Of a DNA stretch of 64,000 nt, positions 1-64,000 are shown piece after piece (within the stretch, counting starts at the first letter, position 1; every line of letters begins with the position of its first letter). The position numbers and the translations under genes are program-made. The notes under the pieces are model-generated. The model was given only the letters and a program-made list of their open reading frames with translations. It searched no databases and was not told where the DNA came from. This stretch comes from Protoeuglena noctilucae (taxonomy: Eukaryota). The stretch spans positions 1,240,001 to 1,304,000 of the forward strand of contig OY253673.1 in assembly GCA_958009085.1 (NCBI GenBank), given 5' to 3'.

Positions 1-278
1 AGGAGCTCTCACCTGCCGTCTCGTGCGCCCCCGGCCGCGCCATGGCCGGACATCGATATGCGTGAAGACGGAGGCACGGGGGGAGCGCGCTGGGCCCCCT
101 CCGCGCATCTCACGCGAGAACACTGCGGCATGTCGCCCCGGACCGCGCATTTGCGACACGGGCCGACACGCAAATGCTAGCGAGGGTTTTACCCACTTCT
201 TCCCCTTGCAATCAATTTCGCGCGGAGGCGCTTCCGCTGACCAGCAGCCGCATCCTTTTCGCCCGAAAGTCGCCCGAG

Positions 279-3045
279 ATGAGGTCCCGACGGCTGTTGG
301 CCGCGCTGGGCCGGCCCGTCTCGCTGGGCCGGCCAGCGGACGGGGCGCAGCCTTTCTCGGCCCAAGCTGCGCCAAAGCAGGAGGACCTGGTGCCCGTGTT
401 CGTCGATGGGAAGCAGGTCAATGTTCCGAAGGGCGCGTCGGTCCTGCAGGCGTGCGATGCGGCGGGGATCGACATTCCAAGGTGCGCTCCGAGTCCGTGC
501 ACGTAGGACGCACTCGGGCAGTGGCGGGCTGGGCCTCAGCGCGTCGGCCGCGCCAGCTGATGGCCTGCGCGCGGAGGGGGGCCCCGCCCCGCCCTCTCCG
601 CCGGGGACAGCGGGCGCGAGTGAGCCATCGCTTTTCGTACGCAGGTTCTGCTACCATCCGCGCCTCTCCATTGCCGGGAACTGCCGCATGTGCTTGGTCG
701 AGGTGGGGCGCAGGCCCTTGCCACCCCCCGTCCCTGCCTTCCGCGGCCCGCGCGAGCGCCAGCGCGCTTCACGAAGATGCTCAGTCATGCTCCTTTCCGC
801 CCTGCAATTCGACGGCCGCGGACGCGCACGCAGGTCGAGAAGGCGCCGAAGCCCGTCGCGTCGTGCGCCTTCCCCATCATGCCCAACATGAGCATCAAGA
901 CCAACACGCCGACGGTGAAGAAGGCTCGCGAGGGCGTCATGGAGTTCCTGCTCATCAACCACCCCCTGGACTGCCCCATCTGCGACCAGGGCGGCGAGTG
1001 CGACTTGCAGGACCAGGCCATGTCGTTTGGGTCGGACCGCTCGCGCTTCACAGAGATGAAGGTGCGTGCGCGGCCGCGGCTGAACGTGCGCGCGCCACTA
1101 CCCGATCGGCGCCAGGGCCGCGTGGCTCCAGAGTCTCCCTATCTGGGGCGCACAGACCGAGGCGCTGTGCACCCCGCCTCCGCCCCTTTGCAGCGCTCGG
1201 TGGAGGACAAGAACCTCGGCCCGCTGGTGAAGACGGTCATGACGCGGTGCATCCACTGCACGCGCTGCGTGCGCTTCGCGAACGAGGTGGCGGGGGTGCC
1301 GGACCTGGGCATGACGGGCCGCGGGCGCGACTCGGAGATCGGCACGTACGTCGAGAAGCTCATGGCGTCGGAGCTGTCCGGCAACGTGATCGACCTGTGC
1401 CCGGTGGGCGCCCTGACGTCCAAGCCGTCGGCCTTCACCTACCGGAACTGGGAGCTGCGGCCGACCGAGACGATCGACGTGTCGGACGGCCTCGGGAGCA
1501 GCATCCGCGTGGACGCCCGGGGCACCGAGATCATCCGCATCGTGCCGCGGCTCAACGAGGAGGTGAACGAGGAGTGGATCTCGGACAAGGCGCGGTTCCA
1601 GTACGACGGTCTCAAGCGGCAGCGGCTCACGGTGCCGTACGTCAAGGCGGGCGAGGGGTCCGCGCCGCTGCGGCCGTCCAAGTGGCCCGAGGCCGTCGCG
1701 GCGGCGGCAGCGCTCCTGAAGGGCGCCGACCCGGCCCGCGTTCGCTTCGTCGCCGGCAAGCTGACGGACGTGGAGACGCTCGTGGCGGCGCGGGACCTCC
1801 TGGCGCGGCTCGGCGGCGGCGACGCGCGGTTCGAGGCGCTCCCGGCGGACCTGAGCCCCGACCTCCGCTCCACGTACGTCATGAACGCGGGCATCTGGGG
1901 CCTGGAGGACGCCGACGCGGTGCTGCTGGTGGGCACCAACACCCGCCTCGAGGCGCCGGTGCTCAACGCGCGCATCCGCCGCGTCACCACGACGGGCACG
2001 GTCGTCGGCGTCGTGGGCCCGGCCGCCGACCTCACCTTCCCCTACACGCAATGCGGCGACTCGGCCAAGGCCCTCAAGGATGCCGCGGAGGGCAAGGGGC
2101 CCTTCGGGGCCACGCTCAAGGCGGCCAAGAACACCATGGTCATCGTTGGGTCCGCGGTGCTCAGGTGAGGGGCCGCGACTGGCCGACAGGCCGAGCGTCT
2201 GGGCTGGCCATGCAGAGCACGAGACATTCAGGAACCTTGAGCTCGGCCCCCCGCAGGCGGCCCGACCGGGACGCCATCATGGCGCTGGCAGCGCAAGTGG
2301 GCGCCAACGTGAACGTGCTGCAGGACACGGCCGGCGCGGCAGGGGCGCTGGACGTGGGTTTCGTGCCGTCGGCGGCGGCGCTGGCCTCCAAGGCGGCCCC
2401 GGAGGTGGTGGTGCTCCTGGGCTCGGACGACTACCCGTCCGAGTGGGTGCCCGACTCGGCCAAGGTCATTTACCTGGGTTCGCACGGGGAGCGCGGCGCG
2501 GCGCGCGCCGACGTGGTGCTGCCCGGGGCGGCCTACACGGAGAAGAGCGCGACGTGGGTGAACACGGAGGGCCGGGCGCAGCGGTCCAAGGCGGTCGTGG
2601 CGCTCCCGGGGGAGGCGCGGGAGGACTGGGAGGTGGTGCGGGCGGTGTCGGAGCTGGCGGGGGTGACGCTGCCGTACGACTCTGTGGCCGAGGTGCGGCA
2701 GCGCATGTTCGACATCGCGCCGCACCTGGTCCGCGCCGGGGCGCGCGAGGCGCCGCTCTTCATGGTGGGCGAGGCCATCAACCTGGCCAAGGGGGGCGCG
2801 GCGACGGCGGAGGCGCTCCGGTGAGGCACCCAGCGCGCGCGCGGTGACGCAGCGGGACGCGGACGGTGGAGAAAAGGCGCGACGCATGTGCGTTTCGCCA
2901 CCGCAGGGGCTCCATCGACAACTTCTACCAGACGGACGTCGTTTCGCGGGCGTCCCGCGTCATGGCGCGGTGCGTGGTGGCCAAGCGGGAGATGCGGTAC
3001 GAGCCTGGCCACCACGCGCCCCAGCGGGCAGCGGCGCACGCCTGA
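279..3045 (+). CDS. NDUFS1: Mitochondrial NADH:ubiquinone oxidoreductase 75 kDa Fe-S subunit (6 exons)
   Basis: Spliced peptides match the family: [92 protein letters not shown] and C-terminal [18 protein letters not shown] introns start at about 482, 703, 1062, 2165 and 2821. The N-terminus is Arg-rich, like a presequence. Confidence 0.97.
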
Positions 3046-4284
3046 CGGGCTGCTAGGAACTGATGTAGGCCCTGCCCGGGCCGCACATGCGAGGAGACTG
3101 AGAGCTAGGTTGACAGAACTTTTGCCGGGTTGAATGGAATGTCCCTGCCCGAACGCGACGCATTACGTGAAAGACGGGGCGTGGGAACGCGACGGGCTAG
3201 TGCTTAGTGCTTGCCACTGGGCCCCTTGTCGCCCTTGTGGCCCTTGCCCTTGCGCTCCGTGGCGCCGCTGTTCTTCCCGCTCACGGGGTGCGCCTTGTCG
3301 TCAGACGCTCTGGGCACGCCAACCTTCTGCGGGTCAGAGCAGGGAGGTGTTGCTGAGGTGTCGCGCTGCATTGGTGTGCTGTGCTGTGCCGAGGGCCCTG
3401 CGCGCCACGCGCCTCGGCCTCGGGTTTCTTCCCCTCCGTGGCGTTGGGCACATTCGTGTGGGCCTTCTGGCTGTGGTCGCGCCCCTGCGGATGTCCCGAG
3501 GGGGTGCAGAAAGGCTTTGCAGTGCGACCTAGACCCAACCGGCGTTAGCGGTCGACAGTGCGTAAATCGGCACAGGGAGTGGTCCTGGCCATTGAAATGA
3601 TGAATTGATAGCGCAGGGCGGCCGATGCGAGGGGATACGGGGACAGGCGAGCAAACGCCGGTGACCAACCACCTCTACACCTCTACCCGGCCCTCTGGAA
3701 TCCGCTGCGCGCCCCCTCGCGGCAGCAAGCCGTGGATGCTGAACGAATGAAGATATTATTGAACTCCGAGGCTAAGGAAGGGAGCTCTAACGGCTGTGCG
3801 GCGCTCACCATGGTGCTGGCTTCAGTCACGAAAAGCACGTCGATGCAGCGAGTATCGGTCCAGAGATTGGCTCTGATGGACGCTTGTGGATGCAAAGAAT
3901 GGCGGCAGGGGAGGCAGCGGCCGCCCTTTTGAGGAACGCGGCTGTTTCACTGGCGCCACCGCAGCCCGGCACGCGGGTCCTGCAGCGCGACTACTACGCG
4001 CACTACGGCTCAGTCTCTTACTTTTTGAACGTGGGAATGCAAGATCTACTGTGTGCGGCGTCCGGGGCTGCCGCTGCATGCCGCCTGGGGCGCCGCGCAG
4101 TATTGCATGTCAACGGCTGCCAGACGCGTGGCCGTTGGATGCGGGGAAGGAAAACGAAGCGGCAGGCGACGACCCGAAGAGCTCCACTCCCGACCCGAAC
4201 GAGCCGTGCACCGATCCGGACTGCGAGGCCGCGCTGTTGAGCGGGTCCATCGACGCTGCGGTCGCAAGGCGAACAAGCAATGAG

Positions 4285-6049
4285 TCATCCTCCTCTCGCC
4301 GGCCCACCCAGCGCCGGCTTGGGAAGCTGCTGGACACCGCTCGCGTTCTCACCCGTGACGGGCAGGAGCGGCTGCCCCATGCCCTTCTTGCGTAGCTTCT
4401 CTGCGTACTTGACCACAGAGTACCACACGCCGCCCGCCATGTTCATCCCGATGCCCAGCTGCGGGGAACACGCATGCCGGATCGCATCACCAAGCGACCC
4501 CGATGCCAGCGCCCACACGGAATGCCCAGCTAGCGTTGGCCCCGTCTCCTCCGCCCGCACCATGCCATGCGCCTCCCCCAATCGGCCCACGCGGCGCTCA
4601 CCGCGTTGACCCAGTGGAACTGGACGTGGTTCATCCAAAAGAAGCCGAGGACGGTGGCGAAGACGCCCTTGAGCACCCCGACGACCGTGGTGGTGAGGGC
4701 CGAGTTGTACACGGTGCAGAAGAAGAGCGCGAAGTTGAGGAGGACCCCCAGGGCGCTGCAGAGGGCCACGAGGAGCGTGAAGAGGGGGTTCTGCGCCTGA
4801 GCGGCCGCGTACCGACCCCAGCACGTCCACGCCTCCCCCGTGACCAGCATGAGGATGCCCAGGAAGGGCAGCGAGAGAAGCGCGTTGTACTCCAGAAGCT
4901 CCGCTGTCGTGATGCCTTTCTCCGCCCCTGCGAATCGAACCCAAAACCGATGGTCGACTGGCCGGCAGATGACCACCTCCCCGCGTCTCGAATCCATTCT
5001 GGGAGTGCTGCGGCATGTCTTGCACAGAGCAGCGGCAGCGCAGCGCGTGGTCTCACCCGTGGTCTCGACGAGGAGGAGGTAGCTGGCCTGGAGCAGGCAC
5101 GAGAGGAGGGCGCAGACGTAGCCCCGGGCGTCGAAGGCAAGGTCTCCGCTGGCGGCCACCACGCACCCCGCCACTATCACGGTGACGGAGAGGGTGGTGC
5201 CGGTCGAGGGCGCCTTGCGGGTCATGAGGGCTTTGAGGACGAGGACGATGATGGGCGAGAGGCGCTTGAGGGCGTTGTACATGGGGATATTCAACGCCTG
5301 CAGGCCCGCCAGGGCGAACCCGGTGTTGGCCGTGTAGAGGAGGGTGACGGGGAGCAGGTGGCGGGCGCGGTCCCAGTCCATGCTCTTGATCTGCGGGCGC
5401 AGCAGGAGGCCCGCTCGCAAATCGGAGCAGCCAGGCACGCGTCGACCATGCCGGGCGCGCCGCGGCCCACCTGGACGACCCCGGCGAACTTCAGTGGCAA
5501 CAGGATGAGGACCGTGACAATCATTTGCAGAAACAGAAGTGTAGTGGGGAACGGAAACGCCAGGACGGTGGCCTTGTTCACGAAATTCTGCACGCACGCA
5601 GGCGGGATCCATCACGCAGAACCAGCGCCGCGTGGAAGCGCCCTGGGCGAGGCCGCGCCCAGCCGCTCGATTCTATGGACGCGCAGTTGTGCGACGGAGC
5701 AGGAATGAGTGCCGCCGCGATCCACCCATGCTGCCCACCATGACCACAGCGACCGTGCCATACAGCACGGCGGAAAAGGCCGAGAGCGCGGTTCCCCGAT
5801 GGATGGCGGGTCCCACGACGCCCTTCTCCAGACTCCACGCGTTGTCCTTCGAGTTGGTGTGGGAATGTGACCCCGCGGGGTCCAGCAAGGGCTGGCCATG
5901 CTGCGGGGAGGGCGAACTCGCTCGAGCGCGCCGCTGTCTCGCTGCGAATAGCGCGCATCATGTACGATGCAGCAATCCACCTTCCCGGCATATCCTCTCG
6001 GCGGCTTCCCCGTCCTATGGAAGCCGATGGTGAGGCTGTGGGCGGTCAT
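4285..6049 (-). CDS. Nucleotide-sugar transporter (SLC35D/UTr7-like, TPT/DMT superfamily)
   Basis: Multi-TM peptides AVLYGTVAVVM|NFVNKAT, ALNIPMYNALKRLSP, LLNFALFFCTVYNSALTTTVVGVLKG and GIGMNMAGGVWYSVVKY, joined by GT-AG introns. The start codon is uncertain. Confidence 0.85.
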
Positions 6050-6442
6050 CCAGCCTGGCTGCTCATGGGCGTGACAGTCCGGCCACACGTCCTAGCAGCA
6101 ATTGCTGACAGCGACGGCCAGACCGCTAGCGCCCGCCCTCCTAGTGCTCTTCGTCGAAAGTGGGAGCGCGCACAGCGATGCGAGCAAAGCGACCCAAGGG
6201 ACCCTCCTTTGCGCATAGGCCGGCAATGACTGTCACATGGACGCATTTGCAACGCAGGTGGATGGCCGGGGGCCCCTCAGCGCCTGTCCCTGGCCAGAGG
6301 TGCCAGAACTTGCGCTGACATGCCCGTTTCCAGCGCGAACATCCGTTCCGGAGGTGCGTCGCACTGCGCAACTTCCTCGTCCCCTGTCCTCACACGTCGG
6401 GGACTGCATGCTTTGCTTGATCTGCCTGGGCTGAGCCACGAA

Positions 6443-8744
6443 ATGCAGGCCGACACGAACACGACGGCCTACAGCTTCAGGTGAAGGGCTCCGAGATGCA
6501 GCTCGCTGCTTCACGGGTGTCGCATGGGGACTGCGCGTGGATGCCGCCCTGCCGGGTCCTCGGTGCGACGCAATTCCGCCTGTGGCGCTGGCCCACCCGA
6601 GCACCGCCCGCACAAGCGAAGTTGCAGCGCTCGCTCCGGCCTGCAGGCAGCTTGCAAGGCTGGCGGTGCGAGCGTTTCATGCGGGACATCACGGCGAGAA
6701 CATGAAGGAGGCGAGGCGCTGTGACTGGATGCGCCCTTGCAACAAGCGCTCGCGAGCTCTCCAGCCCCCGCGGACTCGCGCCATGGCCTGTTCTTCTGTC
6801 GCAGAAGGACAACTCGGGCCTGGCGGTCATGGTGGTGGACTTTATGACGAGCCCCCAGCGCGAGTGGGTCGCGGAGGACGAGATTGCCAACCGGCTGTGC
6901 ATGGACCGTCGGCAGGTCTCCGTGGTGCTTAAGGCGCTGCGCAAGCTGCGGTTCGTGATGCACGAGAGCGCCGTCATCAACGGGAAGAGGGAGAAGGGAG
7001 TCACCGTGCAGGCCCAGGTGTGGCAGCGGAGACACGGGGGCAGTGCAGGCAGGCACACCAATGATGGACTTTACCAATGGTAGCCACGCGCCCGCCAGTG
7101 CCTGAGACATGACCGACCGCATGCAGGACGTGCACGTGGACGACAGCAAGCGTGAGTACAACGACGACGATGACCGACCGCGCCGGGAGGACCAGGAGAA
7201 GCGAGTCATTGATTTCTGGGCCATGGACTACCCCTCCATGGTGCGTGTGTGCGATTCACCCAATGTGCATACTCTTCGAAAAGCCAGGAGTCGTAGCAGA
7301 GTGCGCGGGCAGCGACATGTACCTGTCGACGGGGCAACAGGCACGCGCATGCCGCCACGCCGTGACGTGCTTTGGGCTTCTCATATACCGACGCAGTTGG
7401 ACATGGTTCGGCTGCGGGTGGCCCGTGCGGAGAAGCTCCTGGAGGTGGAGGGTCCGGAGGAGGCCAAGGACGACGGCTTCATCTGTGTGCAATGCGCCGA
7501 GCTGGCGGGGTATCGCCACAAGTGGAGCGTCCTGGATGCAGTGCAGCTGCTCGACCCTGCCACGCACACCCTGCGGTGCCCCACATGCAGGTAAGACCAC
7601 GCGCTCACGTCACATCCGCTCCGACCCTCTCGTGCAAAAGCGTGGCGGGGGTGGCTTGGGTGACCCCAGGCGCGCCACCCACGTCTGCCTGCCGCCCTGC
7701 GTCCAGGACCGGGCTAATTTCGGAAGAACAGTGGATTCTGCAGCGCGCACGTGGCCAAGTGGCCAATGGAGGGGAGGCGGGGCCTGGGCCCGAGGAGGGC
7801 GCTTCGGCGGGGGTTGCCCCGGACGTCGTCGAGTCTCTACTATCGCTGATCCAGCGCGTGGGGTTGGATTTGATGCGAGCCAAGTTCCGCACGCAACTCC
7901 AGGGGATCCTGGATGTGCTGGGGCGGACGCGGGGGCAAGACCCGCCGGACTTCGGGACCTTCATCGGATGGCATCGGGTGCAGATGGCCAAGCGCAGGGA
8001 GGCTGCCGAGAAGGCGAGCGCGGTGGCGCAGGGCGCGTGTAGATGCTGTAGAATGCCAGGGATCGACTCGAGGGTGCAGGCGCCGATGCCGAGTTCGCTC
8101 ATGTGTACACGGGGGTTGTTTGCGGCCTAGGATCGTGCTGCGTGCTTTGACTGACCGCAGAAGGCGGAGGAGGCGCGCAGCAAAGAGCTGGCGGGGCTGG
8201 GACGGCCGGGGGGCAGTGCAGGGGCAGGGGCGGGGTCCCATACACGGCGTGGGCCTGGGCTGTCGCAGTCGGCGCTGCCTTGGGAGGAGTCTGTGGACGC
8301 GGAGGCTGCGCCGGAGGAGAAGGTGAGAGGAACAGGCGGGGAGGAGGCGGGCTCGTGCGTGCGTAAGTGCGTGCGTGCATCAGACGTCCCGGTGTAAGCC
8401 CATCGCCTGCCAATCAGCATGGCCGCTCACATGTGCACTTCGTACATGGTGCCTCGCTGCAGGGTGCGCTGCCGTGGCTGATGGGCGCGGCGGCGGCGGC
8501 CAGGGTGGCGGTGGCGGGGGGACCAGGGTCGTCAGCAGCCGCAGCAGCACAGCCGGGGGCGCCAGATCTGTCAGTCAGCGAGCCACCGGCCAAGCGAATC
8601 AAGGTGGAGGAGGAAGGGGCAGGGGCGGGGGCGATCCCCGCACCTGGGGCGGGGGCGGCACAAGACGACGATTTGGAATGGGAGGAAGCGGGAGGGGCCG
8701 AGGGTGGGGCAGACGAGGGCGGGCTTGAGTGGGAGGAGCTGTGA
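6443..8744 (+). CDS. GTF2E1: General transcription factor TFIIE alpha subunit
   Basis: FRQLARLAVRAF..DNSGLAVMVVDFM..WVAEDEIANRL resembles the plant TFIIE-alpha winged helix. It has a Zn ribbon (CVQC...LRCPTC), PPDFGTF and an acidic tail DDDLEWEE. About 8 exons, two with GC donors (6711, 8014). Confidence 0.9.
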
Positions 8745-9064
8745 GGAGTTTGGTCTTGTCTTGGGACTGCCACTTGCTTGCCAGCATCAGCAATGCTGGC
8801 GTTACCCTATTGATTCCTTCACCGCTGCCCATTTCTTCTATTCAACACCAGCTATTTGGATCATCAATGGCCTGCCACTTTAAAGCTGAAACTCGACCTC
8901 GCCTCCCCTCGACGAATGAGCGATGGAGTCCGTCCATTGTGTCCCGGCGCTGGGCAGGCTGACCCGCTCCTCTCCCAACCTCTGCATGGGTGGGCAACGA
9001 CGGCAGTCGCGAGCACGATTGACCCAACGTGCGATGGCCAGCATTAAAAAAACGTAAGACGCAT

Positions 9065-10416
9065 TCAAAGACACCAGAGCCCACGACCGTCACCCATGCA
9101 GCACGCCCGCACCTCGACGCCCACCATGCCCCGCACGATGATCCGCGCCCCGTACACGGCGCAGAGCGAGCTCGGGTCGCAGTTCCGGAACATGCTGCTT
9201 CCCGATAGCTCCACGAAGCTGCCGGCGCCCTTGGCGCGGACCGACTGCATGGGTATCCCCACAAACTCGCAGTCTGCGGGGGTGGCAGAGAGCAGTATGT
9301 GTCAGATGCTGGCCAGTCCCAGCTGCATATCGCCATATATACGTACCGAAAGGAGATAAAATTGGGTCATTTCACACCTGTGATACTGGCGTGGGCACCC
9401 CCAAAGACGTAGACGCCGAAATGTTTGGCCGACACCCGGCATCGCTCAAGGCGCAGAGAGCAACCGCGCTCAGCCGCCACGCATCCCATGCCCAGCGCGT
9501 CCCGCACCGTGCAGCCCTCCATGGACACGGCGCTGCCCTGCACACAGCAAACGTTGGAGGCCCCCCGCACGCCCACCATGTCGCAAGCTTGCATGGACAC
9601 CTGCGCCCCTCCCACCGCCTGCACGCAACGACCAGGACTGTGCTGTTTGCTGTTGGCTGAGCCAGGGCCATGCCCCAGATGCTGGGACGCTGGGGTAGCG
9701 ACAGCGACCAGGGAAGGGTCGCGTGAGAGCGATACCGTGACTTGCGCACAGTACGTCACGTTGCTCTCCCACCTGCACGGCGTACCCCGCGCATCCGTGG
9801 ACCCAGCAGCCCTGCAGGGTGGCTGACCCGCCATCCACAATCAAGGCCGCCCCCGCTCGCTGACTGGGCGCGCGCCCCTCCATTGCAGATCCCGCCGTGC
9901 CCCTCCAGCCGCCCTCCACGAATCCCACGTTGCAAAAACTGACGTTCCGCGCCACCACCACCAAACACGCCGCCACCGGCACCCGCCGGCTCGCCACCAT
10001 CTCCTCGACGCCCGCGTCATCGACAGCTGCCCCAGCGGGACCGTCCCTTGCGCCCACGCCCGACGGGGAGCGGAGGCGGTACTTGAAACCACTTTGGAAA
10101 ACGATGGTGCCGTTCGCGAGGGTCACGCCGTCCCGGTCCAGCAGTAGGGCTGGCTGGGGCTGCAGGGCAAGCGGCAGGGTGCACAGTCGACCAACAGGAG
10201 CGGTGACGGAGCAGTGGTGCAAATGGATGGGGTCTGGTCCAAACCATTTCTACTCACGTCTGGCATGTGGATGGTGCGCCCTCCCAGGTCGATCACGCGG
10301 CACCGGGGGAGGGCCAGAAGGGACTGGAGCTCTCGCATCGTCCCATCCACCAGGCGCACGCACTCCAGGGTGTTTGCCGCAATGCTGACGCACAGCTCCT
10401 GGGGAACACGCGCCAT
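9065..10416 (-). CDS. Right-handed parallel beta-helix (pectin lyase-like) repeat protein
   Basis: Repeating motifs ATLQGCWVHG, VSMQACDMVG, VSMEGCTVRD and LRLERCRVS, plus GVTLANGTI, in 4 exons. The start may lie further upstream (about 10550). Confidence 0.6.
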
Positions 10417-11154
10417 CGCCCTCAAAACCGCTCGCTCGTCGTCGCTTGCGGCATCGTTCGCGGCGGAGCGTGCGAGGAACGGCCCAGAACCTAGCACGAC
10501 CAGCGTGGCGAAACCCGCCACGATGCGCTGCGAGGAAAGCTTACACCATCGTGTTGTAATATCCACAGAAATTGACAAAAGCCAACAGTGCCAATCACGC
10601 CACAGTTGCCACCTTTATCGCTCCCGGCTCGTCGCGGGACCCTGACAATGCCGCGTCATAGGTCAGAGCGCTCAGAGACCCTGCGCAGGGAACATCAGGC
10701 CTCGTGTGGCAGGTGGAAGCTTTATTCGTATGCGTTCTGCGCCGTGATGTGTCCCAATGCGGTGATGATCGCAGGAATCGCGCCTCGCACCTCCCATCCG
10801 TCATCTGCACATAAGTGCTCGGCGGGCCCGCCAACCCGCGCCCTGAAACGCAGAACTCGGGCGCTCCTGGCTGTTTTCGACAAGCAGGGCGAGCCTCCCT
10901 GGGCAGAGACGGCCAGCTGAGCTTCAAGATGGCGCTGCCCAGAGTGAGGAAGGCGGGATGGGAAAGACAAACGGCATTCACCACGTTCAATCAACCATGA
11001 GGGTGCTGAGGAAGTGAATGGGCTGGCGCAGGGAAATCTCCGGCCACCGAAAGGACACGTCAGGCACCAGCGTCAGGCTGCGCCAGCCCCGTGCGTGGAA
11101 GACATCGGCGCAATCGCTCGGCAGCTCCGCTCGGCGAGTCTCGGCAAGTCTCAT

Positions 11155-14100
11155 TCATTTGTCCCCGCTCTCCTTGGCAACCTGTTGCCCTTGCCCCGAA
11201 GCCCGGCTCCCCATCGGGGCCCAGCCCTCGCCCCGCTCGGGGGTGCGCGGGGTGGCCGTGACTGGCAGCCAGGGCAGCTCGGCGGTGGACAGATAAGCGG
11301 CCAGCGCCAGGACCGTGGCGCCCGTGATGGTGGGCGCCATGAGGCTCTTGGTCGCCACCGTCTCCCATGCGAGGAACGCAGAGGTGAGGAACTGCGACAG
11401 GGCGGACCATAGGGCCCGCACGTCGTCGCCGTTCTTGACGAGCTTGCCGGACTCGATGACAGCGGCCCTGCGCGGGAGAGACAGGGGCGACGAGGCGTGA
11501 CGGCGCTGCAGCGCTGCGCCAAGACGGTCTGCAATGCAAAGCCGTGCAGACATAGGGCCCTAAGAAACACGCGCAGCCTCACCGCAGCGCTTGGATGGGG
11601 ACGTTTTCCAGCAGGGCCCTCCGGGACCTGGGCAGGGAGTCGAGGTCCTCTTGCTTGGTGAGTAGCGAGGCGGCCGACATGCTCCGGACTGTGGGGGACT
11701 TCTCAGGGCTCACGTCCAACAGGAGGGTGTCCCTGCGGAGAGAAACAAGAGACCGCGCATTTGCCGGAGCATCTCGACACCTGGCAGAGCCGCAACGGCG
11801 CAGGGGCCGTATTGACAGGCACGGCGCCTTCGCATGCGCATGCGTGCTCGCTGCCAGGCTCACCGCAGCGCCGTGAGCTGCACGAGGGAGATGTTTGCCA
11901 ATCCGCGCTTCTGGGCCCACGCCCCGATCACGTTGGACGTCAGAGCCTGCTTCATCTCCTCCCGCTGCTCCTGCCGCGCCCCAATGCCACCCTCGAAGCG
12001 AAGGTCCGAGACGTAGTGCATCGTCGATATCATCGACTCGCCGGCCGCCACCGTGAGCACCACGGCGGGCGTCAGGAAGGCCGTAGGGACCTGTGGGGGC
12101 GGCGCGAGCGGACCGGTTGGTTGTCGCATGCACGACGTGCGTCGATAGCAAGCCGTAGCCTGGCCAGCACTCGAGGCCCACGTCTGGCGGGCGTTCTTAC
12201 CTGCGGCTGCGCGGCCGCCAGCGCCACCGGGCTCCCCAGCTGGGAGCGCAGGGACAGGAGGGCCGCCCCGTCATCCAGCATCGCCTCAGGCACGAGCGGC
12301 CCCACGAGACTCGAACCCGCGTCGCCGAAGAAGCGGAAGAGCAGCGTGAGACCCACGCCCCTGCGCGGAAGCAAGTCACGGTGCATGTTGGGCCAAAAGC
12401 GGTGGGGCACTTCGAGGGCGGCACACATACACAGGCTCGCGTCGCAGTGAATGTGGCAAGTCGCAGCGTGTCAACAAGTTGATCGGGACGATGTCATTGC
12501 GAATGCCGCTCACCTCACGACCATCTCCGCGTAGGCCAGGGAGGCGACGAACGCCAGCGTCAGCGGTTTCGAAACCCCCTGGATTTGGTCCTTCATGTTG
12601 CCCAGCTCCAGGTCCCGCACCTCCTTGAGCGGCTGGACGAAGTTCGACAGGCCCAGCTGCACATAGGGAAGGAACCATCGCCATTGGCTGTCACACATGG
12701 CATGAGTGACGGCATGCGAGGCATGTTGTCAGCAAGTAGCCTCACCTGCGCCATGAACAGCCCGCTGAGGGCTGCGGTGTAAGCCGCGGTGGTCTGGACG
12801 AAGGAAAGGGTGCCCATGCCTTCCGGGGGCGCCTGCGGGGGCATCGAACGGCGACCAATGACCCCCAGCAATGAGTGTCTCACTCCCTCCAACCAAGTGC
12901 AGCCGCCCCTCGCCGGGCGAGCAACAGTGTCACGGGGCTGCGATGTGTGTGCGCTGATCGGCTCCCTCGCTCACCCAAGGGAACGCCGGCTGCAGCTCCC
13001 CACCGCCCACCCAGCCCCACACGATGTTGACCGTCGCAGCCACCGCCAGGGCGCTCAGGGACGTCAGAACGACCTCGGCCGTGTTCCTCGCGCCCAGCTC
13101 GTCGTCCGCGCTCGCGGCCTGCGGCTGCGGCAGCTGCAGGGTGTTGAGGGTGGGGCCACGCGTGCATCCCGAGTCGCAAGCACACGCAGCCAGCCGGACA
13201 GCCACCTGCTTGTCCCCGGCGCCCGCCTCTGCTTGCGTGGAAAGGCTCTGCATGTAATCTCCCATCAGGCGCTGCATCTCTTGCTCCATGGCCAGATTTG
13301 TCTGCAGGCACGCAACTCACAATGCTTCCTGCCCTGCCCCAGGACCAGCCAAACCCAAACAACTCCGGCGCATGCTCCAGAACCTCGCCTTGAATTTGAA
13401 TTCGCTCTCCAGCTTGTCCAGCAGCCGCTTGTTGTCGTCCATCGCGCGCTTGATCCCCGGGATCGACCCGTTCAGGGCGGCGCGCTCGCTGTCCTCCTCG
13501 AATTTGGTCGTGAGCCGGTCGACCACGCGCACGAAGTCCGCCAGGTCGGAGAGCACGGTGGAGTCCTCCCCGAACCTCTCCTTGTACCGCTGCAGCACGT
13601 TCTTGAGGGGCTCGTTGTCCAGCTGCCGGATGACCTTGTCCACGTCTTGGCGCTTGGCGGGAGGGGTCCCGGACGTCGTGGCCGCCGACGCCGGCTCCTG
13701 CTGCCCCGCGCCCTCGTCCCGGCGCCCCTCACGCACGGCCTGCACGGCCAGCCGCTGGAACTCGTCTCGCACCACCTGCAGGTCCCTCAGCCTCGCGCTC
13801 CCATCCTCCTCCCTGCTCGCATACGCCCTCGCGACTCCACCCGCGATCCCGCCCTTGAGCTGCTCCTCCAGGGCGTCATTCAGCTCCTGGGCATAGCGCT
13901 CGTAGTCCTCCGGGTCGCACGTCTCCGCTCGGTTCAGCGCACGCAGCACCGCCACGTCCGGCGGAGGAATCATGCGGTCGCTGGAAATCCAGCCGAAAAT
14001 CCGCGCGTAGAACTTGCTCCAGAAGCCGGTCAGCTCCTTGAGGAGATCCTCCACGTGCACCGGCTTCCCCTCCTGCGAGCGGGTGATGAGCAACGACACC

Positions 14101-14755
14101 ATCGCCAAGAGGACGACGCTCACACGCGGCGTGCCGGGGACCCAGAGGCCGCCGAGCATGGGCACGTGGGCTTGCAGGGCTACCTGCTCCAGCTGCTCGA
14201 CCCGGCGGAGGAGCGCGCTCGCCCCGTCCACGCTGCTCAGGTACTTCCTGAGCCCAGCCTCGCTGCGCATGTCCTCGGGAAGAGCCGATAGCAAGTCGCG
14301 GTAGACTTCCGGCACCCGCCGCGCGAGGTCCACGAGCTGCGCCGAGGGACGTGGGGAGGGCTCGCCGCATGCTTGTAGACGTGCTCTTCACGACGTCATT
14401 CCCGACGGGCGCGGCGCGAGGGGCTGCAAGCCTGCCGCGCGCGGATGAGATGGCTCCATCCTCGCACCTTGCTTACAACCTCGTCCCGCTGCGCTGCGGC
14501 ATCCTGGGGCAGTCGCTCGGAGCCATCCTTCAGATCCACTCGACGCGTCAGCCTCCACGCGCGCTTCAGCCGCGGCGAGGGCGCGGTGCGAGAGGGCCCG
14601 GCCGAGGCGCTGCGAGCGTGTGCGAGGGACTTGGATCCGCGACCCTCGTGAGCTGCAGCATCTTGTTTCATGACTGCAGCCTTCGACGAAGCCGGATACG
14701 CCCAGCAGCGGCCCCCGAGCTCCTCACCCGGCCGGGAAGACTGGGCGCCGAGCAT
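11155..14755 (-). CDS. Hypothetical multi-exon protein with coiled-coil N-half and hydrophobic C-half
   Basis: A long coding-biased exon at 13317-14337, followed by GT-AG-bounded exons (LFMAQ|LGLSNFVQPLKE, LTLAFVASLAYAEMV, LWSALSQFLTSAFLAWE). No family recognised and the start is approximate. Confidence 0.65.
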
Positions 14756-14911
14756 CCACGGGACACCGGGCCCAGGGTCGGAAGCCGTCCATGGCGTACG
14801 CTTTCGATGCCTCTCTCGATATGCGGCCGCCACTGCCGGCAGCGCGCTTGGAGCCTCGAGATAGTGTCAGATTTTTCTTCTCATTGTCTGACGGGGCCAT
14901 TCGCGTCCATT

Positions 14912-17131
14912 TCACAGCGTCACGCCGACGGTCGCACAGAATAGGGCCACCCATGCGGCCACGGGCAACGCCGAGAGAGGGTAGAGGCGAAGCAGCAGCT
15001 GGGCGAGCCTCCGCGCCAGGGGCTGCGTGGAGGGCTTGAGCTGCATCAGCAACACCAAGTTCTGCGCCGACGGCATCGCCGCCTGCAGGAGGATCGCCAA
15101 GTGGCAGACGGGGTCCTTTGGAAGCCATCGCCGTCCTAGGAAGTAGATCCCCAAACCTGCAAAGCGCGGGGCACACAGAGTGTTTCGCGGAGCACTGTCG
15201 TGTCCATGGACCCCAAGAGCACTCGAGCTGCGCCCACTCACCGGCCATCGGCACCAGGAACGCCCGCACGATGCCTATTGCGACCATCGCCCGCCTCTCC
15301 GAGGGCTCCGACGGCATGATGCGCGCCCTCGTCACGCCCGTGCTACCTCCCGGTTGCGCCAGCGACGCCGCGAGCACCACCGCCTGCACGGGGAGCGTCG
15401 CTGCGCCCAGCATCGCCACGACGTCAAAGACAGCCCGCAGGACATGCAGCGCCCCTCGCGCCTCCCATGGGAGCCCCTGCAGTGCGGAGGCGGGACCGAC
15501 CAAGGCGGGGCCCAAGGGCGAGAGCCCCACCAGGGTCCCTGCCAGGATGCCCCACAACGGCGGGTTCATGACCCCCCCGACGGCCTCCGCCACTCGCCCC
15601 GTCCAACGCGCCGGCGCGAGGCTCCCGGACCGCGACCCTCCAGGCCCTGGCCCCGCCTCCCCATCCCCCGCGGCGAGGGTCTGGCGGTAGCCGTTACGCA
15701 ACCCGACCCCCTCGCCGCGGCCCTCACTGCCCGAGACAGCCCCAGAGCTCGCTTCTCCTTTCCCGGCGTCCCTCGTCACCAGCTGCACCTCTACGGTGCG
15801 CTGCAGCCGACCCGCCCCTGCCCCGGGCGCATCCCCAGCACCGGGCGTGTCCGGCTCGATCACCGCCACGTCCAGCGAGGCCGAAGCAGCCCCGCCGCCC
15901 TCCCTGCGCGTGTCGGACGGCCTCGTGAGGCCAGCCAAAGGCGACAGGGACCCTCCCCATTTCCGGAACCGCCCTTCCAGGCTGCAGTCCTGCCCCTCGA
16001 GCGGAGCGAGGACGCTCGCGGCGTACGTCCATAGCAGCGGCGACCACCCGGCCAAGAAAAGAGCTGCGGGCGTTCGGGAGCCGACGGGTTCGTATGCGGG
16101 CGGTGGTGCCATCGCGCCTGGTGCCTGCCTGCTTATCTGTCCGCTGTACACGCACCAGTGTAGGACACGGCGCTCTCGTACATGTCGCCCGTGAGGAGGG
16201 ACGCGAGGAAGACGAGGGGCAGCGTGAGGGAGTTACCAAACCCGCTGGCCAGCTGCACGAGCTCGGGGGTGCCGGGCGGGTGCGTCTCGCGGCGGCTCAA
16301 CAGCCCGGGCGCTGCGGAGGGGACGCCGATGGCCGCGGCCGTCGACGCCGCGATGGCACGGGCCGCCGCGCTCCCTTTCGACGGGTCCAACGACGACAGG
16401 GATCCGTGTTGGAAACCTTGGACGACCTTGGCTGCGACACGCCCCATGGCAAGGCCGACTGCCACCTGCACAGCAAGCGGGCGACACCGATGAGTGGGAC
16501 CCCTGGTGCTCTGCGACGGGCCTGTCATGGGCAGTGACGCCGTCCCGGCCCCCTCGCCTGCAGGGCAGCCATGCAGGGGACCGAAAGCAGGGCTGTTGAA
16601 CGCGTGGCAGGCTGGGACATGATGCGCACGAGGTTGGCGGCGAGGGTGCAGGGGATGAAGAGGGTGTAGGCTGCTTTGCTCATGACCGAGGGGGTCTCCT
16701 TTGGGAGGATGTCACGGGCCATGAGGGCAGGGACGGCCCAGCACACGAGCCCGATCTTGAAAGTCGCGGTGAGGGCCGCGACCAGCAAGCCAGTGAGGGC
16801 CCCGACGTCAGGGAAGCTCGGCAGCAACGTCTGCGGTCGAGGGGAGCGGGCTTGGTGTGCTGATGTGCGCGGGGGACGCGAAAGATCTGCCATGCCACGG
16901 CATGTTGGGGCGGCTCACGGAAAGGACGTGGCCATGGGCGCGACAATTACGTCTCTTCTTTCCCTCAGCCGAGGCTGGGCTTCGCCGCGCGTGGGTCGAA
17001 CGCAGGAGTGGCTTGGGCGTGGCTGGTCCCACGGCCCGCGACGCTCCGAGCGGACATCGCGCCCGTGCGGGCACCGGGGGTCTAACATGGTCCCCAGTAG
17101 CCCATCGCGAGACCGTCAGGCCAACAACCAT
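14912..17131 (-). CDS. PIN-LIKES (PILS) auxin efflux carrier family membrane protein
   Basis: Motifs MSKAAYTLFIPC, LASGFGNSLTLPLVFL, MNPPLWGILAG, LGAATLPVQAVVLAASL and LPKDPVCHLAILLQAAMPSAQNLV are typical of PILS/Mem_trans proteins. The start is inferred from an upstream exon. Confidence 0.85.
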
Positions 17132-17567
17132 CGACAACGTGGGCGAAGGGAGATGAGGAGGCGTGCGCAACTCGTTTGATGGTGTGACGACGTGGAGGAG
17201 GCACGTACCCAGTGAAACTGATCAAGGGATGCACGGAGGAATGGCTCGGGGCAGGATGGCTGAAACGCTGGGATTCATGCGGCAGCGCCGGGCGCAGGAT
17301 CACAGGGCAACCCCCACACCTCGGCCAGAGCCTACTCATCACAACAAACGACAGCGATGTCACTCATTCCCTCGCCGAGTGCGATGCCCGCCTGGTCGTC
17401 CCATTCACTGCGGGGCACTTACGACGGCATCGCTCTCGCTTTGTCCGAGTCCCGGCCCGATTTTGGGGCTTTCCGCCCGCGTCCATGAACTAGCAGCGAC
17501 GACCTGTATTTCCTTGTAGCCATTGGGGCGTGGCGGGTGTGGGGCGCCCCGGGGGCGCAGCGGAGGA

Positions 17568-20500
17568 ATGCATCAGCGAGGCCGCGTCTGCCGGCTCTCC
17601 CAGCAGCTCCTCCAGGCCACAGCGCGGGGCGGGAACGCTGGCATCTATGAAGCGTTGAGTTCGCGGCCCGCTCGCGATGGGAGCAGATCGGCGTCATGCA
17701 GCGACGCGGCGGGCTTGGCCGCGAAGGCGGCCGCAGGGCTGGCGGCAGCGACAGACAGGTGCGGGGCGGCGTTTCTGCAGATGCGGATCGGTGATGCGTT
17801 GACCTATGGGCAGCCTACGTGCATCATGGGAATTCGCGACTCGGCCGCTCGCGCAGGACGTGGCGCCGAGGCTTCGTCACGACAGCACGCTCCCTGTCGG
17901 CCCTCCTGCTCGCTAAGACGTGGCGAGGCGGGGACGCGGCGCCGGCGCGATCGAAGGGCGCAGATGTGTCAAGGAGTCCGCGGTCGGGGCCCCCGAGTGG
18001 CAGGGGCGTTGGGCAAGAAGACGCTGTTGGGGTCATGCGAGAGCTGGAGTTCGCGGTGAACGCGGGCGACGGGGTCCTTCTTGCGCGAAAGCTTTTCCAG
18101 ATAACGGAGATCATGCGGCACACGTACAGTGAACAGAAGGAGGCGCTCGCGGCGGAGGGGGGTGACACGATAGCGGGGAGGCGCCGGGCGCTGCGGGAGG
18201 CCCGCCAGGCCGTCGATGGCGACCCATTTGCGAGCCGCATCCGCGCCCTCCAAACAAAACTGTACAAGGACCTCGACGGAATCTCGCACAAGGACCTCAC
18301 GATGGCCTTGATGGCCCTTGGTCCCGAGGTGGGCGGGGCGGACGGAGTCGTGCTTTTGCTTGCTGTGCACGTGCCTCTGTGCCTGTGCATGCTGAGCCTG
18401 TGCTTAAGCCTGTTCCTCTGCACAGCGGTCCGTCTCCCGCCACCGGCACCCTGCCCGCTCACCGATCGTCGCGCTGTCTGTCCCAGATTCAACACCTCGG
18501 TCTTGAAGACCTGCAGCGGGTGCTGAAGTCCATCGCGCAGCTCACACACCAAGGCCGCCTCCTCCACGTGCTCGACCAATACGTGGTGGTGCCAGCCGTC
18601 TCCCGGGCCGCGGAATTCGCTGACCAGCTCGGCCCTGGGGCTTACCCAGGTGAGCGGGCACTCGCAGGGAGCCAGCTGGCCCCGCCGGGAGCCCCACAGC
18701 TCGTCTGGTCCATACACGTCAGCTATATTTGTTCAAAAGCCGGGCATCTGCTTGCAGACACCCTGCTTCGGGAGACGTGCCTCATCGCTTGCCAAGTGTC
18801 CATGCGCAAGTCCAAGTGGCGGCCTACGGAGGAGGCCCTGGGCCCTCTACTGCCGCGTGTCATACGTGGTACGCGTTTCAGGTGCCCCTAAGTCTGCAGC
18901 GGTCACCCGGGAGGTGTAGGGATCCGTGTCGCATAGCCCAATGCGCTTTGGCGATCTTTGTTTCAAAGGATGACATGGCTTGCGGGTGAATGTTCCGGCA
19001 GCTCATGGCCCAAAGCACTCTTGCACGTTCCCTCTGTCGACATCCTGCCCTCCCTTCGCCTGCAGGATACAAGACGTTTTGCTGTCTGAGAAGCCGGTGG
19101 CCGACGCCGAACATGCGCTGCAGTCCTTCCGCTTCGGTCGAGTGAGTCGCTGATATGTGTTTCATTTCACGCATTTCACGATCTCAGACCGAAAGAGCCC
19201 CTGCTGTCTTCCAAAGGAACCCTAGCCACGGAACCCGGCACCCAACCATTGGTGCCCTCCACGCACCCTCGCCGCAGTTCGCGCTGGGATTGTGGCAACT
19301 ATCGGACGTGACCGAGCGCCAGTCGCTCGCGCGGCAGATGTTCTCCGACTGGCTCGAGATGTACCACACACTGCTGGCGACCCCGCCCGCGGACGTCGTC
19401 TTCCCGGGGTCGAGGTTCGTCCGAGGCTCGGTGAACCCGAACGACCTGTACAAAGGCTTTCGAACCATAGCCATCGCGTTCGCCAGCAAGGACGTGCCCT
19501 ACCGGGAAGGCCCCTCCTGGCACCTGTTCCCTACGTGAGGTCGCTGCCTACCCTGTACCCTGTACCACCCTGCACCAAGGGTCACCTGGACCCGGGACAG
19601 GCTGCTGGAGCCTTGCGAGCGCAGGCTGACGCTCTCGTTTGTGTGCAGGGACCAAGGCACGCGCGATCGATGGGCCACGGCTGTCGCGCACTACTTGCGG
19701 CTGGCGGCGCAGGATCGCTTGATATTGTTTGCTATAAGGCGGGGCGACCGCATTGGGATGGTCGAGGAGATAAATCTTCGCACCAAGGTGGGCCGCCGCG
19801 TCTCAGATTCTGCAGGAATGCACTCAGAGCTGTTTGGGAGCACTGCCTGGGCTGTCCATGCTTAGCAGCCCATTGCACGCGGCCGTTGACTGGCACCACG
19901 GGGCTGCCACCGCGCTCGCAGGACGTCAAAATGGCGCACGCGTGCGGGGCCCTCGTGGAGAGGGAGTGCCAGGAGGGCGCGGTCGAGCTGCTGGCGGGGG
20001 CGACCCCCATCCTCGACACCCTGGGCGCGGACCTGCCGGAGCTGCTCCACAACAGCGTCGTGGCATTCGGGCCCACGGCCATTGAGCGGGCGTGCCCGCG
20101 CATGGGGACGTCCGTCGCGGCCGTCCGCGCTGCCCTGCTGAGCGTGGCGCGCTACCTCTTGGCCAACGTGGTGGCACGGGAGCGGGTGAGCGCTCGCGAG
20201 GCCGCGGGTGGGGCCTGGGGTTTTGGCCATGTGGGGTTAAGCTTCGTGGCGTCATGGGCGTCGATGGGCAAAGTTTGGCCATGTGTTTTGGGCATAGGTG
20301 GAGCGGGTCTGGGCCATATGGCGTTGCATGGGATGTCATCACCGCGTTAGCCAGGCCATGTGACAAAGTTATGGAAGCCGTGGTTATGTCCTCAAAGCGT
20401 GTGCTGTTTGCCTCTCCGTCGTTGGCAGGCGCCGAGGTATGCGGAGGCCCAGGAGGAGGGCAAGAAGCGTGAGGGTAGGAAGAAGCAGGAGATGTCTCCC

Positions 20501-23500
20501 GCCACCCGTGAAGCGATCAAGGCGCGGATTGCGCTGGAGATCGCCGGGGCCATCATGTACGGGGAGGCGGCGGCGGGTCCGCCGTGCCTGACGCCGGGAC
20601 TGCAGCGTGCTCACCTGACCTTCGCTCGCATCGCGGAGAGACTGGCCGCCGCTGGCCACACGCTCCCACTCCGGACGTCCGTGCAGGCGAGAGTCGTGCG
20701 AATGCCATGGATGCGCGGCTGACATGGCCAGCAGAGCTCTCGCGAGTCCGCTTGGTTCTCAGAGATACGGCGCCGCTGGAACGTGATGAGCAAACGTGCT
20801 TTTGTCATGGGACAAACGACCTCCCCTCGTTTCATCACGAGTCGTCAGACGGTTCACGGCATCTCGCTCTTTCTCCGCAGGTCCTGGCCGGCCTGGAGAA
20901 GCAGGGCGTGCGTTGCACGACCGCTCTGGACGCCCACGGGTCGCGGTTCATATCGCGATTGGCCGCTGCTGCAAACGCCCAGGACGCGGAGGCCGCCCTC
21001 GCGAAGCGCCCGGAATTGGTCGGCCAGCTGATGCACGCGGCTGCCAACTACTTCACGCCCAACTGGCGGATGCGGCCGAGGGAGGGGCACAAGGGGCGGG
21101 CGGTGACGCCTGGGGTGGTCGTGGCGGTCCAGGTCAGTTGATGGCGGCCCTCATTCCACACCATATATGGAATGCATGGTTATCGTGGAAACATCGGAGC
21201 GCTGCGATGCTGGCAGGCGTGCCCTTTTCAGCAAACAAAATCACATTCATGCGTTAGACCATGCAGGAGCCGCGCCACTCGCCGGACGCTGCGGCGCTGA
21301 TGAAGGCCGTGACCCATCTCGTGCGGGTCCAACAGTTTCAGTCGGAGTCCGCCCCGTCTCCTGCGGCCCTGCTGTCCTGGGCCGTGCACCTGTCACACCT
21401 CCAGGTGACCCATCACAGCGAGATGGTGACATGAGAAGCCGGCGCTTTGCTTCATATAATTGACCCGCGCAGCTCAACACTCGACTCGCTCAAGTCTGTG
21501 ACATGGCTCGTACACACTTCATCGACATGACTCGTACACACCTCATCTCTCTCTTCCCTTCTCAGCACTGGCACTGCCAAGGGCAGGGACCCGACGCGTG
21601 GGACGCGGGGGCAGCTGCAAGCGCCCTTTCGCAGGAGATTGCGTCTGCCCTGCGCGCGTGCATGCCCGCGGGCTACGACGCGGGAGCCGCCGTGGCGACG
21701 CTGGGCGACTGGGCAGCACGGCTGGGCGGGGATGGCCTGAAAGGGCGCGACTGGGACGGTGGCGAGTGGGAGATGCAGGGGAGCGTCTGCGTGACCGTAC
21801 CCGATTCCGACGAGGCTTCCGGAGTGCGACGATTCGCGGAGGGGGCAGCGGACACCTGGGCACAGCTGGCGGGGTTGCAGGAGTTCCGCCAAACCAAGGG
21901 CCGCATGACGATGCCGACCACGGCAGACCTTCTGCGCTGGGAGACCGAGGGTCTCGCCGCGCTGCACCTGGTGAGGCAGCCGAGGAGCGCCCGCGTTTTC
22001 AGCAGAGTGGTTCCCTGGCCCCGCTGTTTGCGTCGACTGAAATTTTTTGTGCCCCGCTCGCCGGCAGGGTAGCTGGCCCGCAGTCACGGGCGGCGCGTCT
22101 TTGCAGAGCACATACTCTTATGCATCGTTTGACAACGTGCTGTCGTTCCCAACCCCTGCAGATGGACCTGCCTCAGCTGTCGACGGTCGCGCGGGCGTGG
22201 AGCGTGACGGCCCGCGAGGGCGCGTTCGCGCCGTCTGCCACGTCCCGCCTCGAATTCCACGTCCGCGCCGCCACGCTCCTCGCGCGGCTGGCCTCAGAGC
22301 GGCGCGAAGGGGCGGTTGACGGGGCGCAAGAGGCGGAGGTGGAAGTGCGGAGGGCGCTGCAGCTTGTGGCAGCGGCCAGCCACGCGCAGCTGGCGGCGGA
22401 TGCGGTGGGCGCCACGTCCAAGGGCGCCATCCTCGTCCAGGCGTGCCTCGTGCCCCTGCGCTGCCTGAGCGCAGAGGTGTCGCGGCTCGCGCAACGCCAC
22501 GGCGTTTCCGTCACGCTGGGGCCAGGCGCCCCGGAGGAGACCCACGTGCCCGACAGGTGTGATGAATGTACAGTTTGTAATGCAGTACGCGCCGTCGTGT
22601 CCATCCACGACGGCTCCCTCAGCCCAGAAGAGATGCCTGCACCTGTGCTCACAATGCGCCTTTGGATTGGGCCTGAGAATGTGCCGTGTCTGCAGCTGTG
22701 CAGCTGCGATCGTAGTCGGACGCAGCCTCATGCCGCCCCTGCATCTGTCCTGCAGGCTGGTCCTGGCAGCGGCAGCCAACGACTTCCTCGCGACCCTCTG
22801 CGAACCCGCGGCAGGCGCCGGCCGCGCTGAGGACCTGGCGCTGGGGTGGATGAACCCCGGCGACGCCGCGGCCATCGTCGCGGCCGCGCCGTCCCTGGGA
22901 GTCGCGATCCCTGCGCCGCTCCGCGCCGCCCTGGTCCAGCACGCCCGGGACCGCTTTGCGGCGGAGCTGGCGCGGCTGAGCGTCGACCCGTCCGCGTCCT
23001 GGGGCGACCGGGGCGTGGAGTTCGAGTCTCGCTCGGAGTTCGCGGACCGCCTGGCCCTCTCGCAAAGCCTGCTGCTTTCCGATGCCGTGACGTGGGTGCG
23101 CGCGATGTCTGCCGTGGGGGGGCTGGACGGCGACCCGGCGGGGTGGGACGTCGCCACGGCCATGCTGGCGCGATTCCGGGGCATCCTGCCCTTCCCGGCC
23201 TTCCTGGGCTTCCTCGAGTGAGGGCGCTTGCGATTATGCGATGCGCGGGCGGCGACTGCCAGCGCAGCTCTGCGGCACTCGCGCAGCCCCTCGCTTCCCG
23301 CGTCCCTCGCGGCACTCGCGTGACCTGCCCGCACCCGCAGATCTCTGAACCGCGCCGGCTTGGTCGAGGCGGAGCCCTTGGTGCCCGTGGCTGTGCCCGC
23401 GGCGGCCCGCGCGTTCCTTACGGAGTTCTGCAAGCGCGCCAACGCGCAGTGGGCGGTGCTGCAGGGGCGCACGGTGCTCATGGGCGAGGGGCGCGGTTCC

Positions 23501-23989
23501 CTCACGCATGCCAAGGAGCTCATGGACGCTTTGGACCCATGGCGGGAGGCGGTGGGGATACCCTTGGAGGGACCGCGGGTGTTTCCGGAACCCGCCGGCG
23601 ACGGGACGAGGGCCGAGGCGGCGACGGAAGCGCCGGCACCCACGGGGGCGGCGGAGCTGCCGGCAGTGGCGCGGCGGGTGCGGGCGGGCAGGGCAACTCG
23701 CTTGGCGGCCGAGCCAGTCTATCGGGCCGATGCGACGGCACCACGGCAGTCGAGGGCTGGGAACCGAGTTGTGGAGGGAGGAGGGGCGTTTTGGGAGTTC
23801 ATCCCCGGCAGGAGTGAGCGCACAAAGGAAGGGCGGGGGCGGCGGACGGAGGCGCACATCGCCAAGATGCGCGCCGCGTACGACAAGCAGCGTCGAATCG
23901 TCACCGAGGGCCTGGAGCGGCTTAAGGAGCTCGAGGCGGCCCTTGCGCAGGTCGGCGTGCAGCCCCCGGCGTCGGGGGACGCCAAGTGA
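17568..23989 (+). CDS. Large hypothetical protein (over 1000 aa, about 12 exons), alpha-helical, possibly organelle-targeted
   Basis: A chain of coding-like exons with canonical acceptors (e.g. 17858, 19277, 19922, 20881, 22161, 23341), an Arg/Ser/Ala-rich N-terminus and a C-terminal coiled coil (KMRAAYDKQRRIVTEGLERLKELEAAL). No domain recognised. Confidence 0.6.
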
Positions 23990-24321
23990 CACGATTGAAA
24001 CCGTTTTCTGGCCATCGAGGTCAATCCGCGTCGCCTTCGGCCGATTCCCCATCGGCAATGTGACACAGCGCCGCCCTCATTCCGATCTCCCGTATCCCAC
24101 CGCGCTGGCCCTTTCCGGCGTCCGTGCCGGTGCTCGCGGATCCCCCCAGCAGCGCAGGAAGCCGTCTCGACAGCGCCAGGTGCGTAGATATATCCAATTT
24201 GCGACACGGAGCTTGCGGCTACTGCTGGAACGGCGCCATCGGCGCTCAGCGTGTTCCGAGGGGGCTGCTGTTTCCGAGACTGGACCTTGCCGCCTACCCA
24301 GGACTGGCCGCTCAAATCCCG

Positions 24322-26458
24322 ATGAGAACGATGTCTCCTTCAACGCCTAGGCGATCGGGCGCCGCAGAGATCTGCGGATTCGCCACGCCCGAAGGCCTAG
24401 TGAAGCCGTGGCAGGGGCTCGCGGAATTCGGGGCACGCACGCAGATGGTCGAGCCCATTACCTCGTTACTCGACCCCCAGTGCTCCGATGACGCGGTGAG
24501 GAGCCTCAGCCGGGCCCGCGGCCGCGCCCAGTGCCACCCTGGGGTGCGCGCCAGACGCGCTGGCTGACTCACGGGACCGGCGCGGACGGGGACCCCTCGG
24601 ATGGCGGGAGCTCTGCGGCGCGCGAATGACACGACGTCGAGGTAACTCGCTCCGTCGCCGCGGCCGCGGGAAACCGCACGCCGGCCCTCGTCGCCATGTC
24701 CCGCAGAGCGCAGCGGCGGTCCTGTGGACGACCCCGGCCGCGACCGAGGAGCACATCTCCATTCCGATGGAATGCACCATCGCGTGGAGCCCCCGCGGCC
24801 ACCCGGTCGACATGGCCATCGTCTGCCCCGGCCCCGTCACGTCTCGCAGCCTCGCCTTCCTCTGCAGCAGCTTCTGCGTCTTCCGCTGGTCCCCAGGTGC
24901 TGGTTGGCACGTACTTGGTCCCCGCATGCCAGCCGTACCTCGCGGCGGAGCTTGCGCCGAGCGCCAGCTGCAGCACGTTCGTCGCCAGCCCCATGGGACG
25001 CCCCGCCGTCCGCTTCGCTCGCAGCCCTCCGCGCGTGGAAGTCCGAGACGGCGAAGCTCGAGGTCAACGATGGAAGCGGCCTGATGCTCCCCGTCGTGGC
25101 CCTGGTCGTCCGCGTCGACCTCCGGGCCGTGTGCGACGCCCTCACCCTCATGCACGCGAGCCTCTACCCGGGCGCAGCTGGCGGGGTGAGGTTGGCAGAC
25201 GGACGGGTTTTGCTCGCGCTATGGGATAGGAACGGTCGCCGCCAAGGCTTCAGAGTGCTCAGCTCGTACCTGAAACACCAGCTGCACTCGCCAGATGAGA
25301 CGCGGCTCTTGCATTTCGCATCGCAGGCGGCGGCCCCGCCGCCGGAGAAGCAGATGCGTGAGCGCACGATCGGTGACTACATCTCCCAGTGGACCTCCTG
25401 CGCGCACGTGCGCCACAAGGGCGCCCAGCAGCCCGGTTCGTGTGGCCAGTGCGCGTCCTCCCGCATGCGCCAGCTCACGTATGATCACGTGGTACGTACC
25501 TGGGACTACACGGGGTACCTCGTGCCCTTCGAGGCGCGCCTCAGCCCCCTCGGCGCTCTCCTGACCGAGGTGGGAGCTGAGCTGCTGCGATGGATGCGAG
25601 ATGGCATTGGCTTTGCGCTTAAGGCTCCGCGTCGGCTGTGCTCTCCTCTGCGACACGGCCATCTGCGGATTGGTGGCAGCTGATGCATGCCGACACGCAC
25701 TGCGACGTGGTGCCGCCGTGGAGTGAGAGCGATTGTGACGGTCTGTAAGCACGCCCCACCTGCAGTGGCGGTGCCTGGAGATGAAGGTGCTGCTTCAGAA
25801 GGCGGCCAACCGGGTCATGTACGCGCGGTGCACGTCCAAGCCCGGGAAGGGCGAGGCCTTCCGCCTGGCGCCGTCCAGCCTGACGCACTTCGCAGGCGAG
25901 AATGGGGCAAGCTCGGCCGCGCTGCCTGCGCCCTCGCAACGCTCAGCCCTCATGCACAGTTTGCAGCTGCGCCATGCAGCGGACCCAAACACTCTACTCA
26001 CAACTGCTGTGTCACCTCTCCTTGCCATCTCCACCCCCCCGGACACCCTGCGCAGGGCCCAACAGCAGCTCCGAGTCCCTTCGCATCGCCATGGACATCG
26101 CGGCGGCATCTGGGCTCCACTACCACCGGTGAGGCCCCGCGCGGAGACTGGCACGTGCCCCTTGATGCGCGGAGATGCACAAGTAGAAGTGTGGATGGCC
26201 TGTTGGGGTCCCCAACAGACATGCCGCTGGGGCGTTGCAGAGAGGCCACCTCGCCCCAATGCTGTGTTCTGCACCGTAAAAGTCGCCAGTCGTTCCTCCT
26301 TCCTCCGCAGCGCCGCCCTCGCGAGCTACGCCCAGCAGTTCGTCGACCAGCTGTGCTTTGCGGACGGCCTGCCACGCCACATTCTGGCGATGCAGCTGCC
26401 AGAGGTCGACGCCCCCCACCGCAGCTGCTGGCACGAGATGACCGTGGCCGAGGCCTGA
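24322..26458 (+). CDS. Hypothetical protein (4 exons)
   Basis: Phase-compatible exons: ...DPQCSDDA|SAAAVLW...FRWSP|APWDAPP...LGALLTE|WRCLEMK...TVAEA*. No family recognised. Confidence 0.55.
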
Positions 26459-26801
26459 CGCGGCGGCAGTCCCACACCCCAAGTTCTCGAGCCAGCCGCA
26501 TGAAACGCCAGAGAGGCGCCAGACAGCCACGACGTCGGGGCAGAGCAGCCCACGTCCCAGCAGCGCCCACGTCACGGCCGGTCGTGCAGTTTCAAGCGAC
26601 ACGCTTGCCGCTCACCGATACTAGGCGCGCATGTCCCGATAGCCCCATTCCTAGCGCCTCGCGTGCACGGCCAGGCCAGTCGCGCGGCGCGCAACAAAGC
26701 TAGGACCCATCGGCGAACGCCGTAGCTCGCTTCATAAGCGAACAAGCAGTTAAAAAGCACAATAAGCAGCGCGCGGCCGACGCCACGGCACCGGACGCGC
26801 C

Positions 26802-28832
26802 TCATTCAAACCGCACGTGCCGGCGACGCCCGTGGCCGTCCCCCTCGCCATGCCGCCAGTCGTCTCTGTCACGCTTCCGCCCGCCGTGCCAGTCCTGCGC
26901 AGGCGCCTCGTGCCCGTACCCTCTCTGGCCTCTCTCATAGCCCCCCTGCTGCTTCTGCCAACCGTGGCCCCCATAGCCCCCGCCCCTGTTCTCGTAACCC
27001 CCCTGCTGCTGTTGCCAGTCCCCATAGCCCCCACCCCTGTGTTCATATCCCCCCTGCTGCTGTTGCCAGCCCCCGCCCATGTGTTCATACCCACCGTGGT
27101 GCTGCTGCCACCCCCCGTAGCCCCCACCCCGGTTTTGGTACCCCCCCTGTTGCTGTCGCCAGTTCCCATTACCCCCTCCTCGGTTCTCGTACCCCCCCTG
27201 ATGCCAGCCCTGCCCTCCCTGGTCCCTCTCGTACCCGTAGCCATTCCCATACTGACCTTGGGATACGAACTGTCCCGAATGCCCGCCTTGCGCGTGGGGA
27301 CAGTTCCTGGCGGTGTGGCCCACCGCGCCGCACTCGAAACACTGAATGCCCTGCTGCGCACCCCCGCAATCCCTCGCCATGTGCCCCACGCCCCCGCACT
27401 TGTAGCACGTGACCTCCGAGTCGTGTCCCCGGTGGTAATGCCCCCTCGCGTGAGACCTGAGACGCAGGGACAGGGGTTGATTTTGAGCCACCTTATCATG
27501 CCCCGCTATCGAGGCTCATGTCAAATGTTGCCTTTCCATAACCACTGCCCCACTCCCCATCAGCGCCCTCCCACTCGTCACCAGAGCTAATGCCAGGCAT
27601 TCCAAGGTCCAATCAAAAGTGTACTTTTTGTCTGGTTATTCACCTGGCGACCTCGGCCTGCTCCCTCTCCTGCTGCTCCCACTCCTGAGCCAGTCGCAGG
27701 CGGTAGGCGTGGGCCTCCCGGTAGCTCAGGCCCGGGCCGGCCAGGATGACGTCCGCGCCGCGGGGCCGCGGCTCGACGCAATCCGTGCCCCAGTGGCCGG
27801 ACTCGCCGCAGTTGAAGCACGAGGGGGCGGCGGGGGCAGGGTTGCGCCAGGGCGCGCAGCTGAGGTGGCCCTTGCGGCCGCAGACGATGCAGAAGACGCG
27901 GTCGAGGTCGGAGGGAGCGGGCGCGCGCTGGCAGCCGATGCCGGGGCGGAAGGCGTCCCCGGCACCGATGCTGCCGCACGTGGGGTCGCCGCACCGCATG
28001 CACGGGGCGGGGCCGTCCGGCTGGGGCGTGCGGCAGTCCCGCAGGACGTGGCCCCGCGCGCCGCACTTGAAACACACTGCGGAGATCGGGCGGGAGTTGC
28101 TTACATTCTCATTCCTGGCGCGGAGTGGCGGACGGCCCGGTACGGAGCGGGGCGGCATGCGCGGCCTGGAGCGCACCTTGGTTGGGGCACGCGTTCGCGT
28201 CGTGCCCTATCTCCGCGCACAAATGGCAGGGTCGGAGTTTCGGCGTCCCGCGGCACTCCCGGGCGATGTGGCCCTTCTCCCCGCAACGGTGGCACCGCGG
28301 CCCCGCCGAGGCCGCGAGCAGCACGTCCTCCGAGTCGAAGTAGCGCGGCACGCGAAGCGCAACGGCCAAGTCCTCATCGATCACCCGCGCCTCGTCGACC
28401 AGAATGACGCCGAGCGGCGCGGAGGCTGGACCGTTGCTCGCCGCACCTGCTCGAGAAAAAGCAGAGACAAAGCGGTGTCCCTGGGTTTCGGAACGCGTGC
28501 AGGGATGCATATAGGAAAGCACCGAGCTCGCTGTGGCTTGAGCGGCGGGGCGCGGTGGGCGCGGTGGGCGCCGGAAGGCGCGGCACACCGTCTGTCTTGA
28601 CTTTCGCCGCCTTGTCGCCCCCCGCCTCCGACACGTTGGCAAATGCGTTCCGGGAGGACTTCTTCTTCTTGTTCTTCTTCTTCGCGCGCTTCTTAATGCC
28701 ACCGTCCTCCCGAGGGCCCGCCGTCCTTGCAGCAGCCTTCCTCTCCACCAGCGTGCGCAGGGGATCCTCCTCCTCGCTGTCTACGTCTTCCTCGCGGTCG
28801 TCACCGCTGCCATCGCCACCACTTCCCCCCAT
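26802..28832 (-). CDS. CCHC zinc-knuckle RNA-binding protein (AIR1/2-ZCCHC7-like) with Gly/Gln/Tyr-rich tail
   Basis: An acidic then basic (KKKNKKKK) N-terminus, a PRYF motif and multiple CX2CX4HX4C knuckles (CHRCGEKGHIAREC, CFKCGARGHVLRDC, CFNCGESGHWGTDC, CYKCGGVGHMARDC, CFECGAVGHTARNC). Confidence 0.85.
26900..27240 (-). repeat. Coding tandem repeat of roughly 39-51 nt units encoding WQQQQGGYE(N/H)RGGGYG
   Basis: About 6 degenerate copies are visible in the last exon of the zinc-knuckle gene. Confidence 0.85.
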
Positions 28833-29100
28833 CAGAGCAACCTGCGCCACGCTGCTTGGAAAAACGGCGCTCGCCGTGGCATGTGGGGACGGCTGACGGC
28901 GTCGAGCGAAGATTCGTCAACAGAAATGCAGAGTGTAAGCGCTGATGTGTCCGTCTCGTCGAGGGGCTGCCCCGCCTGGCTCAGCACGCCCCCGAGTCGC
29001 CAGCACGTCTGACGAGGCCGGGCGCTTTTGATGCCCTTCCGCCGGGGCCCCGCGTCGCTGTTATTGTGGCTACGTGCCCGCCCTCGGCGTTGGACATGAT

Positions 29101-31412
29101 ATGAAGAAGAAGAAGGGCAAGGCGCAGAAGCGCAGCTTGGAGGGCCTCCCGGAGCGGCAGGGGAAGCGCCCAGACAAGGCGAGGGGCGTTTTTTGCGCGT
29201 CGATGCCTCTCATCACATCACAAGTAACCCAACGGTTCTGCGCCGCGGCCCCCAGATGCTCATATTCGTGGAATTTCCCCCCTCGCAGTACTTCTCCGGG
29301 AGCGAGGCCGCCCGCTACTCGACGAACGCGACAACCACTCGAATTCAGCGGGAGCTTGCGCGTCGCACTTACGAGCTGCTATGTCTGGCGCAGCCGTCCC
29401 TCGCGGGCGAGCGTGCGGTGGTGGCGGACCTCGGCTGCGGCGCGAGCCTGTGCGGGGCCCTGCTGGGCGACTGGCGGTGGGCGTGGCTCGGCGTCGACAT
29501 TAGCCGTGACATGCTCCAGCACGCCGGGCCCGACGCCGCGGGCCTCACCGCGTGCTGCGACATGGGCCAAGGCGTCCCGGTGCGACCCGCTAGCCCGCCA
29601 GCCCGCCCTCCCCTGCCCTTCACCCTGCACCACGCCCCCCGCGACCGCCGGCTCCCCCGCCTCCGCAGTTCCGAGCGGGGCTGCTCGACGCCGCCGTCAG
29701 CATCTCCTCCGTCCAGTGGGTGTGCCAGGCCTGCGACCGGTCCGAGTCTTTGGCACCTCTCCACCGCCTCTTCCACGACCTCTCCGCCTCGCTCCGTGCC
29801 GGCAGCCACGTCGTCTTTCAGGTGTACCTCGACGACGAGCGCTATTTCCGGTGGCTGCGCCGCGCCTGGCGCGCCCACGGCTTCGTGGGCGGGGCTTTCC
29901 TCGACTTTCCCCACAACAACGCCAGTCGCAAGGTGTTCCTGTGCCTGCTCCTGGAGCGTCCTTGCGAGGGTGCGGGGGCAGCGGGGGCCCAGCCGCCGTG
30001 CGAGGGGGCGGTGCAGGACGAGGCGGGGTGGCTGGCGAAGGGCGGGGCTGGCAGGAGTGGGGTGCCACCTGAGGGCGACGGGGCGCCAGCGGGGACGTCG
30101 GAGGAGCAGTCGGCAGCAGGGACGCTGCCCGGGGGCCGCGTCATGTCGCTGCCGGCGTGTCCGACAGCCTGGCCCCATCTGACGCCCTGCTGTGCGTCCT
30201 GGCACCTGTACTGGCACGCCTGGCACGCGCGCGAGGCAGCAGGAGGGCCGAGTTTAGGGGGTGAGGGAGGTTTGGCGGGGAGTGAGGTGGGGGGGGACGG
30301 TGCGGTGGCTGCAAGCGGGGAGGAGCAGGCGGGTGCAGGTGCAGGGGAGGTGGTAGGGCGGAGCGACGGGGCGGTGCTTTGTGCGGACGTGGTTCAGCCT
30401 TGGCTGCTGGGTAGGGAGGAGTCGGAATCGCTGCTGCCGGTGCGGCTGTTGACGGAGCACCGCAAGCTGTCCCAACGTCTGCTGAGGGTCTTTCGACGGG
30501 CTCTGGTGTCTAAGATGCCACCTGGTCCCGTGCATAATGGGCAGGGTTCGGCTGGGGAGGGCACTGGGTCGCAGGGCTTGGCAGCGGAGGCGGGGAGTGC
30601 GGGCGGCGAGGCGGGGGGTGCGACCGGGACAGGGCAGGGTGTTGATGGGGATTGCGTCAAGGGTGAGGCGGGGGCGTATACGTGGCTGGGTCGAGCGGAG
30701 GCATGGGGAGCGCCAGGGTGCGGGTGCCCGGTAGCCGTGTCCGTTCGTGACGCGACGGGGGCGGTCTTTGGGTCCGAGGGTCGTGCGGTTGCGGTGGGGG
30801 AGCAGGTGACCGGAGTGTCGCGTGGGGTGCTGGCGGGGCTGGGGCTGCGCGTGGGCCGAGTGACTGTAATCGCGGAGACGGGCGCGAGCGATGGGGATGC
30901 GGGGGAGGATGGCGATGCGGGGTCCCGAGAACACACGGCAAAGAAGCCCAAGCTCGCGTCCATGCATCTGCCCGAGCTCTCCGGGGTGCTCGCCGAGCGG
31001 GAGGGAGTGCAGGGCGTGCCAGTGCAGGCGCGGGTGCTGACGGGCGGAGAGATGAGCAAGACTCTCGTCATCACGGTGAGGGCATGTGTATGTACGCGGG
31101 TGCTGTTTGGGGTGGCCGTGGAGAACGTGCTCTGCGCAACCGCTTAAAGCAATACGTTTTGTTCGTCTATTCCACGCGCAGGTTGGGGCAGAGCCATTTT
31201 TGACATCGGCCCCGGGTCAGGGCGTGCGTGGTGCAAGTGACGCAGTGGCTGCAGCAACAAACGCGGTGCTGGGCAGGGTTGCTGCACTGGGGGCTGTCAG
31301 CGTGTCGGGGATCACGGTGGTGGCGGGACCTGACGGGCTGGCTGCCGGGCATGTGCTTATGTACATCCCCGGTGCATTGGACGCGGCAGATATCGCTCGG
31401 GCGGTGATTTGA
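29101..31412 (+). CDS. Bud23/WBSCR22-like SAM-dependent methyltransferase with long C-terminal extension
   Basis: PPSQYFSGSEAARY, ADLGCGASLCG, WLGVDISRDML, DMGQGVP|FRAGLLDAAVSISSVQWVC and GFVGGAFLDFPHNNASRKVFLCL align with the Bud23 motifs as recalled. The first intron has a GC donor (29179). Confidence 0.85.
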
Positions 31413-31579
31413 ATGAGAAAGAGAAACTGACAGGACTTTGCTCCTGTATGGTTCTGTTGTTGGGGAAGCCAGGATGGGCTAAGACGAGGCTCTCAGCGCA
31501 CACCTTCTCAGTGAGATAGGTGGGCGTGTAAGTCTTCTGCTGCCGTCCGTCTTAAGAGTTGAAGGGGTGACAGTTACTC

Positions 31580-33147
31580 CTAAAGCGTGAACAGGAGGCG
31601 CAGCATTCCGGAGAGATACTGAGCGATCTCCCCCGCGCCCAGCTTGCTCTGGCCGAACAGACGGTCCACAAAGACGATTGGCACCTCGGCCACCCACAGA
31701 CCCGAGGCCCTGGCGCGAACGATGATCTCCATCTGGAATGCGTAACCCTTGGAGACCATGGCCTCCATGATGGGCTCCAACGCAGACCGCCGGTACAGGC
31801 TGCGAGCGGAGGCAGAGGCGTGTGTGCGGTATGGAACGTGCTGCAGCAGAGGGCGCGCGAGAGGGAGCCCACGACGCATTCTGGGCGCAGCGAGGAACAA
31901 AGCGCAGGGAATGCATTTGGGACTCCTGGCTGTGACCTATGTGCCGGCATCGTCACCGATAAGACCCGGTCAGGTCCGACACGCCCGGCATGAGGAGCGT
32001 CTGTGCGAGAATGTTCGCGCCGTTGGACACGACCCTGCGCGACGTCGTCCAGCCGTACACGCCGCCGCCCGTCCGGTAGCGTGTCCCCGTCACGATGTCC
32101 GCCCCTGTCGTGCGCTGAGTTTCTGTCGGAGCACGGGCGAGGCGACGGTAGCCAGAGAACCAAGTCAAACACCACATCCAGGCACTTCTATCACAGCTGT
32201 TTCCACTACATGACACAGGGAGTGACACAGACACCGCGGAGGTGGCTGCAAAGCACGGTCCCCACTCCTGAGTCACGCAGTGATGCAGCATCTCACCCAA
32301 GAAAGCCCCTAGGTACTTGGGGTGGTGCGAGAGGTCTGCATCCATGAGGACAATCCAGTTCCCCTTAGCTGCGTGGATGCCAGCGCGGTACGCGGACCCC
32401 AGCCCCAGCTTGCCCTGCCGCTGCACCAACACCACTCGGTCGGTCCTGCGGGTGCAGCACGGTGCGCCAGTGCGACGACACGGCAGCTCGAGTCCCACTC
32501 TCGCGGTCTCCCAGCTCTCCGCTCTCCGGAGAGCACCGAGCACCGGTGGGTAGTGCAAGGGGCGAGTTATGCAACCACAACAGTCAACTGCCCTGGCTCA
32601 CCCGTACACGCCCTGCAGCGCCTTGACGGCGTCCGCCGTGCCATCCGGAGACCCGTCGTCGACCACCACGACCTCTCCCCGCTCTCCCAAGGACGAGAAG
32701 GTCTCCATGAGCAGGAATATCAAGACGGAGATGTTTTCACGCTCGTTGAACGTGGGGAGCACCACGGAGATCACATCCTCGCCCTTGCGGCTCACGGCAG
32801 GGCCCGACGAGACGCCCGGGTTGCGGAGCCTGCGCGGGTGGCTGCCGGGCGCTCAAGCCAGCCGCGCTGCGCCCCGCAGCCTGCACGGAGTTGGCGCGAC
32901 GAGCGGCCCACCTGCTGATGCCCGAGTTCAGCGGCAGCATGGCGGCCAGGGAGAGGACGAGGATGAGGATGAAGAGACGCCACAGCCCCGAACGCTGGCT
33001 CCCGGGTCCGTGGTTGAAGAGCTTGGAATGCGGACGGTCCAGGGCCGCGCCATCGCGCGTCCTGGGAGCACCGCGCCGATGATGAGGTGTGATGCACCCG
33101 CGCGGTGCGAAACAGCGCGAGAGCGAGACGACTGAAATACCGATCAT
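31580..33147 (-). CDS. DPM1: Dolichol-phosphate mannosyltransferase catalytic subunit (GT2)
   Basis: [49 protein letters not shown] and [10 protein letters not shown] across 5 exons. The start is either 33147 or 32940. Confidence 0.95.
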
Positions 33148-33791
33148 GCAGGGACCCGGGATCGCCGGGACGATCCCCCCGCGGCGCGGGGGGCCGGCGT
33201 GCCCACCCTGCGGCAGGCCGAAACTCGAACTGGCTCAATGGCGAGCCGAGCGGCGAGCCTGGAGACGGCCACGCACCCTCTTGGCGCAATCGTCATGGGC
33301 AGGAGCTCCTTGCCATTGCCTGCCATCGAGGCAAGCCGTGCGGGGCTGTGTTCGCTGCAATGTTCGTCTTTCTAGGACACGAAAGCAGCCTGGGGGTCGC
33401 GGCCCCTGGCCTCCTAAAGAGAACTTCCACCCCCGACGACGGCTATCGACGAACCAACAAAAGGACCATGGCTGTCATGGGCTGTCGTTCACGAGCGTAT
33501 GGACAACCAGGGGAGGAGGGGCAAAGTCGTGGGTATGCCAGCAAGAAAGCGCATGCTCTGAAGGTGGGCTGTCACCGATTGGCTCAATGGCCGTGATGCT
33601 GCTTTCTTCTGGCGCAACGGGGTCACCCCCCAAGTCGCCCATATTCCACGCCATTGCTCATGGCTCTCTTTGATCTCCCCCTGTAAGCTAGCCAGGAACC
33701 GCTTTGCCCATCAAAGGATCGTTGTTTCATCATCTCCTGCCTTTTTCATCCACAAAGTCACCTCCAGCCCATTCCGCCGCCTGCCGACAGC

Positions 33792-35743
33792 ATGTCGGCG
33801 TTGAGAGCGGGGCCGCATTGCTGCGCGGGTCGCCCGGCCACCTCCCGGCGTTGGGGGAGTGCCTGTGCGACCGCCGCTCGATCTGCGAGCTCGCGGTACC
33901 TTGCGCCCCCCCCGCGCGCGACTTCCAGGACGGCGCGATGGCAGCCACCCGAAATGACAGAGGAGCTTCGTAAGGAGAAGAGCGCGGGCAGGGAGACGTA
34001 CGCGCCGGACACATACGACGACCTTGTGAACGGTGACCAGCCGCGCCCCGTGCAGCCACCCGGGCAACGAGCTCGCCGGACGCCAGCGCGGCGTGCTTGA
34101 CGCGAGCGGTTTAGCGTCGGGCCTGCTCATCGTCCGCAGATGCGGTCTTGGCGGTGGAGTTCGCGATGAGGGACGGCGACAAGCGTCTGGAGGTCGAGTT
34201 CCCCGCCGGTGACCCTATCTGATGTCTGTACACATGTGCGATGCGTGTATTAGCTTATGCTTATTACGCACACGCGTTCTTTCTGCGCAGTGAACGTGGA
34301 CGGGTACAAGGGGGCTTCCGACACGTTTATCGACTCCAATGTGCAGCTGGCCATCTCGGCCGCCCGCAAGCTCATCGCGAGGTCCGGTGGGAAGGTTCAC
34401 GTGGTCCTCCCGGACGAGGGGGAGCTAAAGCGGTCTTCCAGGCAAGAGGCGTGACTGCAGACCGCTGCGCAGGGACTGCCGGACCCCATTCCGCTCAGCA
34501 CCCCGTCCACCTGCACGCCTCTCTCGCAGGATGTTTACCGCGGCGCTGGAGCAGATGGAGGGCGCCGTGACGCTCGGCTGTCTGTCTGGGCAGAAAGAGG
34601 TCCTTTCCTCTGGGTGGCTCGGCAACTATATCAAGTTCGGCACTCCAGAGCCCCAGGTGCGTGCGGGCGTGCGCGAATGGCCAGCCAGGGACAGTTGGGA
34701 CAGTTGCAGGACCCACATGCTCTGAGACGTACCCTAGCCCATGGGCTGCACGACGACCAGTGGGGCAACCAGTGGTACTGGCTGTGGCTGGCCCCAAAGG
34801 CCCCACCTTTGCCACTCGTCGCCGCAGTTCAACGACGAGAACCGAGAAGCCGACGTCTTTTTGGTGGTCAACTGCTCGACGTCCGAGCTGTCGGCGGTGG
34901 AGCGTTTCACGGAGAAGATCGCGGGCGACAAGGCGGTGGTGCTGTGGAACCTGGAGCTCGACACCCTCCGGGCCGACCTGGGACTCCTGGGCTTCCCTCC
35001 CAAGGACCTCCACTTCCGGTTCCTCTCCCAGTTCCGCCCCGTGGTGTGTGGCTAGTACCCCAGGGACCTGGGAAAACTCCAGGCATGCTCCCTTCGGTGC
35101 TCTCACTTTGGGTGTCGCTCTCCCAAAGCACCTCACGCAGCGTCTAACGCAGGCACTGCCATGCGACGCGTATCCATGTCTCTTACTTGTCCCATGCCCC
35201 TCACTTGTACCCCCGCTCTGCCTTTCCTCTTACACTCACCCCCCACCACCCACTCCCCTGCAGTTCTACATCCGCCAGCGCGACTACTCCAAGACGGTCA
35301 ACGTGGCTCCCTTCGTGATCAACTATTCCGGGGCGCTGTTCCGTGAATACCCCGGGCCCTGGCAGGTCATGCTGCGGCAGGACGGGGGGGTCTACGCGTG
35401 CGTGGCGGAGTCAGACAAGAGGTGAAGCATGCAGTGGCGTGGCCTGTCGGATGCAGCACGCTGCGTAGCAGCGGAATGACGGGACCCGCCGGGTTGACGG
35501 GCCGCGTGAGGGCACCAGCGGCGATGGCCAACAGCGGCGGGGTCTGACACGAGCGCATGCTGCGACTGCGTCTGCGTGTGCAGGTACACGCTCCAGGAGG
35601 TGAAGGAAGAGCTGATGGCTGCCATGGGTCTGAACACGGAGGCGGAAGGGACGCCCGAGTACGCCATCCGGCAGGGATTCAAGCGGTCGACGTGGTGGGA
35701 GGAGAACGAGGTGGACGAGATGTCCGACGTATGGAGGCGCTGA
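33792..35743 (+). CDS. LPA3: LOW PSII ACCUMULATION 3-like (DUF1995) chloroplast protein
   Basis: A transit-peptide-like N-terminus, then [52 protein letters not shown] and [17 protein letters not shown]. Seven exons. Confidence 0.92.
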
Positions 35744-35889
35744 GGAGCAAAGGGCGCGCTTGTTATTGAATGAAGAAATGCTTGGCCAGGGGTTGTGGGA
35801 ATAAATCCAAGGAAAGGGGCAGTGAAGGTTGCGCTGTGTGTGTCGTGGGTGCCGCCATGCAGCTGCAGAGGTGCACTCATGCGTGCGCC

Positions 35890-36881
35890 TCAGTCCTTGT
35901 TAGAGCTGGGCTTGAGGAGGGCACGCAGCTTGTCCACCAGGGCCCGCCCGTCCGGCAGGAACTTCGGGGTCTTCGCACGGTACTCCTCTGCGTGTGAAAC
36001 ACGAGCGCTCCCAAGGATCGATGCCACCACCCTTGGCCAGGGCGACAGCAGACAACGGCCATGGCTGGCGAAGCTCGGCGCATGCATGCGTGCGACCTTC
36101 TCACCGTAATCCGAGCCGAACTTTTCGACAAGGAACTGCTCCTCTCTTGCGGCTTTGAGGCTCAGCAGCCACCACAGGCCGGCGAGCGTGAGGGCCCGGG
36201 AGGGCGACTGGGTCAGCTCCGTGAAGCCGGCGGCCGAGAGCAGGAGGCCCGTGTAGAGTGGGTGCCTGCAGTGGGGACGTCCGGCATTTGGCCACATGCC
36301 TCGCACGCGCATTTGGCGACCGAAGCATGGCTCACGCACCTGGTGAGGGCGAAGGGGCCGGTTGTGACGAGCCGGGAGCCCTGCCGCGGCTTGGGCAGAG
36401 GAGAGAGAGAGTCAGTCATCGTTTCGGAACCCCACCAGATGAACACGGGGCCGGTGACCAGCAGCAGGACGCCCCCTGCCTGGGCCAACGTCCGCAGCTG
36501 AGGCGGGTCGATGAGCAGCACAGCGAACAGCACGAGCTGCCCGATGAAGTAGATCTCTCCGCGCTGTCCCAGCTCGGACGGGTCGACCAGCTCCTGAAAC
36601 AGTTGCTCCCACGCGTATTTGTCGCCAGCTGAGCCCCTGGGAGACGCTCAGGCTCATGCATCAGCCAACCAAACGCTCGGCTGCGCTGTAATGCACGGTT
36701 GTTGCGTGGCAACGCACTTTTCAGATGCCCGAACGATGCAGGCTGTGCGGCCTGCGCTCCCGTGGCGCAGCCCATTGCCTCCACGGCGCGTGTTCGTCCT
36801 GAGCCGCGATTCCTGCCGCTTGGAGCCCTGCCTGCCTGCCGCAATGGGCGCAGCCGCGCGGATAAATGATGCAGATGGCAT
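35890..36881 (-). CDS. Isoprenylcysteine carboxyl methyltransferase/PEMT-family membrane protein, probably plastid-targeted
   Basis: GQRGEIYFIGQ, SLSPLPKPR..LVTTGPF..RHPLYTG, KAAREEQFLVEKFG.DY..Y..KTPKFLP, and a transit-peptide-like first exon. Confidence 0.88.
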
Positions 36882-37067
36882 GGCTCGAGCTCGTCAAGCT
36901 CGATTACAACGACGGGAGATCGAGGGAGGACGAGGTTCGTGCTACAAAGCCAATCGACGAGGGGCGCGTCAGCAGCGCCTGCTTCGGCCGATATCACGCG
37001 CCCTTAATGTACAGACGTGGTGAAGTCAGGTCGCAAGCTTGTGCTGCAGGTGCAAGATTCAACGCCA

Positions 37068-39456
37068 CTACTGCTGCTGCTGAATTTGCTGCTGCTGCTG
37101 TTGCTGCTGCTGCTGCAGCGGCGCATACTTCCTCAGCAGCTCCTGCAGGTGCATGGTCTGGTGATCCACGACCAGGTTGATGTTCCCGCGGCTGCGCTCG
37201 AACGCCTGTAAGGCCGCCTGGGCCTCCTGCAGCGCCTTGGCCTGCACTTGCACCGCGCGCGTCAGTGTGCCGCAGGTCTCCTGCAACACGACGTGGTTCC
37301 GGGCCAGGCACGCCAGCTGCGTGTGGCTGTGCGCCAGGGCCGCTCTCTCCGCCAGAAGCTGGCTGCGCAGCTCGTGCACCGTGTAGACCAGGGCAGCGAT
37401 GCTCGGGTCGTATCCCTGGAGCTCCCGCGCCACCCACTGCGCCACAGACTCCGCGGGCATGCCAGGGTTGGAGCCCGGGCGAACGCCCCCCGGCCAAACG
37501 CCACCCTGCACCGCTGGCCCAGATGCAGGCGCCCCACCCACCGCTTGCCCAGATGCAGGCGCCCCACCCTGCACCGCCGGCCCAGATGCAGGCGCCCTAC
37601 CCTGCGCCATTTGCCCAGTTGCAGGTGCCCCACCCACCGCTTGCCCAGATGCAGCCGCCCCACCCTGCGCCATTTGCCCAGGTGCAGCCACCTTGATCCG
37701 CTCCACCAGCCCAGCTCCCGCCACCCCGTGCCCACGCACTCTCTCAGCCTCTGCCCACCGTTCCATCTCCTGGCCTGCATTCGCACCAGTGCCCTTCGCT
37801 CCTGCTCCCGCCACCGTCTCCGTTGCCAGCCCAGCCGGGGTGGCACGTTCGCCGCTCCCCTCGCCCCCGCCCCTCATCCCACTCCCGCCCCCCTGCCCCA
37901 CGCCCGCAGCAGTCCCAGCCACAGAGGCCGACGGCTGCCCCGCCACAGCATGCCGCTCCACCCCGGCATGCCCCGCCCCAGCATGCCGCTCCACCCCAGC
38001 ATGCTGCCCGGCCCCGGGCGCTTCGGCATGAGTCGCAGGTGCGGCCTTATGGGCACCGGCAGACACCTCGTTGCCTCCAGATGCGCGGGGCCGCTTGGCG
38101 GGCCTCTCCACGTCGTCGCAGGCCGCGAGAGAATCAGTGCCCTGAGAGCTGCCGGACCCCCGCTCCTCCTCCCCCGTTTCCGTCGATGTCTCGGATGTCA
38201 AGTCCGCATCCGTGATGCCCTGGGACAGCCGAGCGGCCTCGGCCCGGCGCGCCAGCCGCGCCTTCGCCCGTGCCCCTTCCACGCGATTCGGGCTGGGCCC
38301 AAAGGACACCCTGGTCTGACTGGGTGGCTGGGACAGCGGCTGCGACAGCGGCTGGGACACCGCCGCCGCGTGGGGGCGGGCGCTGGGCCCAGGCGTGAGC
38401 GACACCCCAGCGCTCCCTTGAGCCTCGCGGCCAGGAGGGAGGGATGCGTCGTGCCCAGGCACGGGGACGACTTGCGAGCGATGGCCGCCGTTGCCAACCG
38501 CACCCGGTGGCACGTCAGGCGTAACGGCTTTGCTGGGCGAGAGCTTTCTCCGTGCTTCGAGAGTGGGGGCGTCTCGAGCTCTCGGGGGCAGCGAGAAGGT
38601 AGGAGGGGACACCTTGTGCACCCTGCCCTGCACGAGAGGCGCGGAGAGGAGCGATGCGAGCGAATGGTCTGGGTGGCAGCGTGGGCACAGCGGCACCACG
38701 CATGTACATTTGCGCCAGCCCCGCGCCCTTTGGCCACGCTCACCACTCCATGCCTCGCCATGGGCGCACCCGCGCCCGCTGCAGCCCCGACCCCCGCTGC
38801 CGTCACGGCCGGTTGCAGCCCAGGTGCGACCGGCGGAACGTGAGCCTGGACGTGCTCCTGGCCACCCGACCAACCGCTGTGGGCCGGGCGCGCGACCACC
38901 AAGCGGTGGTAGAGCCGGCACATGTCCAGGTGCCCCTCGTCCGTCTGCATCCATGCCAGCGCGACCGGCTGCTGGGCTTCAGGCACGCTGCAGTACACGC
39001 GGTACTCAAATTCGCGGAACGCCAGGAAGGACGCGTCGCTGAGACCGCTCGTGGCTTTCTCGGCCGCAAACGTGAAATTGTACGGTTCCCTCTCGTCAAG
39101 GTCCGTGTCCTGCAAGCAGGGCTTCGCCTTGACCCAGCGCGGCAACACGTGCTGCTCGTGGCGCTGGATGACGATCTTGATGTGCCGCTGCTCCTGGGGC
39201 GTCAGGCTCCTCGGCTTCACGCCGAGCAAGGCGCACGCGCCCTGTGTGCGAGGGGCGAGGAGTGTCCCTTCTGTGGCCCTCATGGCGACCTTGCGCAGGT
39301 CGGGACGACGGGCAGGACGAGAAGACGGGCATCATCCTCGCGCGCGGCCTCGACACGTCGCGTACGCACCTCTAGTGTCGGCTCGTGGGTCGACTGGAGC
39401 AGCACAGGCACCGTACGAAGCAAATTCGCGACGAGAGAGCCCTTGGTAGTTGTCAT
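37068..39456 (-). CDS. Hypothetical protein with low-complexity repeats, coiled coil and C-terminal polyQ
   Basis: Three exons (MTTTKGSLV...PTLE|VAMRATEG...ARHGV|GRVHKV...QQQQ*) with GT-AG introns, and a basic patch RPAKRPR that may be an NLS. Confidence 0.6.
37500..37695 (-). repeat. Coding minisatellite (30/33-nt units, GGAPASG(Q/P)AV)
   Basis: About 6 copies of gcccagatgcaggcgccccaccc-like units. A CAG microsatellite also lies at 37071-37118. Confidence 0.85.
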
Positions 39457-40065
39457 GGCGAGCGCGCTGGTACGCGGCGCTAAACGCCCGCTTTGCAAGT
39501 CCACCTCGTTGACAATCTATCTCCGAGTTACTGCGAGCGATGCGATACGTCAGTCGAGCCCTGGCGGCCTCAGCACGCGCCCAGCACAGTGCGCGAGCAC
39601 AGTGCGCGACTGCCGTGCCGCGTCTCCATCAGCTGTCCTCACGTGCGACTGCGCAGAATGCTGAATCTCCAACAGCGATGACCGCGGGCGGCTTGGCCCG
39701 TCTCGCTTCCAGACCAGCGCACGGTGAGCGCGCAGAATGCGTTTGCAGGGGCTGTCGGCGTCCGTCGTCAAGCGGGGCAGCTGCGCGCGACTAAAGTGCC
39801 TGCTGTTATGCACGCTTTCGCGATCCCTGGATGAAATGAGGGGGGCTGTGCGGGGAGTACCCTCCCTTGCTTGCATGTCTCGATACCTACAGGCCTAGGA
39901 GCCAACAGAGGCCGGCTGCGGCGGCAGGGAGATCAGAAGAGAGCCTCAGTGATGAAAGCAAAGCATACATGGCACATGTATGCTTCAACGGAAAGCCTGC
40001 GGCCTCTCTGCGTGGACATCAGCAGCGCCAAGTGCGTGACACACGACCCCCACATGCAACCCTTC

Positions 40066-41411
40066 CTAGTCCACACGTGGGCGCTTGGCGGGCCCCGCGC
40101 CCTCCGGCCAGAGCCCCCGATCCGGCCCATCCCCCACGGGCGGGACGTTCTGCTGCGCTCCCTCCGCAACCCGCTCGGCCTTGCCGCTGCGAGCTTGGGC
40201 GGCGCTGTCGACCCGATTCGGGTTCCGCTCCGTCAGCGCCGCGTGCGGGCGGACGCTCCTGGCACCCGCCACACCCCCCGGCTCCGCAGTTGCGTCCACC
40301 TCATCCTCTAACACCTCCAAAACCCGTCCTCCCTCGGGCCCCTGTCGGGCGTCCATGTCGCCTCCGCTTGCCGCCTCTTGTGCCTTCTCTCCCCCGATGC
40401 GGTCGCTCGTTCCCTCCGTCGCAGCCGCCCTGGCGCCAACGCGGGGGGGCAGCGCAAACAGCGCCGGCCTCTGGCGCGGCACGCCGAAGGGCAGCCGAGG
40501 CGGCGCCTCCTTGGCTGCGACCCCGTCCGCGGCCCCCGATGCCTTCCCGCCACCGCGCCCTGTATGCGCCACGCGGTCAGAATGGGCGGGAGACGTGCGC
40601 GAGAGACTCGACGAGCGCCGCACCTCGTCATGGGAGCGTGCAGGGGAGCGTGCACCCTCACCTTTGCCCTTGCCCCGCTTGCCCTTCACGCTCCTCGCGA
40701 CCCTCGTCGCCGGGTCCGCCGGGTCCGGCAGCGGCGGCCACCCAAGCGGCCCGAACAGCAGCGGCACCACCACGTCCCGGCTGCACACACTCAGAAACAC
40801 GCTCGTTGTTGGGTCCAAGCTGGCTGCGCGTACCGCGGCATCCGGCTTGCTTGCCTCCGCTGGCTCCCCGCCCCGCGGCACCTGAACGTCTTGGACATGT
40901 TGTGCTTCAGGTGAAACTCCTCGGACAGCTCCGCCCCTCGCTCGTCCCTTAAAGCCTCGGCCCTCGCGTGCAGGGTGCGCATGGCCTCCTCATGGTTCAG
41001 CCCTGCGACACGCGGACACGCGGACACGCGGAGGTGAGCTCCGCTGCGGTGGGCCTCGAAGCACGCTCGTCCGCTGCCCTGCTGGAGGTCCGCTCCGCGG
41101 CACGGCCGGAGCACGTCCTCTCTCTGCCACTCACCTAGCTGCTTCGTGTACTCCCGAGAGATAGCGATTGTGCGGCGAGCCTCGAAGCCTCCTGGTGTGA
41201 CAAATATGGTTTCAAATCTCGACCCATCCGGGGGGCCCTTGGGCGTCTTGGCGCCCTTGTAGATCTTCCCGACCTTCATGCTGAACGCAGGCTCCGGGAC
41301 CGCATCGTCCTCCTCGTCGTCCGGGCCTCCTGTCGCGTCGCGGGGTGCGGCCCGGTCCTCAGCGGGCTCCGGCCGGTCAGCCTCGCCGCTGTCACGGTCC
41401 CCACCGTCCAT
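40066..41411 (-). CDS. Hypothetical, probably nuclear, protein
   Basis: Exons MDGGDRDS...REYTKQL|GLNHEEAMR... and SLDPTTSVFLSVCSRDVVVPLLFG...PAKRPRVD*. One junction near 40840-40885 is unresolved. Confidence 0.5.
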
Positions 41412-42175
41412 GACACGCCTCAGCGCTAGCACTGCTCCCCCTCGGTCAAACAACGCCAGCTATGTTGCACGACGCGACCCTCGGGCTGCTCGAAGCGAAG
41501 GCCTCAAACCCGTTGCGGCAATCGCACCAATGCGGCCAGAAATGCGGACTGCGACAGGGACATTGGGGCGACGGCGACGGCGAGGGGCAAACATGGTTCA
41601 CGCGGCGGCGCGTCAGAGGCCTGCGCTATTTTGAACCTGGCGCCGTGGCACATCACCCCGACACTTTTGAGCTTTTCCCGACCATCGATACGAGCGCTGC
41701 AGAGGCTTTTTATCCACCGGTTCGGCGGCCCCGAAGTTATCCACAGGTGAGCGCCGGCCGGGCAGGCGTCTGCAGCTCCCAGTTTATCATGCTGAGACTT
41801 TAGTACCGGGATTCGACTCGGGCGTCCTTCGTTTCTCCCCCTCGCTGAAAAGGGTGGCTGGGACGAGCCCAACGGGCTTGCCGCCCCGATGAGGGAGATC
41901 TGGATGCCTCTCCCGCGAAAGAGATTGCTTGTCCTGCGACTCCTCGCCTGCCCCATCCGCGCGGCTCTGGGCATCGATGTGATTGGGCAGGGAGCGCGTG
42001 CAGACCCCAGGACTGCATCGCGGGCTCTGGCGGGGATCCCGACCCTGCCGGGCGGCCTGTTATTGACTGTTCTTTCCATCGCGCTGGCACACTTCCCTGC
42101 CCCTGCTGCCGACCGGCCCCAAAGCCGCCCAGCATTGCACTGGACGCTGTGCCGCGGCCGCCCGCAGACGTCGCG

Positions 42176-44092
42176 ATGGATCGTATGAACGAGGTGTTCC
42201 CTGAGGCGCTCAAGCGCCTGTCGGAGGCGGATCCCGAGGTCTTCGGCATCATCGAGGTGCGGGGGACAGGGTTTCGTCCGGTCCGCCCGGGGCGGGCGCC
42301 CGCGCACCCGCCCGCGATCGATCGGCGACCCCGTTCCCCGTCACGCCCGCGTACAGGATGAGAAGCGTCGGCAGGCGAGCGGGATTGAGCTGATTGCCTC
42401 GGAGAACTTCACGTCGCTGCCCGTCATGGAGGCGTTGGGGTCGTGCCTGACGAACAAGTACTCCGAGGGCCAGCCGGGGGCGCGCTACTACGGTGGCAAC
42501 GAGAACATCGACCGCGTCGAGCTCCTCTGCAAGTCCCGGGCGCTGGCGGCCTTCCGCCTCGACCCGGCGCGGTGGGGCGTGAACGTGCAGCCCTACTCGG
42601 GCTCCCCCGCCAACTTCGCCGTCTACACGGGCCTCCTCCAGCCGCACGACCGCGTCATGGGCCTCGACCTGCCGTCTGGGGGCCACCTGACCCATGGCTA
42701 CTACAACGCGTTTGGCAAGAAGATCTCCGCCACGAGCATCTACTTTGAGTCGCTGCCCTACAAGCTCAACATGCAGACGGGGACCCTCGACTACGACGCC
42801 CTGGAGCAGAAGGCGCTCGACTTCCGGCCCAAGATGATCATCTGCGGCGGCTCGGCCTACCCACGCGAGTGGGACTACAAGCGCTTCCGGGAGATCGCTG
42901 ACAAGGTCGGGGCCTTCCTGGTGTGCGACATGGCCCACATCTCGGGACTCGTGGCCGCGGAGGAGGCCGCGTCCCCCTTTGAGCACTGCGACGTGGTCAC
43001 CACCACCACGCACAAGTCGCTCCGGGGCCCGCGCGCCGGCATGATCTTCTACAGGTGAGGGCTGCCGTCACAGATCAGCGTGTGGCCCAACGGAGCCGAG
43101 ACGCCCGCAGCGACGCGCATGGGCCCTGCCGCCTCGCACCCGCTGCCGCCCTCTCCCACGCAGGAAGGGGCCCAAGCCGGCGTCGGCGCTGAAGAAGGGG
43201 GAGGCCGAGGGCACCGAGTACGACTACCAGGAGAGGATCGACTTCGCCGTCTTCCCGTCGCTCCAGGCGAGGGGCTCGCCGCGCCGGGGTAGGGGCGGTG
43301 GGGACCCGCGAGGGGGGCGCGCGGCCACGACAACATCAGCATGCTCCTCGTGCACCCGCAGGGCGGCCCGCACAACCACCAGATCGGGGCGCTGTGCGTC
43401 GCGCTCAAGTACGCGCAGACGCCGGAGTTCAAGCGGTACGCGCGCCAAGTGCGGGCCAACTCGGTCGCCCTTGCTGAGGCGCTCAAGGCAAGAATGGGGC
43501 AATGGGGTGGATGCAGACACGCGGCGCGGGCTTGCCGGATCGCGTCCGCATGCGCGCGCCGCGGGTGACGAGGAGCGACCCAGGGCTTGGCCGCAGGCGC
43601 GGGGGTACAAGCTGGTGACAGACGGGACGGACAACCACCTGATTTTGTGGGACCTGCGTCCCACGGGCATCACGGGCTCTAAGATGGAGCTGGCGTGCGA
43701 CCTGTGCCACATCACGCTGAACAAGAACGCCGTGTACGGCGACGCCTCCGCCATGACGCCCGGGGGCGTGCGCATCGGGACGCCCGCCATGACGTCCCGG
43801 GGGCTCAAGGAGGCTGACTGGGAGAAGATCGCCGAGTTCCTCGACCGGTGAGTGGCGCCTGGGATGCACTTACCCCGAGGGCCTGCCTCGTCGGCCTGTG
43901 CACGTCACCCATGTGGCCCCTGCTGTGCGTCGCAGGGCGCTCAAGGAGTGCCTCAGGGTGCAGGAGACGCACGGCAAGATGCTCAAGGAGTTCCGCGTGG
44001 GGCTGGAGTCCTCGGAGGAGATCCGGAAGCTGCGGGAGGACGTCATGGCCTGGTCGCAGGGGTTCCCCATGCCGGGCATCGCGGCGCTCTGA
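42176..44092 (+). CDS. SHMT: Serine hydroxymethyltransferase, cytosolic type
   Basis: [26 protein letters not shown], the PLP motif [30 protein letters not shown] and [14 protein letters not shown]. No transit peptide. Two GC-AG introns. Confidence 0.97.
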
Positions 44093-44543
44093 GCGGCGCT
44101 CCGTGCGAGGTGTCCGAGAGCGCTCTCGTTCGAATCGCGATTGAATGCGCTCCACGATGGCCAACGATGGTCCTTGTCATCACCTGGGGAGGTCACTGGC
44201 ACCCCGGCAGCCCCTTTTGCTGCTGCTGAACCCCCAGCCTCTCTTGAGACAAAACGGATGTTGCGATGCGGAGAGCCTTGCGGACGATGCTGTCGAGGAC
44301 CTGGGCGACGGAGCAGGTGGGGGCGGAGGACATTTGCAGCCGATTTGCAGCCGTCGCGCCGTCGATGTGCCCGTGGATGGCGCGAGCGACACCATGCGAG
44401 TTTTAGAGCGTCGGTGACGTGTCGATGTGGCCTCTGGAGGGCTCCGAGCGTCCCAACAACCACCCTTCCTTGCTGCCTCCCTTCCTCGCTCCCCGCCATT
44501 TGCGCGGGACGTCAGCTGACCCGGACCTCGCTCATGCCTGCAG

Positions 44544-45132
44544 CCCGGCACGCTGAGGGGCGGGCCCGCCCCGGTCGTGCCCACCCCAGTCGCCTCACGC
44601 GTAGCGGTGCTGCTCCGCGCCCAGCCCGAAAGGCAGTTCGGCAGGTGGACTGCGTGACAGCGCAGCTGGGCCTCTCACCGCTGCGTCACTGCCTCCCAGA
44701 CACCTCACATCCTGCCTCACGCCCCATTGCTGCCGCAGCGACGAGAAGCCCGTGTCGCAGCGCATCAAGCAGTCGGCCAAGCACGCCAAGGACGTCGTCT
44801 TCGACAAGGCGGAGGAGGCGATGGACGCTCTGCGCGGCAAGACGAAGGACGTCCGGGACGCCTCCAAGGAGGCGCTCGACAGCGCGCGTGAGCGGGCCCA
44901 CGACGCCACGGAGCGCACCAAGTCCGCCTTAAGCGAGGCGACCGAGTCTGCCAAAGGCGTCGCGAAGGACGCGGCGGGGTTAGCCGAGGCCAACTACGAG
45001 GGGGCCAAGGAGGGTGCGCAGGACCTGGCCATGGAGACGCGCGACAAGGCCACGCGCGTGAGCAAGAACGTCAAGGACAAGGTCAAGGAGGCGGCCAAGG
45101 CGCCGTCCGAGCGCGTCGAGGACGAGATGTGA
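44544..45132 (+). CDS. LEA (group 3/LEA_4-like) hydrophilic protein, copy 1 (5' exon unresolved)
   Basis: A/K/E/D/T-rich amphipathic 11-mer-like repeats (ATESAKGVAKD) after an intron at 44645-44738. The preceding exon reads ..SRVAVLLRAQPERQFG. Confidence 0.75.
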
Positions 45133-45426
45133 AGGGTTTCGGTAGAACCGGGGATAGAAGGGGTCCTAGGCCTGGCTGGAGCGGGGTCGCAGGGGTGTGC
45201 GCCGATTCATTGCCCCCCTCGGGCGCAGCCAGGGTCGTCTTGCCCGCCCTGCCTTTCCCGGCGCTTGAAGTGTGCGCGAGCCATCATTCAAACGCTGGCA
45301 GCAGCTGAATAGTCGCCAACGCGCTCGTCGTCAGACATAGGTCTAACCGGCGTCTGACGTCCGACAGGCTTTTCCAGCCCTTTCCCGCCTCGCCGTCGCC
45401 CAGAAGCATCGTATCGAGCCCCAACG

Positions 45427-46350
45427 ATGCGTGTTACGGCCTTCACAGCAGCTGTCAAGGTGCGTCGGCCCCGGCGCGCCTGCCCCGAGATGCCCGGCCT
45501 CGCTCACCGTCGATCCTGCTCAGACGCGTCATAGACGGCGCGCAGTACGCTCGTAGTTGCCGATTGTGTCCGCGGGAGTCGCGTCGCGGCGTCCTGAGCC
45601 GCGGGATGGCGCGGACGGGCCAGGGTGCCGTCCCAACGGTCGGGCGCCGGGAGCCGACGATCCAGGCCCTCGCGACGCCCGCAGGTCCCCGTTCTTCCCG
45701 TGAACAGGCGAAGGACGGTCATCATGGCGTCCGGCGGCGGTCAGGGCTCCGGGTGAGCGCGCCGCGGCGACCGGGGCCTCCAGCACTGCCTGGCCAGCCT
45801 CGGCCGGCGCCCGAGCCCCCGCCGGCGCGCCCCGGGCCTCGGAGTGCCTCGTGGGCTTTGATGGGCCGCCAAGGGCCCTCGACGAGCTTGTTTCGGCTCG
45901 CTCGAGCACGGTCGGGACTCGCACACCTCGCGCCCCCCTCCCGTCGCCCGCAGCCCCGAGCAGCACAAGTCGATGACGGAGCGTGCCTCCGAGGCCATGA
46001 AGCAGGCCAAGGACACGGTCGTTGGCAAGGCGGGGGACGCGGTGCACGCGGCGCAGGAGAAGGCGCAGCACGCGCGTGAGGCCGTGACCGGCAAGTCGTC
46101 CGAGATGGCCGAGGGAGCCAAGGAGCGCGCGCACGGTGCCAAGGAGGCCGTGGCGGGCAAAACGGAGGAGATGAAGGAGTCGGCCAAGGGCGCCACCGAG
46201 TCCGCCAAGGGCAAGGCCCAGGAGGCCACGGAGAGCGCCAAGGGCACTGCCCAGCATGCGACCGAGAGCGCGAAGGGCAAGGCTCACGAGACCCAGCAGG
46301 GCGCGCAGCACATGGGCCAGCAGGCGCATGAGAAGATGCGCGGGGAGTGA
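45427..46350 (+). CDS. LEA (group 3/LEA_4-like) protein, copy 2, with putative plastid transit peptide
   Basis: MRVTAFTAAVK|VPVLPVNRRRTVIMAS..|..AKDTVVGKAGDA, followed by 11-mer repeats ATESAKGKAQE / ATESAKGTAQH / ATESAKGKAHE. Confidence 0.85.
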
Positions 46351-46468
46351 GGCGTCGCCCTCGCCCGAGATGCCATGAGCGGGCACTGTGCGCCCATGCC
46401 AGCCGAGCACGCGCTGCGCCCTCCGTTGAACAAGCGGTGGGCTAATGCTTAGCTGCTAAGCGAGCGCG

Positions 46469-47979
46469 TCACGCTAGCACAGGCCCCGGCGCCGCGCCGG
46501 GCAGGTACCGTGCCCACGCCTCCACGACCTCCCGGTCTCCGTACCAGGCCTTGCCAGCCGCCCGGGCTGCCTGCGGGTAGGGCGTCGGGGCGCATGCCAG
46601 CAGGCGGAGGCTCTCCTGAGCTAGCTGGCTCGAGCGATGCTCGCCTGCGGGGTGTGCAGCACGCCGTTGAGCTGGGCCAGCTCGGCGCCCGGCACGCACG
46701 CGATGCTGACTGGGCACACGCCGTCTCCGTCGCACTCCCCCGTGCCACAGTTCGCGCGGTACGATGCGTGCCACAACCATCCGTCGTATGGCTGTCCACC
46801 ACGGAACCGCGTCAGCGCCTCGCTCAAAGCCAGAGGCTGGCCTCGGAAGGAGGTGCCAGCGACGCAGGTCATGCGGACGCGTGGGAAGCTCGCGGCGCTG
46901 GGGTAGAAGTGACTGGCAAATCGCACGCTGCGAGGGTGGAAGCGGCGCCTGAGTCGGGCGCAGCGCAGGGAACAGCGCAGCACAGCGCGCTCTCAGGCGC
47001 CAAGGCTCGCCTCGACCCCTGCACGTCCGCTGGCAGCGTGAGTGGCTCCATGGGCCGCCGCTCGGGCACCCTGCCGAAGGGGTACTGCTCGGTGGTGCCG
47101 TGCGGGGTGCCCAGCGTGACGAGCGACACGACGTGAGGGTCGGGCCCCGCTGCCACGCCGTAGGACCGTCCGGCGTAGGAAGCCGACCCCATCAAGATCC
47201 TGCAGCACCACGTGGGCGCAGGCGCTCTCGTGCATTCGGTCTGCTGTGCATGGTGCGCGTCATCTGCTGCTCCACTGCCCATGACAACCCAGGGCGTCTC
47301 ACCGGGCCAGCCAGCCGCCCGCCGAGTGCCCCACGAGCGCCAGGGGCCCACTGCTCGCCCTGGCCTGCAGCACGGTCTGGTAGGCGCGCTCCAGGTAAAA
47401 GGAGAAGTCGCCTCCCAGCAGCGTCCCCGCCCAGTCACGTGCCCGCAGGGGTACGACGTATACCTCGTGGCCCATGTCCTCCAGGTGGGCGGCCATGTCA
47501 TCGTAGAGATCGGCCCCGAACAGGAAGCCAGGCAGGATCACGCAGGGCGTCGGCCTCAAGGCCGCATGGGGGACGGAAGCAGAGTCGACAGATGAAGAAT
47601 CCCCCAGAGACTTGCCTCGCGGCAAGTGACGTTTCCGCTGAAGAAGTTGCCATCGCGCACCTCGGTCTTGCCGAAGCGAGGCGAGCCCTGGTGCTACATC
47701 CAAAGTGCGGCGGGGGAAGCAGCAGGGCGTCGCGGCGAGGCCGTCCATGAAGCCCGGGCTCTGCTGCACCCTTCTCGCGGCAGCTGCCGCCTGGGCACGA
47801 CCTGCTGGCGAGCTGGCGGATGAGCATTCCTTGGATCTGACGTGCGCAGGTGCCAGGATTGTCTTGTCCGCCCACAACCGCGATTCTCGGGGTCCACCAG
47901 CTGCCTTTCCCCCCTCCTGAGGATCCTGTCCTAGCGTCCCGAGGCCCGGGCTGGTCCAGCGCAGGCAGGTCCTCATCAT
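46469..47979 (-). CDS. PGAP1-like alpha/beta hydrolase (lipase/esterase)
   Basis: VILPGF, the nucleophile elbow LVGHSAGGWLAR, SLVTLGTPH, GDGVCPV (Asp), GVLHTP (His) and WYG. Confidence 0.88.
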
Positions 47980-48225
47980 GTACAGGTGCGGAGCGCATGC
48001 GTGGCGAGGGGACCGTTCCGAGCGCCATCCCGTGCGATGTAAACGCGTCCCGATCACTAGGGCCCTTCCGCACCCTCGGCGGCCTCCCGGCGCGGGAGCA
48101 GCACGCTGTCGGGACGCCGTGGGGACGCGGGGCGACTTGCCGGCATGCTCTGTGCCTCATTTTGCGCTTACATCGTGCGCGTGTCGGACCACCTTCGCGC
48201 GAAGCCCCTCCTGGGAGACGTATCG

Positions 48226-51200
48226 ATGCCCGGGGGGTGCCTTGGGCATGAACTGCTGATTTTGGCCGGCCGGGGGCGTGAGGCGCCTCTCCCTGGATCC
48301 CCGTTCCATCTTTATTGGCACGCAGGGGTCCTGGACGCTTCCAGCAGCCCGAGAATGCCCTCAAGAGGGCGGACGAGCTGGTTGCAGTGGGCCAACCCCA
48401 GGCGGCTCTGGAGACCCTGCACGAGGTGGTCACCTCCAGGCGCTTCCGGGTATGGCAACAGTCCTACCAGAAGATCATGATGCGGCACGTGGACCTGTGC
48501 GTCGAGCTGAAGAAAGGCGAGGCGCAGGGCGCTCCCAACCCGTCGGCTGCCCGCCATCCCGCGCCGCTGGGGGCATCTCTTGCCGGTTCCGTCTGCTGAC
48601 GCGGCTCTTTCCATCTCAAACCGCGATCCGGCCGGATTGCGTGCGTGCCCGCTGCTGCCCCGCGCCCGGGAGGCCCTGCAGGACGGCCGTGGCCGTCTCT
48701 GGCCCCGGGCCGACGCCTCGCGATCCCGCCGCGGCCTTGCAGGGCGCAGGGCGAAGGAGGGACTCATGAGCTACCGGAACTCGTGTCAAAACGAGAACGT
48801 CAAGTCCCTGGAGGAGGTCATAAAGCACCTGCTCGATGAGTCGTCCCGCCGCGCGGAGGAGGCGCAGGCTACGGTCCAGGTGGGGCCACGGGACGGTGCA
48901 CCCGAGGAGCAACCTGGAGCTCGGCCCGCGCGCGGGCCTTACCCTCCCCGGGTCGCGGCCGGGGCGGTGGGGGCGATGACGATTCAGTGCATCACCAAAT
49001 TCTGAAGCCGACGCCTGATCCGCTGAGGCCCCGATGACATCACAACACCAAAACGACTTCTTCTTCCACCGAGCCCACCACCGCCCCGCCTGGTCCCCCG
49101 TGCTCCCGCTGCGCCCAGCACCTTGCTGCGCCCGTCGCACCCACCCGCCCTCGCCCACTATGCCGCAGGCCTCGCTCGAGTCGATCGACGACCTCGACGT
49201 GGACGCGACGCCCGAGGACATCATGTTGTCGTACGTCACCCAGGAGGAGAGCAAGGACCGCACGGACCGTGAGCTCGTGGCCCCCTGGTTCAAGTTCCTC
49301 TGGGAGTCGTACCGGTCCATGCTCGAAATCCTCCGCAACAACGCCAAGCTCGAGGCGCTCTACGCCATGGTCGCCACCCGCGCCCTGCGCTTCTGCCTCC
49401 AGTACCAGCGCTCCACGGAGTTCCGCCGGCTCTGCGACATCCTCCGGTGCGTGGCCAGCCCGGGCGCTCGCGCCTGCCGACGCAACCTGCCTGTTTCCAC
49501 TTCACGCGGCCTCGCCGGGCCGGCCTCGCCTGGGTTCGCTGCCGGCGTCGCCGCTGATGTGATCGGCTTGCGACCAGGGGTGCCACGTGACGGTGACCCG
49601 CCCTCCACCCGGCTCTGTCCCCGCAGCAACCACCTGAAGAACCTCGACCTGCCCCAGCGCCGCAACATGCGCCAGGAGATGCCCGACCTGACCAAGCCCG
49701 ACACGTCGCGCCGCTACCTCGAGACGCGGTTCGAGCAGTTGCGCGTGGCGGCCGAGCTCGGCATGTGGCAGGAGGCCTTCCGTTCCATCGAGGACATCTT
49801 CAACCTCATCGCCATCTCCCAGAAGTCGGGCGGCAAGGTCCCCACCCCCGCCCTCATGGCCACGTACTATCTGCGCATGACGCAGATCTTCCGCATGTCC
49901 GGCTCCATGCTCTACCTCGGCTTCGCCTGGTTCAAGCTCTACGTCCTCTTCAACATGCACCTCAAGACCCTCGCCCAGGAGGAGCTCTCGACCATGGTGC
50001 GCCTGCCTGGGGTTTCACCACGAGAGCAAGCCTATGCGTGGCTGCGGGGCTCACACGCACGCGTGCCGCGGATAGCCGACGCGTAGGGCGGGCGCGCAGG
50101 CGACCCCGTTTACGTCAAATACAGACCCCCGCGTTCGCCCGCAGTCATCCGCGGTGGTCCTGGCCGCCATCTCCATCCTGCCGTTCGACCGTCAGCTCGA
50201 GACGCGTGCCACGGACCCCCAGCTGGACCAGGACCGCATGGTGCGCATGGCCAACCTCCTCGGTGTGCCGCACGAGAAGCACGACGTCGCCAAGGCCCTC
50301 AGCCGGGAAGCCCTGGTGAGCACGCGCGGCTGGGGTGGGCACGCCACAGCTTGGCGACTCTCGGGGTGCTCTGCAAGGGCCAACGCAGGGGCTGCAGCGG
50401 CATGGAATGTGTACATGCGCACGGTCTCGCTTGTCCCCCAACGTCTCGCCCGTTTCTCAGTCACTCTGATGACTTGATGATGACTGACAGTCACCCTGTC
50501 CACCGTGTCGCCTTTGGTCGCAGATGCGCGAGATTCGCGCCAAGGGGCTCCTCCAGGTGGTGCCCAAGGAGGTGAAGGAGATCTTCGACCTCATCGAGGG
50601 CACGTTCGACCCCCTGGGCAAGTGCAAGGTGAGATGTGGAACAAGGTCACATGGCAGTGGGAAGCACACGAGGGGCCTCTCAATGACGATGCTTATCGTT
50701 CCTTTGGCTGTCTGAATGGGTCCCGCTAGGCCCGCAACGAGTGGACAACCGCGATCGCTAGATAGTAACCGAGAGATGCCCCCCGGATTGCGTCCCGTGT
50801 TCGCATGTACGCTTCCATGCGCATGTGCCCGATGACACCCTTCTGGGTCACTTCGGCGCCCGCAGAGGCTCGCGCCGCTTCTGGACAAGCTCGAGTCGCT
50901 GGACCGCCCCATGGACCTGGGCCACAAGATGCAGGTCGACGGGGCAGCACTCGCCAACTTCCGCAAGCCGCTGATGGAGACGGCCGTGCTCAGCACCCTC
51001 CTGCAGCTCAAGCAGGTCTACTCCTCCATGCGCATCGAGGCCTTCAAGGAGCTCGTGCCCTTCATGTCCTTCCGGTGAGACCGGGAGGAGCGAGGCGGGG
51101 GTGTGCGGGCGCGATGGGGTGCGTGGTGCGTGCGACATCCCGGCGTGAAAGGCACAAACCAAGCCCCGTCTCCTGCCTTTGCAGGGAGGTGGAACACGTG

Positions 51201-52952
51201 ATCGTGGACGCGCACCGCTGCGGCTACATCCAGTGCCGCATCGACCACAAGGAGGGCATCGTGACGTTCGGCCCGGCCGTGCACACGGTGGAGGAGGTGG
51301 CGGGCGTCATGTCCGGCCTGGCCGAGCACCTCCACAAGGCGCTGCTGATGGCGGGCGTGGTGCCGGACCAGGCGCGGCTCGAGGCGCACCGGGACGACGC
51401 CGTGGCGCGCTACGTCAAGGCGGCCGCGGAGCTGAACCACGCGGCGGGCGTGCGCAAGCGCGAGATGGACCGACGCAAGGAAGCCCAGGAGCTGGCGCTG
51501 GCGCAGCAGATGCGGCAGGAGCGGGAGGCGCGGGAGATGGAGCGCATGGAGCGCGAGCGGGAGGAGATGCGGCGCCAGGAGGAGGAGCGGCTGAGGCGCG
51601 AGCGCGAGCGGCTGCTGGCAGAGCAGGAGGCGCGCGAGCAGGAGGAGGCCCGGCAGCTGGCGCTGCAGCGGGGCCGGACGGTGGCGCTGGGGGAGAAGCT
51701 GGACAAGAACGAGCTGCTCCGCGAGGAGATGGAGGAGCGGATGGAGAAACACAAGCGCCTGCTCGAGAAGCTGCACAAGCTGGAGAGGACCATGGACCAC
51801 GTCGAGAGGGCGCGCCGGGAGGTGGAGGCGCCCAAGATCGAGGCCTTCTACGCGGCGAGGCGCGAGGAGGACAAGGTCTTTTTCGAGGAGGACCAGCGCA
51901 AGTTCCTCGAGGCGCACCGCGCCGCGTGGGAGCGCGACCTGACGGAGAAGGAGCGGCTGGCGCGGGCCGTGGGGCCCGCCGAGGCCTTCCGCGCCGACGT
52001 GATGGCGGCGCGCGAGGCCGAGTTCGAGGAGCTGCAGGCCGAGCGGGAGGAGAGGGTAGCGGAGGAGCGGGCGCGGCGCCGCGAGGAGGTGCTGCTCGCG
52101 CGGAAGAAGGCCTACGTGCAGCGGCTGCGGCGCGAGGAGGAGGAGCGGGTGCAGAAGGAGGAGGAGGAGGCCAGGAGGAGGCACGAGGAGGAGCTGCGGG
52201 CGCGCGGCGTGGGAGGAGCTGCGGCGCCCGCCACGGGGCCCGGGGCCGAGTGGCAGCAGGTCGGCGCGCGGCCCGCCGACGGGGCCGCGGCGGCCGGCAA
52301 GTTCGTCCCGTCCCGCCGCACGGCGGCTGCTCCGCCCATGGGAGGCGACCGCCCGGACGGTGAGGGCGCGGCAAGCGGTGGCTGCCTTGGGGGCTGGGAA
52401 CTGGCTTGGACTGTGGGTGCATCGGTCCCGTGTGTCTGCGCGGAGCTCCGTCCTTTGGCGCTCGTGCGACGCGTGTGCACCTCTCTGCATTGCCACGCAG
52501 GCGACGACTGGCGGCGGAGGCCCATGGACGACCCCCGGGCGCGGACGGGGCCCACCGAGGAGCGGCCGAGGCTCAACCTGGTCCCGCGGACCGTGGAGCG
52601 CCCCGCAGAGGACGCCGCGCGGGCTCCTGGGGCGGCGCGGGGCACGGGGGAGGCGGCGCCTGCGGGGGGCCCGGTGTCGGTCCCTGTGGGTTCGGGCGCA
52701 CCCAAGTTCGTGCCGCCCGTCATGCGTGGGGCCGGGTCCGGCGCGCCGGCGACCACCGAGGGCCCGCCGCGCCTGGCGTTTGTCCCGCCTGGCCGTCGCG
52801 AGGGGGCAGCTCCGGCCCCGGGTCCGGCCGCCGCGGGGCCCAAGCCCGCGGATGGGCCGAAGACCGAGCCCGCGCGCCCGGCGCCGGCAGCCGGTGCGCC
52901 TGCCTCTGGCCCTAGCAAATTCGTCCCCCCCCACCTGCGCAACAAGCAGTAG
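48226..52952 (+). CDS. EIF3A: Eukaryotic translation initiation factor 3 subunit A
   Basis: [66 protein letters not shown], a PCI domain, a long coiled coil and [12 protein letters not shown]. About 11 exons. Confidence 0.97.
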
Positions 52953-53421
52953 TCCCTGCCAAGGCTGTCACCCGACCGTGCTCCAGCTTGTGGGGCCGCG
53001 GCATCCACAAGAGTTGAAGGTGGTCACCCTCGCATCCACGCTCCCAGCGCAATGGCGGAGAGCGGGCTTTCTCTGAAACGCCAGAACGTGGCCACTCCCG
53101 TTAACGTGCGCGATGTGTTTCGCGCAGCAGATGTAGGCGGCATCCGCGCCGTCGTCTCAGGATCGTGGCTTTTGCGCCCCGTCCGTCGGATTTCTCACGC
53201 GCCCGTCGACGTCGAGGCCCCCGGCTGCTTCGCACAGCGCTGACGCGCATATTCTTTTCCGCCGTTCCCATCTTTAGAGGCCCCGCGTGTCCCGGGGGCG
53301 CGTAGGGCTGGGAGCTGGCCTGTGCGATCTCGATCGCCGCGCGCGGTGCGCCGTCTTCAGTTCTGACGGTCCTGAGGGTGTCTTCGCGGCCACCGACCCG
53401 GGGCCCGGGCGCGTCCTCCCG

Positions 53422-56400
53422 ATGCCGCCAAAGCAGGGCCCCTGCTCGCACTGCGGCGCGACCTCAACGCCCCTGTGGAGGAAAGGCCCGCCCGACCGCC
53501 CCGTGCTCTGCAATGCGTGTGGGACGCGATGGAAAGTGAAGGTGAGCCCCCGCGCTTGGACGAGGAGCGCGGCGAGGGGACATTTTGCGGTGCCTGCGCC
53601 CATCAGATTGTGTAGAGCGCGCGGCAGGTCGCTTGGGGCCGAGATCGCCGCTGCTGTGCCGATAACTGCAGGGCACGCTGGAAGGCTACGTGCCGGGCCA
53701 GCCCGTGCAGCGCGGGGGGAAGCCCGCAGTGCGGCCGAAGACGGGGCCCCGGTACGTCAAATACGTTTTCGTGGAGGACTACGTGCCGCCGGAGGAGAAG
53801 GAGGAGGAGGTCACGGGGCGAAGGGAGCGGAAGAAGCCCCGGGTGCGGCTCGCGGGTCGCGGTGTCGGCCTGCATCGGCGGGAAGGCTTTAGGGCGACGG
53901 TGCAAGGGCGCGATCCCGCGGCTGCCCGCAGTGGATGGTGGAGATGGAGGACGATAAGGGTCTACAGAACGCCATCATGGAGGAAAGCAAGCGGAAGGCG
54001 GGCCGTCGGACCACGGACGACTGGCCCTCTGAGGGTCGTGAGGGCCGCACGCACCACAGCTCTCGCTCCGCAGAAGGCCCGCCCGAGTCATCCGACCACC
54101 CCGGGAGCAGCGCGGGCCACGCGCACGTGCCTCCTGGTTTCAGGCCCCCGCCATTGTCAGGGAGGGAGGCGGTCGCTGCGAGGTGCGCCCCTCCGCCGGT
54201 CCCTGCCTATGCATGCCATTGCGTCGCCGGCGCCCCGTGCTCATCTCATCCCCCGCTCCTGCCCCAGGTGGGACTTCCTCTCTCGCGAGGCGTCCTATCC
54301 CGACCTGGGCGTGGCAGTGTCGCACATGGGTGGGAGCAACCACGGGGGAGCTGCAGGCCCCCTGCATGTCTTGGCGCACGGGGCGAGCCAGAACGCCTCC
54401 GCGCCCTTGCCGCACCACCCCGCGCCGCTCGTGGGGCGGCACGCCGAAGCTGTCCTGGCGCGGGCGGACCCAGCCTACGGTCACGCGCCCGCCGCCCAGC
54501 GTCTGTCGGACGGTGCGGCCGGGGCAGAAGGGACGGAGGGAGCCGGTGAGGGCGCCGCTTGTCGGAGTTGCGCGCCGGGTGGGGCCGCGACCGGCGCGGG
54601 GAGAACCCTCTTTGCCACCCTGCCATGTGCCGCAGTCCGGACGGGGCTCGCGGGCCCACCACCGCGCGTGCCGAGTGCAGTGGGGGAGCGAGGCGGCACC
54701 GCGCTGCGGTTGCGACCGGAGGCCTTATCCCAGAGTTACCAGGACTTCTTCAAGGCGTTTGGCGCAGAGGTGTGGGGGCGCGTGGTGCGGTATAGGCGTC
54801 CGCTGCAGCCAGGGATGTGCCAGGTCACTTAATCTGCCTCGCATCCCGCCTTGCGTAAGCAGGACGTGGACGCGGTGCGTGAGATGCTACAGCAGGCGGA
54901 GGCGGGGGGCGAGGTGTCTGCGATGCTGCGTGGGAGTATGCTGGCCGAAGCATCCAGCAGGGATGGGGCAGGGGCAACGCGCGGGGACGTGCCGGCTGCG
55001 TGGGGCCACGCCGCGTGGGGCCATGCGGGGCGCATGGGGAGCCACAACAGGCGAGGGGCGTGCCGTGATGCTTGGGACATGAACAAATGCGGCTGCCATG
55101 GTGACACCGCATTGTGGCGGGGCGATGCACAGCGAATATGCGAATATCCTCTCCGTTCCCTGCCCCGCAGCCTAACTCAGTTCTTCAGTTCCCCGAGCCT
55201 GGCCCCCCACGGCGCCCCGGTGGGTCAGGCCAACGTCTGGGGCAGCGCGCACGCGAGCCCCGTGCTCATGACAGACGACGGCTACCAGGGGTACGGGGGC
55301 GCGTACGGCGTTGGGGGTCCACCTGCGGGGGCGAACGGGGCCGGGTGCGTGGCTCGGGCAGCCATGCAGCGCCAGCACTTGGCCGGGCATGTGCACATGC
55401 ACGGTCGGTGCGTTGTTGCGACATGCGTGTCGCGTCTTCTCCCGCAGACCCGCCGCGCCGTTCGGCCCGCCTCTGCCGTGGTCCGGGTCCCGTGAGCAGC
55501 TGAACCGCGTCCCCAGCCACCCTTCCATGTTTGCCTACGCCAGCATTCCGAGGCTGGGATCGACCACCTCTCTCCTAGGCGGCCTGCACGTGCGGCAACG
55601 CTTGCAATGGGTTGCACATCGCACGTCACATCGCCAGGGCTGCGGACTTGTAGCAGTCACTGGCGCACTCGCTGCCTCCCTGCCTCACATGCTGTTACTG
55701 CTCACCATGCCTCGCTCCCCGCGCCTTGCTTTTGCAAAGTGCGTGTTCAGTGTCGTAGCGTGACTAAGCTTGGCGCTGCCTCGCCCGCAGAACGGCCGCC
55801 ATTCCCCGTCTCTTCTACGGAACATATCCTTCGACGGCTTGCCACCCGGCATCGCCCGGCCTGGGAGCAAGCTGGCCAACGCAGAGAGGGGCGGGGGCAG
55901 TGGGGGCCCCGGGAGTGGCCAGGTGGGTGTGGAGTGGCTCAATGACTTATTGGGATTTGCAGCGATGCAGATGTGGTGCTAAGCGAGGGTGCCGTTAGCA
56001 TGGGGCACGGGTGGGCAGTTGTGGTGGGGGGTGTGCATAGCGATACATTTTCGACATGTGCGGCTGATGCGCTCGCGTGCGTCTTGATCTCGCAGAAGGA
56101 TGCACGAGGGGCGGATGACAACGTGGACGACGCGGATGATTTGGAGGAGTCGGGTGAGGACGGGGATGGGGCTCGTGACGATGGTGTGTTGGGGGGCTGT
56201 GGGTTGCCATCTGTGCTCCAGCTATGGGCCATCTGTGATTTCAGGTCTCAAAAGGGGTGATAGAAGAGGTGACTTAAATGTATGAGGATGCAATGCTTTC
56301 TGTTGCACCGATGACACGGTGCCCGCCCCCATCACATGCAGGTGTCGACGCGTTGCGCGCACTCAAGGCGAGCAACCCGGACCTGATGGGCCTAGCTGCC

Positions 56401-56508
56401 AAGATGGCCAAAGTCAACTCGCTGACCAATCTGGCCCAACTGGGGCAGCCGGGCGTGCAGCCACACGGGCAGGGGAACGGTGTGGAACACGGGGCGGAGC
56501 ACGAGTAA
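53422..56508 (+). CDS. GATA zinc-finger transcription factor (plant GATA26/27-like N-terminus)
   Basis: [48 protein letters not shown] (CX2CX18CX2C). Downstream low-complexity exons are approximate. Confidence 0.85.
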
Positions 56509-56670
56509 CCAACCTCCTCGCCTTCGTGTTTCCTTTGATTTTGTGCCACCACACCGCGCCACCACAACACTTCTCCGCGCACACCCTGCCCTCGTGAATT
56601 CGATTTTACGCGACGCGCCCGCCTACCGATAACGCGCTACGTGCTATGCCGAGGCGTGCGACGTGCGGGA

Positions 56671-56726
56671 CAAATGCCATTGTCAAATGCCATTGTCAAA
56701 TGCCATTGACAAATGCCATTGTCAAA
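56671..56726. repeat. 13-bp tandem repeat CAAATGCCATTGT, about 4.3 copies
   Basis: Directly visible, with one variant copy (ATTGA). It lies between the convergent GATA and MATE 3' ends. Confidence 0.95.
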
Positions 56727-56822
56727 GGAGCACACGCATCGGGAGGCAGCGGTGGTGTTAGTCAGGGTACATAGCAAAAGAGGCTGCCAGTCCGCTACGA
56801 TCGCCACCCGCGTGTCGCCATC

Positions 56823-59800
56823 CTACCCGGGTGACGGTGCCCGTGGCGGCTTGCGATGGGGCACTCCCCGCCGATCGCTGGACGCCCTCCCCGGTCCCGC
56901 GGGGAACCCCCGCGCCGCGCGCCCGTCCCCTGCACCCCCCCGTGTGTGCTGGGACCCCAACAGGGGCCCTGCCTCCACATCCGACGTGCGCCCCTGCCCG
57001 GACGCGAACCCCGGGGTTTCTGGCGATGCGGCCCGCCGGTCGGACCCCGACTCCCACTGGCCGCTCCTCCTGGCGAGCTCCGACCACACGGTGCCTGTGC
57101 CGGACCCATCGGACCGGGTCACCTGCGTGGTAAGGCACAGGTCACGGGGATGGCGGGGCGCGCATGGCTGGGTGCACATGGCAGGTGGCTACGTAGATAT
57201 CGTTGTTGCCAGTCAGCTCCATGGATCAAGAGTCGCTAGATCGATCATTGGCATGTCGCATGTGTCGCTGGTTCCTCACCTCAGTGCCGGAGACGTCTTC
57301 GGTGGCGCCGGGCTTGCGAAGGACGGACACCGATCCGGCGCGCACGAGCTCGATGGATCGCAGGGCCTCGCGGTCCCAATCAATGACGGAGAAGATGATG
57401 AGATAGGCCGGGATGGCCTGCGAGCAGGGGGGATGCCACGACAGCAGTGAGCCAGTATGTTGTGCAGTGAGCCAGCGTAGAGCACTGGGCCAGCGAGCGC
57501 GGTGACGAGGATGCGAAACCGGCAGACGTCGGCAGTTGTCGCAATGAGCAGCGTGCGGCACGCTCGTAAAGCTCAGCCACCCCAGCCCAAGCAGCTCGTC
57601 ACCAGGTTGGAAGCCACCGCCAGGCCGACCCAGACCCCCGTGGGGCCCAGGCTCGTGTGGAAAGCGGCGAGGTAGGCTAAAGGAATGCCCACGCAGTAGT
57701 AGCAGATGAAGGAGGAGACGGCTCCAAGGCCGGCGCGACGGACGGCGCGTAGCAGGCCGGAGAGCGCGGACTGCCATGCGTCGCCAAAGCACGTGGCGGC
57801 GACCACCAGCAGCATGCGAGAAGTGACGGAGACGACCTCGGGATCCAGGGTGAAGACTGCGGGCACACGGGACCATGCGGGGTGGGACGAGGATCGATAG
57901 TGGCTCAGGCAGGGGGCAGGGTCTGCAGTGAACCAATGCGAACGCGGTATGTGTGTGCAGGCGAGCTGAGCAGGGCCGGTGTCTGCGACCAGTTGTATCG
58001 GACGACAGGATGGCTATGCAGGCTGTGTCTGTGCCACTGCGGCGCCCCCATCGCATGCACATGCGTCGCCCCTGCCACCGCCACTGCCACTCACGGCGCG
58101 GGATGCGGATGTGGAGGGCGAGCATGCACGACACGAGGCACGCCGCTGACGCGATCATCATGGCCGTGGAGATGGCGGCGGCCCTGCGCGCCATGCGTGG
58201 CCGGCGAGCCCCGAGCTCGTTGGTCACTCTCGTGGACAGGGCAGCCGAGAAGCCCAAACCGGGCATGAAGACCATGACGTCGACTTGGAAGGCGATGCCG
58301 ACGGCTGAGATGGCCACGTCGGGGTTGGGCTGCGGGGGAGTGGGGCAGTTGGGTTGTCGGGTGTAACACACCAGGCAGACGGGAGGTGGGGGCAGTGGGG
58401 CAGTGGGGTCATCGGGATGTAACACACCAGGCAGACAGGCGGTGGGGGCCACAGGGGTGAGGGAGGGCAGCACCTCAGTGGAAGATTGCGATGCATGCCT
58501 CATTCGCCATTCCTCTATCGCGCTCACCAGGAGCCCCGACATGATGATGAGGATCTCGAAAGTCCACCACTCGAAGCACAGCATGGCGATGGCGGGCAGG
58601 GCGATGGACATGTACATGCCCCAGCCCCTGGGAAGGTGGGGACGGCACATGTTGTCGCGATGTCACGCCACCAGTCGTACCGATCGCTCTGTCCGCAGTG
58701 TTACCCAAGCGCAGCCCTGGCAGCCGTGGCAGCTCACCGGAATGCCTCGAGGGAGAATCCCGGCCAGCAACGCTTGTGGGGGCCGTCGATGAAGGCGATG
58801 AAGGCGAGGTGAACGAGCGCGTTGACCCACTGCCCTGCCGCGGTGGCCAGGGCACCGCCGATGAGGCCCAGCCCCGCGCGGAATACGAGGAGCCACAGGA
58901 AGAGCGGCGTGAGCGCCGTGGACAGGACGGCGGCGGCGTTGGGCACGTGGACTTGCCCTTGTGCCACCAGGAAACGGCGCAAGCACTCCGTGAGGCCGCT
59001 GCCCACCAGGGCCGGGGCTAAGCCGAGGAGGTACTGGCCCGCGAGCGCCGAGATCTCCGGGTCCTGGCCCATCAGACGCAGGATGCGCGGGGCCTGCGTG
59101 AAGCCCGCGATGAGCGGGAGGGAGGCCAGGCCGCAGATGACGAGCGAGCGCTGGAGGTAGACGCCAACCATGGAGTACTGCCGCGCCCCGTAGGCCTGCC
59201 CGCACAGCGTCTCGAGGGCCTGCGACAGACCTATCATCAAGGAGAGGCCGCTGACGTTGAAGATCGAGTTCCCGAGAACAGCTGCGGGCGGGGCACGGCG
59301 CGGGAGACGTGCGGGCGCGTGTGAAGCGGCGCGGGAGGTCTGGGGGCGCATTGGCGCCGCAAAGAGATGACGAAGACAGCGACAGGGCATCGAGGTCGCG
59401 CGGACCGCAGGCCGGTCGGCCGGGCGCGCTGGGGAGCCGCACCTGCGGAAAGCTGCTGGGACCCGAGATGGCCGATGAAGGCGACGGCCAGGATGCCCGA
59501 GACGTACGTCAGCACGTTCTGAGATATCAGCGGCAAGGCCAGCTTGGCAATGCGCTTGACCTCCTGCACGGGGCGAGGAAGAGCGAGTGGCGTTCGTGCC
59601 CCCTGCACCTCCGCGACGCTGAGCGACGGCAGCGCGGCCGTCCGATAGAATTCGAACGTTTGTTGCTGCTGCCGGGACACGGACCGCGCGCAGCCCACAC
59701 CTCGCGCCAGGAGTCCGCGAGCTCCGGACTCAGCACGGCAGGCGCGTCCCCGTCTAATGGGTCGAAGAGGAGGCCTGCCTTGTCGCCCTCATACTCCAGA

Positions 59801-59943
59801 TCTGGCGTGAATCCCGCGACGATCCCGAGCGGGGGCTCCCCTGCCACCGCTCCCGCAGATTCCCGGTGCGGGGGCGCTGCGCCGGGAGGCCCCGCGGGAG
59901 CCCGCGGCGGCCCGTGTCCGCCTTCAGCTCCCGCTCCCCCCAT
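56823..59943 (-). CDS. MATE/DTX family efflux transporter
   Basis: EVKRIAKLALP, AFIGHLG, GLSQALETLCGQAYGA, RRFLVAQG, CFEWWTFE, ALSTRVTNELGA and LSGLLRA..YYCVGIP. About 8 exons. Confidence 0.95.
58342..58448. repeat. Intronic direct duplication (about 56-nt period) in the MATE gene
   Basis: Two copies of ggggcagt-ggg..tcggg(a)tgtaacacaccaggcagac..ggtggggg. Confidence 0.8.
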
Positions 59944-60158
59944 CTTGCTTTCGTCTAGTTAGTGGCCCTGGGGAGCATGAAATGCGGCAGGCAGCGCAGG
60001 CGGCGCAACAGTTGGGGAAGGAAACTCTTCATGCAGTGAGGAGCGTGCAGGGCCACGCCGCGCAAAAAGAGTAGAGCTAACTAACGTGCGCGGACTATGT
60101 CTGGTTTCTCGCCAGTGGGGAGAGGATTGCAAAGAAAGGCCAGTTCACCCCAAAAACC

Positions 60159-62669
60159 CTACTTGCGCGAGAAACCCCGTACGTACGACGGGCTGCTCAT
60201 CTCCAAAAGCCGTGACACCGCACGCCGGAATGCGAACGCCTCCTCCTCGCCCCCCAGGCTCCTCGTGAGCGACGCTGCCCCCCGCGCACCCGCCCCGACC
60301 GGAGCGACGCCTCCCGACTGCGAGCAAGCAATCACAAGCAGTGCCCCTCGTCACCGCATCATGACTGGCAGCCTGTCCCGGGGCCCCATGCACGCCATGC
60401 CATGCCATGCGCACCTGCCCCACGTCGCGCCGAGACCTGGCTCCCTCGACAGCGGCCTCGAACTGCAGCTGCTCCAGATCCACCAGGGGCTCGTCCCAGT
60501 CCGCCACCGTCCTGCCGAAAAGCTCGTCAGGGGGCGCCGCCGCCGAGCACACCAGCCGCACCCTGCACCCGCCACAACCCGCCACATGGCCACGTTGGTG
60601 CTGCTAGTAACGCACAACAAGCAACGCATCAACCGCCTCAAGCAACACATCAATCTTCTATCCGCCGCCTCACCTCGCGTTGTAGAGCTCGTCGATCAGC
60701 GTGATGAAGCGGCGCGCTCGGTCCCTCGTCTGCATCGAGAACCCCGGCACCCCATCCACAAAGACGGTGTGGAATGCCCCGGCCAGCGCCACATAGTCCG
60801 CGGCCCCTGGGGTCACATGGGGAAAGGGAGCGACAGGTCACAGCACGATGATTTTGGATATGACACATGGTTGAGAAATGGGGCAGCTGCTGCGTGCAGC
60901 GACACGCACCGAGGGCCCTGTCGCACAGCTCGGCGAAGCTGAAGCGCGCCACGCCCCCCACGCGGCGCTCCGCACGCAGCGTGCGCCCGAACATGACGGG
61001 GACGTCGAGAGCCGCCGCCTGTGCCCCTGTGCCCTCTCGCGCCACCGCATCGCCCCACTCCCGATCCATGGCCTGTGATGCCGTCTCGTCCAGTGGACAG
61101 AAGAAGCGCCCCGGCGCCAAGGACTTCGATTCCCTATCACCCTCCCCGATATCAATGGCTTCGTCAGCCAGGACGCGTCGGTAGTCGACGCCCGTGGTCA
61201 GGACCTCCCGGCAGTGTCGACGCACATGACTCACGAAATGACTAAAGAGATCCTCGTGGAGGCCCTGCCGTGGGAGCTCGTCGGGCGCGCGGTTGCTCGT
61301 GCACACCAGCACGCCGCCCTCATCCATCAATGCCTCGAACAGCCCCTTGAGCACCACGGCAGTGTAGGGGTCCGTCACTTGCACCTCATCGAAACAGAGG
61401 ACCGCAGGGCTGCGGGGGCGTCACACAGCAACGATGCTGCTAGGTGGCCTGGTCTGTGCTAGGTGCGCGCGCGCATGGCTCCGGATCCCACGCTCGCCCT
61501 CACCCGCTGCCTCGCTGTTTGGCCCCATCGCTTTCTGCAGACTCTTCGTCTAGGTCGTCGACCTCGTCTATGGGTGCATGGGGCGACCCATACAAGAGCC
61601 AGTGGGACGCCGCCCGCACCACCTCCGCGTTCGCGGCTCCGAGGGTAGCCAGCGAATCGCTCTGTCGTGCGGCACGCGTCTGCTGCTGCACGCGTCTCCT
61701 TGCAGCAAGCACTGCGCGCGTGGTGGGACGGGAGACCGCAGGATGGGTTGGACGGAAGATTGCGGGATGGGTTGCCCGGACTGTACCAGCGACATGTTGC
61801 CATCTCGCTGTACCCCTCTTACCTGCCAGCTTGGCGGCCTTGGCACCGTGCCCCACCCCCCGAGCGCCCTTGTCCGCCCCCGTCGCTGTGCTGTCCCTCG
61901 CAGCGTCCCCGGTGTCCATCGCCCCGTAAAGGCTCCCAGCCTCGACGCCGTGCATGAGGCTGTTGAGTTCCAGCATGGCGGCGTTGAAGTGCACCCGTAG
62001 CACGCGGCACGGTGCCTGGGAGCGCCTCAGCGTTGCACAGAACAGGTCCATCAGCATGCTCTTGCCGGTGCCCACGGGTCCGTGCACGTACACGCCCAGC
62101 GGGGCAGCTGGCATCGTGGGGGGCGCCCCGGCACCCTCGTCGACCTCTCGCTCTATTCGTCGCATCGCCTCACGACGCGCCCTCTCCGCAGCCGGTGGGG
62201 AAGCCCCACCAGGGCCCGGCCACAGGGACTGAAGCCACGATTGGATCGGCCATTCGGTCCCTCTCTCCTGACGCAGCGCCTCCTTTGTGTAGGCCTCCAG
62301 TCGCTCGCTGGTGCGGGACGCCAGCAGCCGCTCCTTCGCTGTTTGCCAGCGCCGGTAGCTCCGGAGCCACCCCGCGTACGCCTCGCTGTGAGCCACCACA
62401 GCGCTCAGCGTCTCGTCCAGGACGCTCGCGCACTGCGTGCAGCAGCCAAGAGAGGTGTTTGTATGCATCAAGCGAGACGTGATGCGTTTTTGCTTTACCA
62501 TGGTCACCTTTCGCTGCGATTCATCCCTCCGAATTGCTCCCCGCGACACTAGAGCATCGTATTGCTCGCGGATGGCCCCTGCAGCGAGCGAGCTGAAGAA
62601 GCGCCTCGACGTGAAGCCCAGCCATGCTCGCCGGCGAAGGCTCCGAGCGGTGCAGGTATGCCACGTCAT
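60159..62669 (-). CDS. AFG1: AFG1/ZapE-like mitochondrial ATPase (LACE1)
   Basis: Walker A GVYVHGPVGTGKSMLMDLF, RVHFN, Walker B LCFDEVQVTD, TSNRAPDEL, FAELCDRALG, RRFITLIDELY and EEAFAFRRAVSRLLEM, with a presequence-like N-terminus. Confidence 0.93.
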
Positions 62670-63042
62670 GGCAGCGATGGAGATGTGGTAGACGTCCGCC
62701 AAAGCGCAGCGTCCTTGCATCGGCGCAAAACAGTGCAAGTCCTCGGCACGTGTCAGAACAGCTCGTGCGTCGCAATGAGTCGACTTTTCGAGCGCAGCAG
62801 CGCTGCTCTGACAACAGCTATCCTTCCATGAGCTGTCTGCGGCCGCAGTTCTGGGCATCCCAACAGCACTTACTCCCAGCACAGACTTGTTCTCCCTTGC
62901 GGGCTTCCCTGGACGCCTGCCTGCGCAGCTTGCAGTGCGGTAGCTCGTGGGAAGTCCCCGCACTGGAACGCCAAGATCGCGCGGTCCCATCGCCCACAGA
63001 GCGAGCCAGCCCACGGCGGCCCCGTGCCACGGGGAGGAAGCC

Positions 63043-64000
<958 letters not shown>

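Follow-up and report, generated by a model that had tools for sequence, protein, structure and literature searches.

Does this GC-rich green alga mark the 3' ends of its mRNAs with UUGAA instead of the UGUAA of other chlorophytes? An initial annotation of the window, the whole 64-kb stretch of DNA analysed here, had proposed that it does, and the proposal turns on whether TTGAA is as frequent in introns as past stop codons, whether it is equally frequent on both strands, and whether it is linked in position to RNA 3' ends.

Results

TTGAA sites in the window

Gene ends in the window were set with our own HMM and by hand, giving 23 genes. All 13 TTGAA sites named in the initial annotation are present (its minus-strand coordinates are the low-end coordinates of TTCAA), while three others had been overlooked: one at 35682 on the minus strand, which belongs to an ICMT-like gene, and a second copy each at 10927 and 26809. 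A sense TTGAA lies no more than 220 nt past the stop in 14 of the 23 genes, which bears out the earlier estimate of about half. Plus- and minus-strand totals for the window are 25 and 25 for TTGAA, 16 and 6 for TGTAA, and 2 and 2 for AATAAA. TGTAA, previously noticed in a single 3' region, occurs in 2 of the 23 3' flanks (31527, plus; 36908, minus), and AATAAA, previously described as absent from them, is present in one (35800, 57 nt past the LPA3 stop). The sites are as follows.

3130..3134, plus: NDUFS1, 85 nt past stop 3045
8841..8845, minus: predicted gene, 35 nt past predicted stop 8880
10986..10990, minus: predicted gene, 165 nt past predicted stop 11155; second copy at 10923-10927
23995..23999, plus: predicted gene, 6 nt past predicted stop 23989
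26591..26595, minus: CCHC zinc-finger gene, second TTGAA, 274 nt past predicted stop 26869; the site given in the initial annotation
26805..26809, minus: CCHC zinc-finger gene, 60 nt past predicted stop 26869; newly added
31409..31413, plus: Bud23-like gene, overlaps the TGA stop; left out of counts
31559..31563, plus: Bud23-like gene, 147 nt past stop; TGTAA at 31527
35678..35682, minus: ICMT-like gene (convergent to LPA3), 208 nt past stop 35890; within the last LPA3 exon
35766..35770, plus: LPA3, 23 nt past stop 35743; AATAAA at 35800
37058..37062, minus: predicted gene, 6 nt past predicted stop 37068
39984..39988, minus: predicted gene, 78 nt past predicted stop 40066
44141..44145, plus: SHMT, 49 nt past stop 44092; contig ends at 44150-44159
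45265..45269, plus: LEA1, 133 nt past stop 45132; contig ends at 45277-45283, all four runs
46426..46430, plus: LEA2, 76 nt past stop 46350; RNA runs barely cover the gene
53014..53018, plus: eIF3a, 62 nt past stop 52952; contig ends at 53029, 53031 and 53033

Enrichment past stop codons

Outside the window, we sampled 900 kb of the same genome, comprising 238 predicted 3' flanks and 183 robust stops, with gene ends taken from our own HMM, an annotation in which genes are sometimes fused or split. Across the 238 flanks TTGAA ranks first of all 1024 pentamers in three tests. Its frequency in introns is far from equal to that past predicted stops (0.18/kb versus 1.55/kb), whereas TGTAA is flat (0.30/kb versus 0.33/kb). 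With copies overlapping a TGA stop excluded (5 of 183), TTGAA follows 82 of the 183 robust stops versus 25.6 ± 4.7 expected from 100 dinucleotide shuffles (maximum 36), while TGTAA follows 15 versus 13.6 ± 3.5, which is background. In held-out DNA with 20 stops, TTGAA follows 13, TGTAA one and AATAAA none; neither UGUAA nor AAUAAA is enriched past stops. Robust and held-out genes combined, TTGAA follows 95 of 203, usually as one copy per gene and with no preference in the flanking bases. The 95 robust stops of 183 that lack it, representing about half of genes, likely use weaker variants, for which UAGAA and GUGAA are leads only.

The observed/expected ratio of TTGAA is 2.77 past stops, 1.05 between divergent genes, 1.02 in antisense introns and 0.46 in sense introns, and pooled introns hold 19 sense versus 45 antisense copies (p=0.0016). 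In coding sequence the ratio is 0.74, a depletion that is not specific because CTGAA and GTGAA are equally low. We also considered UUGAA as a variant of UGAAA and rejected this, since A follows only 30 of 84 TTGAA sites and TGAAA is not enriched in TTGAA-less genes (10 sites, 1.17-fold).

The two strands likewise differ: tandem gene pairs carry 25 sense versus 11 antisense TTGAA (p=0.03), and a loose tandem set 35 versus 23. Raw counts over all 3' flanks show a weak bias (109 versus 79), because a convergent gene lies opposite 134 of the 183 robust ends. TTGAA occurs on both strands of convergent gaps (56 and 51 copies in 83 gaps), and its density in divergent gaps is 0.4/kb.

Position relative to RNA and LINE 3' ends

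RNA evidence comprised four runs from one study, examined as contigs and over one 20-kb stretch, with 32 of 812 contig pieces listed. Measured from the first T, contigs end at 19, 10, 10 and 10 nt in SHMT (X2 and X4 from the listing, X1 and X3 from joint side lengths), at 19, 14, 16 and 13 nt in LEA1, and at 16, 18 and 20 nt in eIF3a. Hence 11 of 12 RNA contigs from these three genes terminate 10-20 nt from the first base of TTGAA, as contig ends, which cannot fix a cleavage site; in the remaining run the eIF3a contig already ends at 53000, which is 13 nt ahead of the motif. LEA1 shows no read-through beyond the contig ends in any of the four runs, and sequencing depth in bins likewise allows for next to none; for the genes with stops at 40066 and 37068, ends read from depth were too coarse to be of use. 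No poly(A) loose end is found among the 24 of 217 loose ends listed, and 84 contexts show no fixed peak of YA, the cleavage-site signature, downstream of TTGAA. The LPA3 RNA end is not assignable because one contig joins the convergent spliced mRNAs of LPA3 and the ICMT-like gene; the location of the ICMT-like TTGAA inside the last LPA3 exon fits with overlapping 3' UTRs.

Genomic poly(A) tracts supply a second positional link. In one family of RT-encoding LINEs, eight copies end in TTGAA followed by 11 nt (8 nt in one copy) and A10-16, which places the tail 16 nt from the first base of TTGAA; target-site duplications of 12-13 bp flank two of the eight. One nuclear TGTAA, followed by 12 nt and A13, is present at C23.

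TTGAA is enriched past stops, avoided in sense introns and placed 10-20 nt upstream of the RNA and LINE ends examined, and is therefore likely a near-upstream poly(A) signal. We put the probability that UUGAA serves in this alga in the place of UGUAA in other chlorophytes at roughly 0.88. The proposal that UUGAA is used instead of UGUAA is thus supported, with TTGAA enriched and positioned and TGTAA at background. Following established CPSF biology, the pentamer would be bound on nascent RNA, CPSF73 would cleave about 11-15 nt beyond the last base of the pentamer, and the tail would be added by poly(A) polymerase.

Alternative explanations

The rival that survives best, although improbable, holds either that TTGAA/TTCAA is a double-stranded DNA element, a near-palindrome (TTSAA) bound by a terminator or roadblock factor that fixes Pol II ends, or that UUGAA and UUCAA are both RNA signals. 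TTCAA differs from TTGAA by one base and is also its reverse complement, and it exceeds background in tandem flanks (antisense TTGAA in 11 of 44 genes, p=0.002), an excess that counts against the poly(A)-signal reading; 8 of those 11 flanks have no TTGAA (Fisher p=0.08), and one such site stands alone between a convergent pair of a relative (L113). Against either version, introns avoid the sense orientation only, and the two orientations are independent in convergent gaps, where 23 of 83 gaps contain both versus 23.8 expected from counts. The RNA of an esterase-like gene (stop 46469, minus) also appears, from record-length arithmetic, to end at about 46442-46448, ahead of its TTCAA; as no TTGAA lies upstream of that end, this gene is at the same time an exception to the UUGAA reading. 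TTCAA followed by poly(A) was considered as support for a UUCAA variant and rejected: the C24 matches are a 5S rRNA/tRNA array, and the remainder comprises one 6-nt spacer and AT-rich C27.

UUGAA could instead be a 3'-UTR stability or translation element for an RNA-binding protein, with cleavage set otherwise. This would suit the 3' enrichment on the sense strand that about half the genes show, but it is very unlikely, as nothing about such an element calls for a constant 10-20 nt spacing to the end in three genes and a LINE, or for avoidance in introns. Least credible is a compositional artefact in which AT-richer 3' flanks (61.7% GC versus 68.8% in coding DNA) and frequent TGA stops (132 of 183) generate TTGAA while the signal is UGUAA or diffuse, given that introns of similar GC (63.9%) have eight times less TTGAA, that shuffles give 25.6 versus 82 observed with stop-overlapping sites excluded, that TGTAA is at background, and that an artefact leaves the distance to RNA and LINE ends unaccounted for.

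Comparison with known signals

Like the UGUAA of Chlamydomonas, Ostreococcus and further chlorophytes (PMC1868727, PMC4701671, PMC6413133), UUGAA is a pentamer ending in AA that lies 10-20 nt before the 3' end, in about half the genes and with no AAUAAA. For Chlamydomonas, the positional peak of UGUAAC, taken at its first U, is at -18 (PMC4360255), and 58% of sites have UGUAA (PMC4701671). For a UGUAA-like element we expected about 17-20 nt and 30-60% of genes; the farthest ends here lie at 19, 19 and 20 nt and the LINE tail at 16 nt, and the gene fraction is the 95 of 203 given above. Unlike UGUAA, UUGAA has positions 2 and 3 exchanged (two mismatches) and contains no UGUA, and it is absent among the listed single-base UGUAA variants of Chlamydomonas and Ostreococcus. 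We found no published report of a UUGAA poly(A) signal; the supplement of PMC1868727 may list it among minor words, and that of PMC6413133 contains it three times, the two rows listed being from flat diatom far-upstream tables.

UUGAA shares its position class with AAUAAA, which is read by CPSF30 ZF2/ZF3 and WDR33 (PMC9745836, PMC12421377), and if read in register it keeps A4-A5, whereas its positions 1-3 are UUG. No base is preferred at position 6 after UUGAA, and therefore no U3-A6 Hoogsteen pair, which in the human system is sandwiched by Phe43 and Phe153 of WDR33, would be formed. Giardia WGURAA (PMC11529991) is similar as a lineage-specific derived signal with matching CPSF30 finger substitutions and a tolerated GAA ending; it differs in that it has six bases, the second of them G, and is strongly affected by the downstream base, while UUGAA is a pentamer with flat flanks.

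Candidate readers

The alga's CPSF30/CPSF4 (P0137) lies at G000:C1:581.4-582.1 kb, and its identity is indicated by its best PDB match (CPSF4, E 8e-19), by Pfam and by its grouping with named chlorophyte CPSF30. It departs from the AAUAAA system in size, with 136 aa, three tandem CCCH fingers homologous to human ZF2-ZF4 and no YTH domain, and resembles it in retaining V67, K69, F84 and F112. The human position-2 pocket residues His70, Leu75 and Lys77, whose roles are described in PMC9745836, are Tyr, Ser and Val here, the substitutions being H70Y, L75S, K77V and K78L. Altered RNA-contact positions are common to a pedinophyte-like group. H70Y and the missing ZF3 aromatic also occur in Volvox, a core chlorophyte, and in Gonium, Micractinium and Apatococcus, and therefore these changes do not track UUGAA. 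A PF15663 search gave no match, nor did a CPSF30 search of a phage collection.

CFIm25/NUDT21, with a NUDIX_2 domain, is present at a single locus (G000:C5:560.8-561.7 kb). We take Glu55 and Phe104 to be UGUA-pocket residues. At pocket positions Glu55, Arg63, Phe103 and Phe104 the alga has Asn, Arg (kept), Gln and Ile, with L99D and a one-residue gap as further changes, in a comparison that took in no named chlorophyte CFIm25. UGUA recognition involves Phe103, by base stacking, as well as Arg63 (PMC2425470, PMC8139829). TTGAA is found in the 3' flanks of both reader genes, at +33 for CFIm25 and +85 for CPSF30.

The altered CPSF/CFIm specificity suggested in the initial annotation is plausible and circumstantial, being predicted from these RNA-contact substitutions. 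We lean slightly towards a CPSF30-WDR33 module that would read UUGAA in register with AAUAA, with ZF2 taking U1-U2 via a remodelled position-2 pocket and ZF3 taking A4-A5. A re-specified CFIm25 is a less probable alternative reader.

Discussion

We examined 11 loci of relatives, whose genes were predicted with a model trained on the genome of this alga. In the two closest, L113 and L115, three of 11 predicted stops are followed by TTGAA and one by TGTAA, numbers too small for a call. No clear pentamer pattern is seen in L116-L123, whose CPSF30 fingers are Volvox-like, and some of the gene calls there are false. A tentative reading, to which we give somewhat less than even odds, is that the whole pedinophyte-like lineage rewired UGUAA to UUGAA along with the readers CFIm25 and CPSF30. 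CFIm25 would have lost its UGUA pocket, and the CPSF30 fingers would have acquired changes particular to the group, with K78 becoming hydrophobic, Y97 acidic and L75 polar. If true, this rewiring would amount to a natural experiment that bears on which protein recognises the signal in chlorophytes.

Taking UGUAA as the usual chlorophyte signal, UUGAA is likely a new form of the chlorophyte near-upstream element, and a core poly(A) signal can then differ by two positions within one phylum. Whether CPSF30 or the UGUA-binder CFIm25 reads UGUAA in chlorophytes has been stated to be open (PMC4701671, PMC13130582). A signal without UGUA, together with changes in both candidate readers, opens this question to test through exchanges of signals and proteins between the alga and Chlamydomonas, and UUGAA may be of practical use for gene annotation and terminator design in the lineage.

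TTGAA Follows the Stops of Many Window Genes

All 13 TTGAA coordinates cited in the initial annotation are correct in a sequence check of the window (G000:C6:1240001-1304000 in the alga's genome of 26.3 Mb and 27 contigs), and its statement that the word lies downstream of about half of the genes holds, with a sense TTGAA within 220 nt past 14 of 23 gene ends. Three sites had been overlooked (10927, 26809, and 35682). TGTAA lies within 300 nt of 2 of the 23 gene ends, and the claim that 3' regions contain no AATAAA must be amended for one of the 23, which has AATAAA within 300 nt, at 35800. Plus- and minus-strand counts across the window are 25+25 for TTGAA, 16+6 for TGTAA, and 2+2 for AATAAA. 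Pfam confirms NDUFS1 and SHMT; matches for the eIF3a and LEA genes are weak and under the cut-off, and no match came from the exons of LPA3 and esterase that were tried. The names eIF3a, LEA, LPA3, and esterase, and the labels of the other window genes, are what we take these genes to be. Three further TTGAA (3592, 3759, and 4025, plus strand) lie between NDUFS1 and a convergent transporter gene and are possibly distal NDUFS1 sites or part of an unannotated gene.

TTGAA Is the Most Enriched Pentamer in Predicted 3' Flanks

Gene ends elsewhere were predicted with an HMM that started from five genes of the window and then trained itself on the window together with 80 stretches of 10 kb; TTGAA counts with these ends used stretches outside the window only. 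The HMM recovers the RNA joints of SHMT, LEA1, and most of eIF3a, and it occasionally merges or splits genes. Introns of the GC-AG type are very frequent in this genome: GC donors occur in 3 of 14 true introns (among 15 RNA joints listed; window 43267, 43488, and 48517) and in 364 of 1832 HMM introns genome-wide, the HMM's seed introns having had them in 3 of 19.

The initial annotation proposed that UUGAA replaces UGUAA, and the comparison of 3' flanks with introns supports this. TTGAA occurs at 1.55/kb in 238 predicted 300-nt flanks (109 sites) versus 0.18/kb in introns (40 in 223 kb). Of the 1024 pentamers it takes the top rank whether the background is introns or a Markov model of maximal or first order (p about 1e-35; 238 flanks). 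In the same flanks TGTAA is not enriched (0.33/kb versus 0.30/kb in introns) and AATAAA is absent. Among 183 robust stops, recovered with both parameter sets, 82 have TTGAA at +1 to +250, compared with 25.6 ± 4.7 in 100 dinucleotide shuffles, and 15 have TGTAA, compared with 13.6. Ten held-out stretches outside the training set gave TTGAA after 13, TGTAA after 1, and AATAAA after 0 of 20 stops. The TTGAA enrichment is a real feature.

Strand comparisons agree with a signal read in RNA. Tandem genes have 25 sense versus 11 antisense TTGAA in 44 robust genes (p = 0.03) and 35 versus 23 in a looser set of 83. Short introns avoid the word on the sense strand only (17 sense versus 37 antisense; held-out introns, 2 versus 8; pooled p = 0.0016). 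In 83 convergent gaps (median 266 nt) both strands have it (56 and 51), and divergent gaps have about 0.4/kb, an observed/expected ratio of 1.05. A single copy is present in 29 of the 32 tandem gaps having TTGAA, and the signal appears to be the pentamer itself because the flanking bases are nearly flat. Against a sense-only reading, antisense TTGAA exceeds background in tandem flanks (11 of 44, p = 0.002), with sense TTGAA missing from 8 of these 11 genes; hidden genes, antisense transcripts, or a weak UUCAA variant may account for this excess, three causes that look alike here. Leads as variant signals are TAGAA (16 sites in 95 genes without TTGAA, 4.3-fold; held-out, 1 of 20) and GTGAA (13 versus 4 in tandem flanks, p = 0.05).

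RNA Contigs of Three Genes End Shortly after TTGAA

RNA contigs from four runs of one study, covering about half of the region's words, were placed on window 33401-53400; the listing gave 32 of the 812 pieces and 24 of the 217 loose ends.

Spliced RNA contig ends
44159, 44150, 44150, 44150 (+): SHMT, two listed and two via joint side lengths
45283, 45278, 45280, 45277 (+): LEA1
53000, 53029, 53031, 53033 (+): eIF3a

Eleven of these 12 ends fall 10-20 nt from the first T of TTGAA, the contigs not being a map of cleavage sites; the farthest ends per gene lie at 19, 19, and 20 nt. Three such coincidences have p of about 1e-4, assuming random motif placement within 250 nt past the stop. No poly(A) run was found among the 24 loose ends listed of 217. 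Contigs of the three genes explain binned RNA depth in 7 of 8 run-bins, and the eighth has excess depth (26.7 predicted versus 30.2) that may come from the LEA1 first exon. At 35582-35987 one contig bridges the spliced LPA3 (+) and convergent ICMT-like (-) mRNAs, which fits overlapping 3' UTRs and the minus-strand TTGAA at 35682. By arithmetic on predicted exons, the esterase-like mRNA (-) has an apparent end near 46442-46448 without a TTGAA of its own; this position coincides with the predicted end of the convergent LEA2 mRNA.

A LINE Family Records a Poly(A) Site

TTGAA followed by 8-20 nt and A10 occurs at nine genome places (25 matches with overlaps counted; 4 for the reversed control). 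At eight of them, each on a different contig, the match is the 3' end of one and the same element.

Copies with the TTGAA, spacer, and poly(A) pattern
L124-L131, G000 C1:782.9k, C2, C3, C5, C7, C8, C9, C11: LINE copies

The spacer is 11 nt in seven copies and 8 nt in one. The element is a LINE: copies are 5'-truncated with variable tails (A10-16), two have target-site duplications of 12-13 bp, and the longest encodes a reverse transcriptase in frameshifted frames. From its motifs we take it to be L1-type. Such elements are Pol II transcripts whose tail is added by the host; therefore these ends record a polyadenylation site that lies 16 nt from the first T, counted as one observation for the one family. 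TGTAA in the same pattern occurs at three places, one each on C23, C26, and C27. The C23 locus (L132, 421.8k, near the contig end) has TGTAA, a fitting 12-nt spacer, and A13; the 110 nt upstream also contain two further TGTAA and one TTGAA. This locus is possibly a retrocopy whose transcript used UGUAA. Separately, a 15,866-nt contig carries a tandem array (L133, C24:4100-7000). Every unit spans about 2.3-3.1 kb and combines a 5S rRNA gene with an opposite-strand tRNA gene, a minisatellite, and an A/T run about 70 nt long.

Candidate Readers of UUGAA

The 18 CCCH matches included one CPSF30 (L095:1166-1894, on C1). This protein has just 136 aa and three fingers, without a YTH domain, and public contigs contain a spliced copy of the same length. 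It keeps V67, K69, F84, and F112 and carries H70Y, L75S, K77V, K78L, Y97D, and F98E. In human mPSF the position-2 pocket is built from His70, Leu75, and Lys77 (PMC9745836), and ZF2 is the plastic part of CPSF30 (PMC12421377). H70Y and loss of F98 are common to Volvox, Gonium, Micractinium, and Apatococcus, and a hydrophobic 78 with an acidic 97 was otherwise seen, among 22 proteins compared, only in two environmental proteins and Pedinophyceae sp. YPF-701. In a tree, these three cluster with the alga's protein (94/88, not starred, long branch). Since residues 78/97 and the grouping are common to YPF-701, the alga is likely a core chlorophyte near pedinophytes. In a related alga (L113:356-451), CPSF30 and the gene convergent to it are separated by 96 nt, in which one TTGAA/TTCAA site lies.

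A re-specified CFIm25 is a possible reader. Its single locus differs from the human chain by E55N, L99D, F103Q, F104I, and a one-residue gap, and keeps R63. Glu55 and Phe104 belong to the UGUA pocket. Of 15 homologs returned (no named chlorophyte among them), 10 have Phe and 2 Tyr just ahead of the K/W-LPGG motif. Phe103 provides base stacking and RNA binding needs Arg63, according to the available parts of PMC2425470 and PMC8139829. On sequence grounds CPSF30-WDR33 would be the favoured reader, because UUGAA matches AAUAA at A4-A5 and contains no UGUA.

Relation to the Chlorophyte UGUAA Element

Seven of eight chlorophytes have UGUAA as their leading word, with a peak near -17 (available part of PMC1868727). 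UUGAA is not listed among UGUAA variants in the accessible part of PMC6413133, including Tables 1-2, nor does it occur in the available main text of PMC13130582, PMC11529991, PMC4360255, or PMC6413133. The YPF-701 preprint makes no mention of polyadenylation, and a search outside subscription journals for UUGAA or TTGAA with polyadenylation in chlorophytes, algae, and Pedinophyceae found no report. We consider it highly probable (about 0.88) that UUGAA serves as poly(A) signal in about half of the genes. In sequence it does not fit the chlorophyte UGUAA element, but it appears to work in the same manner.
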